A DNA stretch of 64,000 bases, from positions 310,001 through 374,000 of the forward strand of contig JAWMAR010000283.1 in the NCBI GenBank assembly GCA_036785375.1. The letters are read 5' to 3'. The position numbers and the translations under genes were made by a program. The stretch comes from Leucoraja ocellata. Taxonomy: Eukaryota. Shown piece by piece: positions 1-64,000 of this stretch (position 1 is the stretch's first letter; the number at the start of each line of letters is the position of its first letter). Below the pieces are notes generated by a model. The model had not been told where the DNA came from and made no database searches. It saw nothing but the letters and a program-made list of their open reading frames with translations.

Positions 1-991
1 CCACGATGTGGTAGGACAGTTGCTCTTTTATTATCTTTTGTAATAAAAGATAATTTGATAGAAACCAATGCGCATTACCAATTACTCTTGCACATTACCA
101 ATTTTTTTATTGCTGTAAGCTGAGCTAGCTGATGAACAGCCTCCTGGGAGGAGTCAGGATCACTTTAGACTTCCTGTTAGGCCAGACTGGGAAAACCACT
201 AGTGAAAGAAAAGAAGCAAATGCTGTTAGTTCAGGTCAGCGATAATAGGTAAGAACTGAAATATATGTTCTGCATGCATGTTCAAAAATATTTTGTTTCT
301 TATTCCTTTTAGTAGCTTTTATGTGGTCGGAATAACAGTTGGTGAGCCGTTTCTTTAATACTGAAGTGCACTTAAAATACAAATTGAGTTTATACAAAAT
401 TACATTTGTTTTAGCTGGCTAACCCTTATCTAAATTACCATTTATGTTTATAGATCCACAGAGAATGCAGTACGTAAGGTTCATTCTGATTTAAATGCAG
501 TGTCTCCTGGGTTTACTTGAGAATTGCTCCGTCAGTAGGGTGCTAAGCAGCTTGTCCAGTCTGTGTGCTGACTTTTCACATGCAGTTGAAGTTAGCGTTT
601 GATGTAGAAAAGGTCGTTAGCTTTATAGCTACACAGCTATGATAAATGGTTGGATCATTCTAGGCTTTTAAATCTTGATATCCCCAATAGAAACATAATC
701 TTCTGAAATTTAATCCTTCTGTATCTAAGGACTTTGGCTTATGTGCATCTCTTTCATGAGTCTCCTTAGGATCACATGTACCAGCGCCCAAGAATACAAA
801 TTTTCATTGCACACTAGTCCAACTCCCACTCCTCCACTGATGCTAAATAGTTCCCATTTAGCACAAGAACAAGCATTGCATTTCCACCAAACATAATGAT
901 ACCAAACATAAAAGCTGCATTTTATGAGGATGTTTATTACTAGTGATCAGATCCACTTTCTTCAGTACTGTTCTTAAAGTTGTAGTGCTAA

Positions 992-1277
992 AGGGCAGCA
1001 CAGTGGCAAAGATGTTGCCATACAGCGGCGGAGACCCAGGTACGATCTTGACCACGGGTGCTGTCGGTACGGAGTTTGGATGTTCTCTCTGTTTTCTCTG
1101 GATGCTCCGGTTTCCTCACATACTCTAAAAACCTGCAGGTTATAGGTTAATTTGCTTCTTTAAAGTGTCCCTCGTGTGTTGGATAGAACTAGTGTATCGT
1201 TAGTCGGTGGTTGGTGCGGATTCAGTGGGCCGAACAGCCTGTTTCCATGCTGTATCTCTAAATGGAACTAACTAAAA
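992..1277 (+). mobile_element. tRNA-derived SINE (HE1/V-SINE-like)
   Basis: Degenerate A/B-box head, central ctccggtttcctcacatactc domain, CR1-like tail gggccgaacagcctgtttccatgctgtatctctaaa; many copies in window. Confidence 0.85.
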
Positions 1278-1831
1278 TTAAGTTGTTATAATATTGTGCA
1301 GTGCAGTCATATAAACGGTGCCATTGTATTGGCACCCAGAAGTTGCAATCCCAAATTCATGTTGTGATTATCGGAATTTGGGATTAAATTTCACATATTC
1401 TACTGATTACTGGGATTGTTACTTGCTATTACTTTTATGCTTTTTTCTGAATTCTGCTTTACTGTTGACAAGCTTTGGGATTCATTACCGGAGACGAGTG
1501 TCACAAGCTTGAAGCTTTTGAACCAGGATGATTTGACGTAGATTTAAAACAGTTTCGGCAATAAATTGCGTCTGGAATTCCTGCAATCTGTGGCGAGTTT
1601 TAACATTGTCTAAAGCTCCTCATCGCAATCACCAGCACGTCTCTCAATCAACTCCCAGGCCGCCTTTCAACTGTGCCTCTCTCAAGATATCTCTACGCTT
1701 CTGGCTGCTATCCATTACAGTCTCCTTGATCCAGACTTCCTTGTGTGTTCTTTCCCTCTACAGTGCCTCCGTTCTCACTGCCCAGTACCTCTCTCCTGTG
1801 ATACTTCAGTATAATTCCAGTCCCAATATAT

Positions 1832-2128
1832 AACATAGAAACATAGAAACATAGAAATTAGGTGCAGGAGTAGGCCATTCGGCCCTTCGAGCCTGCACCG
1901 CCATTCAATATGATCATGGCTGATCATCCAACTCAGTATCCCATACCTGCCTTCTCTCCATACCCCCTAATCCCCTTAGCCACAAGGGCCACATCTAACT
2001 CCCTCTTAAATATAGCCAATGAACTGGCCTCAACTACCCTCTGTGGCAGAGAGTTCCAGAGATTCACCACTCTCTGTGTGAAAAAAGTTCTTCCCATCTC
2101 GGTTTTAAAGGATTTCCCCCTTATCCCT
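1832..2128 (-). mobile_element. CR1 LINE 3' end, young subfamily
   Basis: (aacataga)n tail and reverse complement of the CR1 3' end; near-identical inverted copy at about 3590-3878. Confidence 0.9.
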
Positions 2129-3000
2129 TATATAAGGAACCACCATCCTCCCCAACAACCGGATAAAGCTTATCATCACCATTTTGTCATTTCTCACGTT
2201 GGGGGATATTTAGTCTTTAACATTCCAGCATTGTGCTTTTTTTGTGCAGTGGCTACGACTATAGAAAAAGGGTTTTCAAGCCCTTCTGCTAAGAACAAAT
2301 TTGTACATTCCAGGTACAAGTGCATGCCAGGTATTAGTGAGTTCACATTATAGTTAAAGATTGGAATGGTCTATATTTGGCTAAATCTTGCTGAATTTAG
2401 ATTCGATACCGACTCCCTCCCCCAGTTCTTCGACTTAAACATGATCTCTTGCTGCACTTTTATTGCCAATTTCAGCTCGTTCATCCCTGTTTGCCAACAT
2501 TTTGGCCAGAAGAACTGGAGTGAGCTTTATATAATTTTTTTCAGCCAAGTTTTTAAGTATCAGTGCATTTACCACACTCTGTAATTCGCAGATTCAAATT
2601 GGACTCCCTCAATCCCAGAACTTTGAATGTGCAACATAGATTAGGTCATTCAGCACAAATGCTCCCTGCCAGTATTCATGGTGTATTATATCATTGTTGT
2701 CTTGGCAAATACCAACAGCATTTACACTGCACCTCTCATAGAACAGTACAGCAAAGGAACAGACCCTTTGGTCCACAGTGGCCATGCGGAACATGATGCC
2801 AAGTTGAACTAATTGCCGCGTTAAATTAATGTTGAAGAATTATCCAAATTACCTCTTTAGTTTCTCTCTGCATCTCTTCCCCTAAAAAACAATCAATCCT
2901 GATACCATGATTTAATCATTTATAATTCATAACTTTCTTCAATTTGATTTGATGGACTTCTTCACAAGAGGCTGCAGATGCTGGTTCGATTGTTAGAGAT

Positions 3001-3230
3001 GTTTAGTTTAGAGATACAGCGCGGATACAGGCCCTTCGGCCCACCAACCTGCAATCCCCACACACTAATGCTATCCTACACACACTAGGGACAATTTACA
3101 ATTATATCAAGCCAATTAACTTACAAACGTGGGTGTTTTTGGAGTGTGGGTGGAAACTAGCGATCCTGGAGAAAACCCACGTGAGTCACGGGGAAAACAT
3201 ACAAATCCGTACAGACGGAGCCTGTAGTCA
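3001..3230 (-). mobile_element. HE1-like SINE, truncated
   Basis: Reverse complement of the SINE body and tail (gtttagtttagagatacagc...). Confidence 0.85.
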
Positions 3231-3350
3231 CATGGACAACTCCTTTTCACTCCATTGGTGCTGCATTCTCATCAAGTTTTATCATCTAGCACCAACTTCC
3301 ACCCTTTCTCTCAAATTCACCTGAACTATCTCTAACACTTACCTTCCTTT

Positions 3351-3484
3351 GAAGATAGACACAAAATGCTGAAGAAGGGTCTCGACCCGAAACATCACCC
3401 ATTCCTTCTCTCCAGAGATGCTGCCTGTCCCGCTGAGTTACTCCAGCATTTGTGTCTATCTTCAGTGTAAACCAGCATCTGCAG
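3351..3484 (+). mobile_element. Penelope-derived fold-back terminal repeat with hammerhead-like core
   Basis: gaagatagacacaaaatgctg is inverted against cagcatttgtgtctatcttc; CTGAAGAA-GGGTC-TC-GACCC-GAAAC-ATC at 3369-3396. Confidence 0.75.
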
Positions 3485-3878
3485 GGGGGATCTTATAGAA
3501 ACTTACAAAATTCTTAAGAGGTTGGACAGGCTAGATGCAGGAAGATTGTTCCCGATGTTGGGGAAGTCCAGAACAAGGGGTCACAGTTTAAGGATAAGGT
3601 GGACATCTTTTAGGACCGAGATGAGAAAAACATTTTGCACACAGAGAGTGGTGAATCTCTGGAATTCTCTGCCACAGAAGGTAGTTGAGGCCAGTCATTG
3701 GCTATATTTAAGAGGGAGTTAGATGTGGCCCTTGTGGCTAAAGGGATCAGGGGGTATGGAGAGAAGGCAGGTACAGGATACTGAGTTGGATGATCAGCCA
3801 TGATCATATTGAATGGCGGTGCAGGCTCGAAGGGCCGAATGGCCTACTCCTGCACCTATTTTCTAAGTTTCTATGTTT
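3485..3878 (+). mobile_element. CR1 LINE 3' end, young subfamily
   Basis: Encodes CR1 ORF2 C-terminus (RTRGHSLRI...FCTQRVVNLWNSLP) and ends in a tttctatg tail. Confidence 0.92.
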
Positions 3879-5182
3879 GCTACACACTTCTCTTCCTTTC
3901 CTGGATGTCCCTATCTCCCATCTTGGGAGGCAAACTATCCACCAATAACTACTTCTTGGCTCGGTAGTGATGTGTCAATCCTTTTCTGTTGACAGTCCAT
4001 TGTTCCGTCGTCTGACTGGATTCTTTCTTTCACGAGCTGTATGCAAAGATTTTTAATGGGACGCCTTGTAACCACTGACTTGAGATAATTCATGTGGAAA
4101 CCACTCATCTACTTGTGGTTTCTGCAGGCTTTTCTATGAAATTAAGATAAGTGGATTTTTGTGCGCATGACTTGTAAACAAAAATAATGAGCCCTCTTTC
4201 TAGGAAAGAGATTGATCTATGGTCAGTGTGAAAACAAATCAAATTCTAGCTCTGGAGTATACCGATCATCGCGAGATAAAGTTTACTGTGTGAGTATTTA
4301 TCCTATTTTACAGTCCATGGATATGCTGAGACCACAACTGCAGCACACACAGCCAGGGTACTAGTGTTTGCTGCGTTCTGCTGGCATGTAATAACTCGAT
4401 CTGCTTCGTGCCGACAAAATATATTAAAAGTATGGAAGAGTGAAGTTTGTGCCCCAGGGAGAAAGAGAGATAATGCATTGAAATTGTTCAGAGGTAGTTA
4501 GATGCCTAATGGTCTAATATGTGAGCTATGTGAGGTCCACTGTCTGACTCCCATAAATTCTGGCTACAGTGATCCAGTAATTTAGGGGACAGGATGGAAC
4601 TGTCATCTCTGGTCATCAGTGCTTGGGATCAATTATGCTGATTCTTTCTATTGAGTGCTTTTTAGCAGTTTTGTTTAAAGTGAGGAGCAGTAGGTGGTTT
4701 AAACTGGTCTATTTTTTTTTACTCCTGTGGATAATCTTTCCTTGCACCTTTCATTCCATCTTGTGTAGAGAATGGCGCTTAACGTAGTGGTCTCTGTCAA
4801 ACTGCGTAAGTGGAGCAGAATTTAAACATGGTTGTAAGGAACAGTTACGGTTACACCCTCCATTTGTTCTGTCGTTGCTCCAGTGAATTTGCTACTGATA
4901 CTGAATTAGCAGTTTCTGCAAAATTGGCAACGTTCCACCGCATAGTTCATATTGGTATGGTGTGAAAAATCTAACCATATGAACATCAAACATGCGGTGT
5001 AACTGGGACACAAGGTATTTGGTTGTAATCAATTATGCACACGGTATTTTAATCTTTATCTGGGTTTGTGTCCAAGCATGCTAACAAACTACAAGTACGA
5101 TTATTTGTGAATATTGTAGGGAAATTTTCAGCATTCATTAAATTTAATTCTACCAATGTTTTCATGGTATGCATTTGTTTTC

Positions 5183-5537
5183 ATGTTCCTAAGTTATAGG
5201 AGCAGAATTAGGCCATTCGGTCCATCAGATTTGCTCCGCCATTCAATCATGGCTGACCTATCTTTCCCTCTCAACCACATTCTCCTGCCTTCTTCCTATA
5301 ACCCCTGATAACCTTTGTAATCAAGAATGTCAATCTCCACCTAATAATATCCATTGACTTGGCCTCCACAGCCTTCTGTGGCAATGAATTCCACAGATTC
5401 ACCAACCACCCCCTGACTAAAGAAATTCCGTCTCTCCTTTCTAACGGTACGTCCATTTATTTGGAGGTCATGGCCTCTGGTCCTAGACTCTCCCACTAGT
5501 GGAAACATCCTCTCCACATCCACTCCACTATCCAGGC
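5183..5537 (-). mobile_element. CR1 LINE 3' fragment
   Basis: Minus strand gives SRTRGHDLQI...VNLWNSLPQKAVEA; same subfamily as 23733 and 38040. Confidence 0.88.
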
Positions 5538-7570
5538 ACAATCCTGTTCAAGTTTACAGTGAAAAGTTGTGATTATTTTATGGAATAAACTACCCATGAT
5601 GTAAGGCCGATTTCTTTGTCCATGTGTGACGTCGGGTTTGTCTGATGTATCTAGATTTGACTCTGCCGACACTCTGGTTTACAATGCATGCACAGCCCAT
5701 TGCATTGGCGTTGATGTTTAGTCAGAGGGCTATCTCTGTTTATTTCCATGAATTTATGATAATTTATAAATTAACACCCACATTAAGTAAAAATAATCTC
5801 CTTTGTGAGAGATGCATGTTAGGGAAATAAGTGGGTATTTGAATATCATCACATTATACATGCATTAGCACCTTTTTGAAACAACAAAACTTACCTCAAC
5901 TTCACGTTTGACTTCAATATATGCCTTTAACATTATCAACTCAAAACCTGGCAGGACGCAGTTTCAACTTGGAAGGTAAATTGATGAAAAAACATTTCTC
6001 TAGACCCGCATCAATTCACTGAACATAAATTAATGGTGTACCAAACCGGCACCTGGCTGGAAGCCAGAGAAAAGAAGCAGCGAAAGCCAGCTATTGTTGA
6101 GGGGGCAGCGACTGGTTTCTGTGGGGGAACCCTGTTCACAGTAACATTACACAGCCACTGGCTTATGATCCCGACCTTTGAAGTGTAAGAAATGATAACT
6201 GTTTCATTTCTCCAGACACGCCGTCACGATGGCCTTTCGCTGGAGCTTCCATTATTGTCATTGTGCGGCCTGTAGCCCTGGTAAGGCAGCGAGCAAGTAG
6301 AGCCATTTGCTGCAGTCTGAATGCCTGTGCTTTGCTCTCTCTCCATGTTTAGTAGTACATGTCTGTGAGCCCAAGTGAGTCATGCATTCCTGCCTGTTTT
6401 GGCTGTTGTCAGGAAGTAGTAACACTTAGATCCACATTCAGTGCAGCTTACATTGACTATACAATTAATCTTGTGCAAAAAAAATTCCAATGTGGAATCC
6501 AATAGAATGTATTTAGAGCAAAAATCATTTGTAACTATTGCTGGCAAAATGACTTAAGGCGTAGAGTTTTTAATTTTTAGCAGGAAAGATGAAAATTAAT
6601 ATCTGGTTAAAAGAAAAATGTCATACTCTGAGTAGCTACCATTTTACACCTCTGTGAAAGCTTCATCAGTACAGAGTGGTTTCAGGACAGCCAAACCTAC
6701 GACCTGTGTCCTTAATTCACCACAGTCTGGTTCCACAGTGATGAAGTGATCCATCATCATTGTTGCTATATTCTAGCATGTATTCCACTGGGAGACCTCA
6801 ATTGCTACAGGATGGCTATGCCAGAAATGACTGGATTAGAGATTTCAAATGGCCATATGCATAGCAGAACTGCATTACCTGACAATGCCTTGCTTCTCCT
6901 ACAATCACTAGTCTTGGTTTCATACCGACACTTCATTGTCATCCATACTGGCTCCATTGCAGCAAGAACTAATATTGATGGATTAGATGGAAAGGGGAAA
7001 TGCATATTTTGACAACACGTAATAACCAGTATGTTTGAGGCTGCAAACTTGAGCCACTAGAGGTTTACTAAGAAATGATTCCAAAACATGCAGTTTAACC
7101 ATTCACAAATTATGATGTAAGCCTTTTGAGTTCCCTCCCTACTCTTACCACAGAAAAATATCCTTGTACTTTTTTTGAGCCATTATCTTCATTAATAAGT
7201 GTAAAATAAAGGACAATCGCATTGTTTGGATGAATTCTGGTGTTAGGAAGCATATCTATCACTGTGGCAGAGTGCAGCAACTGACAGCCAAGGATTGATG
7301 ACCAAGGGCTGTCCAAGAGGCTATGGAAGCCTTATACAATGCAAATTACCAACTGTGAATTTAGATTCATCCTATTCATTTCATTCGCTGCTGCTGAAAC
7401 TATTAGTGGTTTAGTAGTAGCAAGGGGTCATTACTAATATGGACAAGGTAAGATGAGGAAAACCTCCTGCAATTACATGGCTTTCAAAAGGGCTGGAGGC
7501 TGATCCAAAAACGTGTCAACACCCAGCAATCAAAATAATTTATTTCATTTAAAAAAAAAATCCATATTAG

Positions 7571-7786
<216 letters not shown>

Positions 7787-8517
7787 TGAGTGACTTATCT
7801 CTCCTATGCTTTCTCTCTATGGAAAGGTGCTATGTTTTGTAACGAGCCCCCTTATTATTTTTGGGTGATACGAAACTATTTAACACGCAAACATGCAACT
7901 TTGGTTGTGGCGGCCTGGATAGAAGGTTTTGCATTGTCCCATTTCAGAACCATATTTAGAATGGGATATTGATTTTCCTTTTTGATCATTTAAAAAAAAA
8001 AGTATACTTTTTTTCCCATTTTACATGTGCGATATGATGGATTACTGCCACAGTAGTAATACTAGTTGTCCCTTTGTAGATGGCTTAACACGTAACTTTG
8101 AATGGGAGTGGGGGAGATGTGGGGAGGTTGGATTAAATGAAATGATCACAGTACCAAAGAAATGATACAGGAATTACTTATCAAAATACTGGCCCGGGCT
8201 TTATCTGCAGCTTAATTTTGTTCAGTACATTCTCGGGTGATGTTCAGATTAATTGAACTGACAGTTTCCTTTCAAAATTCAGGGAAGGTATTTGCACGGA
8301 TTTCAGGTCTTATACAAACTTAATTACATGGAACCCCATTTTATCATTATAATTCCATGTAGCAGAGGTTGTATTTACAAATGAGAAGACTTTCCTTTTA
8401 TTCGCAGCTTTCCTTAATATATTTATCAAAGCAGGTTCATTTACAAAGTGCTCTATCTATGGGATACAGGCAGGCAGACATTAACGAAGCTTTTAGGTTT
8501 ATCGGACTCCGTGGCTG

Positions 8518-8776
8518 NNNNNNNNNNNNNNNNNNNNNNNNNNNNNNNNNNNNNNNNNNNNNNNNNNNNNNNNNNNNNNNNNNNNNNNNNNNNNNNNNNN
8601 NNNNNNNNNNNNNNNNNNNNNNNNNNNNNNNNNNNNNNNNNNNNNNNNNNNNNNNNNNNNNNNNNNNNNNNNNNNNNNNNNNNNNNNNNNNNNNNNNNNN
8701 NNNNNNNNNNNNNNNNNNNNNNNNNNNNNNNNNNNNNNNNNNNNNNNNNNNNNNNNNNNNNNNNNNNNNNNNNNNN
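8518..8776. other. Assembly gap (259 N)
   Basis: Run of N. Confidence 1.
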
Positions 8777-10249
8777 GCTAGCACTACGTAAAAGGCAATG
8801 TGCCTAGCTACAGTGCAGAAAATTGAGTTGCCCACATTCTGTCAGGCTGACTTATGCAGAAATAAACTGCTGTATTGAAGATCAAAAAATTACCAAGTTG
8901 TTTTATATCAGAATAACACATTTTGTGAAGTACAATATTTGTATCCTTCTTTGAAAGGGTATCGTGAAGCCAGTGAGTTAGATAACATTTAAAGCTGCTA
9001 CGTCAGTTAAATATTTTAATTTTGCCAGTTTATGTTATGCTAGATATGGTACATTTTGTTCCAACTTAATAATTTAATGTTTCCTAAAGAAATGACAACG
9101 TTAAGAGCTCAGCCACCCAAACATCAAAAGCTTCAGAGCGATCAGCTGACATTGTCAATTTTGAAGCAAGAATTAGATATACAGCATCGAGTCGAAGGGG
9201 ACGCAAGGATTTATGTTTGTAAACACTCGACATGGGGTACCAAGTGCCAGATCATAGTCCCATTAGACATCGTAAAGTGCAGGGACTGCACACTATTAAA
9301 AATGGGAAAGGATTCATAAATAGCTTCAACCAAAATCAGTCAAATTAAGTTCTTGTTTCCCAAGTAGAAGGGTGTTTTGCAGAAGTGCCCCAATTAATTT
9401 GTAGAATTTTCCTCTTTGATATCAGCAAATTAATGGTCAGTGCCAGTGGTCTGACGCTGTTAGTTTGAGGCAGCCACATGAAAGGGCATGCTGAATCATT
9501 CCTTTGTCTCAGCAGCACAATCAAGGCTTGGAGAGGTCAGGAGGAAGCTCTGTTTTGATACAGCAAGTGGCGCATCATTCCCATCAGCAGGAAACGTGTT
9601 TGCGATTCCTTACCATTTACTTAATTTCATTTGCTAGAGGCAATAATAAAAAAAAAGAATATTAGACAATATTCGGGATAAAGTGATTAGAAATGTTGCA
9701 AATGTTCCTGGGCAATGATAAATAGCAAGATAAAAGGCTACTTTATGTACAATGAACAGCATTTTTAGCTTTGTCTTTCGTTTCAGTTCTAAATTTAGAA
9801 AGAAAGGTTTACTTAATTCTCTGGGGCACTCTCACTTAGAGGAATTGTAGTACTGTATGGGATTTGAAATCACATGATACCTGAAGACTGAGGTTTTCCT
9901 CTGTAGTGTCAAATTACTGTTTCTTTAAGTTTATCTGATTGTTGTGAAAACATCTTTGGATTCAGTTGTGACTCATGGGAAAATATTGTGGTGGCTTTTG
10001 GCAAGAATCAACATATGGTGTGAAATTTATCTTATCCTATATGATGAATGATGACAGATGGCAAATTTTGTATTAATGTACAGATTCAGTTTATCTTTCT
10101 GGATTACGTGCTGTACATTATTGAGTGTATATGTGACTGCATATCATGAACTGATTTTTTTTAAAGGCTTGCAGTTGTATTTGTCTCAGTTAATACTAAC
10201 AGAATTGCTAATGGCCTAAAATAGTGCTGACATGACACAAGAGACAGGA

Positions 10250-10920
10250 CCTTTATTTATTAATTTATTGTATATTTGCCCATCCCTAATTGCCCTTGAA
10301 AAGGTGATGTTGAGCCACTTGAATCATTGCGTTCTGTTTGGTGAGGGTGCTCCCAGAGTTGTTGGGAAGGAGGTTACAGAATATTGATCCAAGCTGCATA
10401 AGTCAAGATGGTCATAGAGTCAGAGCACGGCAACTTGCCCTTTAGCCCAACTTGCCCATGCCGTCCAAGATGCCCCATCTACACTAGTCCCACCTACCTG
10501 GGTAAGGTTCATATCCCGCTAAACATGGTGTGTGACTTGCTGGGCAAGTTGGAGGTGGTGGTGTTTTTATGTGTTTGTTGACCTTGTACTTCTAGTTGCT
10601 AGAAGATGCTGCAGACTTGGGTGGTGCCGTGTCAGAAGGCGCGGTGAGTTGCGTCAGTGTATCTTACAGATGATGTACATTCATTCACAGCACACTAGTG
10701 ATGGAGGAAGTGACTGTTATGGATAGGTTGCCAATCAAATGGTCTGTCTTGACCTGGAGGATGTTGCATTTCTTAAATGTTGTTGGGGCTAAGTTAATCA
10801 GACATGAGGAGAATATCCATTACACTCCTGACTTGTGGACAGGATATGGTGAAAAGGCATTGGGGAATCATTTACTGCTGAACACCAACCTTTCGAGCTG
10901 TCCATAGAGCCACAATATTC
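10250..10920 (-). mobile_element. Old CR1/L2-group LINE 3' fragment with a nested short CR1 tail (about 10412-10525)
   Basis: Recalled elasmobranch LINE 3' sequence (ccatccctaattgcccttg...); nested piece matches copies at about 17167, 26395 and 63228. Confidence 0.5.
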
Positions 10921-12174
10921 ACGTGCCCCGTTCAGCATACATATTGGTTGATAATTCAACTTACGAGATTACCTTTCTCCACTATATAATTTTTAATTAA
11001 TGTTTGATTTACTTTTAAATTTGGCTTTCATTAAGAAATTTTAGATATTTATAATAAATTCTAATTTTAATACTTAATGTTGTAATTAATCGGATTTTGT
11101 GATCTCCTACAAGGGTATGCTATTGCATTGGCAATTTGAAATCACTTTATTTCATTATGAAAATAAAATGGTCCTTTTTATCCTCACAACGTATTAAAAT
11201 CGAGTGGAAATTAATAGCCAAATTTTTCTCGATTTTTATTCTGCCCCAACAGTAGAATCTTCCCACTTCTTCAGTGGAATTACATTATCAATTATATAAA
11301 AATGAACAATGATTGTTATTACCCAATCATTGTTAAAATATGGCTACCACTTCAATATTAATAGATGGTTACCGAAAGGATATATCAAATAATTAGCATT
11401 GAAAGACGGTAATAAGGAGCTTATTAAAATCCATGTGAAGGATTTCTGACCTTAGCGCTCTGAAGAATACATATCACATGACAGCGAAGTCATCTTGCAA
11501 TATAAGCACCCCCCTTGTCCTCCCTGTTGGATCACCTGCCTATGACATTTAATAAGCTATATGTATGATTTATTGTGTGCCCTTTTGACAAGATCTGAAA
11601 ACTGAAATGTTATAGTCCTTGCTGGCATCCAGTACTGCTTTCATTATACACTCATCTAATGGAAGTGTTACATTTAGTCAAATGGATTATATGTAGAGCT
11701 GTGCAGATCTTGCACATTCCCTGTAGTCATTGTTCATAGCATAATAAAATTATGCTATCAATTTGCTATGAGAGGAACACTAGAGTTCAGTGACTTATAT
11801 TCCAGTGTGTTTATACTGCAATCTGCTACATCTCGAACTTGAGATGATGCAAACAGCACATGGATTCCATTTACTGACTTCTGAGCTGCAACTACACAAT
11901 TTGCCAAGTAGGAACATATAGCGAGGAAAGTCACAAAAGGTTATAATAACCGCCTTAATTGTACACTAGTGTCTTGTGTGACCTGAAGGCACTTGGTAAA
12001 ATTGAATCATTGTGCTGATAATGTTGCCAACATTGTTGTTTGGTTGTTGTGCTGTCCAAGGGATGGCTCTGACTTTTTTAACGAAGATACTGTAGCAACA
12101 AGTGACTATTAATTCTCTTTTGAATAACACATCCAATATCATTGTAATCACTACTTCGCAAATACTGATCTTAA

Positions 12175-12458
12175 AGGGCCTGTCCCACTGTACGTTTCCC
12201 CAGATTCGAACTCGGAGATTCACGGTAATAGCCGCTCGTAGGTACTAGGGGCTCTCGTGGACATTTTTCAACATGGTGAAAAAACATCTCGAGCTTACCG
12301 CGTTTCCCGAGTACCTGCCGTTAGCGTTACGAGCCGCTAAGAGACGCCCCGAGCTCCGACGTACCCGCTACGTACATTCTACGTACTTACCACGAGTTCG
12401 ATTTTTTTTTTAAACTCGGGAGAGCTCTTGGGTAAACTCGTATAGTGGGACAGGCCCT
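12175..12458. mobile_element. Non-autonomous DNA transposon (MITE), PIF/Harbinger-like
   Basis: 20-bp TIRs AGGGCCTGTCCCACTRTACG (19/20 match), TAA on both flanks (12172-12174, 12459-12461), CpG-rich interior. Confidence 0.85.
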
Positions 12459-12479
12459 TAATGGTGATCTGAGTCAGAT

Positions 12480-12785
12480 GGTGCGGCATGGTGGCACAGC
12501 GGTAGAGTGACTGCCTTCCAGCGCCAGAGACCCGGATTCAATCCTGACTACGGGTGCTGTATGTACGGAGTTTGTACATTCTCCTCGTGACCGCATGGGT
12601 GTACCCCTAGTGCTCTGGTTTCCTCCCACACTCCAAAGACATACAGGTTTGTAGGTCAATTGGCTTTGGTAAAAATTGCAAATTGTCCCTAATGTGTAGG
12701 ATAGTGCTAGTGTGTGGGGATCGCTGATTGGCGTTGTCTCAGTTGGCTGAAGGGCCTGTTTACGTGCTGTATTCCTAAACTAAAC
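12480..12785 (+). mobile_element. HE1-like SINE, full length
   Basis: tggcacagcggtagag head, ggattcaatcc B-box, (ctaaa)n tail. Confidence 0.9.
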
Positions 12786-13059
12786 AAAGAAAAAGGTAAA
12801 ACATCAGTTGCTGGCTCCTGTTCCAATTTTCCCTTGAATTGACATAATTCAAGTGCTTTTTTCTCTCAGAACTTGTAGCATCTGATCTTAGCTAGTCCAG
12901 ATGCTTATTATGTTCCGTCGCATCTCCCGAGCATTGTCACTTTTGAAATCTTTGCTGCATCCTGCCAACTAACTGCTCATGTGTGTTGAGATTTGATCCA
13001 TACCAAGACTTCCTCATCAAGTCTATGGCTTGCCACCCGTGAAGCTCAGACCTTGCCTG

Positions 13060-13300
13060 CATTTGAATATGTTAGGGAAATGTGGCTGTCAATTTGACTG
13101 AAAGGGCTTTGACATAAGTGACCAGATAATCTACTTGGTGTCGAGGCTGAGGGATGCATTTTGGCTCGTTTATGTGAAGAAATTTACTGCCTTTGTTGGC
13201 TAATCTATGATTGTGAAATTTTGTAAATTCCACCTGAGATCATTATTTGCTCCAACCCATAGTCTTCTGACAGAGAGGCACAGACATTATCACTGAATAC
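13060..13300 (-). mobile_element. Ancient Deu-domain SINE remnant (SacSINE1-like)
   Basis: tgaccagataatct...tgagggat...ccacctgag and a degenerate tRNA-like head; recalled similarity only. Confidence 0.45.
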
Positions 13301-13337
13301 AAGATTGGTAGCTCTTAAGGAAGAGTCAATCATTTTT

Positions 13338-13369
<32 letters not shown>
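13338..13369. repeat. (ATCA)8 microsatellite
   Basis: Direct reading. Confidence 0.95.
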
Positions 13370-13371
<2 letters not shown>

Positions 13372-13917
13372 TAGTTACTATTACCTTCCTTCTGTGGTTT
13401 ACTTCTGCTGTTACCATTTGTGTTATGACCCTCAATGATGCTATCCAGAAAACTAAGATCAACTATATTCACTCAAATCCATCTTTCATCCTCTTTATCC
13501 AAACCCCTGGCAGTTATTTCATCTGCTTGTCTGAAAATAAGCCTTACATGAGCCAAAACTTTTAATCCAAAATAGTGCAGCATCAGCAGAACTGTCTTTG
13601 GATGTGAACTGTTTCTGCAGACAATTGGTGGACATAGTCCGTCTTCACATCTCAACGAACCCCTGCAAAGTGAAGCCACACGCGGTTCAAATCCAAACTG
13701 ATGAAATGTCGGATAAAAGATCATTCACTTGAAACATTAACCCTGTACCAATGCTTTCTGCCCTTAACTGGCACCTCGTCCAAAATCAGGCCATCTGAAA
13801 AAAATTGGCTACTACTCTTTGTTGCTGTTGTTATGAAGGAAACCTGTTAGTTAATTGCATTTGACAATCTCTCAAAAATTGCCATTTGAATATCATCAGA
13901 AAATATGTTTTCTAACA

Positions 13918-14215
13918 AATAGAAACAAGGAACTGCAAATGTTGGTTGACACAAAAGGACACAAAGTGCTGGAGTAACTTAGCAGGCCAGGCAACATCTC
14001 TGGAGACCATGGATAGATGACGTTTCTGATCTGGATACGTTTTGCAGACGGCTGGTAGGGAGAAGGGGGAAAGAAAACTGGGAGAGGAGAGGCAGGAAAA
14101 AACATGCCATGATTTATCCTTCCTCTCCTCTCTCCCAGTTTTCTTTCCCCGCCCCCCCACCTACAATCCATCCGAAGAAGGGTCCCGACCTGAAACATCA
14201 CCTATCCACATTCTC
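13918..14215. mobile_element. Penelope-derived fold-back element, diverged
   Basis: Minus-orientation terminal repeat (aaggaactgcaaatg...ggagtaact) followed by plus-orientation ccgaagaagggtcccgacctgaaacatcacc. Confidence 0.75.
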
Positions 14216-14334
14216 CGATAACGTCAGTTTAAGGATAAATATTAGCCAGGATGCTACAGAGGAATTTGAGTTGTGGCAATTTTGCAGATGCATCAAAGTC
14301 GGCAGCACACACTTGCTTACTTGGCGCCATGTGT

Positions 14335-14572
14335 CACACAAGGGGAAATGGTTGTGGCTACAGAGGCCAATCTTGCCTATATGATGACCCCACCATGGGA
14401 GTTCCTCGTAGCCATGTCCTAGCCCCAGCCATCTTCAGCTGCTTCATCAACCATCTTCCTTCCAACAAGATGTCAGAAGTAGGGTTGTTCCCAGATGATT
14501 GCACAATGTTGGATTCCATTGTAATTCCACAGTACAGGAGGCAGTCCATGACTACATGTGGAAAGACATAGA
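14335..14572 (+). mobile_element. LINE reverse transcriptase core fragment (CR1/L2 group), degenerate
   Basis: GVPRSHVLAPAIFSCFINHLP...VGLFPDDCT corresponds to GVPQGSVLGP..F..FINDLP...FADD. Confidence 0.85.
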
Positions 14573-14655
14573 CAAGACCCGGCAGTTAGATAGCTCCTTG
14601 GAAACATCACATCCTGCCTCAGCTATCCTCCCTGTACTCCCATTACCTATTAGGC

Positions 14656-14864
14656 TTAGCGATACAGCATGGAAACAGGCCCTTCAACCCAGCAAGTCCG
14701 TGCTGGTCATTGGTCCGTGCCGGTCATTTTTAGGATGTGCGAGGAAACCGGAGCACCCAGAGCAAACTCACACGGTCACCGGGAGAACGCCAAAACTCCT
14801 CACTGCAGCACCCGAGGTCAGGATCGAACCTGGGTCTCGGGTGCTGCACCACTGTGTGCTGCGC
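14656..14864 (-). mobile_element. HE1-like SINE with internal deletion
   Basis: Reverse complement of SINE tail, body and head. Confidence 0.8.
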
Positions 14865-16507
14865 TTTAATTTTTGTTCCTCCATTTCCACCATGAATTGT
14901 CTCTTCTCGAACCACCTCCTCCAGACTATTTGTGACCTGCTTCTCAGATTGCTCTCTCACATTGTTTGACTTGTCTGGTTATTAAACCCTTTTCTTCAAT
15001 GCCTACCCATCAGCTGCTCCCCCCACAATAACCATTTGCCTTTTGTGGCCACTTGCCTATTGTATTTCACTCCCCCATGAAGCTCTTGCCAGGCATTCCT
15101 TGTGCACATTGAACAGAACTGTTCCAAACCAAACCGCTGCTTCAAGAAAGCCAAAAGGCTTGTTTTGGGAGACAAGCAAACAAAAAGCTCAAATAACTCG
15201 TAAGAGTTCCTTACATTATAGCAATAAAAATGTTGGCTGCTTATAATTAGAATTACCCACCTGCTCCATAGCTGGTTGGTTATTTCACTCTTGTCCATCA
15301 ACAGTAAATCAGGGGGGAGGTGGTGGCCTCTAGAAATGGTAACCAAGTAGTTTTAGAAAATGGGCACTCGTTATGAAAAACAGGTGGCAGCAAAAACAGC
15401 TTTGTAGGTATACGTACATCTTGTATTAATAAAATCTTCAAATAGCCCAAGCGAGAAGGCAAACTGATATTTAAAGGAGCAATGTCATCTTGTGGAGGTG
15501 ATAGCGGGGAGGTGATAGTGGTCTGAAGAATGTCAACTATTCCTTTTCTCCAGAAATGCCGCCCGACCCGCTAAGTTACTCCAGCATTTTGTGCCAATAT
15601 ATGATGGTGGGGACAGTTCAGAGAAACCTCATCCATCACCGAACAACAGTGTATATTTAACATTCTCTGGAGGGATTTAGCCATAATGCATTTACGTTCA
15701 CTTTCTACTGTAAAGAAAATTGTCAAGGCATAGTAAATACAACATCAACATTCCCTGCCAAGCAAGAAATGGTGGCACTTTAAACACTTATAAATGGTTA
15801 AATGGTTTAATTTAACCATTTAAATGATGACGATTTAAAACCATAAATTTATGTGGCATCAATGGCACAAATCACTGTTCTGTAAACAAAAATTTATGAA
15901 GCCTTTTCCAACACAGGCCCTTAAATACTTGTGAGCAAGGTATTAAGATGTAAAACAAGTAAGATTGGAAACATTACATATTTGAGAAGATACAGGTCAA
16001 AATTATCTGCTAATATTGTGATAAATCTAAATAGAGAATTGTATATTTAATGGTTTGTTTCCTTTGTTTGAGGGCCCATGTTTCCTTTATGAATATCTAT
16101 AGTACCAGCCGTGTGATGTATAGCACAGCGAGTCAATGTGGCACAGGTTACACGCATAAATCAACGTTAATTTTAAGGTGGGAGGCAGCAAGGAAACAGT
16201 ATTGAATATAGACAGAGAAAAATAGACTAAAACAGAGTGAAGGATGCAGTGTACACAAATAAGCAGCTTAATGCATCTTGGCACACAGTGTAAGCCTTGT
16301 AGGAGCTCGAGGAGCCTCGGGCAATCTGTGAGTTGAATAGCAATTTTATTACTTTGTCATTAAACCAATTTCACAGCAGTATTGTTTGTTAATGAGCAGC
16401 AGCAAAGGAGTGAAGATGTCACAGTGGAATAGCAGTGAGATTTGTGACCAACGACAGCATCACTGAGATGAAAAGGCCATCGAACGAAGGCTATAAAAAG
16501 GAGCAAT

Positions 16508-16590
16508 TGGGGCTGGGAGTGGGGGTGGAGTGGGGGGGTGGGGGGTTGGGGGAAGTGGTTGAGGGAAGTGGTTGAGGAGGGGTTGGAGTG
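16508..16590 (+). repeat. G-rich low-complexity tract, G-quadruplex potential
   Basis: More than six runs of 3 or more G with short loops. Confidence 0.7.
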
Positions 16591-17545
16591 AGCAGTCAGT
16601 CTGATATTTCACAGCAAATCACTAAAAACAATGTCAAAATAAAACTCGCTAAAGCAGATATAAAGAACAATGTGGTAGGCTGCGCTTTTAAACAGCTAAG
16701 TGAGGGGGAAAGAGCATCTATTTTTACTTGTGTGCGTTCTGCATTACATTTTGTAAAATAAAATGTTCTTTTTGATGGTGTCTGCATTATCACAAGTCTT
16801 CATGTATTCTGCACTTGAGTTTAGGAACTACCTTACTGAATCGCCAATTGAAGCAACTCCCACTCGCTGTTCCCTTTTATATGCGGAATACAGAAGTCTT
16901 CAAGGCAGCACCTGCCCATCGTGTAAGATTTATAGTTTAAGCCATCCAGTTAGCTTCAGTGCACACAGGGTCTAACTTAGTCTCAACACAAATTGCACTC
17001 TATAATTTAAAGGTGCCATCAAATCCAATCTACCCTGTGATGTATGCCCATTCCTAGCAGTGAAGCACCCATCATTTAGGCTCACATCTGCTGCAGTATA
17101 ACATTAGTTTAAGGTGAGGCCTTATGCAGAGCATCTACATGGTCAGTAGTACATGGTACTGTACATTCATAGAGTCATACAGCATGGAAATAGGCCCTTC
17201 GATCCAACTTGCCCATGCCGATCAAGACTCCCCATCTACACTAGCCCCACCAGCCCGCATTTGGCCCATATCCCTCTAAACCATTTAATTCCATTTTTAA
17301 CACAAAAGCTCAAATAGATTGGCATTAAAAAGCACTGTAACTTTAAATTCAAATGTTTACTTGTTAGGGTTTATCCTTTATAAAGAATACAAGGACCCGT
17401 GGTATAAATGGGCATGTGGACAATTGAAGTGTTCAAAATGTTGGAAGGAGCTTACAGACGTGATGTAGGAAACCTATGTCCATTGATAGAGGGTATTGAA
17501 AAGGATGGAACCCAGAATTAAAACCATCAAATCGAGAAATGTAGA

Positions 17546-17815
17546 GGGGCAGCCAGTGGCGCAGGACTAGAGTTGCTGCCATACAGGTTCAATCCTGACT
17601 AGAGGTACTGTCTGTATGGAGTTTTACCTTCTCCCTGTGACCATGTGGATTTTCTTCCACGCTCCAAGGATGTACAGGTTTGTAGGTTAATTGACTTCAG
17701 AAAAATTGTAAATTGCCCCAAGTGTGTAGAATAGTGTGAGTATACGGAGTGATCGCTGGTCGGTGCGGACCGCCGAAGAGCCTGTTTCCGCGCTGTATCT
17801 CTCAACTAAAGTACT
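17546..17815 (+). mobile_element. HE1-like SINE
   Basis: Same head, body and tail as 12480 copy, with deletions. Confidence 0.85.
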
Positions 17816-18061
17816 AAAGCTAATGTAAACCTGTAATTTGAATACTGAGATTGGTAGAACTTTGGAAGGGAAGTGTAAATTGAGCAAGACGGAGCCAAGT
17901 CAAATAAATAGAATTGAAATGAAGACCAGATAGGATCTAAGCAAAGGGCAATGTAGGAGTGAAGATGGGCTGAATGGGCTTCTCCTGTTGCTGATGTTCC
18001 TTTTCCAAAACATGATTGAATTGCGAGTAAGCTTTACTGGTGGTAGTTTTTCTGTTGAAGA

Positions 18062-18432
18062 GACCAGAGTGCACCCCGGCCACTCCCTCTTCTCCCCTCT
18101 CCCATCGGGCGAAATGTACATAAGTACACGCTCACCTCCAGATTCAGGGACAGTTTCTTCCCAGCTGTTATGGGGTAACTGAACCATCCTATCAACAACT
18201 AGAGAGCAGTCCAGAGCTACTATCTACCACATTGGAGACCCTCGGACTATCTTTGATCGGACTTTACTGTACTTTATCATGCTCTAAACGTTATTCCCGT
18301 TATTCCCTTTATCCTGTATGTGTACACTGTGGATTGCTCCATTGTGATCATGTATTGCCTTTCCGCTGACTGGTTCACATGCAACAAAAGCTTTTCACTG
18401 TACCTCAGTACATGTGACAATAAACTAAACTC
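18062..18432 (+). mobile_element. Rex1/Babar-like LINE 3' end
   Basis: HPGHSLFSPLPSG...RFRDSFFPAV C-terminus and tgtgacaataaactaaac tail; five copies in window. Confidence 0.82.
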
Positions 18433-21400
18433 ACCTTATTTTCCTGTTTAATTTGCCCTTGGTAGAATATGGTTAAACATTATTCCGAGCCAGCGCTCAT
18501 CTTTACAGCCCTGGGAGTTTAGCAAGACTTCTTTATAACTGGCAGGGCAAAAACCATTGGCTGACCTGTTCTAGTTGGCAACGTTTCAAGTCTCTCCCGC
18601 TCCTGGGGTACAATTGGACAGAATTCCCAGAACGATCAATTCACTTTTAGATTCCTTCCATTATACGTGGCATGTTATCCACTTTCACTGTTCCTGTGGT
18701 ATAGATAGTGCACAAATACTATATTTTTCAAAGGGATGTAATTAGCACTCACTATGTCAGGAAGAAAGGAGAGAAAATGGTGTAAAAGGGATTTGAAATG
18801 CTTGTAGTTGTTTACCAAACAGAAGACCTGCTGGCTTCACAGGCGAGAACACATTTCATAAAGGCTATCAGTAACACTCAAAGCAGCGATATAGTCTGCT
18901 TGTGGCACAGACGTTTAAGGTGGAACACCATATTTGGTAGAAGGTGAAGATAAATTGAATTAAAGAAGATTCCACAGAAGGGCTAATGTTATCAAACCTC
19001 ACTGGATCGTCTGATATGGATGGTAATTTGTGAATGTGCCAATTAATGGTTGAGATTTGCTCTATAATTTCTAAATGTCAGGAATGGAAAACTACTGTCA
19101 TTGGCTGCTCCGAGGTCTTTACTTTTGCTTAAGACTGCCAGTTACTAAAATAAAATGTTTGTATTACAGAAAATTAATCTCTGCAGCACAGTTGGAATGG
19201 CTTAAGTTGGCACCTTTTCTAGATTGGAGTTTATAAATAAAAAATCTTAAGATATTAATGTAGACCAGACAGACAGTTAAGAGGCAGTCACCATGGGGAC
19301 TAGGACTAATAGTCACCTGTCTTAAGTGGTTAGGTCTAGACATCAGTTTTTGATCCCCTGTGTGTGAAACCTTGGTCTCTATTGGTCAAACCATTATAGG
19401 TCTGCAAAGGGGAATGGAACAGCTTAATATTCCCATAAATACGAGCCAAATGTTCAAATTATATTCCAATCTTGTTGCGCACCTAATGATTAACTATATT
19501 TTAGAATTTGCTTTAAAAAGTACTAATCAGTCCTCTCATTATACACAGGTCCCTTTTCTTCAGCAAAAAAAATTCACATCGTTAAATATTGAGAAATTTA
19601 GGAACTAGCACCTCAAGGTTATCCATTATCTTTTATCTTTGCCTGGATATGAAAGTTTTATCAAAGTAATAATAATAATAATGGATGGGATTTATATCGC
19701 GCCTTTAGGTCGACTCCTTCTGTCTCTCTGTAAATGCTGAAAGATAAGTCACTTGTTCGATAATCAGGGCCACAATGGGGATAAAGAAAGTTGAAAAATC
19801 CAGCGGGGAAGGTTGACAAGTTTAAAATAGCACCCTCTTTAGGTTAGTTCTGCTACCATCATTTAACCTTGCCTAAATGCGCACAAATTATTCATGCTTT
19901 TTGTGGAAAGCTAATGTATTGACATAGTTTAATGGCATGGATTTTGGACGTGCACATTAATTATGTTGATATTTGGCAGTATTATGTAAATCCACTGTAT
20001 ACAACTTCAGCAACTGGAGAAGAAGCTATTTTGAAAAATGCACATCAGTCATAAAGATGTTAGGAAACCAGTGATAGCTCATTATATCACATTTATCCTT
20101 CTGCTCTGAGACTGGGTCATTTGGGCAAGTCACTTCAAACTAGCATGGATTTTTATTTAATTGATAAACTTGGGTTTTAGTGACAGAGTTTGGAGAGTAC
20201 AAGTAAGAAAAATATTGTAAAATCATGTGTGATGTAAATCACACAAGGGAATGGTTTTCTAGTTAGAAGTTGGGCATACAAAGAGTGCTATCTACGGATA
20301 ATTTAAAGTAGAACTTCGTCCGTTCAATTAATTCCATTCCATTAATTGAAACAAATAGTCAGAGGATAGAGGCTTTCGCACAAACATACTTGAGGTTTAA
20401 CATGAGTGTAAAGGAGGGAGAGCTCTATGCACTATTAATGTCAGACGACTCAGAAAACACAATTCGCTGGCCTCAGGGATGAACCTGACACACCACTCTA
20501 CAACCAGTATCTCCTTTCATTTGCGTTTTCTTGACAGTTAGGCTTTGTGGGTTTTGCCTTGGGATCTGCAAGAAGTCAGGTTGATCCAGTGCTCTACCAG
20601 TAGGTACAGATTTAACTCTGATTCAAATCCCATGTTGAGTGTTTGCTTTACATGATGTGCCCTAAAATACATCTCACATTGTGCACATTTAAACAAAAAG
20701 TGAAGTTTAATTTCATTGCAAAACTGTGGTTGCACATTTTGATTTGGTTGCTGAAGATCAGAACTTGTAGACAAATCCTTATGTAAATAGTGCAGAAACT
20801 AAGGCAGAATGAAATTGGTATTTTGTGTTATCTCTGAGTGGGGGCTGGTGAATGTAGGAATGATGTTCGACAATATTGATTAAATAATTATCACTCTACC
20901 CTTGTATAGAATTGCCCTGCTGTTGTTCCACTGAAAATAATTTTAAACTCTGCTAATACACAATACAGGCTGCTCCCTGTCTACAGTAATGACAGAGCAA
21001 CAACTCTCTATGGAGTCAATCAGTCCCATAATTGAGATATTTTCTACTCTGTTCGTGATTCACTGCTCTTATTCTAAATGACACTTGCAAGAGTAGTTGG
21101 AGGTCAGGCACTTCAGTTTATTGACCTGAACTAGTGGTTTCAAAGATTTGTAAGGTAGACCAAGCAGCTGACTATAAGATGGCATCAAATATATGGTTTA
21201 CTTCTCTGTATTATGAAGAGCCATGTTCAAAATAATAAGCTATTTTCAAGTTGCTTGTGTTGTGCACAATGTTTTTTTAAAACTATAATTACCTCCAGAT
21301 TGTCTTGTGTTTAATATAAAATTTGAGACTCATCGCTCTACATGTTGAGTTCAGGATTTATTAAGTCCATTAATATAATCTCTAATTCAATCAAGTAATC

Positions 21401-23732
21401 TAACACCGTCGCATAAAAGTGAGGTATTGATTATGTTAAGAGTTTATCATCATGGATGATTAATAGCGAAGCATCTTAACCACATCAGATTTATCTACAA
21501 AGATAATCGTTCACTGGTCCATCCAGAAATCTTTTTGCAAAAACATCTACCATGCACTCTGTAAATGAGAAGTCGGCCTAACGCTGCATCTACTGAATGC
21601 TGTGTGCTGGTGATATGTGTGGAGGTGAAGAGTGGAATTTACTTCAGCAATATACATGTCAAACTAAAATGTTTGGGTCTGGGCTAATGGAACTAATCCC
21701 AATAAGGAAACTTCACTCTGATTTGCTCTGTGGATCCTGAGAGAATTTTTGTTTTGTGACTGACAGACAGCCAAATATAAAGTTACCTCTCTAATCCCCA
21801 TTCTTTAGGTCTTATAGCCTTAATAAATAAAAACGGAAAAATGCTCTTGACTGTGGATAAGGCTTTACAGGTCAGCAGAAATATGAAGTGCACTTCAGGC
21901 AAGAAGTGCCATAGGGGAGGATGGAGCATTCTTTCTTAGTATGGAAATGGGGAGTATGTATGTAGTTTGGACGAGATAGTTGCCACAATAAGGCTCCTTT
22001 CATACAGGTGTGTTTATGCCCCAGGCGTGTTGGCCACAGTCCATTCAATGTACAGAAGTTAAATTGAACAATAACAACTGAATCTCGAAAGGTGAGCATC
22101 AGAAGAGATGCCTGAGAGCTGTCTTGAAGCCAACGAAAGCCTGTTGCAGTTGTCAGAGCTTGTTGATGTTGCAATGAACAATGCAGTTTTCCACCAGATT
22201 TCATGGTTCTGCCTTAGGAAAGAAAGTAAAATAGAACAGAGGAACAAAGTCCTGGTACATAAATCAGCAGCTGCTCTTTGCCAGATCAAAGGAATGACAT
22301 TCTTGCTCCTGCTCAGCTTGTCCACTTCAGGTGCTTGATAGACAGCTAACAGCTGGCCTACTGCTGATGATAACTGGACCATATTATCTTTGGGAAGATT
22401 AATAATAAAATGTACTATGACTTTAATTGGAATAACTGAAGGAAACTTGGAAGTGTAAATTACAGTATGTGAAACCCTTTACTGCACCATCAAGTTGAGC
22501 TTGTTTTATTTTCTCTCCAAACTTAGTCTGCTAATAGGTGATTCTTCTTTTATTAAGCCATACTGTAACCATTGTCAAGTTTGCCTCTGGAATGAAGCAA
22601 GGTGTTCAATCGTTAAGGTTCAAATTATTTTATTTTTATTCACTTGTCAACCAACTCCCACGCTTTCACAGTCAAGGCATTATTTAATTTGTTGTATTCC
22701 CTACAACTGTAATTACTCTGTCTCACCTTCCTATTCTTTGGCAAGATTTTAAAAATATCTACTTGCCCACGCAAAAGGTTCCACTTAAATGATAATAAGC
22801 GACAGACAAAAGTCTATTTTGCAACCATTCTTATTAAATATATTTCATTTCAAGTCTAGGGTAAGGTTTACTGGATCGAATTACAAGTTGCGTTGAAGTT
22901 TTGAAACGCAATGTTTTCTTTGAAAACGTATTAATAATTAATGCTAAAACCCTTGATTACAGTTTAATTAACTTTACCTCAATACTGTTGCATATGATTT
23001 TTTTCATTACTTTAGTTCAAGTAGTTTATTAGAGCACAAAATATTTATTAAAACAAGTTTAATCGGTGCATTTGAGCTGTAATTATGCACCAATTTAAAA
23101 AAAACTAATTTGAAAATATCTAAGTATTGATAAATTTAGGAAGATATAAATATCAACACATTTAATTAAAAGATCAATTAAATAATAGCCGTTCAAAGTT
23201 ATTTTCTTTAAACAAGCCAAATTGTTCTGATTAATTTATGGTAGTATAGTACATTAGGGAGGTAGAAAATTACTTTATGAATGAAAGAGATTAAATATGA
23301 AGATGACAAGAATATGTAGATAAATGCAGTTGTTAAAATCGAACATGCCAATTCACAAACTTTCATTCACATCGAGTGCCACAGTTGTGCATTTTCAACT
23401 GATCAATAAAAATTATATCAAGATATAAACCTATCAAATGATTGCAGACAGGCTGAATATTCCATGAGGGAAATAATCCATGGAAAATGCCTCGGGGTAA
23501 AACATAGAACAATCTGCAACTCAGACCATCATCTCCATCCTATCCCAAATCCCTGCAACAGGGCTGTGTGCCACCAGCAAAGTGTATCATGGTTTAAGAG
23601 CTGCTCCATGGGGGAGGGAAATTAAGGTTGAAGATTAAGGTCTGGAAGAAATACATTAGAACAACCTTTCACAAGCAGCAATGTTAGATTCTGTTGTGCT
23701 GCAACCTTTGAGTAATCCGAAACAAAACAAAG

Positions 23733-24066
23733 GCCTAGATGGAGTGGATGTGGAGAGGATGTTTCCACTAGTCTGAGTCTAAAACTAGAATCAGAATAAC
23801 AGGACCTACATTTAGAAAGGAGATAAGGAGGAATTTCTTTAGTCAGAGGGTGGTGAATCTGTGGAATTCATTGCCACAGACGGCTGTGGAGGTCAAGTCA
23901 ATGGATATTTTTAAGGCAGCTATTGACAGATTCTTGATTAGTACGGGTGTCGGGGTTACGGGGAGAAGGCAGGAGAATGGGGTTGAGGGGGAAATCGGCC
24001 ATGATTGAATGGTGGAATACAATTGATGGGCCGAATGGCCTAATTTCTCTTCTATAACTTATGAAC
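23733..24066 (+). mobile_element. CR1 LINE 3' fragment
   Basis: gagggtggtgaatctgtggaattcattgcc...gggccgaatggcctaatt. Confidence 0.88.
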
Positions 24067-24654
24067 CTAGAACCGCTCTCTGCAGGTCTCAGCATGTGAA
24101 CGTCCGATGGGACTCTCAGAAGCAAAGGGGCAGAATTCCCAACATAGGCAGCAGTCATCTCTATTCAACAGCACCCATAAAGCCCCCGGAGCTGGCGAAC
24201 AGGAAATAGCAGAACAAGCATGTGACTGGCAACAACCTCCATGGGAATTACTCATTCTTCTCCTTATCGAGTCCACACACAAGATTAGAAGTTGTTCAGC
24301 CACAGTTGAACACACTTCTCAGCATCTGCACACAATGGTGTCTGTCTTGTCGCTTCTTGTGCGTGGCGGTGGAAAGATTGGTGGAAACAGGGCCGTGACG
24401 TGAACGCTCTTTCCTTGACCCCAATTACTCATTACTATTAAAGTAATGTTCTGTATTTATGCTTACAATATCCTGTTGTGCTGCAGCAAGCCAGAATTTC
24501 ATTGTCCTATCTGGGTCACATGACAATAAAATCTCTTGACTTGACTTGACTAATGATTGGGCTCAATGAAGCAACTTGAGTGAGGGGCGATCAGTGAGGT
24601 CACTGAGGGATCTTGAGGGGAAGGGTGGCTGGTGGGGTCACTGAGATACTTCGA

Positions 24655-24912
24655 GGCGGTGGCACAGTGGTGCAGTGGGGGAGATGCTGCCTTACATTGC
24701 CAGAGACCCGGGTTCAATCCTGACTACGGGTGCTGTCTGTATGGAGTTTGTACGTTCTTCCTGACTGTGACTGCTTGAGTTTCCTCCCACATTCCAAAGA
24801 TGTGCAGGTTTTTGGGTTACAGGATAGAACTAGTGTACAAGTGTGCGCTGGTTGACATGTCTTTGGTGGGCCAAAGGGCCTGTTTCCACAATGTATCTCC
24901 AAAACAAAAACT
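24655..24912 (+). mobile_element. HE1-like SINE
   Basis: tggcacagtgg head, gggttcaatcc B-box, CR1-like tail. Confidence 0.85.
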
Positions 24913-24924
24913 AACGCTAAAAAT

Positions 24925-25580
24925 GTAAAAATGGGGAAAAAACTCTGACTATCTATCCTATTTGTGTTCCTCATAATTTTACATATGATCATCAGTTGAA
25001 CCACAGTCTCTGACACTGCAAATAAAACAATACTAATTTGTCCAACCTTTCCTTATAGCTGTTTTTAAGAAGGAACTGCAGATGCTGGAGAATCGAAGGT
25101 ACACAAAAAAGCTGGAGAAACTCAGCGGGTGCAGCAGCATCTATGGAGCGAAGGAAATAGGCAACGTTTCGGGCCGAAACCATTCTTCAGACTGAGGGAT
25201 TTTGGCCCGAAACGTTGCCTATTTCCTTCGCTCCATAGATGCTGCTGCACCCGCTGAGTTTCTCCAGCTTTTTTGTGTACCTTTCCTTATAGCTGTCTAA
25301 TTCAGACAATACCATGCAAACCATCCTCTCCAAAGCCTCCATGTTCTTCCTGAAATGGGGCAACCAAAACTAAACACAATACTCCAAATGTATATCCAAA
25401 GTTTATGGAGCTGCATCAGATCCTCCCGACCTTTATGCTCAGTGCCCCGACTGCTGGACAAGTAAGCACCCAGATTCTTTACCACCCTATCTACTTGTGT
25501 TGCTACTTTTAGGGAGCTACAGATTTGCACCCTAAAATCTATTGGTACATCAATGCTCCTCAGGGTCCTGCCACTTATTG
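24925..25580 (-). mobile_element. CR1 ORF2 3' fragment interrupted by a fold-back element
   Basis: Minus strand gives SLKVATQVDRVVK and SYKERLDKLVLF, typical CR1 ORF2 C-terminal motifs. Confidence 0.8.
25063..25283. mobile_element. Penelope-derived element with perfect 80-bp inverted repeat and 18-bp flanking duplication
   Basis: Arms 25096-25175 and 25204-25283 are exact reverse complements; ACCTTTCCTTATAGCTGT at 25045-25062 and 25279-25296. Confidence 0.9.
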
Positions 25581-25877
25581 TATTAATGTACTTATGTCAG
25601 TCCTGCCCAATTTTCTCAGGGTTTGTCCATTATTGTAGCTAATCGCCTGCTCCAGTGAAATGAACATTTCCAGTTTTAATCCAAGTGTCTCAAGACTGTC
25701 TTTAGCATCCACTATTATAGTTCCAGCTAAGGACTGAATGTGGCATGTTGCTGATTAATGATCCCAAATCGTCAATTGGGAGACTGTGTTCTTTATTGGG
25801 CTACAATATTATGCTACAAATGAATTACAGACATAGCTGGTTGTTCAAACCATGACACATTCACTTCATCCCTATTT

Positions 25878-26370
25878 AGGCGGCACAGTGGTGCAGCTAG
25901 TAGAGCTGCTGCCTCACAGCTCCAGTGACCTGAGTTGAATCCTGACCTCTGGTGTAGTCTGTGTGGAGTTTGCGTGTTCACCCTGTGACTGTGCACTCTG
26001 TTTCCTTTGGACGCCCCAGTTCCCGCCCCCATTCCAATGACGTGCAGGTTGGTACGTTAATTAACCCCAGTATGCTAATGAAGGGTAGAATCTAGAGGTG
26101 GGTAATGTGGGGGAAATGAAATGGGTTCAGGTAGGATTGGGTTCGGGGCGACATATTGGAATAGTTGTCGAGTTGCTGCCTTACAGCGGCAGAGTCCCGG
26201 GTTCAATCCTGACTACGGGTGTTGCCTGTATGGAGTTTGCATGTTCTCCCTGTGACCACATGGGTTTTCTCTGCTCCAGATTCTTCCCACACTCCAAAGA
26301 AGTTCAGGTTAATTGACTATGGTAAAAATTGTATGTAAGATAGTGCTAGTGTACGGGGTGATCACTGGTC
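25878..26370 (+). mobile_element. Two tandem HE1-like SINEs (about 25878-26145 and 26146-26370)
   Basis: Two tRNA-like heads each followed by the V-SINE-like body. Confidence 0.82.
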
Positions 26371-26724
26371 ACTTACAATGAATACATCAATAGAGCCATA
26401 GTCAGATAGCGTGGAAACGGGCCCATCAACCAAAATTGTCCATGTCGACCAACATGCCCCATCTACACTAGTGTCATCACATCATGCCTGGACCCTCTGG
26501 TGGACCTCATATTCACTGGTTAAGGTTCATTACGATCATTGGGATTGTTCTGTAGATCACCAGCTGGTGGGATATTGATAAGCAAATCTGCAGGAAAATT
26601 GCCGAGATGCACAATGGACACAGTGAAGCAATGATGGAATGACTTTAGAGACGTTAAAGTTTAAAGTGATGGGAATGTTAAGAGACTTTAAAGTTACTAA
26701 GGTCATTCCATTATTGCTTCACAG

Positions 26725-27147
26725 CAATACAGCATGGAAACAGGCCCTTCGGCCCACCGAGTCCACGCCAGCCAGCAATTACCCCTGGACATTAACACTA
26801 TCCTGGGGTGGGAGATTGGTCCACCCTGTTTCAACTAATGCAATCAACCCGACGTGCACAAACAAATAGATCAAATAGAACAAGTTGAACTACAACTTTA
26901 GGCTGTGCACGCCATACACAAGAAGAACACTATCCTGTACACTAGGGGCAATTTACAATTTACTAAAGCCAATTAACCTACAAAGCTATATGTCTTTGTA
27001 GTGTGGGAGGAAACTAGAGTACTCGGGGAAAACCCATGTGGTCACATGGAGAACGTATAAACTCCATACAGAGAGTAGTCAGAATTGAACCCGGATCTCT
27101 GGCACTGCAAGGCAACAACTCTACCAGCTGTGCCACTGTGCCACCCC
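26725..27147 (-). mobile_element. HE1-like SINE carrying a nested 120-bp insertion
   Basis: SINE sequence resumes after duplicated AACACTATCCTG. Confidence 0.85.
26806..26925 (+). mobile_element. 5'-truncated non-LTR retroelement with AAG tail, possibly RTE clade
   Basis: Perfect 12-bp TSD AACACTATCCTG (26794-26805, 26926-26937); ends in caagaag. Confidence 0.75.
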
Positions 27148-28089
27148 AAACTCCATGAATATAGATTGGAGCAGCAATAACTTAAGGAACTAAGTAAGGG
27201 ATGAGATCCTGAAGGGTGTTCAGGAGAATATTCTCTTTTGGTGTGTTTCTGGCTGAATGAGGAAGACAGCATTGCTCGACTTGTTTCTGGGAAATGAGCC
27301 AGGCCAAGTGGAACAAGTACCACTGGGGGAGCATCTAGGAAAGAGCGATCATAATATCACGTGTAGAATAGCCATGGGAAATAATCTCAGCCTCTCTGAG
27401 GTAAAACTAATCAATTGGATAAAGGCCAATTTCATTGGCATGAGAACAAATCTAGGTTGGATGAATTGAATTCAGTGCTGGGCAGGCAAAAAGTGTAATT
27501 GAACAGAGGAAGCCTGTTAAAGTGCAGATGTTTCAGCCACAATTGAATTACATTCCCATGAGGGAAACTGAAGTCAGAGCTCAGTGGATGACCAAAACAG
27601 AAGTAGAGATTAAATCAGAACAGAGAAGAGAAGCGCACAGCAGATGCCAGGCTTGATGATGAAAGTGAAAACCAAGTACTTGCTCCACTTAGTTTACTTC
27701 TAATTTAGTTTAGAGATACAGCCTGGAAACAGGCCCTTCGGCCCAGCGAATCCACACCATCGATTACCTATACACTAGTTCTATGTCATCCTAGTTTTGC
27801 ATCCTACACTATAGGGGCAATTTACAAGTGAGACATTTATGGGCATGTGAAAAGATTGGCCACAAACATAAAAGGGAATCCAAAATATTATATGGGTAAG
27901 TAAATCAAAAAGTATTGTAAAAAAGGATCGTGGAGCTGATAAGATATTGGACTGGAAATTGACTCGTGGAGACGAAGGACATTGGCTATGGTTCCAATTG
28001 AATAGTCAAGGAGTAAAATGTAGCTCGAGTCTCAACAAAAGAAACTGTGATTGAGATTCTTGATGAGCTAAAAGTTTGTAATGAGAAGG

Positions 28090-28462
28090 CACTGGCCAAG
28101 CATAATCATGGATGAATCTCACCCCAGTCACTCCTTCTCCCCTCTCCTATCAGTCAAGAAGCACAGAAGTTTGAAAATGCACACCTCCTGATTCAGGGAA
28201 ATTTTCTTCCCAGCTGTTATCAGGCAATTGGACGGTCCTCTCACCAGCTCGAGTGCAATTCTGACCTTCCCACAACTATCTAATTTGAGACCTTTGAAGT
28301 ATCTTTAATCAGACTTTATCTTGCATTAAATGTTGCACCATTTATCCTTTATCTGTACACAGTGGACAGCTGGATTGTAATCAGGTATAGTCTTGTTTGG
28401 ATAGCACACAACAAAAAAGCTTTTCACTGTACCTCAGTACACATGACAGTAATTAACTAAAC
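28090..28462 (+). mobile_element. Rex1/Babar-like LINE 3' end
   Basis: Homologous to 18062-18432. Confidence 0.8.
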
Positions 28463-29410
28463 CAGTCTAAAGATCTGGTCAGGTTCCACCAAGTCTACAG
28501 TAACCATCGATCACCTGTTCACACAGGTTCTATATTATCCCACTTTCATATCTACTCTGTACAATAAGGGCAATTACACACAGCAAATTAACCTACCGAC
28601 CCTTTGGGGTGTGTCTTTGGGATGTGGGAGTAAACTGGAGAAACTGAAGGAAACACACACAGTCACATAGGTTGTAGAAGCCATTTAGCTTAACTCAGTA
28701 TGTTATAACTATAACCAGTTACCTTTACATTTTATCTGCCTGTAATTATGTGGGTGGGATTTATACGTAGTCTGAGACGTGTTTATGGCTGGGATTCTAG
28801 TGCAGACTCCCTAGTAGTTAGTTTAGTTTGAAGAAGAATGGGGGAGAGGTCATAGCTTTTGACCATGCACGAGCATGACCACGATTGAATTGAAATGTAC
28901 TTACACAAGAAGAAGTTTGGATGAATATCTTACTGGTTTTACTACTATAATAAAGAAACTATTAATCAAGAGACTGTGTTTGGAAGATTTATCTTTCGAC
29001 GGCATTGAATGTCTCGTGGAGAGTTTGTGGGTGCGTATCCATTATCTTCTGATCCCCTGTCTTCAATTAAAGTGACTAAAGGACTAAATCCTTGAAACGA
29101 TATTAAAATCTGTCGCTACACAGGTAAAAAGTGCAAACTGCGCACAGACGTCACCTGAGGTCAGGTTCGAACCCGGGTCTCTGACCCTGTGGGATGCAGA
29201 TCTACCAGCTGTGCCACTGTGCTGCCCCTGGGCTTGTTGAGCGAACTGTAAGTTGCAGAGGCTCTGGTCATACACTGCCAGACAAGTGATGGCTGAGCAG
29301 TGACGCTGCAAATATTACAGCCTTATATAAAAAGGGTGACCGCAGGAACTATAACCGACCGGGCAGCTTAAGATCGGATGACATTGAAGGTTCTGGCAAT
29401 AACAGTGTCA

Positions 29411-29700
29411 GTGCACAGTGGCAGGGCGGTGGAGTTGCTGCCTTACAGTGCCAGAGACCTGGATCCATCCCGACCATGGGTGCTGTCTGTATGGAGTTTG
29501 TAATTTCTCCCTGTGACCGCGTGGGTTTCTTCCGGGTGCCCCGATTTCACCCCACACTCCAAAGACATGCAACCTTATAGGTTAATTGGCTTCTGTACAA
29601 TTGCCTCTTGTGTGTAGGTTGTGAACATTGGATAACAGAACTAGTGTATGGATGATCGATGGTCGGCATTAACTCGGTGGGCTGAAGCTATATCTCAAAG
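29411..29700 (+). mobile_element. HE1-like SINE (further partial minus-strand copies at about 27705-27828, 28480-28670, 29120-29228)
   Basis: SINE head and body matches. Confidence 0.8.
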
Positions 29701-30527
29701 CTGAACAGTAATATTAATCAGACAGAATTAGTAGTCACTTAGGCAGGTGTGGATTGATGAGTGAAAGCCACATGGATTTATTAAAAACAAATCATGTTCA
29801 ACTACCGTGATAGGTTCATGTGATGAAGTTACAGTGAGTGTTGATGAGGGAAATGTGGTTGTTATGGTATATATTGATGTCCATCAGTCCATCAGGCGTT
29901 CGAGAGATACCACATAATAGGCACCTGATCAAGATTGAAGTCTGTGGTGTAAAAGAGACGGTGGCAATGGGAATGGAAAATTGGCCAGGTAATAGGAAAC
30001 AAGATGTGATCTATGAAAGATTGGGTCACAGTCTGGAGGGAAGTGTTCAGCGGAGTTTACCAAAAGATTGGTAACGGGACCACTCATTTCCTTTGAATGT
30101 AGAAATGATTTGGACTTGGGCTTTGTAATCATACAGGCAGGTTTTGAGGATTTGGGTCAATAATGGAGAAAGAACACTCCAAAGTTACAAATAAATTCAG
30201 GTTATTAAAGTATAGTGAAATACAGTAAAAGGTTTAGAAAGGATTAAATTAATCGCAAGTCTTCTGCTCATTCGGTCTTCACTGATAGGAGTGGCAGTTG
30301 GTAGCAACGTCCCGAATCTTCTGCACACTGGGGACTCCTTCACTGTAGCCTGGCGTAGAGAACTCGAGGGTCCTGGCACCATTCCAGTCCCAGCCCAAGG
30401 TGAAGTCCAGTGAGCTCGCTCACAGCATACACTTATATACTCCATAAGCCCACGTTTCTTCCCTAATCTACAAACAGCTAGGAAGGCTGCTGGTACATTC
30501 ATTAGTGAGGATACTGAGTATAGAAGG

Positions 30528-30985
30528 TGGGATTGCAAAGAATTATAGACGCAGCCCAGACCATCACACAAACCAACCTCCCTTCCGTTGACTCCATCTA
30601 CATTTCACTCTGCCTCGGCAAGGCCACCAGCATAATCAAGGACGAGTCTCACTCCCTCTTCTCCCCTCTCCCATCAAGCAAGATGTGCAGGAGTGTGAAA
30701 ACGTGTACCTCCAGATTCAGGGACAGTTTTGTCCTCGCTGTCATCAGGCAACTGAACCATTCTACCAACATCTAGAGAGCAGTCCTGAGCTACTATCTAC
30801 CGCATTGGTACCTCAGACTATCTTTACCGGACTTTACTTTGCACTAAACATTACTCCCTTTATCATGTATCTGTACACATTGGATGGTTCAATTGTAATC
30901 ATGTATAGTCTTTCTGCTGACTGGTGAAATGCAACAAAAGCTTTTCACTGTACCTCGGTACACGTGACAAAAAACTAAAGTAAAA
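30528..30985 (+). mobile_element. Rex1/Babar-like LINE 3' end
   Basis: LQRIIDAAQTIT..LPSVDSIY...KATSIIKDESHSLFSPLPS...RFRDSF. Confidence 0.85.
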
Positions 30986-30989
30986 CTCT

Positions 30990-31275
30990 GTTACAGTCGT
31001 ACAAGATGTTGGTGAGGCTACATTTGGAATATTATGAAGATTTATGAGGATGTTATAAGGTCCTGAGGACCTGAGCTTTAGGGTGAGGTTGGACAGGCTA
31101 GGACTTTATTCCTTGGGGCATAGGGGGCTCAGGGGTGATTTTATAGAGGTGTATACATTCATGAGGGGAATAGGATGAATGTCTGTTAACCAGGGTAAGG
31201 GAATCAAAAAAACAGGTTTAAGAACTAATGTGAACGGGGTTGCGAAATGCCCGTTTCCATGCTATCTCTCTAAAC
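30990..31275 (+). mobile_element. CR1 3' fragment with internal deletions
   Basis: ggtgaggctacatttggaatatt...aggggtgattttatagaggtgtata. Confidence 0.7.
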
Positions 31276-31971
31276 TAAAAATACTAAATATTTGCCTGGA
31301 AATTACTTCAATTTTTTGGGTGCTTAAGCTGATATTTTCTCAATATAATCCCATGTTAAAATTCAAGCACCCACAATGAGTTAAAGAATTTGCTGACATA
31401 CACTAGTTTCACCCTATATCCCAGGGGGAAGACAGACAGGATCATTGCTCAAACGCAGATTTGCACAAAACAGGAAAGGCTGTACCAGAATGAATCAAGA
31501 ACAAGTTGGGACCTGACCAAAGTATGCTAGTCATCTTGATTTCTTGCTTGATATATATCACAAGTAAAAGATAAAAAAAATTTGCATTTATATAGCACCT
31601 TGTCTCGTCTCTCGGGATATATGATGGATTACAATGGGGTACCTTCCCCGTTGCTGCATTGACAAATATAGGAGAAATTGCTGTTAGCATTGGGGCTGTT
31701 GACAGATTCTGATTCTGGCATTCTGCACTTAAAAACTCGTGGTGCAATTTCTCACATTTCCTTTGAATGTGGCAATCATACCGGCGGTACACCCATCTTG
31801 AGTGAACTTTGCAAACAACTTTTATGGAGAAAATGCAAGCCCAAGACTGTTAATAGACTTTGGAACTAATTCTCTGTGTCTATTATGTGAAGCACCACTG
31901 TAGCGATTCAAAATCACCTTTCTATACGTAAACTTGTACATTGTCATCGTTTGTACTTTAGTAACCTGCAC

Positions 31972-32275
31972 GGGTGGCCCAGTGGCACAGCGGCAGAGTT
32001 GCTGCCTTACAGCGCCACAGACCCAGGTTCGATCCTGACTACGGGTGCCGTCTGCACAGATTTTTTACATTCTCCGTGTGACGGTGTGGGTATTCCACGA
32101 GTGCTCCAGTTTCCTCCCACACTCCAAAAACGTGTAGGTTAATCTGCTTCGGTAAAATTGTAAAAATTGTAAATTGTCCTTCGTGTGTAGGATATTGTAA
32201 GTGTGTGGGGTGATTGTAGGTCGGCGTGGACTCGGTGGGCCAAAGAGCCTGCTTCCGCCCTGTATCTCTAAAGTC
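31972..32275 (+). mobile_element. HE1-like SINE, full length
   Basis: Head with ggttcgatcc B-box, body and tail. Confidence 0.9.
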
Positions 32276-32392
32276 TATATTTATGTAGGAAAACGCATAA
32301 TCATACAGTCATGATGTAGAGTACTGTATCTACCATATTTGGGGTCAGCCAAGAATGAGTGGAATGTTCTGCTATCCCATGGATCTGCCCAA

Positions 32393-32830
32393 AGAATAGG
32401 AATAGGAATATTGTCACATGTGACTAAGCACAGTGAGATTTTTTGCTTGCATACACAATGTATACAAATAGCAGCTACCTACGGCGCTGACAAAGTTATA
32501 AAGCACGCCGGCTCCCCCTTTTGTTCCCCCTCCCCCCTACCACAGCAGCTCCCCCACGTCGGGCCCCCATTGTCCTTTGTCCCCCCCCCCCCCCCCCCCC
32601 CCCCCCCCATTGTCCATTGTTCTTCCCCTCCCCCCTCATGGCAGTCCTCCCCATGCCGGGTCCTCCATTGTTCTTCCCCTCCCCCCTCACGGTGGTTCTC
32701 CACGCTCTCATGAACCATCGACCACAAGTCGACCCTCGAGGCATCGCCGCTGCCACTGCTAGGCTTCACCACCGCCGAAGCATTGGCGTCGCGAGGCTTC
32801 ACCGCTGCCACCGCCGAGGCCTCAACCCTG
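32393..32830 (-). mobile_element. LINE-tailed repeat with poly-C tract and internal tandem duplication
   Basis: attgtcacatgtg...cagtgag tail as in Rex1-like ends; poly-C at about 32581-32608; ccattgttcttcccctccccccctca twice; aggcttcaccrccgcc twice. Confidence 0.55.
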
Positions 32831-34894
32831 AAACTGGTGCTGTTGTTTTATTCTTGCCTTTCCCCATTGATAATTGCCCTTCAGTACTCAGTAGTGTGAA
32901 CCATACTGTTAGTCCTTGGAGAAACGGTTACTGATTCCTCGGCACTTTCCAGTAATGATTTGTGTGGTGGTGGGAAACCCTCGTAGAAGGTATTTCTCTC
33001 TGGATATGTTGCTAGCTTTGTGTTAACCTGTGTCAAAGAGTTCATGGCCACATAAAAGCATAACATAAGGAACAACACCAAAATTAAATCATTTCTTTGT
33101 AGCCTTCATGAGCCAGTTTTTACTTTTCAAAAAATACATTTACAACTCAAACCTGCGTTGGTTTAGAAGTGGCTCCAGGGATTCCTGCTCTGTGGGTGGA
33201 CCTCCCCCTTTGTGATTTGGCATCAAGTGTTAGAGCAAATTAGATTGTAGTTTGTTTAAAATGTACATCTGGCATTCCGCAAAAAGGCACTATTGGTGTT
33301 GACCTGTTATTAGTGTCAAAACTGAATGTATCCCAGCAACTAACAGGAGCGCAGAACATCCTAACTTTGGACCAAGAAATATGATACACCCTTAATACTG
33401 AGCAGTCCATCAAAAAGTTGCAGTAAATGAATAGGAGTACTCAGTCAGGCGCCGGTTTGGTGCAACAAGGCTGCTTAACTACGGCAGAAAGGGGGATCAA
33501 AACAACAAAGCTGTGCCTTGTCAGTCTCCAGGCTGAGAATATTGCAGCATGCATCCTACTCTTTCATTAAACCGGCAACCTTGTTTCCTGAGGAGAAAAT
33601 TGTTATGGTCTGAGTTATTTCATTCTGATCGGTTCATTGCATGGTTTTGGGACCCCTAGCCAGACATTGAGCAGCGACTGTCACGGGGCATTAAATAGTT
33701 AAACTGCTATAGGCCCACTCAATGTTATGCTGGAGAACCATTCACTGCAAGATTCATTGTGCAAAGGACCAGGGTGCCATGAACAATTGAATGGCGTCAA
33801 ATGTTTCTCCTGCACGTGGTTGTTCTGAGAAGTGACTGCCTTAGTTATGCTCATCTATGGCCAACTGGGTTTGGACTGATAGCAGTCCCATTACGTTCTG
33901 TTTTTTGGACTTCCAATCCATATTCCCCATCCCCCCGCCCCATTCCCACAATCATCTGAAATTCTGACCAGCATTTCACCGATTCCCTAGTTGATTCCAT
34001 AATTGTCACCTCCACAAATCTCCAAATACCCCAATATCTTTCACAAACACCTTAACCACTTAAATTAACAACGTCTTCCAACACTATTACACCCAAGAGC
34101 CCATTCTTAACCAACTTCCTACTAACCCAGTGGTGCTGGTCTCCAGTCAGCTGAACTCCACTCACCCTTGGACCTGATTGAGGTTGAATGCAGTCTTCCA
34201 CAAGCAGCCCTCTCTGGTCTCTGATTCTCTGATGCCACATCTGTTTCAAACCCCTCCCCAATGAGCTCCAATTGTTGCACCCCCACTAACCTTGGTTTGG
34301 ACCTTTGGATGCCACCGTGTTGCCGTGGTGGGAGCTATGACTGAGATGGTGTAATGTACAACGGGCATGTAGGGAATCACTTACAATGCACAACACCTTC
34401 TGGGTCATTGCTAGAGATGGGTATGAAAACGTGTATTAATCCCTTACCTCAGCGAACCAGGAGCGAATTCCTCAGCCTCATATTTGAATCTTCAATGAAT
34501 CAATGATGCTTTATTACCACATGTATCTAGGTACAGTGAAATTCTTTGTTTTTGCATACAATCCGGTGAAATCATACAGCAGACCTCACCTAGGCAGTAT
34601 ACAAAGAGTCGCCACATTCCTGGTGCCCACTAAGTTACAAAAGCTCTTCGAACAGTCTTATCTTCTCACAGCGGCGAACCAGGCTGCCACTGCACATGAT
34701 TGCAGGCACCCCACCCCCTGCTGGGTAACAAGGGAAAAAAGCACCAGGTTATTGAAATCCATTCTATACAACCCTAGAATAACAGTGATGAGCTTGACAC
34801 TCGTTAGAGCATACTCTCAAACTCAAATAATATTTAGCAGTTTATTGTGATTCAGGAGTTCTATTTGGATATGATGTATGGAGAAAAAAGATAC

Positions 34895-35240
34895 GTAGAA
34901 ACAAATAACTGCAGATGCTAGTTTGCAAAAGAAGACTGAATATACTGGAGTAACTCAGCGGGTCAGATAGCATCTCTGGAGAACATGGATAGGTGACTTT
35001 TCAGGTCGGGACTCTTCTTCAGACTGATTGTCGATGGGTGGGAAAAGAAAGCGGGAAGAAAGGAGGAGCAGGACAACGCATGGCAGGTAATAGGTTAGAG
35101 ATGAAAAGACAAGGTGTGAGACAAAGAGACAAAGGCTAGAGGAAGGCATATTGGTGGAACGGGAGTGGGACAGAAGAAACAGGTGTAAGTCCAGAAGGGA
35201 GAGGGGGGAGAGTGGAGGGGGGTGGAGGAGAATGGAAGCC
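34895..35240 (-). mobile_element. Penelope-derived terminal repeat
   Basis: Minus strand caatcagtctgaagaagagtcccgacctgaaaagtcacc...gagttactccag. Confidence 0.78.
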
Positions 35241-36041
35241 AACTGCTAAGCTCTCTTCTTCTGACAGAGTTGCAATCCAATAACCTATCTAGTGAACCTT
35301 TGCTGCACTCTCTCCGTCGCAAGCATTTCCTTCTGTTATATAAGGAGACCAAAACTGTGTAGAATACTCCAGGTGTGTTATCACCAAAACCTTATATAAA
35401 TGTAGAAGGGCATATTTCTTAAATGTGATGTGACAATTTGGCATATTATTCCTTTTTCTCTTGGGAAACAGGGAAAATGGAATCCACATTTTGGATTCCT
35501 GATCGACCTGAGCTATCTTGTCAAAGTGACTGAAATCACTCACATGAGGGTGCTCGGCCACGGGAAGAGGAAAATTAAATGGTGCAGAGCAAAATAATAC
35601 CTTCCAGAGAGAATGTTTCCATTGGATTTATCTATAAAGATTGAATCAACTGTCAACAGGCACACAAGCGTTCAACTTAGTTTCTAATATGGACAACTAT
35701 ATGGTCCATATTGGCCAACTATAAGAACCACATAGTTGACCATAATAGTTGCATGGTCTACTATGAGGTAGGGCTCGGAATCGGCCAGGAAAGCCCTCAA
35801 GGCACCTGCACCATTTGGTAGGATCGTAGCTGGTATGATCTAAGTTCCATTGCCCGTCTGATCCCTTTAAACCTTGAGTCCGCCATAATCAAAAGTCTTA
35901 TTTATAAAAGTTGAACAGTTCACCCCTAAAATTATGCATCTTTAACATGTGGAGTCCCAACTCTTTTAGCCTGTCTTGCTAGGTAGGATGCTTATTTATG
36001 CAGCCTATCTGTTCAGACTACAGGAAACTACAGGATTACTT

Positions 36042-36300
36042 GGGGTGGCACAACGGCGCAGTGGCAGAGCTGCTGCCTGACAACCCGGGTTTGATCCTGA
36101 CTACGGGTGCTGTCTGTGTAGAGCTTGTACGTTTGCCCTGTGACCGCATGGGCTTCCTCCGGGTCCTCCGGTTTTCTCCCACACTCCAAAGACGTGCAGG
36201 TTTGTAGGTTAATTGGCTTTGATAAAAATTGTCCCTAGTGTGTAGGATAGTGTTAGTGTATGGCCTGTTTCCGCACTGTATCTTTTAAGTTTTAAAGTCT
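36042..36300 (+). mobile_element. HE1-like SINE
   Basis: Head, body and shortened tail. Confidence 0.85.
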
Positions 36301-38039
36301 AAAGAAAATTGCAAGGCAAGTTTGTGACAACAGATTGTTGGACGTATTGGATGGCATGGATATAACAAATAGGGGAATTTGGATCAATCTCATTGGAGTT
36401 CTCCAAATGTTTGTGAAATAATTTACAAGGATGGACATTTGGAAAGGCTGTCCACTCTGCACAATAATATTTCTGAGTCTGGATATTCCTAATTCTCAAA
36501 AAATTCTCCAAGAAGCAGCAAGAAGGATTAAGTTGACAGGTGCAGCCATCTCCAGAGGCTGTTAAATCTGCAAATAATATTTGCATGTCATTTTGGTTTG
36601 AACTGCATTTAGGCCTGTTCAGTAGAAAATTTACCAAAAAAATCAATAATTCTTTCACTTTCCTTCAACTTCGAACATTTCAATTTTAGTGTAACAAGAA
36701 ATCAGCTTGCGTTAACATTTAACATGATCAGTTAACATTTTTGCTTACCATAGATTTGAACAGTGCTGTTTAAAATATCAAAGCACATCGGTTTAAGCTG
36801 TTCATTCTGTGATAGAACTTAATTAACATAGTATTTGTAGGCTGGATTCCGGTTATCAGCAAGATTTGACAAACCGGTTAAACAACTAGTTTGGGAAGAG
36901 GGTTTGTTTAAGAAGTGACTATCTAATTTGGGCTCTGTTCCAGATAAATAAGGTTTGGCTAAAAAAAGTTTTCTCATGGCAAGATTGCTAAAAATAAGAG
37001 CATGTTGCCAGGTGTGGTGTGGAGTCAGTGAAGCAGAAAACAGGGTTGTAGGAGATTTAAGTTCAATAAAGGTTGGGCACAAATGTATGGGAATGTTAAC
37101 CCTACATACAGAGAAAGGCACCATACAGATTTGTGTGTTCCTTTTTAATGGTAATGGCAGAGGAACTATTAGTGTTGTCAAGATCATTTGGTGAATACAT
37201 TAAACATGAGGATATGGAAACTTTTCAGTATTATGGTTTTGGAAGTTGGCCTTACAAATTTTGTCCCGTATTTTAAAATTGCTCCATTTACCTTTGTACA
37301 TCAGTAAAACATTTTTTAAATCTCTGCATGTTAAATGAGCCTCTGTTGGTACTAATGTAAACATTCTGATGAGTATCCAAAGATATGACCTCCATGTGAC
37401 CCCTTAACCTTGCCTGTAATTATTTGTTTGAAGACAGTATGAAGTTCTCATGCTGAGAGGGACTATAATGGTTTGCAGCTCTGTGTGCAATTGTGTACAA
37501 GGGGAGCAAGAGAGACTTTATAATAAGGAGACTACCAGATGTAAATAATAAAAATGGTTGGGGGTAAAAAGAAAAACCTAGTAATTTAGTCCAGCCCATT
37601 ACACAGAGTACGCCAGGGAGAAATGAATGGGGGAAGGGTGAGAGGAGAGGGTGCATTACTTAGTGATGTGATATAGGAGCACATGAAGCGCTCCTCATCT
37701 GGAGGGTTTTTTTGTTCCCCATGTGCCCACACCATTAGTGGCTCTTGGGAGGAGAGAAAACAGTCTTATCTGCCTGGTCTGATAATCTCAATTGGCCATA
37801 TTTTGATTGATAAAAGGGAGTGTGGCTACAGAGCTTTGAATCAACTCCCAAAGGGACACAACACATTAGCCTGCTAGTGAGTCTCGTACATGAAGAAGGT
37901 TGCTATGCTCAAGATCGGAGGTGTTATTTATACCATGCCTACAACTCTTTGAGCACTAGTAAAACTTCTTCCTGCTAAAAAAAATAACCGTTTCTCAATG
38001 TTCTCAATAAAATATAAAGAATATTTTTTTAAAGACCAA

Positions 38040-38387
38040 AGCTCTGGACAATATGTTTCCGCTAGTGGGACAGTCTGGGACCAGAGGCCACAACCTCCAA
38101 ATAAAAGGACATACCTTTGGAAGGGAGATGAGGAGGAATTTCTTTAGTCAGAGGGTGGTGAATCTGTGGAATTAATTGCCAGAGACGGCTGTGGAGGCCA
38201 AATCAATGGATATTTTTCAGTCAGAGATTGACATAGTCTTAATTAGTAAGGGTGTCCGGGGTTATGGGGAGAAGGCAAGAGAATGGGGTTGAGAGGGAAA
38301 GAAAGATCAGCCAGTATTGAATGGCGGAGTAGACTTGATGGGCCGAATGGCCTAATTCTGCTCCTATAATTTATGAATTTATGAACT
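38040..38387 (+). mobile_element. CR1 LINE 3' fragment
   Basis: Homologous to 23733-24066 and inverted to 5183-5537. Confidence 0.88.
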
Positions 38388-38509
38388 CTTCAGATGCAAG
38401 AAACCTGTTGGATTTTACAGCATGGGTCTAGCTTTCAGATAATCACACACCAGTGTGCTTTACTGTTCCTGCTGTTTCAAATCAAAACTTCAAGCATGTC
38501 CTGTGTTAA

Positions 38510-40255
38510 TCAAGGCAACAGCAACAATATATGGCACCTTTCACATAACAAAATTTCCAATTCACTTCACAGGACCTAACAACTTAGGGAGAGACTCCAG
38601 AACAAGATACCAGAAGCTTGTTCAAACACATATATAGGTTTCAAGGAAGGTCTCAATAGATTCCACAAGGGATTTCAAAACTTAGAGCATTGACAGTTGA
38701 AGGCATGACAACTATTTGTGGAGCAATTAAGTTTGGGGATGACCAAGGGGCAAAAATTGAAAGAGCACACATTCATCATAGGACTTTCGAAATGGATGAG
38801 ATTACAGATGTAGGAAGGATTAAGGGTATTGAAGAATTTGCATATAAGGATAAGAACTTTACAATTGAGGCATTGCACAGCCAGGAGCTAATGCCTGAAT
38901 AGGGATATTGAGCAAACGGGACTTGTCTGTACGACAACATTAGGTAATAGAACTTTGGATGAACTAATTTCTGGAGGTTAGAACAAGGAATAATGGACAG
39001 GAATGTGATATTCAAGTTTACAATTCGAGGTTACAAATGAGGATTTGAAGACTGTGCAGAAGAGGTTTATCAGAGTGCTACCTGGATTGGAAGGTATTAG
39101 CTATAAGGGTTGATAGGACAAACTTGGTTTGCTTTCTCTGGAGCATCGGAGGCTGAGGGGAGACCTGATAGAAGTTTATAAAATTCTGAGTGGCATACAG
39201 TATAGTGGACAGGGTAGATAGTCAGAACCTTTTTCCCCAGCATGGAAGTGTCAAAGACTAGACGGCATATTTTTAAGGTGGGAGGGAACATGGTTAAAGG
39301 AAATGTGTGGGGCAGGCTTTTTACACAAGGAGTGGTGGGTGCCCTGAAAGTACTGCCAGGGGTGAAGAGGCAGAGACAATAGTGGCGTTTAAGAGGCTTT
39401 TGGATAGGCAGATGAATATGCAGGTAATGGACGGATATGAGTTATGTGCAGGCAAGGAGATTAGGGCTTGTTCCTGTGCTCTACTGTTCTATGTTCTAAG
39501 GAACAATGTGAGTGAGCTGAGGCAGAGATCGAGTCGACCAGTGAATTCTGTTGAATACATTGCTACAGACGGCAGTGGAGGCCAAGTCATTGGGTATTTT
39601 TAGAGCGGAGATTGACAGGTTCCTGATTAGTAAGGGCGTCAAAGGTTGCGGGGAGAAGGCAGGAGAATGGGGTTGAGAGGGAAAAATAGATCAGCCATGA
39701 GTGAATGGTGGAGCAGACTCGATGGGCCGAACAAATGGCTTAATTCTGCTTGCATGTCTTATGATTTCATGAGTGTTAAGGAGGTGGAATAGTTAGTCTA
39801 GTTGATGGCAAAGATGCAGCTGGACAGTCGTCTCGAGAGGCATCATGATTGCAAACATTGTCCAGGTAGTGCCTGAATTAAAGTTTTCCGACTGGAGTCA
39901 AAGATGGACTTCAAAGCTCGGAAAATTGAGGTGGAGGAAATTGTGATGTGATCCAGGATATTGGATAACCGCACTGATAACTGAAAGGCAAGAGAGGTAA
40001 GGGTGAGGAGGAGATGATTGTTCTCAATGAATGCATGGAAACAGACCCCTTGCCTCCAGATGATGCCATCAGGGGGTCAATAAGAAATAGGCGAAGAACA
40101 AAAATAGCTACTTAGGTCACGGAAGTAACAGTGTGGGCACACAATCATTATAGGTGTTCCTCTGCTTATAAATAGAGATACAAGAATGGAATTCGATTGA
40201 ACATGGGTTAAAGGGAAATGGTGTCAATTCTGTCAAAGGTCAAGAAAAGGGAAGG
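38510..40255 (-). mobile_element. Old L2 LINE fragment interrupted by two plus-strand CR1 3' fragments (about 39045-39500 and 39540-39770)
   Basis: 38675-38878 minus strand KVLILICKFFNTLNPSYICNLI...LVIPK...HAFN resembles the L2 ORF2 C-terminus (KIL.L.FK.L..LAP.YL..LL...RAFS); CR1 motifs in between. Confidence 0.65.
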
Positions 40256-40261
40256 ACAGTG

Positions 40262-40815
40262 TGCAGAAACAAGGAACTGCAAATGCTGGTTTACAAAAAA
40301 GACACAATGTGCTGGAGTAACTCAGGATCAGTCTGGAGAACATGGATAGGTGATGTTTCAGGTTGGGACCCTTCGTCAGAGGGATAGATTATCTTTGTCC
40401 CAGCCACATAGGATATCATGCATTCCCTAATTTTAGGTAACAGTCCTCCAAAGAACCGTCCTCCCTCCCCCCTCCCTATTTACCCCCCTCTTTCCTGTAC
40501 TCCACCTAGATTCACATCTATTTCTACTCCCCCTCCTCCAATCCCCTTCCATCTATATTCTTTTGTCTGGCTTCACAATTGTGTCTCTTCTATCCTTACT
40601 CGCGCTTTTTGTCTTTTCATCGCTGGTCTTCGTTCATCCATCTGCCTATCTAAACCAGTATTCACCCTTGCCAGACTTTTTCCTGTCCCCTCTTTTCTTT
40701 CAGCTTTCTCCTCCTCACACCAATCAGTCTGAAGAAGGGCCCTGACCCAAAACGTCACCTGTCCATGATCTGCAGAGATGCCGCCCGTCCCACTGAGTTA
40801 CTGCAGCACTTTTTT
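40262..40815. mobile_element. Penelope-derived element with inverted terminal copies
   Basis: Minus copy about 40262-40380, plus copy ending ctgaagaagggccctgacccaaaacgtc...gagttactgcagcac. Confidence 0.78.
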
Positions 40816-40887
40816 TTAAATCATTAATGACTGTGTTACTTGAATTTTAGCACAGAGTACAAAATATACATCTTTTAGCATCAGTGG

Positions 40888-41180
40888 ATGGGTGGCACAG
40901 TGGCGCATCGGTAGTTGCTGCCGTATAGCACCAAACACCCGGGGTTGATCTTGGCTACTGCTGCTGTCTGTACGGAGTTTGTCCATTCTCCCCGTGACCG
41001 CATGGGTTTTCTCTGGATTCTCCCACATTCCAAAGATGTACAGGTTTGTAGGTTAATTAGCTTAGTTAAATAGTAAATTGTCCCTAGTGTGTCAGATAGT
41101 GCTAGTGTATGGGGTAATCACTGGTCGGTGTGGACTCGGTGGGTCGAAGGGCCTGTTTTTGCTCTAAACCTCTAAAGTCT
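40888..41180 (+). mobile_element. HE1-like SINE
   Basis: Head, body and tail. Confidence 0.88.
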
Positions 41181-41667
41181 AATGGCTGTGTTACTTGAAT
41201 CTTAGCCCAGAGTTCAAAATATACACCATTTAGTGTCAGTTTGGGCTCAGTTTGGAAAGAATGTGAGGAGGTAACCTTCTATTGATAACAGTTTGCTCAG
41301 TCTGTTCAGGTGGTATTATCTATAATGATACGATGCATGCTGAATAAATCAAAGGGCTGTGATAATGCTTTGGTATCACAAGTTACACCAGAGCTATTTG
41401 GTGTCACTGAATATTAAAGAGACAGGTTTAATCTCCTTGTTTCTCTGAGCCCAATACCCGGAACTAAAGTCACCAATGGCCAAGGAGCAGATTGTGCTCC
41501 CTTTCTACTCACTTGGGGCCATTTCCTAGTTAATTGCAAAGGTGATTCCGGGGAAAGGAATATCGGGTCTTAAAACAAGGGCATCAGTTGTAAAACAAAA
41601 GGGAGAGATAACTGCTTCCATTTTATATAGAGTTATTTTTGATTTTTTTTCAACAAGAGGTTAGTGA

Positions 41668-42155
41668 AACATGCAGAAATAAGGAACTGCAGATGCTGGT
41701 TCACACCAAAGGAACACAAAGTGTTGGAGTAACTCAGCAGGTCGGGCAGCTTCTATGGAGAACATGGATATGTGACATTTCAGATTGGGACCCTTATTCA
41801 GACTGCTGGAACATGCAGTGCAGTAGCATTCTGACTGGTTACACTATGATAGAGTTGCACCCTTCTCTGTCCGTGTATTTCTGCAATTCTTGCCTTCTTC
41901 AGAAGTATGTAATTCTCCTCGGAAAGTCAACATTGGATCCGCTTCAATTGGATCTGATCCATCTCAATACTCCTCCCCACCTCACTCCCCCCCCTTCCCA
42001 CTTCCTATCACCCCCTTGTTCAGAGGACACTGGTGCACCTGCCCAGTGTGGTTCAGTTCCTTTTCTCCAGAGATGCTGCCTGACCCACTGAGTTATTCTA
42101 GCTTTTTGTGTCTATCGTCGGTGTAAACCAGCATCTGCAGTTCCTTCCTTCACTC
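41668..42155. mobile_element. Penelope-derived inverted terminal copies
   Basis: aaggaactgcagatgctggttt at about 41680 and aaaccagcatctgcagttcctt at about 42125. Confidence 0.75.
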
Positions 42156-42209
42156 AAGTCAAGTCAAGTTCAAGTCAAGTTTATTTGTCACATACACATA
42201 CGAGATGTG

Positions 42210-42391
42210 CAGTGGTTCTTAACCTTTTTGGCACCAGTACGCACATACGTGAACAAAATACTGGTATGTGGTATGTACCTTTGTTAGGTTCCTAAACATT
42301 GGCTCAACAAATTTGTGTCCTCTTCATGACCTCCGGCAAAGCCCCAAACGACCCCGATAGGGGGTGCCGACCCCTAGGTTAAGAACCACTG
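42210..42391. mobile_element. hAT (Charlie-like) MITE
   Basis: Perfect 16-bp TIRs CAGTGGTTCTTAACCT / AGGTTAAGAACCACTG; no 8-bp TSD visible. Confidence 0.8.
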
Positions 42392-43009
42392 CGAGACCTT
42401 CATGTTATATTGAACGTTGGCCAAGTCTGTCTCTCTGCTACCTCCTCAGTCCGTCACTACAGGTCCTTCTGAGCTTATGATCCCCCAAGTATAGCCCTCA
42501 CGTACGGACAAGCTTTTGGGAGACCGGCGGCTTGGATTTGCCAGTTGCCGAGGGGTTGCTATGTGGAAATGCGAATCGCGGCCATCTTTCCGACCTGTGA
42601 ACTGTCCGGATTACGAACATTTCACAGCAAGGGAATGCTGCTGTAACTTGGGCACGGTCGGCATTTGCAATTTTTTGCAGCATCTTTGCTGGCGGTCAAG
42701 GGTTGAGAGGACTAAACTAGGCTCTGCTGTTGCTGGTCCGTGACTGGTCAAAATGTAGTGGATCGGTCCATTCTTCCACTTTTTCTGCCCACATGGATGA
42801 ACATACCCTGCTTTTGCCAAATGCTCCATCTACTGGCCTCATCGTGAACGAGCAACCACTTCAACCTTGTTTAAAGGCAGCTTTCAGACTTGGAACTTTT
42901 GATTGGGAGTCTAACAACCGCCAACAATTCAATTCCACCCAGCCAAAAATAAAACAAATGCCTTGTTTAAGAGTTTTCATTTGAAAATTCCTGTCGCAAA
43001 ACCTCCCAT

Positions 43010-43302
43010 AAATTGAGGGACATTTTTTCCCCCCAGCTGTTTTCAGGCAACTGAACCATCCTACCAACAACTAGAGAGCAGTCCTGAGCTACTATCTACC
43101 TCATTCGAGACCCTCCAACTATCTTTGATCGGACTTTACTGTACTTTATCTTGCACTAAACTTTATTCCTTTTATAATGTACCTGTACACTGTGGATGGC
43201 TCAGTTGTAATCATGTATAGTCTCTCCACTGACTGGTTAGCATGCAACAAAAGCTTTTCGCTGTACCTCGGCATACGTGACAGTAAATTAAACTCAAACT
43301 CA
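43010..43302 (+). mobile_element. Rex1/Babar-like LINE 3' end
   Basis: Homologous to 18062 copy. Confidence 0.8.
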
Positions 43303-45273
43303 AAAGTCTTCCTCATGTCCAGAGTGAGGGCTTGTTTGGATCCATCTGTTTCTTTGCACATGATCTCCATTTAGATGTGCCTTCAAAGTCCATCGGTTGA
43401 AGTCAAAAAAATATTTGCAGATATCCGGGGTTGCTCACAAACTTAATATTGCTTTGTTCTTTACCGCCATTCAGTTTGATGGCAAGTGTGAACATGAGGT
43501 AAATTGAATTCGTTTGGATCTGGTAATCGTAACTGAAACACTCTCGTTCTGCACAGGGTCACTTTGTGCATTCTGACTGTCGAACAGATGTTTGTTTACT
43601 GATGATTTGATTTAATGATATCTGCGCTGCTTGTTAAAAGGACCCTCGCTATTTCCCTGAAGAACATCTCTTTCTTCAGTTGCTTAGCTAGTTTTAATGC
43701 CTGAAGCAGCTTTTCAACTGGAGCTTAGGCAAGACAAGTAATTGTGTTGGGTGACATTTTTTGACAACAAGATAAAATGCAAATCTATAGAGGATTCTTC
43801 TCTTCAATAATCGGTATATAGATAGAAAATATTTTATAATGCACTTGCTAAAACATTGGCAAGATTATTACAATTCAGTTAGAAGGTCCATTCTGAAATA
43901 AGAATGTTTACTTTAGAATAATAAGCTATTTGTCTATGACTATTTTGCATCAAAAATCAGTCATGGAATCATGTTTTTTTGGGCTCCTGGTTCATTCTTG
44001 TTTTTTACTCCCCATCCCCCAATTCCACAGCCATGAGACATTTGTTACATGCCATTCGCATGAGTTGTGTTTCTTGCACTAAGTTGGACATAAAAGACAG
44101 TGGAGCAGTTTGGCTTCATTTCAAATGCAAACATTTGGCCCCTGCATAGAGTTTGCGAACATTTTAGATAGTAAGAAATACGAGGGTTTTTTTTTCGAGA
44201 GGTGGAGTGAGTGCAGTTTCTGCTGGGAGGCGGGACTGCTAAATTAAAACCAGACCTGCAATGATTAATTTCAAATAGCTTTTATGAAACGATTTTTATC
44301 TGGCTTTTTTTGTAAAGAACAAGAATGTGGTAATTTTCTGGTAACAGTGACAGAGCGTCAAGCTGTATCATGATTTGTCAAATCAGAAACAAAATCCAAG
44401 GTTGTCACAATTTTTTCATAACTGCGGCACTTTGATGGTGCGCTGGATGCACAATGGTTGTTAAACGTTTAAAAATATATATAACAGTCTGCAACTGTAG
44501 GTTGTCTAGAAGAGGATTAATTTTAAAGCCGTTAATGGAAGTGCATGGTGCCCCATCTCCATTTCGGATACGTTTCCACCTTTTTATTCCCCAGAATGAC
44601 AAAATATATAAGCGTAGATGTATCTTTCAGTATAAAATCAAAAGTGTATGTTTGGACTTGTGGAAAAAAGTTGTCTGTTTTTCTGAGCACATGTCTTTTA
44701 GTACCCCCCCTCGTTCTGATGGGCATTTGCTTTTTTTTTGTGCCCTGGGTGTGGAAATCTCAGTTGAAAAGGTCAGCGTTGCCAGTCACTAACCTCCAAA
44801 TGACCCCTTGACTTTACAGTCTAAAACTGCAGGGGCTGCGAATAAGCAGGAGCCTTTCTGTACCAGCACTTATTTGCTGCTGTGGTGATAAAACTTCAGA
44901 CAACCTAATTGATGGGCTTGCTGACATAACAATACCTTGTGAAAGCAGAGAGTGGCAAAGCCTGGTCTTCATTTATGGACAGCTGGAAGGGGTGTTACAA
45001 CCACTCTCGGAAGAAAGCAACCGGGTTGAAGCAATGAACTTTTACCATGTTTGTGCCTCTTTGCCCCGACAGACATTCCATCTCAGGCAACTAAATATAT
45101 TAAAATGGTTGACCGTAAGAGGACTTTAAATCAAGAGATGACACGACGGACAGCTGATTTTATTTCTGTGCCTTCAACAAATCAAAATGAGTGGGATGGG
45201 GGTGGGGGGAGAAAGCAACTCTGTTTTTGTTTAATTGAGAAGTAAAATCTACCCTTTTACTGTTTTCTTTTAG

Positions 45274-45332
45274 GTTCATTAATGCCAGGAGAAGAATAGT
45301 ACAACCTATGATCGACCAGTCCAATCGAGCAG
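45274..45332 (+). CDS. meis2: Meis2 exon 10 (end of homeodomain helix 3)
   Basis: Acceptor ttttag|G completes the Trp codon from exon 9; encodes FINARRRIVQPMIDQSNRA; 59 nt; donor is AG|gcaagt (GC-AG intron). Confidence 0.96.
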
Positions 45333-45911
45333 GCAAGTCTCAAGTAGTAACTGTATTCAAGTCCTGCAGGCACAAATCTTCATCAAGTTATTCATCAGGA
45401 GTTCCTTCACCTGGTAAATAATCCCGGCAGGCAGGCAGGCAGGCAGGCCACCATCTGGGAGAGCTAACTATCCAGAATTCTGGTGCAGGGAGAAACCTCA
45501 CTAACCGATGCCAACTGGAATTCCCCACCCTCACTTTCCCAAGGCTGCTTTTATCTCTGGTTAATAAGGGTAATTGGGCAAATATCTTCGCACCACAAAT
45601 AACTTACTGAGTGGGTGCCGTTACAGCAGAAATCACTGGTTGTCTTTCTGCCACTGATGCCTTTCTTAACTGCTCACAACTCCTAGGTAAACACACTGTT
45701 ATTATGCCCTGGCTTCTGTGTTGTTTTACTGTTAATAATAACGGTGGGTCCCTTAAAATAATTACTGTTAAAGTCCTCTGAAACATATTGCTCCAGTTAG
45801 TAATTCTAAAGTAAAAAGTAAGCTTGAGTATTGCATAGTGTTCCCTATCATACATTTTATTGCTCTATTGCCACATTTGATGCATGGCAGAAAACATAGC
45901 CCCTAACTGAG

Positions 45912-46225
45912 GCGTCACTGAGGCTCAGCGGTAGAGTTGCTGCCTTACAGCACCAGAAGCATGGGTTCGATTCTGTCAACGGGTACTGTCTGTACGTAGC
46001 TTGTACGTTTTCCCAGTGACCTGCATGGGTTTTCTCCGGGTTCTCTGGTTTCCCCCCACACTCCATAGACGTACTGGTTTGTAGGTTAATTGGCTTCAGT
46101 AAAATTGTAAATTGTCCCTAGTGTGCATAGGATAATGTTAGCGTGCGGGGATCGCTGGACAGCATGGACTTGGAGGGCCGAAGAGCCTGTTTCCATGCTG
46201 TATCTCTAAACTAAACTAAACTAAA
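45912..46225 (+). mobile_element. HE1-like SINE in intron 10
   Basis: Head with ggttcgatt, body, (ctaaa)4 tail. Confidence 0.88.
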
Positions 46226-47737
46226 TAACCACCTAAATAACCTGGGTAAAATTATGTTCTTTTTAGATTCTGTTAATCCCATGATAAAAAATGTTTAATT
46301 TCAGTCTGGGACAGTTTTGCTCTAATTTGGCTTATACACAAAATTGAATCTACAAGCATGTTGTGCCGACCATGGAGTTGTATGCTTCTGTGTTGGTTTG
46401 CCAGAAGCTTTATTGAAGCCTTTTATTGTCACTCACACTGCTTTGATTTGATGTTGATTTGCACCCGCTGCTTTACTTCAATATGTAAAGTGCTTTTTAT
46501 TTCTGTGAATTGTGTACAACTTGTCAAACGTGCTTCTTGGGGATCAGGAATGATACCGTGGTGTGCACAGAGTAGTTTGGGCAAGAGCTAACGTCTGGAT
46601 TTTTGTGACAGCCAGAGAGAAATTTGGTTTGATTTGTCAGGGTATTGTCAGTGCTGCATAACAAAACTCAGTCAATCCTAGCTAGCGCGAGGAACATTTC
46701 CTCTCTCACTCTGCTGAAGGCACTGACTAACTGGGATTTGGGTCTACAGGTGCCTTCTGAGTACCTTGCCCGAGTTCATGTCTTCATGCGTGGGAGAGGC
46801 ATAGCTGCCAAAACCCAATGCTTTCATTTCCCCAAATCATTACTTACATACAATCAAGAACAGCATATTGGAAAGAAACTGAGACTGGTAGGCTTGGCTG
46901 TTTTCTTTTTCATTTTTCTCCCCTATTCTCAAGCTCTGGAAAATATTTTTAGTGTCACCTTCCTTGCCTAAATTGAGAGAAGTCACCTCAAGCTACAGCT
47001 TTAAAGCTTAAAACGAAAACCCATGAAGATATAGAGGTACAGATAGGGAGTTGCCACAAGCATAGCGGGCTGAATGGCCTTCCCTTTCGCTGTGAAATTC
47101 CCTGATCCCATCAATCTGATCTATAAATGTCAGACCCACACTGCAGCATGCATTTAATAAATTAAGGACTTAAGGAACTGCCTGTGTAATTTATTTTTAA
47201 TCATCATAAATTGCATGCCGTTCATAACACTATTCTTAGTTTTATGTAATTTGATAGTATTGATTGAATGAATCCATTAAATGTTTGGCTGGGTGTCTTC
47301 ATGCTTAGAGTGCAATTAGAGAAGGTGTAGCCAATAGTCACAGTTAATTATCATGGGACAATCAGGGCACAATACCCGACTAAGTAATCTTTAATTTAAG
47401 TGACATTGGCTGCACAAGCAGCGGAATACCTCATTCTTGGACAAAATAAGTTTTCAGACCTTCTAGGCACTGAGAGAGGAATTGTACTTTGGAGCACTCC
47501 ATTGTTTCTGCTTTTGCGATATAAAGTTGCACGCACCTTTGATATGTTTTGTTGCGGCTGGGAATGTTTAAATCTGGGGGTCGTTGGGTTGGTGGACGAT
47601 GGCTTGATTTATTTCTTAAAATTGCGTGTATATGTGTTTTGTTCAACAACATACTGTGTCTGCTGTTTCAGGAGTAACTGCTGATTGTTTGGTATGTCTT
47701 TTCTTTCTCCTCTGTGTCCGCGTTTGACTACAATCAG

Positions 47738-47848
47738 GTTTTCTTCTTGATCCTTCAGTAAGCCAAGGAGCGGCGTACAGTCCAGAAGGCCAACCAATGG
47801 GAAGCTTTGTATTGGATGGCCAGCAACATATGGGAATTCGGCCCGCTG
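47738..47848 (+). CDS. meis2: Meis2 exon 11 with alternative acceptors at 47738 and 47759
   Basis: caatcag|GT gives [37 protein letters not shown]; a second acceptor ccttcag|TA 21 nt downstream removes GFLLDPS; donor G|gtaagc. GFLLDPS and GAAYSPEG distinguish Meis2 from Meis1/3. Confidence 0.96.
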
Positions 47849-48116
47849 GTAAGCTGAGTGCATTTGGCCCACACCCTAAGTGTAGCGTCATCACCTCCCC
47901 TCCCCCTCCCATCCACATGTCCTCTCATGCCCTATCATCACAGGGGGTTCCTCCTTGCCTGCTGCCTGCCTTGCCTGTCTTCTTTGCACCCATGGGGAAA
48001 CAAATCTTGCAGACAAGAGATTTGTGAGGAATTTGTCCACCCCACGGATCCTAAAATACAAAAAAAAAATTTTTTTTTAAGGGTCTCTTTCACTATCTAA
48101 TAGTCGACCTTGCTGA

Positions 48117-48212
<96 letters not shown>

Positions 48213-48770
48213 CCTTCATCTAGTTTACCAATCGCAAAGCACCGGGGAAGTAAGTACGACCGGGCTGTTTATTCTATCTATTACTGTAGTTACATTTTTT
48301 TTAAATTCCCACCCACCCATTCCTCCAATTTTTTTTTTGCCTTGCCCGTACTTGCATGCTGCTCCAACAAAGGCCCAGTGCAATAGTTTGCCCCATGAAC
48401 ATTCAACCCTATCCCGCAAACTGCAGAAGGTCAACTAGCTCATTTACCATACACAGTGCAAATGAGGTCTGCAAAGCCATTTGTTTTAATTATGGAGCAC
48501 AGCGAATAAAAACGCGAGCAGTGAATGAACAATCGGGACGTTTAAGGGAAAAGAAACATCTTCGGGGCACCCAATTGACTTAAGAGAAATTAACCAGGCT
48601 TCATGAAACGATGAAAGCAAGAAGTGAGACTGTCCTTTGAGTGACATAAATCTGTCAGGAAACGATCGATGCATGAATTATCTTATGTAAAGATGAAATG
48701 TTGCGGTTTGCAATCTATAGTCTGGATGTATGTATGGCACTGGTAACACAACACATTCCTCATTGAGGTT

Positions 48771-48794
48771 CCCCCCCCCCCCCCCCCCCCCCCC
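48771..48794. repeat. Poly-C tract in intron 12 (another at about 53529-53547)
   Basis: Direct reading. Confidence 0.9.
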
Positions 48795-50517
48795 GTTTAG
48801 GCATATCCATCACCTCCTGTGTGAGATATATATAAAAAAAGAGTCAGGAAACTGTATAAAGAAGCAGTGGCAGATATTAAGAGATGACTGCAAGTGAAGG
48901 AATGGAATTGCCAGCGGAGCTGATTGGCTACCGTCTAAATAATCCATCAGATGGAGTGTGTCCAATGCATGTGATGTTTGAGGGATTCGGATACAGCAAA
49001 CACCAATACATCACATCGTTGAGGCATCCGACCATAAGGTTTATTTAATAACTGAAACTCCTTGCACACACTGAGCCGAATGCTTACATTTAAAAAGAGT
49101 GGCAGATTATTTTGTTATTAAATCGCCTTCAATCATTTTGTATTGTAAGTTGTATATTCTACTGTCAATAAAATGACTTTCCTTGCAGTCACCTAACAGG
49201 ATTGTTTCAGGTTATATAAAATACGATCTTATAGTTTCACGTATGATCTTTGCGGGGGTTACCACGATGCACCAGCTACAGTCAGTTTCCTTCCTTCTTC
49301 TTACAGTATTTCTATAATGCAGTCAAAATGGAACGTTGAAAACAACGTTCCCTAAAACAGTATTTGAAACAGCATTTTCTCAGCTTGGGTAATTCTTAAT
49401 GTAGGCCATATAATTTCTGGCCTATTTAATTACATAACATATTTTATGCTTCATAACCAATTACATTAATGGCTTAATACTAACAATATTATCCTCCCTT
49501 TATTTGATTATGCAGCCAGACAATATGGTATATTTGGTACTTAATTATCATCAACCAGTGAGCATGCTGCTGTGCTGGAATAAACAGGACTGAGTGGGAC
49601 TTATTACACGGTGCAGACTGTATTATTGTCTCAGTATGGTTATGCCAGCATGGTTACTAATAATCTGCAGAATCACTTAACACAATGGCAACCATTTATA
49701 GGACTTCAGTTTACCAGTTTATGGTATAAACACCATCTGCATGCAATTCTATTGGCAAATTCAAGTGGATGAATAGAGGTAAAGTTGATATCCTGTGGTT
49801 CAGACATTATATTGATAGCCATTTTATATTAAAATTAATTCTAGCAAGATGAACGGACACTATGATCTGATTGACATTTACTGACAGATCGTTCTCACTT
49901 ATGCCCACATCCCACGCTCTCAGGTTTGACCCTCTCCCCAACTTCCTTGGCGCTGCAAAGCTAGATCTGTAGCGGCAGTCTGATCATAATACACAACTCC
50001 ACCTGAAACATTTCAAATAACGCAATGAAATAATTTCACCGAATTTCCTAAAAAGACATTTTAAAAAACAATTAGGAGACATTGCATGTACGAAAAAGAG
50101 AGATCCCGTGCAAGAGATTTTCTTCACATTGATGCCTTCCTGACCACTTGCCGTGTTCCTTTTAATAACATCTTCTCTGGTTCTACTTAATTTTCACTTT
50201 TTCTATTGTTTCCTGTATTTTTTCTGCCCGAAACTTGATCCTCCATTCTTTCATGAACCTGTGACCCATGAGTAAAATTGAACACATGGTGATTAAATTA
50301 ATCATTTTGACTTGTCCAGTGTGATTTATTATTATAAAACACATGCGATTATGTAATACAGTGATACGTAATACATCAATATTACTGCAATCCAATGCGT
50401 ATAGAGATGATGTGTCGAGACATGTACAAATAACCAGTAATGAGACATAAGGATATGCTTTTGCAGAATTATTTCTTAATGTTAACACATTGTGTTTGTT
50501 TATTCTTGTCTTTTCAG

Positions 50518-50804
50518 GTTTACAAGGCATGCCAGGGGACTATGTATCTCAGGGTGGTCCTATGGGTATGAGTATGGCACAGCCAAGTTACACTCCTCCC
50601 CAGATGACCCCACACCCTGCCCAGTTAAGACATGGACCCCCAATGCATCCCTATCTCCCAAGTCACCCACATCACCCGGCCATGATGATGCATGGTGGAC
50701 CCCCACCTCACCCTGGAATGCCAATGTCAGCACAGAGCCCCACAATGTTAAATCCTGTAGACCCCAGTGTGGGGGGGCAAGTTATGGACATTCATGCCCA
50801 ATAG
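50518..50804 (+). CDS. meis2: Meis2 terminal exon 13 coding part (long C-terminus, used when exon 12 is skipped)
   Basis: Acceptor ttttcag|GT; encodes GLQGMPGDYVSQGGPMGMSMAQPSYTPPQMTPHP...GGQVMDIHAQ-stop, closely matching the mammalian MEIS2 C-terminus. Confidence 0.97.
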
Positions 50805-51900
50805 TATAAGGGAATAAAAAAAGAAAACCACAAATGTAAGACTTTAACCTTTCAACAGATGTTGACACTTAATGGAATTCCAGATGAGCTGTGATTTTGT
50901 TTTCTCTCAACGTCGACAGAGGACCAATGACAGGCCAAGGCTGACGTGAAGCCAAAGGCATTCTTCACCCGAACTTATCTCCGATGTAAAGTTCCTCTGG
51001 AAAAGACTGAAAGATTTATTACTACTGTAGCATAAATATAGGAACTAAGTTAAACTTGTACATTTCTGTTGATCACTCTATTTCTGTTGCTTCCAATAGT
51101 TTTTAGAAAGAAAGTTATCCTTTTTCCACACTATGTGTGTTGTTCCCAAAATGGTTGTCCTCGTACAGCAAATGGAGTCATGTTTCCGACCAGATTGCCC
51201 AAGTCCAGCCAAGCTGCCATAGAGGAAGAAGCTAAAGTGAAGATCCGTAAGAGATTTTTTGGATGCAGCACTAGGTGACAAGTTTTAAGAATGCACTCAT
51301 ATAACTGATTTTTACTGGATCAAATAAGGCCCGCTCAATCCAAATGAATGGCCTGTGTCTGATTATGTTCTGGACTGACTCTTCCTCAAAGAGCTTGTTC
51401 GATGAACCCCTGAAGATGAAGTAGCGGCTTCCTCCTATGGCTGTGGGTCACAGCATTGAGAAAATGTTGTCACACGAACTATTCAGAATGCTCTTGGGTG
51501 GAATTTTCTTAAATGAAATATCCTTTAGCTGGTCTTGCACCAAAAGAAAGACCTTTTTAAATGAACTCAAACTGCTTGGAACAAGCAAAGACAACAAAAA
51601 AAATACTGTAACATACTTGGTACAGAGAGTTCAGTATATTAATTGTTACATGTTAGATATCTATGTGTTTACCTCAATGAGAAATAACGAATGTTTTGCT
51701 AGTATCAAATCTGCTGTGGAATTGGTATTGTATGTCAATGAATTCCTTACTTTTATCAGCACGTGTCACTAGAAGAAAATGCTGTTACCCTTGCGAGCTT
51801 TGTCAGATGACATAAGTACTTGTATGAAGACTGTGACGTATGTTTAAAAGGTGTTCAGTCACAAATGCCGTAATAAATATTTCATTTTTAGATTTTTTTT
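50805..51900 (+). other. meis2: Meis2 3'UTR
   Basis: Repeat-free sequence from the TAG to an AATAAA followed by a U-rich tract; 3' end inferred. Confidence 0.75.
51872..51877 (+). promoter_or_regulatory. Probable polyadenylation signal of Meis2
   Basis: AATAAA in gccgtAATAAAtatttc, followed by T-rich and GT-rich downstream sequence. Confidence 0.7.
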
Positions 51901-52997
51901 TTCTGTTTGATAACACACCTGTAATGACTTCACCATTCTCGAGGCTTTCCAATGGACTCTACCAGAAGTGTCTGCATTTACAGGACTCCTTGTTTTTGTT
52001 TTTAATATAATGTTGGGTTCATTCAGTCCTGTACGGTTCACATTATTTGCTGCTGCTGCTCGCAAGCAGTTGATGTGGTTTTTATTTTATGTTTAATCCC
52101 AGAAAATGGTCATATTTGAAAGATATGTTTGCCACTTGTTCAGACATGGCCACTGTTCGATTTAAAAGAAGGAAACATTTATTTCCTTTCTGTAGAACAG
52201 CAACTGGGAAACCTAGGTTCATTTGAAAGAAACCTGTGGCGTATTTAAGAGGGTTTATATAATATATAAACAGGGTATCTTCTGTACAAAAAAAAATAAT
52301 TCTAAGTGTTCTACAGCGTTTTGTACACCAACACTCACGGAGAGAATAAAGAATCCTACTAAATTTATCAATATCTTAGTCAAAGGCTTGGGATTTCATG
52401 AAAATACTTTTTATTAAATGATACCAGCTGCCAAATCCAACTTTGCAGAATTTACTTTCTCTGCGTGTTGCAATGATTACATCCGTCACAAATTCCTGGA
52501 TTTGCTTTCACTGGTTAAAGTCGTGGAAACTAAATTCAGGGGGCAGCGCACACCTTCTCCCCATTCGAAGTCTCCCCTCCCATCTACTAGTCAGCGTGAG
52601 GATGTACAGTATAAGTTAATTTCAAACCGAATCTCCCTCTTTCCATTTCCCCTCCGGCCGTGAAACCAAACTATTCGGGAACTCTTGCAAAGTCAGCGTG
52701 GTGGTGGGTGGGGAGGGAATTATGGTATTTATGAAAATATGGAAAATCAGATTGGCCAACATTTGAAGTGAGTTATATTGTATCTAAAACCCTGGAGGTT
52801 TCTCCTTTTTGTTTACAGAGCTTCTTAATAAAAGTTTATTTAAAAACATTCAGAGCCTGGGTTGATACCATTAACATGTGTTCCGCACAGGGTAATGGGT
52901 GGATGTTTAGCCGTTATATAATGTGCTGAGTCTCTTGAATTGTGCGAACTATGTTGGCATTGTGGCAATTCGGGGTTTGCAATCTGACCATCTGATG

Positions 52998-53085
52998 TAG
53001 ACACGAGGAATTGCAGAGGCTGCTTCACAAACAAAAACACACACCATGCTGGAGTAACTCAGCGGAGTTACTCCAGCAATTTGTG
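52998..53085. mobile_element. Minimal Penelope-derived hairpin insertion
   Basis: TGCTGGAGTAACTC-agcg-GAGTTACTCCAGCA hairpin (53047-53078); TCTGACCATYTGATG duplicated at 52983-52997 and 53086-53100. Confidence 0.82.
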
Positions 53086-56000
53086 TCTGACCATTTGATG
53101 GTGTTCGGCTAGAACGTGTTAGAAACTCCCCAGTTTAGAAAACTTCGGTCGCAAACATTTCATTGCCGGATCCATCAGTTCAGCCACAACCCGAGACTCC
53201 GGCGACGTCGCAACTGCAAAGTTGCGGGACAGACGCTGCATTTTCTGCACCAGCCCGGGTCTCACTCTCTGCGATTAAACTTTTTCGCGGGTTCAAGCTT
53301 ACTCTTTGCTCTTTATGTCTTTGCTCGAGTCTCCCAAATGCCATGAGAACGTCCTTTCACTCATTTACTCCAGAAACGTGAGGGGTTTTTTTTGTTTTTG
53401 TCTTAAACAAAGTGGTCAATCTTGAGAGGAGGCCAAATTTCCACCCTCGCTTCCACATTTCCCCTCATCAACCCCCTGCATTCAAATGCATTTGTGAATG
53501 CTCCTACTGTTCTGCTGGTGTCGCCTCACCCCCCCCCCCCCCCCCCCATTAAAGTGCCGGGCTCCCCGCCGCAAGAGCTCAGGTTGAAAGAACGGTGCTT
53601 GCGCCCAATTAGGTGAGATATTGCTCCTCTACCTTTATTGCTGAAAGGGACCTTTAAAATATGGTGGGCGGGGGAGACACGGAGCGTTCTCCCGTCGTTA
53701 CTTGGAGTAAATAGATTTTCAGTTGTGCATGTAATTAATACATTTAAACAAAATATTTCTATCTGACTCCTGTGCGGAGTGCAGTCCATTTGCTACATGT
53801 TTCTATAACATATTGGCTGGGTTACAAATTTCAATGAATGATGCAAAATGAGCAACTGCATTGTCGCTCAATTCTGAAAAGGTCCCGAGATCCAGATGCT
53901 CTTAAATTTAAAACCACATGGATACCGAATAAGTCCGGTATTAGGGCGTTCTATTGCATCTCCCCGTGTGTTTTAATCCTGCTTCTTGGATATTGTTATC
54001 TGATTTTTAAAACAAAGAAGCAGAGTGCAATTTTTTTATCAGAGGTTTATTTGTTTGTCAGTAAAATGTGCACGTGGGACACTGAAGATTTCACTTTTAC
54101 AAAAGCAGAGTTGATATATATATATATATATTTGTCCATGAACAATAAAACACGTCAGAGCACGGGGTTTTGTGCTGACGGAAACGAAGCAGTTCTCTCG
54201 ATTGTCTGGTCGGATTTGAGAAAGCGGAAAGTTTGATAAAGATTTGGTATCGACTCCACGGCTGAATGTATTCTTGGGGAAATTGATTAAAATGAAACAA
54301 GCAGTTCCACTAAAGTAATTTAAGGGAGGAAATCTATAAAAAAGCCAAGTCCAACAAAAATACCATTTACATAATTGACAACTGCAAATGCAAAACTATA
54401 TTTTTTCACATTTAAAAAAACAAGAAAAGTCATCACATTTCTTAAGAATTGATTGCCAGAGCCAGACCCAAATAAATTATACTGAAATAAATGACCAAGC
54501 AATAGCGTTTAATTTATTTTGCTACAGACTCGTTTACATTTAAGAATGTTTTAAAACCAGCAAAGGAGAAAAAAAAAGCTGTTGTAAATTTGAATAGCCC
54601 GTATAAAGACTTTTCTGCATTTTGGAATTTTTAACCAACCATTTTAGCTGTAAACATGTTACTATGGAGACTCCTTGTATCACAACCCCTAGAGCCCAGA
54701 GTGGGTCAGAGAAAACGCCGCTATTTCTGGAGATCATTTATCACTGTCACCAGATAATGATTCCCGCAGCAACCTCCTATTGATGTTTATAATTGCATTA
54801 TCTCATATGGAATGATCAATGAAAACGGGAGCCAGGCATGGGATAATCGGCGAACGCCTCCAACAAAAAAAAACTTCTTTACTCTTTTCAAAAGATAAGC
54901 AAAAAAAAAAAATTCTTTACAAACTCAATTCACATTTGGATTCAGCCTCAGTTTCAGAAATCCAAGGTTACTATTCCGACGTCTGAAAAAGTCCGCAGAT
55001 AACCAATATGAACAGGAGAAAAAGAATCAATTCGGATTGTGTTACCGCCTCTCACGGAAGTTATGACAAATTACCTGTGAACGCTTTCTATGAGGATACT
55101 TGCTATTATCTCGGAGTCCGACTAAATCAATGCAAATAAATGCTCCGACTGCACTTGTGTGACCCCCGCTGTACATATGCACGATTGTCTGAAATACATT
55201 TTGTTGTGCTTTAAAATGTCAGCTTTGATTCCAACCGCTCTCTAAGTGTGTCTATTCTTTAATTATTTTAAGAAAGGTTTCTTTTTTGGCCTCGGGGGTA
55301 CTTTGATAAATTTCCATAAAATATTTACCAGTTGAGAACGAATGCGAATCTTTCTTTTTCAAAATTATTGATACTAATCGACAAGTTTGACTTTGTGACA
55401 AGTTACACTTGAAAATACATCCTAATTAGATTGCTGGTCCAAAGCGCCAGCGCAGACAAATATCGGATTAATACTATGTTTTTGGACCATGTTGCTGTCT
55501 GTGAATGAAATCCTACCGAAAATATCTGCGATGGATATTTGTCGCACATTGGTGGACACTGTGTCTATATTATTACCATTCAATGTCGCTTCCCTTAAGC
55601 GAAATCAATGTAATGCAGATAAAAATGAGTACCTTTCGTCCTTTTAAAAAAAAAAGTTTTGCATCTGTTGTGCGATCACATTTAACAACGAATTGCATTC
55701 AGTCAGAAGCCGTCAGAAGCAAGAATTGGCAATGGGGAAACTGAGGTTTGCTATAAGTTTGTATTAAATCCAAATTTCAGCTTCGCCATAACGTGCTTTA
55801 GAATCTTTATATATGCGTCGGTATGGTAAATTATGATTCATGTTTACCCAAGATGAACCTTGTAGACTTATTGGTATTTTTTCCGCTGTGCAACGAAGCT
55901 TATTTTGATTGTTCCCGGAAATGTCAGAATGTCTTTAAGACCAGGTTTTCTTCGCTTCCAGTTCATTCTTTCTTCAGCCCACACATTATATATCGGTTTC

Positions 56001-57879
56001 AAAATCAGTCCACACCTCATCCCCCCCTAACAAATTGGACTCTCATCATTTTACCATGAACACCGTGGATTATCTCCCGGTGGGTAACGATAGGAACATT
56101 GTATATCGTTACATTTCGGGTACCACAGCACGATTCATTAAGAAGTAATGGAAACGATACACATTGAAACTGATAGGAGTGTATATCGGTCATAAAATAC
56201 ATCAATATAAGTGACGTCAATCTGTATTTGTCTCTGTTCTGGAGCAACACCTTTACAGGGAAAGAGGTATGCGTGTAACAACATAGGGAAACGCACTGAG
56301 AAATATTGAAACCAGTGCAAAGGACAACCTCTATCATGTAAGCCATTCAATTGAGGCTTGCGGGGAACAGATCTGACTTGAATCACGTTTTTATCTCCTT
56401 TATCCGTTTAAGAAGGCTGGATAAGCTTTTATCCAACGGATTATATATGAAGACATTTTGCAATACATTACCTTGCAATGTGGATGTAAACAATATGATT
56501 CGGGATGTCGGCGTTTGTAATGTACTGCGCCATCGTAATTGAAACCGTTAGGGTAAAGATAAGAGGCAAATGGTAGGAATGTTGAAAGAGCCCTGTATTC
56601 CTTAAACTGCAATCATAGCTTCATCAGTAAATGTGGATTTCCCGGCGGCATAAATCAGATTACTGTACCTCCGTTCTTATTCTGAAAAAGTTATTTAAAA
56701 AAAAAGCGTCAACAGATTATTCCCCACAGAAAGCTCCGAAATATTTTGCATAATTATCCCTAGTGCGTAAATGCCAACTCTTATTTGCTTTTGATGACCA
56801 GGGCCCAAGGGAGGGGGTGGTGGTAATGATAAAATCCCGGCTATTATTTTCAGTATTTTCTATCTTTGCAGGTAACATTTCTGACTCTGAGGAGACTTCG
56901 AGTTTTAACAAACACAGTCAAGAAATGCAGGGGAACGAATATCATCAAAAAGCTTCCGTTGCATTGACTCATTAAGCATACACGCTATCCGACTGCGGTC
57001 TTTTAACCGAGAATTCAAAATATGTTTTTTTGTAAAGAAATGCAAATAAAGTTAAAAAAAAATTCCCATTAGCAATTTGATTTATAAAATCGCACACGGC
57101 CAATCAAAAATGTATGCCACTTCGTGTGAAGGATACTCACAATCAATATTACAAATAAATATTAAAGTCTGCTGGAATAAGCAAAGCGTCGGGCTATTAG
57201 AAGTACTGATTAATAACTAGCAGGATAATGTTCATAGCCTTTTCTGCCCGACTGCCTTTTTGAATTAGAGACAGTTCCACGCTCTCCAGTGCGTCTACCT
57301 TGGAGAAGAATGAGTGACGGATATTTTTCATCGCTCTCCTCGACTTAATGATGTAAATATTCTAATTAGTAAATCACACTTGCTCAAGGCAAGAGCGACG
57401 GATCGAACCGCCCGCTCAGCAAAATACGCTGCAGTTTTCTTCCCTTTTTGCTTTGGTGGTGGAAATATATCTCGCAAAAATAAAATAAAAAGGAGCATCG
57501 TCTAAAACTTGAGATAAAGTTGAGCCTGCAGCTTGCGGCTGAGGAATCTTGGCTATTTCCAATCTAAGGTTTAATTAGAAGCCCCAGGCGCGAGGTTTGC
57601 ATGAAGACCCTCTCTTTCCTCATTAGTTTCTCATCACTAATCTTGGGTGTTATGTTGGCTTAAAAGGTTGTCAACATTTGACCAACTCCGTGAAAATAAA
57701 CACAGTCTATAGCTCCGGGAGTCGCAGGGCACTGCAAATAAATCGTGTTCGAACCAGCGGAACTAACAGGCGCAAAAATGTTGATAATTTATCGTTTCAA
57801 ATCCTTGTTATTTCCTACCAAGCATTCATTTTTTTTATCCCTCAATGCAGGGGGAAAAAAGGTTATAAATATCCCGCGG

Positions 57880-58200
57880 GTAGTTGGTGGCTAATGCGGG
57901 TATTAATTGCATAAAGATCTCATGATAACTGTAAGTAACAATCTTGGCTTTGCTCGGGAGTCAGACGGGGAGTCAGCGGGCAGCGGGGCAGAGCGAGCGG
58001 CGGCAGCGGCCTCCGAGCGCCCCCTGCTGCCGGGGCCTGCGCCGCCGAGCCGAGCCGTGAAACTGACCCGCAGCCGAGCACATGGGGCGGGGGGGAGTGA
58101 GAGCAATCGCCGCGTTCCCTATTGCTAGCGATCGCGGCAGCTTTACTTCTTAATCACGTGCACACACACACACACACGGGCTGGAATATGCACGTACAAA
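57880..58200. promoter_or_regulatory. CpG island core downstream of Meis2
   Basis: GC- and CpG-dense stretch (gagcgagcggcggcagcggcc...ggggcggggg) that matches no repeat seen in the window. Confidence 0.7.
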
Positions 58201-59151
58201 TCGATCAGACAATGCATGCACAAGTTTGTTAAAATGTAGATGCAGGTTTTGCAAATGCAACACTTTTGTTTCAATATCTATCTTTAACTATCCTAAATAG
58301 TTTTGATTATTTGCTTTTCCTCCCACTGATTGCGGTTTTATATTTCCAAACAAACTCGCATGTGTGGAAACATATCAAGGTGCGATCGCGACTCTGCTTA
58401 CAATCAAACGCAAACCCTCCGATCCTTTGCAAGCTACGGCTTCGGAGGGGTGGGTGGTTGGTTGCAAATCGCATGACCGGTTTGTTTCGGTGCAAAAGTT
58501 ACTGATATTGTACCTGAAAGCAGCCCTTGGCATCGTAGCTGAAAGTTAATATTCTGGAACATCAGCGAACCATAGTGCCGTCGAGTCTCCGGGGGTGGCG
58601 TGTTTACCTGTGCAATTAGTGCACATATAGTTTATCAATAAAATGCATATCTAGCCGAGTAATGCTTGGTGCGGTACGCTGCTTAGAGGGGACGTCTTTG
58701 AAAGGATGGGAGCACAGTTTCACTTTATTTTTTTATTAAAACCCTGTTATTTGCAAAGTGCAAATTCCAACAACACTGCCGTGAACACGAATCAACAAAT
58801 CGCACGAAACATTGCGTTTGGTTTCAGTAATAAACCAGTAATAGACCCGAATTCTAAACCACGATTAGAAAAATACCTGCAAGATCTGTTTGCATGCAAT
58901 CTTAATAATGAATTCAAATGCTTAAAGTGCATTCATATTACCGATTAAAAAGAGGATGCCAATCATTTTCCCAATGTACAGGCAAAATCAGTCATCAAGT
59001 TGTCTTAATATATTCAGCAAATAGTGAGGACATTATCGGTATTTTGAGTTGAAATATCAGTCTGGGCACTTCTCTGCGAATATCCTGACCAGTTAACAAT
59101 ACCCTCGCTGGTTAAAAGTGGATGGGTCACAACACTACTCATGCTCAATTG

Positions 59152-59279
59152 TTTAATAAAGAACTGCAGATGCTGGAAAACCCGAAGGTAGACAAAAAAG
59201 CTGGACAAACTCAGCGGGTGAGGCAGCATCTATGGAACGAAGGAATAGGCGACGTTTCGGGTCGAGACCCTTCTTCAGT
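59152..59279 (-). mobile_element. Penelope-derived terminal repeat, young
   Basis: Same family as 25063-25190; CpGs retained. Confidence 0.82.
59251..59278 (-). ncRNA. Minimal type I hammerhead ribozyme core (PLE-associated), candidate
   Basis: Minus strand CUGAAGA-A-GGGUC-UC-GACCC-GAAA-C-GUC; helix I pairing is weak and activity is untested. Confidence 0.55.
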
Positions 59280-62200
59280 ATGTCTGGTAAATTATTTTGT
59301 TAACGGTCACATACTAGTTTATAACGTAGTATTCGCGAAGCAAACAAGGTTGCAGCAAATACCAAGATTGCTGTGGTTTTTAACAGCTTAGATGCAGCAT
59401 GTTTTATCCTTTGAATGGCCGAGGAAGTGCTCGGTAGAATTATCTCCCTCAGCCTCGGTAATTATACGATTCAGAGTACGACGAAACATTATTCTGTAAA
59501 AATATTAACGTTCAATTCAACTTAACTCATTCTCAATCATGCTCAAAATCCAACTTTGTCACAAGTGATCCAACATGAACATATCAGTACACTTCTAATA
59601 TTAGGGAGACCAGAAACAAACAATCTAAATCAGAAAATAAGAATCAAGAACTCAGAAAATTATAAGAATCAATGATTTTGCAGATCCGATAATACAAGAG
59701 TGAGATGCACTTACATTATTGGACAAAGATGGGTGGTGGGATCAGGTAACGTTCAGAATATTACTGTGATGCTGAGAATACTATTGCAAATAATAATTGC
59801 TTGTATTAGTTATGTTGTAAGTTATTTGTGACATTTATATTAATCAATTCCAAATACCATTTCATTAAAAGTTGCATCAAGTGTTAGTTAGAAAAATATT
59901 CCCACAATCAAGAAATCAGTGGAAAATGTGATCCATAGTAACTATATTAGCAGCTTTATGTGATTGAATTCCACAGTTCTGATTGTTCTGCTTGAGAAAT
60001 TTAAGTAAGCAATTTAAGGGTTGAATGAAACACATAATCCAGGCACAGGAATTTAAAAAAATGTTGGGAGCCTTGATGCGCCTTAATCCAGGACAGTCAC
60101 AGAATGAGAGATCAGAGTATTTCATTGACAAAAAAAAACTTTATTCATTATGCAAATAACTCCCTGTATTTTTGAGAAAAATAATGCAATTTGCCTTAAA
60201 TGAAATGTTTAAATAGCAACAAAGCTTGCACCTTTGATTTAATGTTGAAAATAATGTTTTAAAGCAAAATGTCTCAGGTAGCAATATTAAGTATCAGCGC
60301 TCAGTAACAATGACAGGAGATATTAATCCACTGAAAATGGATGCTAGAGGAAGTTTTACAGGGAAGAGATATTTAGCAATGAGGAGATCTAGTTAGCAGC
60401 TGGAAGCATTGGTGCTGAAAAGCAATAGCTGGTGTCAGGAACTTTTTTAAGCTTTGAAGACTGCAGCTGACAGCAATATATAGTTGTGTAATAACAGTTA
60501 GTGGCAGGGGATAGTTCACCCTTCATGAAAAGTAGCACTGAACATAGCTTGTTCAATTTTGATACCATAGTGAATTAATCTTAAATGACTATTTCATAAA
60601 CGAATCGAGTAATGGAGTTGGAAATAAGCACAGAAGTACATTAAATCATTTACCAGGATAGTGTCATACTAAAGGACACAATTCTCAATAATTTATTTCC
60701 ATCTTTTCAATGATCCAGGTTTACTCAGTGATATTCCATCTACCTATGTCACTTTCGACTTTCAGGTATTTGGAAATGTCTAATGCATTGTGCAAATGTT
60801 TGCAAATAATGTTCCTAAGGATGAAAAAAAAAGAATCCGCATTTAAGTAAAACTTTGAAGATTATTTTACACTCTCAAATATTTACTCTTTGGTTTCAAT
60901 ACCACACACCTGCAGATGGAAGTAGGACATTGGGAAAAAGCCACGGGTTCTCCAGGGCTGTTGTGTTATGCAAAATGCAGCCACCACAAAATGGGAACTT
61001 TGTGGGAGTGAGACCGATGGAGCTAATTCCTCTCACGCGTGCGCTCTACAGCACTGAGTGCAACCCTTTACTCCACGGTGCTCTTGCAAATATGTGCAAA
61101 GGAGCTGGGGTCTGCAGAGCATGAGCCCACCATTCACTCAGTTTTGTGCAGCACCCACCCCCAGTCACCAGTGGAGAAGAAAGGACCCAGAGACAAGTCA
61201 TCTGGTCATCAGGCAGAAAGCAGACCAGAGCCAGCTCCCGAGGTGAGCGACAGTGAGTGACAGGCTTGCTGTGACTTGAACTTTTGACTGTTTTTGGAAG
61301 AAAAATGCCCAGCTGCTTGAACAACTGGTTAAACCCTGCCCATTCTCCTGCACCTACCACCCCCCATGTTAACAGCAGTCAGTGACTTGTTCAATTAACT
61401 TACCTAATCTACAAGCAGGGAAAACAAAAATAAAAACCAAGGGCTGGATTCCTTCATATGCATACCTTTCATTAAAACTACAGCGCCCATACTATCTGCC
61501 TTTTCCATTCTCTACTCAATAAGTGGTGAAAGAGTTAATCATATTAGTTAAAGTGAAAATCATTTCTTACTGGAGGCTACTTCTGCAACCGCCAAGTTTC
61601 AAATATCACATAAATATGCCTTCCCGAGTGCATATTTCTCTGCCAACAATTGCATTTCATTTTTCTAATTTATGCATTTAAAGTTGTCTCAAGAATACTC
61701 TGCTACATTTTGAGTGCCATCCTGTACCGACATGAAGGCAACAGAAAATGTAAGCAGGAATGTGGAAAAACCAGCTCAGGCCTTACCTGCTCCCTCAAGG
61801 TCATCTGCCAATCTGTGAATGACCTTTTAGCTTCCCAAATATAATCCGCAGCAGCCAACTTGATCCATGTTGAAGAACATTTTTTGCCCACTGCAACTTA
61901 ATCTGCTCACTACAGAACTTGCTGGTATTCAGGAAGTACGGGTATGTTTCCCTCTCTCCATTTTCTAGCTCGGCTCACTGTCATCACTTCATAGTCACTC
62001 ATCACCTTCCTGTTTGCATGCTCTTCTCCCTTGGAATCGACTTTCTTGTCATCTGAAGATGTTCAATTAGTAATATTGCTTACGCCTTTTTATATTCCTT
62101 TCCCAAAACTGAATATAACTTCAACAGGGCCATTTTCCATTGTTTCCTCATTCCAATCCATTAGCTAGGCAGGTGGCAACCAATTTCATAGTTATACTAC

Positions 62201-62794
62201 TATTTATCTGGATTAAATCTACCATTGTGTGGAAACAGTGCTAAATAATTAAAGGCTGGGTTTAGCTGATGCATGATGCAAATACAGATAGAACATTTGT
62301 GCAATGGATATTTCAACATTTTTTACAATCCTATCAGTGAAGCTCTAATTTTGGTCTGAGGCCTTCAATTTGGCAGTTTGTCATTGGCATTCATCTAACC
62401 TTTACTTTGTTGACCTTGCCTCAGTCTCCAGGGTCAGCCTCATTTACACACTGAAGTCAAGCTTCTCAGTGTCAATAATGCTTCTCTTTGGTAGCTTGCA
62501 TTTTAGAAGGAATTCCACCATCTGCCATCTACAAAGCATATATTGATATTGGAGTTATGGGATTATAGAACCTTAAGTGCTTCTCATGACTGGCTATTGT
62601 TGAGAAGGGTGCACTGGAGAAGAAAACTCCCTTGTACATATCTCTTCCCTTGGTTCTTAAATAGTCTCCTCTCTAACAGGTTGTGTCCACTTAGTCGACT
62701 GTGCGACTTATTCATGTATTCACTCATACCTTTGCTAATTGACTCGCAGAAGGCAGTCCAGGAAATGAGAGGAAACGTAAATCAAACTATCATC

Positions 62795-63081
62795 AATGCA
62801 CACCTTCAGATTCAGGGACAGTTTCTTTCCAGCTGTTATCAGGCAAGTGAACCATCCTACCAACACCTAGAGAGTGGTCTTGAGCTACTATCTACCTCAT
62901 TGGAGACCCTTGGACCATCTTTAATCAGACTTTACTGGACTTCATCTTCTACTAAATGTTATTCACTTTATCATGCATCTGGACACTGTGGATGGCTCGA
63001 TTGTAATCATGCATGACTTGTTAGCACACAACAAAAGTGTTTCACTGTACCTTGATACATGTGACAATAAACAAAACGAAA
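62795..63081 (+). mobile_element. Rex1/Babar-like LINE 3' end
   Basis: Homologous to 18062 copy; tgtgacaataaac tail. Confidence 0.8.
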
Positions 63082-63227
63082 CTTTGAGGACACACATCTG
63101 ACCAAGTGAGGAGATGGCCATGATTCATTACTGTTTTCATGTCTCATTTTTCTTGAACCTATTCACTTATTTGCATCCAACTGTCCAGTGAAACTTAAAC
63201 CCATGATGCCAAAAGCTACATAAAATC

Positions 63228-63508
63228 CTACAGCATGGGAACAGACCCTTCGGTCCAACTTGCCTATGTTGACCAAGGTGCCCTGTCTACACTAGTCGCA
63301 CTTGTCCATGTCGCTCTAAACCTTTCCTATCCATGCACTTGTCCAAATGTATTTTAAATGTTGTTATAGTATCTGACTCAACTACCTCCTTTGGCAGCTC
63401 GTTCCATATGCCCACCACTCTTGTGTGAAAAAGATGCCCCTCAGGTTCATATTAAATCTTTCCCGTCAGACCTATGTCTTTTTGGTTCTTGATCTCCCTA
63501 CTCTGGGT
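63228..63508 (-). mobile_element. CR1 LINE 3' fragment
   Basis: cagcatgggaacagacccttcggtccaac...cccaccactcttgtgtgaaaaag. Confidence 0.8.
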
Positions 63509-64000
63509 TCCCCGATAGCTGAAGAGATTTCAACAAGATGGCATTGCAACAACAATATTTTGCTTCTCTGATTCACCAACAATGACAATTATCTTCCTTT
63601 GTCGGCTATTAAGGGATTTTCCAATGTATATCATATATTTCTCGTACCTCGTTGCAGCACTTGGTTGAAAACTGTCTTGATTGCAAGGGCTGTTCTTTTC
63701 CCTTCTTGACATCTAGCTTCTAAGTCTAAATAATAACCCAAGACCTAAAAACGGGCTAGCCCAACCAAAGTATAAGTAAGTAGGTTGGGGGTGAACAAGT
63801 GCTAGATAAATGACGTATTGGCAATTTCTTCCATCACTATGTTCACTGTAGTGTTTGGCTGTGAAGTTGTCAGGAATAGTTCAATTATTGCAGATGGAGA
63901 AATGTTGAATGGTGACTTTGGAAAGATAGTTTTGATTGTATGTATTATGCAGGTACTCTTAGGTAGGCCAAATGCACACGGTATGAAGAACTAAACAGAC

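What the first reader, a model, noticed from the sequence alone, without database searches (positions are those of the whole stretch)
3369..59278. Dispersed Penelope-derived elements carrying minimal hammerhead ribozyme cores across the Meis2 locus
Seen: the motif CTGAAGA-A-(5-bp stem)-GAAA-C-GTY recurs at 3369-3396 (+), about 14172-14198 (+), 25163-25190 (-), about 34995-35023 (-), about 40352-40380 (-), 40729-40756 (+) and 59251-59278 (-). Established: Penelope-like elements carry minimal type I hammerheads with a vestigial palindromic helix III, proposed to cleave as dimers. Here helix III is reduced to the ACGU or AACGUU palindrome. Inference: this is an abundant non-autonomous, retrozyme-like family in this genome. 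Helix I pairing is only about 2 bp by eye, so activity is uncertain.
Basis: partly seen in the sequence, partly recalled or inferred. Interest (0 to 1): 0.7.

Follow-up and report, generated by a model that had tools for sequence, protein, structure and literature searches.

The report
Penelope retrotransposon ends carrying decayed hammerheads
These short repeats in and around a shark-or-ray Meis2 gene are the clipped ends of a known kind of jumping gene, and every copy here has a damaged self-cutting RNA motif; the useful part is that related insertions elsewhere in the genome likely record how its enzyme starts, stops and jumps on its RNA.

Summary
The seven motifs are real (7 seen, 0.2 expected) and belong to a 95-135 bp repeat with about 1.7 million fragments in this 3.44-Gb cartilaginous-fish genome. 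The repeat is the 3' end (pLTR hammerhead plus tail) of a Neptune-type Penelope element that is still present as intact 3.9-kb tandem copies encoding RT and GIY-YIG. Distant relatives carry the same motif at the same place, with covarying helices, so it is a known PLE minimal hammerhead. Here helix I is only 2 bp, no window copy is intact, and dispersed copies decay neutrally. The window copies are monomers or inverted pairs, not retrozymes. The scan reported this before on other DNA of this genome, including the pile-up of 5' ends at the motif's front edge (179 of 465 here). Added here: 35 insertions that start at the element's two fixed 3' ends, run upstream, then jump to +186..+299 (hot spot +266). 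Nine repeat the same junction 2-4 times, and one keeps the landing point but leaves from different points. This suggests repeated copying of short pLTR RNAs, which gives rare retrozyme-like arrays without hammerhead cleavage. Cleavage and transcription start were not testable.

The parts
3351..3484 (+). PLE end, core 3369-3396 (ACAU, no helix I), preceded by a 21-nt inverted piece of the tail (3351-3371)
13924..14205 (.). Head-to-head inverted pair joined in the pyrimidine-rich 3' UTR; minus arm with decayed core, plus arm with core 14172-14199 (CCGA, ACAU) and no tail
15521..15597 (+). PLE end with stem II deleted
25063..25283 (.). Young head-to-head inverted pair; minus arm core 25163-25190 with long tail (92.8% identical over 138 nt to the end of RT/EN copy L051), plus arm with 3-nt core deletion and short end; 84-bp near-perfect hairpin; 15-18 bp target-site duplication at 25045-25062 and 25279-25296
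34907..35073 (-). Older PLE end with part of the 3' UTR, core 34995-35022 (AAGU, stem II 3 of 4)
40272..40380 (-). PLE end, core 40352-40379 (ACAU), internal deletion in the tail
40706..40814 (+). Older PLE end with part of the 3' UTR (5' limit approximate), core 40729-40756 (G12 lost)
41678..41806 (-).
42057..42147 (+). Tail only, no hammerhead core
53005..53088 (.). Inverted pair of tail pieces, no core, 9-bp target-site duplication
59150..59278 (-). PLE end starting exactly at C3; the only window copy with core, stem II and palindrome intact, but without the 5' strand of helix I
7709..50804 (+). Host gene context: Meis2 coding exons at 7709-7786, about 45274-45334, about 47758-47850 and about 50518-50804

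Best explanation
The repeats are the 3' ends of a Neptune-type Penelope-like retrotransposon that survives in this genome as intact 3.9-kb tandem copies; each was likely inserted on its own as a very short reverse transcript, and the hammerhead it carries is a decaying passenger that is predicted not to cut in any window copy. With C3 of CUGA as position 0, the full element has its stop codon at -117, the predicted cut after +27, two fixed 3' ends at about +94 and +130, and the next unit's ATG at +164 (shown). By analogy with the anole element, the enzyme binds RNA around the pLTR/ORF start, nicks the target and starts reverse transcription internally at +94 or +130 (inferred). Most often it stops at about -3..+1, the front edge of the hammerhead (pile-up shown; cause inferred, most likely an RNA 5' end made by a start site in the pLTR, about 50%). 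The product is joined with an 8-20 bp target duplication, often as two head-to-head cDNAs (shown). Sometimes the enzyme jumps to the 3' end of a short pLTR RNA and goes round again, giving 180-470 bp tandem arrays (junctions shown; jumping inferred). In the full element the hammerhead would work only as a weak dimer, perhaps protein-assisted (inferred from published relatives).
For: 21,383 exact copies of one 28-mer, reversed control 0. 484 hits in 999,800 sampled bases, about 1.67 million genome-wide, bootstrap 1.41-1.96 million. Upstream of longer copies lies a GIY-YIG C-terminus with a CX4CxxC linker, which PMC8557442 gives as a Neptune/Nematis mark. Pfam finds RVT_1 and GIY-YIG in 4 of 4 long ORFs. 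Best named relatives are shark and ray proteins. Tandem units have a 1221-aa ORF and 0 differences over 3,700 nt. 3' ends: 52 short, 23 long and 8 other of 83 copies; TSD >=8 bp next to the core in 29 of 83, chance 0.7%. 157 of 484 hits are in head-to-head pairs, against 27 tail-to-tail, as described for PLEs (PMC8557442, PMC3846280). Neutral decay: catalytic non-CpG positions 2627/2864 (91.7%) against tail 8132/8865 (91.7%); CpG positions 70-77%; 30 of 327 core-spanning copies fully intact. Only 16 of 465 copies start within 2 nt of the cut site, in line with unprocessed RNA as template (PMC11167929). Jump loci: 35 among 60 distinct entries; 34 of 35 end at the two fixed ends, and 34 of 35 land at +186..+299.
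Against: No cleavage, start site or RT stop was measured. The GIY-YIG Pfam hits, and 3 of 4 RVT_1 hits, are below the curated cut-offs; the Neptune label rests on the linker motif, with no tree. For the older subfamily C the link to coding DNA is thin: 2 of 74, both doubtful, plus one decayed EN end seen by eye. For the start-site reading: the initiator-like TCAGTC predicts A(-3), but young copies peak at G(-2) (25 of the first 100 rows, tallied by hand; 4,490 of 18,725). The cap-G test was inconclusive. Only 6 of 35 jumps leave from about 0. Two copies (L430, L433) stop at +1/+2 although their junctions reach further upstream, which fits an RT pause equally well. Full-length copies do not start at -2 (0 of 24 long entries). 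One blunt junction recurs in a second, independent insertion, so some derived mini-elements do move. The tail columns in the decay test were chosen for low variation, which flatters the tail slightly.
Confidence: 0.85

Rival explanations
1. The short copies are a self-propagating non-autonomous family (SINE- or retrozyme-like) that is transcribed from short master copies, cut by its hammerhead and moved by the PLE protein.
For: Shared 5' boundary in every subfamily, 31-50% of copies. Own TSDs. Huge excess of short over long copies. Tandem arrays with complete hammerheads 240-370 nt apart exist. One junction recurs in an independent insertion, and another blunt junction is shared by L405 and L430.
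Against: Short copies mirror the subfamilies of ORF-bearing copies. Flanks upstream of short copies share no common extra sequence apart from inverted arms and other repeats. Short copies lack +135..+266, which all jump templates include. No excess of starts at the cut site. Neutral decay. Arrays are rare: the junction marker has 204 matches against at least 18,725 young cores.
Confidence: 0.1
2. The tandem arrays come from covalent RNA circles made by dimeric hammerhead cleavage and ligation, copied by rolling-circle reverse transcription; the seamless ligation at the cut site would be invisible.
For: Nine loci repeat one junction exactly 2-4 times with 98-100% identical units. This model is proposed in PMC4209133 and PMC7229834. 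One of 35 jumps leaves from +28, the first base after the cut (L402), which chance can give.
Against: L377 (+21..+225, no core) and L391 (0..+201, no helix I 5' strand) cannot form the ribozyme yet have four junctions. L366 keeps one landing point (+226/227) but leaves from 0, +44, +138 and +171, which a closed circle cannot give. L363, L369 and L396 end their second round at their own take-off point. The L391 junction has no parent copy elsewhere. Duplicates of the L392 array have 3 or 4 junctions, so unit number can also change after insertion or in assembly.
Confidence: 0.2
3. The pile-up at -3..+1 is a reverse-transcriptase pause or roadblock (hammerhead fold, TCAG-T-CTGA fold-back, or a protein on the pyrimidine tract and CAG just upstream), not an RNA 5' end.
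For: The peak at G(-2) is the outer end of the 2-bp helix I. Inverted junctions cluster at the quasi-palindrome. L430 and L433 stop at +1/+2. A pyrimidine tract plus CAG lies directly upstream, where the Drosophila intron ends (PMC4209133).
Against: L391 leaves from exactly 0 four times, and three loci stop twice at the same base, which is easier with a physical end. A structure would be expected to stall RT at its 3' side (own reasoning). No splice joint was seen in a relative's RNA or in genomic copies.
Confidence: 0.4
4. Some copies are kept as functional ribozymes acting on the Meis2 pre-mRNA.
For: Six arms lie on the Meis2 sense strand, and the family is present in a relative's RNA.
Against: None of the sense arms has an intact core, palindrome and helix I. 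Density in the window (14 per 64 kb) is below the genome sample (about 31 per 64 kb). The two best cores are antisense, one locked in an 84-bp hairpin.
Confidence: 0.02

Closest known systems
[quoted passage not shown]
   Same: Type I core, extra base between positions 9 and 10.1, G10.1-C11.1, palindromic 15.2-16.2 with no loop 3, location in the pLTR, mostly single dispersed copies.
   Different: Helix I is 2 bp (4-5 bp in Schistosoma; 2 bp only in D. virilis) and helix II is 4 bp. Copy number is about 10^6 fragments against about 4,000-9,000 motifs in coelacanth and Xenopus, though counted by a different method. Cartilaginous fish were not in the parts I read.
EN+ PLEs of the Neptune/Nematis type (PMC8557442; PMC3846280)
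   Same: RT plus C-terminal GIY-YIG, CX2-5CxxC linker, DKG motif, partial tandems, inverted 5'-truncated copies, 36-nt optional tail, TSDs.
   Different: The ORF is 1221 aa with a long Pro-rich insert (relatives about 900 aa). Truncation is extreme and sharply placed.
Poseidon element PAc of Anolis (Frangieh et al. 2024, PMC11167929)
   Same: Two internal RT start sites define the tail; RNA downstream of them is needed; unprocessed RNA is the template.
   Different: There the ORF starts in stem II and RT starts inside the ORF; here both ends lie 35-70 nt before the ATG. Jumps and repeated rounds are not described in the parts I read.
Non-LTR retrozymes (PMC7229834; Li et al. 2026, 10.64898/2026.07.22.740005)
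   Same: pLTR-derived, type I hammerhead, no protein; the rare arrays elsewhere in this genome have 180-470 bp units in tandem.
   Different: Window copies are not tandem. The hammerhead is minimal, not canonical. No circles are shown. Li et al. suggest local amplification after insertion or rolling circles, whereas these arrays are TSD-flanked and begin at RT start sites.

Membership tests
PLE minimal hammerhead | CUGANGA/GAAA/UH core with extra base before stem II and G10.1-C11.1 | tested here: met
   Met in intact elements and invariant in 17 aligned motifs; broken in several window copies
PLE minimal hammerhead | Palindromic helix III (ACGU) with no loop | tested here: met
   16 of 17 aligned motifs; 3 of 7 listed window sites
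PLE minimal hammerhead | Covarying helices I and II across families | tested here: met
   86% of cells paired against 59% shuffled; 7 of 8 pairs change on both sides; slid controls 21-48%. Rows were picked by motif match and the structure was mine. Helix I is 2 bp in this genome against 3-5 bp in six relatives
PLE minimal hammerhead | Position in the pLTR of an RT/GIY-YIG element | tested here: met
   116 nt after the stop codon; 95-151 nt after the ORF in 11 of 24 relatives with enough downstream DNA, 0 antisense
PLE minimal hammerhead | Self-cleavage as a dimer | not testable with these tools
   Needs an assay; predicted folds do not show the active form for this genome's copies
Neptune-type EN+ PLE | Single ORF with RT and C-terminal GIY-YIG | tested here: met
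   (most Pfam scores below cut-off; relatives at E<1e-120)
Neptune-type EN+ PLE | CX2-5CxxC linker between RT and EN | tested here: met
   CGRSRCNTC in L072 and CNRKKCNTC in L051; definition from PMC8557442
Neptune-type EN+ PLE | Placement in the Neptune rather than Nematis clade on an RT tree | not tested
   No named reference proteins were at hand
Neptune-type EN+ PLE | Tandem/inverted pLTRs with an optional 30-40 bp tail | tested here: met
   window 25063-25283
Non-LTR retrozyme | At least two consecutive tandem units with complete hammerheads | tested here: not met
   No window copy is tandem; met only by 7 arrays elsewhere (L364, L372, L389, L392, L393, L394, L403)
Non-LTR retrozyme | Canonical type I hammerhead with stable helix I and loop-loop contacts | tested here: not met
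   2-bp helix I, positive duplex energy
Non-LTR retrozyme | Abundant circular RNA | not testable with these tools
   Only poly(A) and single-cell reads of a relative were available

The most novel reading that the evidence does not exclude
This genome records the Penelope copying cycle. The enzyme starts near the 5' end of a short pLTR RNA, makes a strong-stop-like cDNA ending at the hammerhead's front edge (the million short copies), and can then jump to the RNA's 3' end (hot spot +266) and copy the same RNA again and again. This is a reiterative synthesis by a telomerase-related enzyme; it would build pLTR tandems and give birth to retrozyme-like arrays in a single insertion, without ribozyme cleavage, and some of these arrays then move again.
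Probability: 0.4. Interest if true: 0.7.

Novelty: new member of a known kind. Interest (0 to 1): 0.4.

Why it matters
As a feature of the Meis2 locus it is ordinary: dead ends of a known retrotransposon. As a record it has value. How PLEs make their tandem pLTRs, what the hammerhead does and how retrozymes arise are open questions (PMC11167929, PMC8557442, 10.64898/2026.07.22.740005). A young family with identical intact copies, fixed RT start sites, a sharp stop and dozens of readable jump junctions makes these questions testable both in the genome and in vitro. At about 1.7 million fragments, a third in hairpin-forming pairs, the repeat is also a large source of intronic double-stranded RNA.

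Tried and rejected
Rfam: no hammerhead match; the miRNA hits at 14053-14162 and 25123-25257 are the inverted pairs. Coding remnants in the window: none beyond the tail itself. Splicing into the CAG before the core, as in D. virilis: a genome pattern for a spliced form gave 9 heterogeneous matches; no GT..AG joint among the 12 joints or the 15 of 107 shown. Read ends at the cut site or at -3: no pile-up reported. These reads come from a related organism (at most 0.54 of words shared) in fragmented poly(A) or single-cell libraries swamped by read-through copies, so this is not evidence. No RNA holder was on record for the index search. Cap-derived extra G: G precedes GT in 44 of the first 100 rows against about 30 expected (by hand), but about 12 come from inversions or duplications, and TSD-resolved fillers show no single-G rule; inconclusive. 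Cut-site footprint in 5' ends: none. A parent for the L391 array: none. L431 and L432 looked like daughters of L392 but share its flanks, so they are duplicates. Pfam missed the 219-aa broken EN piece. Lunse et al. (RNA Biol 14:1499) was not held; I know it only from the review passage. Twenty further junction loci were not fetched, so the jump tally rests on 70 of 204 matches.
Full report
Observation. All seven cores are present. A relaxed core pattern gives 7 matches against 0.205 expected. A profile built from them finds 14 arms at E<0.05, in about 11 insertions. Only 3 of the 7 listed sites keep the ACGU palindrome, 2 have a broken core, and none has core, stem II, palindrome and the 2-bp helix I together. 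The changes are mostly CpG decay. The gene is Meis2 on the plus strand, and no sense-strand arm is intact. Rfam has no hammerhead match.

What the repeat is. The window lies in a 3.44-Gb genome in which the 28-mer of site 59251 occurs 21,383 times. In 100 arbitrarily placed 10-kb stretches from larger contigs the profile gives 484 hits, about 1.67 million arms genome-wide; a reversed control on the first 40 stretches gave 0. Longer copies extend upstream into a GIY-YIG C-terminus with a CX4CxxC linker, and further into RT. The closest named proteins are from sharks and rays. Intact head-to-tail copies exist: unit 3,946 bp, ORF 1221 aa, two units identical over 3,700 nt. With C3 of CUGA as 0, the stop codon ends at -117 and the next ATG is at +164. 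The window arm at 25061-25198 is 92.8% identical to the end of one RT/EN copy, and the window has no coding remnant. Subfamilies of short copies match ORF-linked copies: A1 7/100, A2 8/39, B 8/48, D 2/59; C 2/74 is doubtful.

Is it a hammerhead? Of 80 metagenome loci with related ORFs, 24 had the ORF end and enough DNA behind it. Eleven of these carry the same motif 95-151 nt after the ORF, and none on the other strand. I aligned 17 motifs, 3 from this genome and 14 chosen from those loci by motif match. Of the cells, 86% pair against 59% in shuffles, and 7 of 8 pairs change on both sides. The motif is therefore the PLE minimal hammerhead of PMC4209133. In this lineage helix I has only 2 contiguous pairs, against 3-5 in six relatives, and the predicted folds do not show the active form. 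Published relatives cleave weakly, as dimers (PMC4209133) or only with the PLE protein (PMC11167929). In the dispersed copies the catalytic non-CpG positions are kept no better than the tail (91.7% each), and 30 of 327 are intact.

How the short copies arise. 3' ends fall at about +94 or +130 in 75 of 83 young copies, the tail signature that PMC11167929 traced to two internal RT start sites. 5' ends pile up at -9..+1 in 179 of 465 copies, against 30 over the 90 positions upstream and 16 at the cut site. In the young family the mode is G(-2). TSDs of 8-20 bp flank 29 of 83 copies, a sample partly chosen for short copies; chance is 0.7%. The copies were therefore born short. 157 of 484 hits are head-to-head pairs, as at 25063-25283. 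Whether the stop marks an RNA 5' end or an RT pause is unsettled; the splice and cap tests gave nothing.

Jumps and arrays. A marker for the UTR/ATG junction has 204 matches. I fetched 70, which reduce to 60 entries: 35 jump loci, 24 long elements (two pairs from the same arrays) and 1 other. In the jump loci, 34 of 35 end at the two fixed ends, run upstream to a point X (-194..+28; 6 near 0), and continue from a point Y (+186..+299 in 34 of 35; +263..+269 in 12). Fifteen junctions are blunt. Nine loci repeat the same junction 2-4 times. L366 keeps Y and changes X in each round. L363, L369 and L396 stop their second round at their own X. Two four-junction arrays cannot form the ribozyme. A genome pattern confirms +266 as a landing site reached from about 24 points. 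I read this as jumping to the 3' end of a short pLTR RNA, with repeated rounds. Single jumps could also be skips on a long RNA, and extra units could be added after insertion. One junction recurs in an independent insertion, so such arrays can seed new copies.

Comparison and novelty. The element is a new member of a known kind: a Neptune-type PLE with a minimal hammerhead. The window copies fail the retrozyme tests (not tandem, no stable helix I). Nine library searches showed no paper on this family, the sharp 5' stop or such jump arrays. The library lacks most subscription journals and Repbase, Lunse et al. was not held, and the closed supplements of Li et al., who report retrozymes in one cartilaginous fish, may already list these arrays. 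Earlier agents of this scan reached the same main reading on other DNA of this genome, and one noted a twice-copied fragment in another shark genome. These are unchecked notes, and I read them after forming each reading.

Papers seen: PMC4209133 parts 1-2 of 4, plus a term search of its supplements (file 1 not searchable); 10.64898/2026.07.22.740005 parts 1-3 of 5; PMC11167929 parts 1-2 of 4; passages only of PMC8557442, PMC6765202, PMC2377424, PMC7229834 and PMC3846280. The initiator consensus, hammerhead numbering and the HE1/V-SINE name are recalled.

Verdict. Observation confirmed; interpretation partly supported; interest 0.4. The bold reading (strong-stop cDNA plus reiterative end-jumping that gives birth to retrozyme-like arrays) has probability 0.4 and interest 0.7 if true.

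Noticed in passing
G000 loci L363-L430, L433 (outside the window): TSD-flanked insertions with jump junctions and 2-4 repeated rounds. The landing hot spot is +266: 39 of 52 pattern matches go on into pLTR sequence at about 24 different points (by eye).
   Followed up: yes
L072:3806-7504: The young ORF (1221 aa) has a long Pro-rich low-complexity insert between the N-terminal region and RT; full-length relatives are about 900 aa.
   Followed up: no
L367:4-623: A 66-bp tandem of an older subfamily's tail piece, about eight units; possibly the same repeated copying in an older subfamily.
   Followed up: no
window 24371-24433 (-): Weak Rfam match to the CPEB3 HDV-like ribozyme, 26.7 bits against a cut-off of 35, E 0.007.
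   Followed up: no
window 1010-1112, 12491-12787, 24667-24911, 31982-32280, 45920-46218 and others: About ten copies of a 300-bp SINE-like repeat (families D1-D3, D12, D17); it resembles shark HE1/V-SINE, a name I recall and did not test.
   Followed up: no
window 1839-2126 and 3592-3878: Long inverted repeat, 89-97% complementary, about 1.5 kb apart, enclosing the 3369 site.
   Followed up: no
L072:3200-3810 in runs X22, X23: Single-cell reads of a related organism are several-fold biased to one strand over most of the EN end and pLTR, probably the sense strand; depth falls about 50-fold past the tail.
   Followed up: partly
window 8518-8776: 259 N; nothing can be said about this stretch.
   Followed up: no

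What the first reader, a model, noticed from the sequence alone, without database searches (positions are those of the whole stretch)
45332..45421. GC donor of exon 10 followed by an in-frame 81-nt extension with its own GT donor and stop
Seen: the exon 10 donor is non-canonical AG|GCAAGT. The frame stays open through GKSQVVTVFKSCRHKSSSSYSSGVPSP to CCTG|GTAAAT at 45413/45414, exactly 81 nt later and in the same phase; without splicing it ends GK-TAA (45419-45421). This allows three products: normal, +27 aa basic/Ser-rich insert next to the homeodomain, or a protein with intact homeodomain but no C-terminal activation region. I recall similar GKS..VTVFKS peptides in predicted vertebrate Meis isoforms but cannot verify this.
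Basis: partly seen in the sequence, partly recalled or inferred. Interest (0 to 1): 0.7.

Follow-up and report, generated by a model that had tools for sequence, protein, structure and literature searches.

The report
Known optional Meis2 exon extension (10')
This is an already described, very old 27-amino-acid piece of the Meis developmental regulators; it lies intact behind a weak GC splice site in a cartilaginous fish's Meis2 gene and is likely included in only a minority of transcripts.

Summary
It is exon 10' of Meis genes, described by Irimia et al. 2011 (PMC3140891): ancestral coding sequence, alternatively spliced since early bilaterians, behind a GC donor in 46% of genes studied, rarely included in vertebrates, lost at least nine times. 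The peptide is conserved to cnidarians (10-12 of its first 15 residues) and is 24-26 of 27 identical in shark and ray Meis2 gene models. The +27-aa isoform is therefore credible and already annotated, although I obtained no junction reads for this species. The truncated, intron-retaining protein is weakly supported: its stop is variable across species and would be expected to trigger decay. The copy here is slightly worn (a conserved Arg is Cys), and the Meis1-like paralog carries an extra base in 10'. The peptide's function is still unknown; a likeness to the conserved block after the TGIF homeodomain is borderline. The scan noted the same feature earlier in another genome (e1-9082108). Verdict: already known, low interest.

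The parts
7709..7785 (+). Meis2 exon 9 (middle of the homeodomain)
   Evidence: tblastn of fetched Meis2 protein P0001, 26/26 identical; AG/GT ends
45274..45332 (+). Exon 10, constitutive part (end of homeodomain helix 3), closed by the proximal GC donor at 45333-45334
   Evidence: numbering as in PMC3140891
45333..45413 (+). Exon 10', 81-nt alternative 5'-splice-site extension adding 27 residues in frame; distal GT donor at 45414-45415
   Evidence: homologous peptides in 162 of 203 fetched Meis-search records (the set was selected by this query)
45365..45367 (+). Cys codon at residue 12 of 10', where 6 of 8 in-frame shark/ray Meis2 records have Arg and 2 have Gly
45419..45421 (+). Stop codon met if neither donor is used (intron 10 read-through)
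47738..47848 (+). Exon 11 with its 21-nt 5' extension (upstream acceptor); the downstream acceptor starts the exon at 47759
   Evidence: event described in PMC3140891
48154..48249 (+). Exon 12a, stop at 48210-48212
50518..50804 (+). Coding part of exon 12b, ancestral C-terminus, stop at 50802-50804

Best explanation
This is Meis exon 10': exon 10 of this Meis2 gene has two in-phase 5' splice sites 81 nt apart, and the spliceosome likely uses the upstream GC site in most transcripts and the downstream GT site in a minority, which would add 27 residues directly after homeodomain helix 3. Shown: the anatomy, the open frames of all spliced products, and deep peptide conservation. From the paper: the segment is ancestral coding sequence (one exon in cnidarians, always included in nematodes), and vertebrates include it at very low levels. 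Inferred: the 27 residues are a disordered linker carrying a short conserved motif (hydrophobic run, aromatic residue, basic cluster) that would tune DNA or partner binding next to the homeodomain, and the internal donor lets vertebrates leave it out. Inferred: in this Meis2 copy the constraint is relaxed but not gone.
For: PMC3140891 describes the same event, position, GC donor and low vertebrate inclusion. The window's first 15 residues match 10-12 of 15 in 10 cnidarian records, 12 of 15 in 5 hemichordate records, 10-12 in 19 shark/ray Meis1 records and 13-14 in 8 in-frame shark/ray Meis2 records. Of 25 cartilaginous-fish Meis2 records seen, 8 include 10' in frame (six species named), 12 use the proximal donor, 4 carry a shifted or truncated 10', and 1 lacks the homeodomain end. 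Three Mobula birostris models run from the distal donor into exon 11 in a shifted frame (P0020, P0136, P0138); a predictor would hardly choose that without transcript support (inference). The Meis1-like paralog in this genome has the same GC and GT donors, and the Meis3-like one has a GT donor and no 10', as the paper reports for Meis3. AlphaFold2 gives residues 348-380 of the long shark isoform pLDDT under 50, and no solved Meis chain reaches 10'.
Against: No junction read for the distal donor was obtained in this species. Database records are predicted models, and the search selected for 10'; only 15 of 52 members of the main cluster were listed. The X1 models of two skates, Callorhinchus, Carcharodon and Stegostoma lack 10' (P0131, P0132, P0134, P0130, P0129). 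Between this genome's Meis2 and Meis1-like 10', 9 of 28 codons change the amino acid against 0 of 19 in exon 10, with differences spread 5/5/8 over codon positions, which fits weak protein-level selection. The Meis1-like copy has one extra base. The function of the motif was not tested.
Confidence: 0.85

Rival explanations
1. In this species 10' is a dying relic: it is still open by descent, the distal donor is used only as splicing noise, and no functional +27-aa protein is made.
For: Loss at least six times in vertebrates. Arg-to-Cys change here and Pro-to-Gln in shark/ray Meis2 against the ancestral motif. Shifted 10' in Mobula birostris and Narcine Meis2 models and in this genome's Meis1-like copy. 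Skate X1 models lack it.
Against: 24-26 of 27 residues are kept across sharks and rays and 23 of 27 in bird models, with length and frame intact. The shifted cases may be assembly errors.
Confidence: 0.3
2. The stretch is kept mainly as an RNA element that sets the use of the weak GC donor; its coding potential is secondary in vertebrates.
For: Third positions differ in 8 of 28 codons of 10' against 10 of 19 in exon 10 between the two paralogs, and nucleotide similarity extends about 16 nt past the distal donor. The sequence persists, with changes, in mammalian Meis2 (dog model P0026).
Against: The numbers are small and I computed no significance test. Conservation to cnidarians, nematodes and hemichordates is at peptide level. 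This role could coexist with the best explanation.
Confidence: 0.2
3. Intron 10 retention or intronic polyadenylation yields a stable Meis2 with an intact homeodomain but no activation region, acting as a dominant negative.
For: The stop directly follows the distal donor in both paralogs of this genome. A few annotated models end inside intron 10 (P0063, P0067, P0140, P0186, P0188).
Against: The tail after the donor is variable: 22 of 42 read-through records stop at once, 14 of them from one cluster. The stop lies 2427 nt before the end of exon 11, a standard decay trigger (established rule, recalled), and the first poly(A) hexamer is at 47156. PMC3140891 reports no such product in the parts I read.
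Confidence: 0.08

Closest known systems
Meis/hth exon 10' (Irimia et al. 2011, PMC3140891; parts 1-5 of 8 read: abstract, introduction, methods, results, most of the discussion; supplements not available)
   Same: Same gene family, same exon, alternative 5' splice site inside exon 10, upstream GC donor, conserved coding segment after the homeodomain, same downstream options (21-nt exon 11 extension, exons 12a/12b), absent from Meis3.
   Different: The paper's species list has no cartilaginous fish. It reports loss of 10' coding meaning in zebrafish, Xenopus and mammalian Meis2 and stops in chicken Meis2; here Meis2 10' is intact, and duck, passerine, turtle, sturgeon and dog models also show it in frame.
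Predicted shark and ray Meis2a long isoforms (e.g. XP_043553936.1, XP_059811702.1, XP_051880896.1)
   Same: Same insertion; the window's long products match P0123, P0125, P0135 and P0141 at 201/204, 194/197, 120/121 and 127/128 residues.
   Different: Residue 12 of the insert is Cys here. These records are computational models, not tested proteins.
TGIF conserved 20-residue block directly C-terminal to the homeodomain (PMC3494694, passages)
   Same: Same place after helix 3 of a TALE homeodomain, with a similar order of Gly-Lys-x-Pro, Thr flanked by hydrophobic residues, then Ser and basic residues.
   Different: The alignment needs gaps and the statistical support is borderline. In the two TGIF genes of this genome the block lies in the same exon as helix 3, and all 120 fetched TGIF proteins carry it.

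Membership tests
Meis exon 10' (PMC3140891) | Host gene is a Meis-family TALE homeobox gene | tested here: met
   Exons 9-12b match named Meis2 proteins, up to 177/177 residues
Meis exon 10' (PMC3140891) | Two in-phase 5' splice sites in exon 10, the upstream one often GC | tested here: met
   GC after 45332 and GT after 45413, 81 nt apart
Meis exon 10' (PMC3140891) | Peptide homologous to the segment conserved in bilaterian and non-bilaterian Meis | tested here: met
   10-14 of the first 15 residues identical across cnidarian, hemichordate and shark/ray records
Meis exon 10' (PMC3140891) | Frame intact through to exon 11 | tested here: met
   All 4 distal-donor products reach the normal stops
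Meis exon 10' (PMC3140891) | Low-level inclusion in transcripts | tested here: inconclusive
   Too few reads on the exon in the one raw RNA run, which is from a relative; only indirect support from gene models
TGIF post-homeodomain conserved block | Significant profile similarity beyond helix 3 | tested here: inconclusive
   29, 98, 112 and 107 of 1000 column shuffles reached the score at four gap costs; best window in 4 of 4 (related) TGIF proteins; hhalign probability 0.7%; single-sequence tests 9/300 and 46/300
TGIF post-homeodomain conserved block | Shared structure or function | not testable with these tools
   PDB profile matches to TGIF chains end at or before profile position 345, short of 10'; the AF2 model is disordered there
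Dominant-negative C-terminally truncated transcription-factor isoform | Stable transcript that escapes decay, and a conserved terminus | tested here: inconclusive
   Terminus variable across records; transcript stability untested

The most novel reading that the evidence does not exclude
Exon 10' encodes the Meis counterpart of the conserved block that follows the TGIF homeodomain, an ancient TALE accessory module for DNA or partner binding. Vertebrates switch it off by default through a GC donor, so all solved Meis homeodomain structures and most assays lack it, and cartilaginous fishes still produce the ancestral form from both Meis1 and Meis2.
Probability: 0.15. Interest if true: 0.55.

Novelty: already known. 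Interest (0 to 1): 0.17.

Why it matters
As a feature it adds little: the event, its GC donor and its age were published in 2011, and shark and ray gene models already carry it. It matters modestly because that paper left the function of 10' open, and a motif kept from cnidarians to sharks directly after a homeodomain is unlikely to be inert where it is constitutive. Cartilaginous fishes fill a gap in that paper's species list and place the intact state of Meis2 10' at the base of jawed vertebrates, so the reported Meis2 losses came later.

Tried and rejected
RNA evidence: no RNA holder was listed for the stretch. Four runs were laid on 45150-47600. The raw poly(A) run X16 (a relative, about 6% read) gave mean depth 0.5 and 0.23 in the two bins over exon 10 and 0 beyond, which is about one read ending near 45332 (my arithmetic) and too little to use. 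Contigs of X1 over 45314-45521 and 47224-47377 may be DNA or pre-mRNA. Junctions into exon 11 were not examined. Structure: AF2 on 36 sequences gave no fold for 10', so no fold search was run. An ESM Atlas search gave only Meis/homothorax leads below 0.9. TGIF homology: borderline. The HMM score failed to report for 4 of 12 segments and was not used; PKNOX, PBX, MKX and six IRX segments were not above shuffles by mean BLOSUM score. Literature: 7 searches showed no later functional study of 10' in the held library. PMC13379096 passages have 0 mentions of exon 10, and PMC12946277 passages treat only MEIS1 exons 1 and 12. PMC6158717 and PMC4901127 passages gave nothing on this region. PMC147054 and PMC309625 are not held. 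Supplements of PMC3140891 (RT-PCR figures, exon table) could not be read and may bear on inclusion levels. The 12b rows used a start one base off and were replaced. A sequence look-up in earlier findings was blank.

Full report
Observation. The window holds the 3' part of a Meis2 gene of a cartilaginous fish: exons at 7709-7785, 45274-45332, 47738/47759-47848, 48154-48249 and from 50518 match named Meis2 proteins, up to 177 of 177 residues. Exon 10 is followed by a GC dinucleotide in an otherwise perfect donor context (8 of 9 consensus positions), and 81 nt later by an in-phase GT site (7 of 9). The frame is open across the 81 nt and stops at 45419-45421 if unspliced. All eight combinations of donor, exon 11 acceptor and last exon translate to the normal stops. 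In intron 9 of the same window, 84 of 5000 random start points give a comparable open frame and donor.

What it is. Irimia et al. 2011 (PMC3140891; parts 1-5 of 8 read; supplements unavailable) name this segment exon 10'. They report that exon 10 is alternatively spliced at an internal 5' splice site, which is GC in 46% of the genes studied. The segment is part of one exon in the non-bilaterians studied, always included in nematodes, and often included in amphioxus and hemichordates. [quoted passage not shown] It was lost at least nine times, including all Meis3 genes, and the authors leave its function open. Their species list has no cartilaginous fish.

Conservation. A search with exon 10 plus 10' returned 194 proteins, 120 listed. 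The segment follows helix 3 in cnidarian, tardigrade, nematode, mollusc, hemichordate and vertebrate records. Against the window's first 15 residues the identities are 10-12 (10 cnidarian records), 12 (5 hemichordate), 10-12 (19 shark/ray Meis1) and 13-14 (8 in-frame shark/ray Meis2); the last 12 residues fall to 3-5 in cnidarians. Of 25 cartilaginous-fish Meis2 records seen, 8 include 10' in frame, 12 use the proximal donor, 4 are shifted or truncated in 10', and 1 lacks the homeodomain end (a query-biased sample). Three Mobula birostris models splice from the distal donor in a shifted frame, which suggests transcript support for that donor in rays (inference). Against frequent use, the X1 models of two skates and three other species lack 10'.

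Own genome. The Meis1-like locus has the same two donors and a recognisable 10' of 82 nt, one base too many; the Meis3-like locus has a GT donor and no 10'. Between the two paralogs, exon 10 shows 0 amino-acid-changing and 10 synonymous-only codons of 19, while 10' shows 9 and 4 of 28. Protein constraint on 10' is thus much weaker than on the homeodomain, while nucleotide identity stays high and runs about 16 nt past the distal donor. In the window's copy residue 12 is Cys where 6 of 8 shark/ray Meis2 records have Arg.

How it most likely works. The two donors compete. The near-perfect GC site likely wins by default; occasional use of the ancestral GT site would insert 27 residues between helix 3 and the activation region. 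AlphaFold2 predicts this stretch as disordered (pLDDT under 50) and no solved Meis chain includes it. A short linear motif that tunes DNA or partner binding is my best inference, and it is untested. Rivals are a decaying relic (0.3), an RNA-level splicing element (0.2, can coexist) and a truncated dominant-negative protein (0.08). For the last, the tail after the donor is variable (22 of 42 read-through records stop at once, 14 from one cluster), the stop lies 2427 nt before the end of exon 11, and the first poly(A) hexamer is at 47156.

A lead. TGIF proteins have a conserved block of about 20 residues directly after the homeodomain (PMC3494694 passages). I found two TGIF exons in this genome and fetched 120 TGIF proteins. 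The 10' profile scores best at that place in 4 of 4 related TGIF proteins, but 29 to 112 of 1000 column shuffles reach the score and hhalign gives 0.7%. The idea came from my recall and was tested after the fact; it is inconclusive.

RNA. No usable expression evidence was obtained, and junctions into exon 11 were not examined, so inclusion in this species remains inferred from relatives.

Verdict. The feature is real, conserved and already known. Seven literature searches showed no later functional study in the held library. Interest 0.17.

Noticed in passing
G000:C283:126848-129991 and 165255-168335 (L001, L022) against window 43777-46915 and L023: A second, inverted copy of Meis2 exons 9 and 10 lies on the same contig, 99.3% and 99.7% identical, roughly mirrored about position 242 kb. 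It is likely two haplotypes joined head to head in the assembly rather than a real duplication.
   Followed up: partly
L003 (G000:C5 about 17933950-17934035): Meis1-like exon 10' has one extra base just after the GC donor (82 nt, frameshift). It may be a real loss or an assembly error; all 19 shark/ray Meis1 records compared are in frame.
   Followed up: partly
L019 and L021 (G000:C5:17885620 and 17842632): Two copies of the Meis1-like exon 9 lie 43 kb apart, with flanks 94-97% identical and several gaps.
   Followed up: partly
P0020, P0136, P0138, P0140: Meis2 models of Mobula birostris and Narcine bancroftii have a shifted 10'; the Narcine model ends right at the distal donor, inside intron 10.
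   Followed up: partly
P0026, P0145, P0149, P0151: Dog, passerine and duck Meis2 models carry an in-frame 10', although PMC3140891 reports loss in mammals and stops in chicken.
   Followed up: no
window 45912-46220: High-copy SINE-like repeat in intron 10, with many copies in the window and very high read depth.
   Followed up: no
window 45427-45449: Short 4-nt tandem repeat just after the distal donor that creates several weak GC-type donor look-alikes (6 of 9) in all three phases; it is absent from the Meis1-like paralog.
   Followed up: no
L027 (G000:C1283 about 49109-49177): Divergent TALE-like homeobox exon (Homeobox_KN match over cut-off) that I could not assign to Meis, PKNOX, PBX, IRX, MKX or TGIF.
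   Followed up: no
window 8518-8776: 259-nt stretch of N in intron 9; unrelated to the finding.
   Followed up: no
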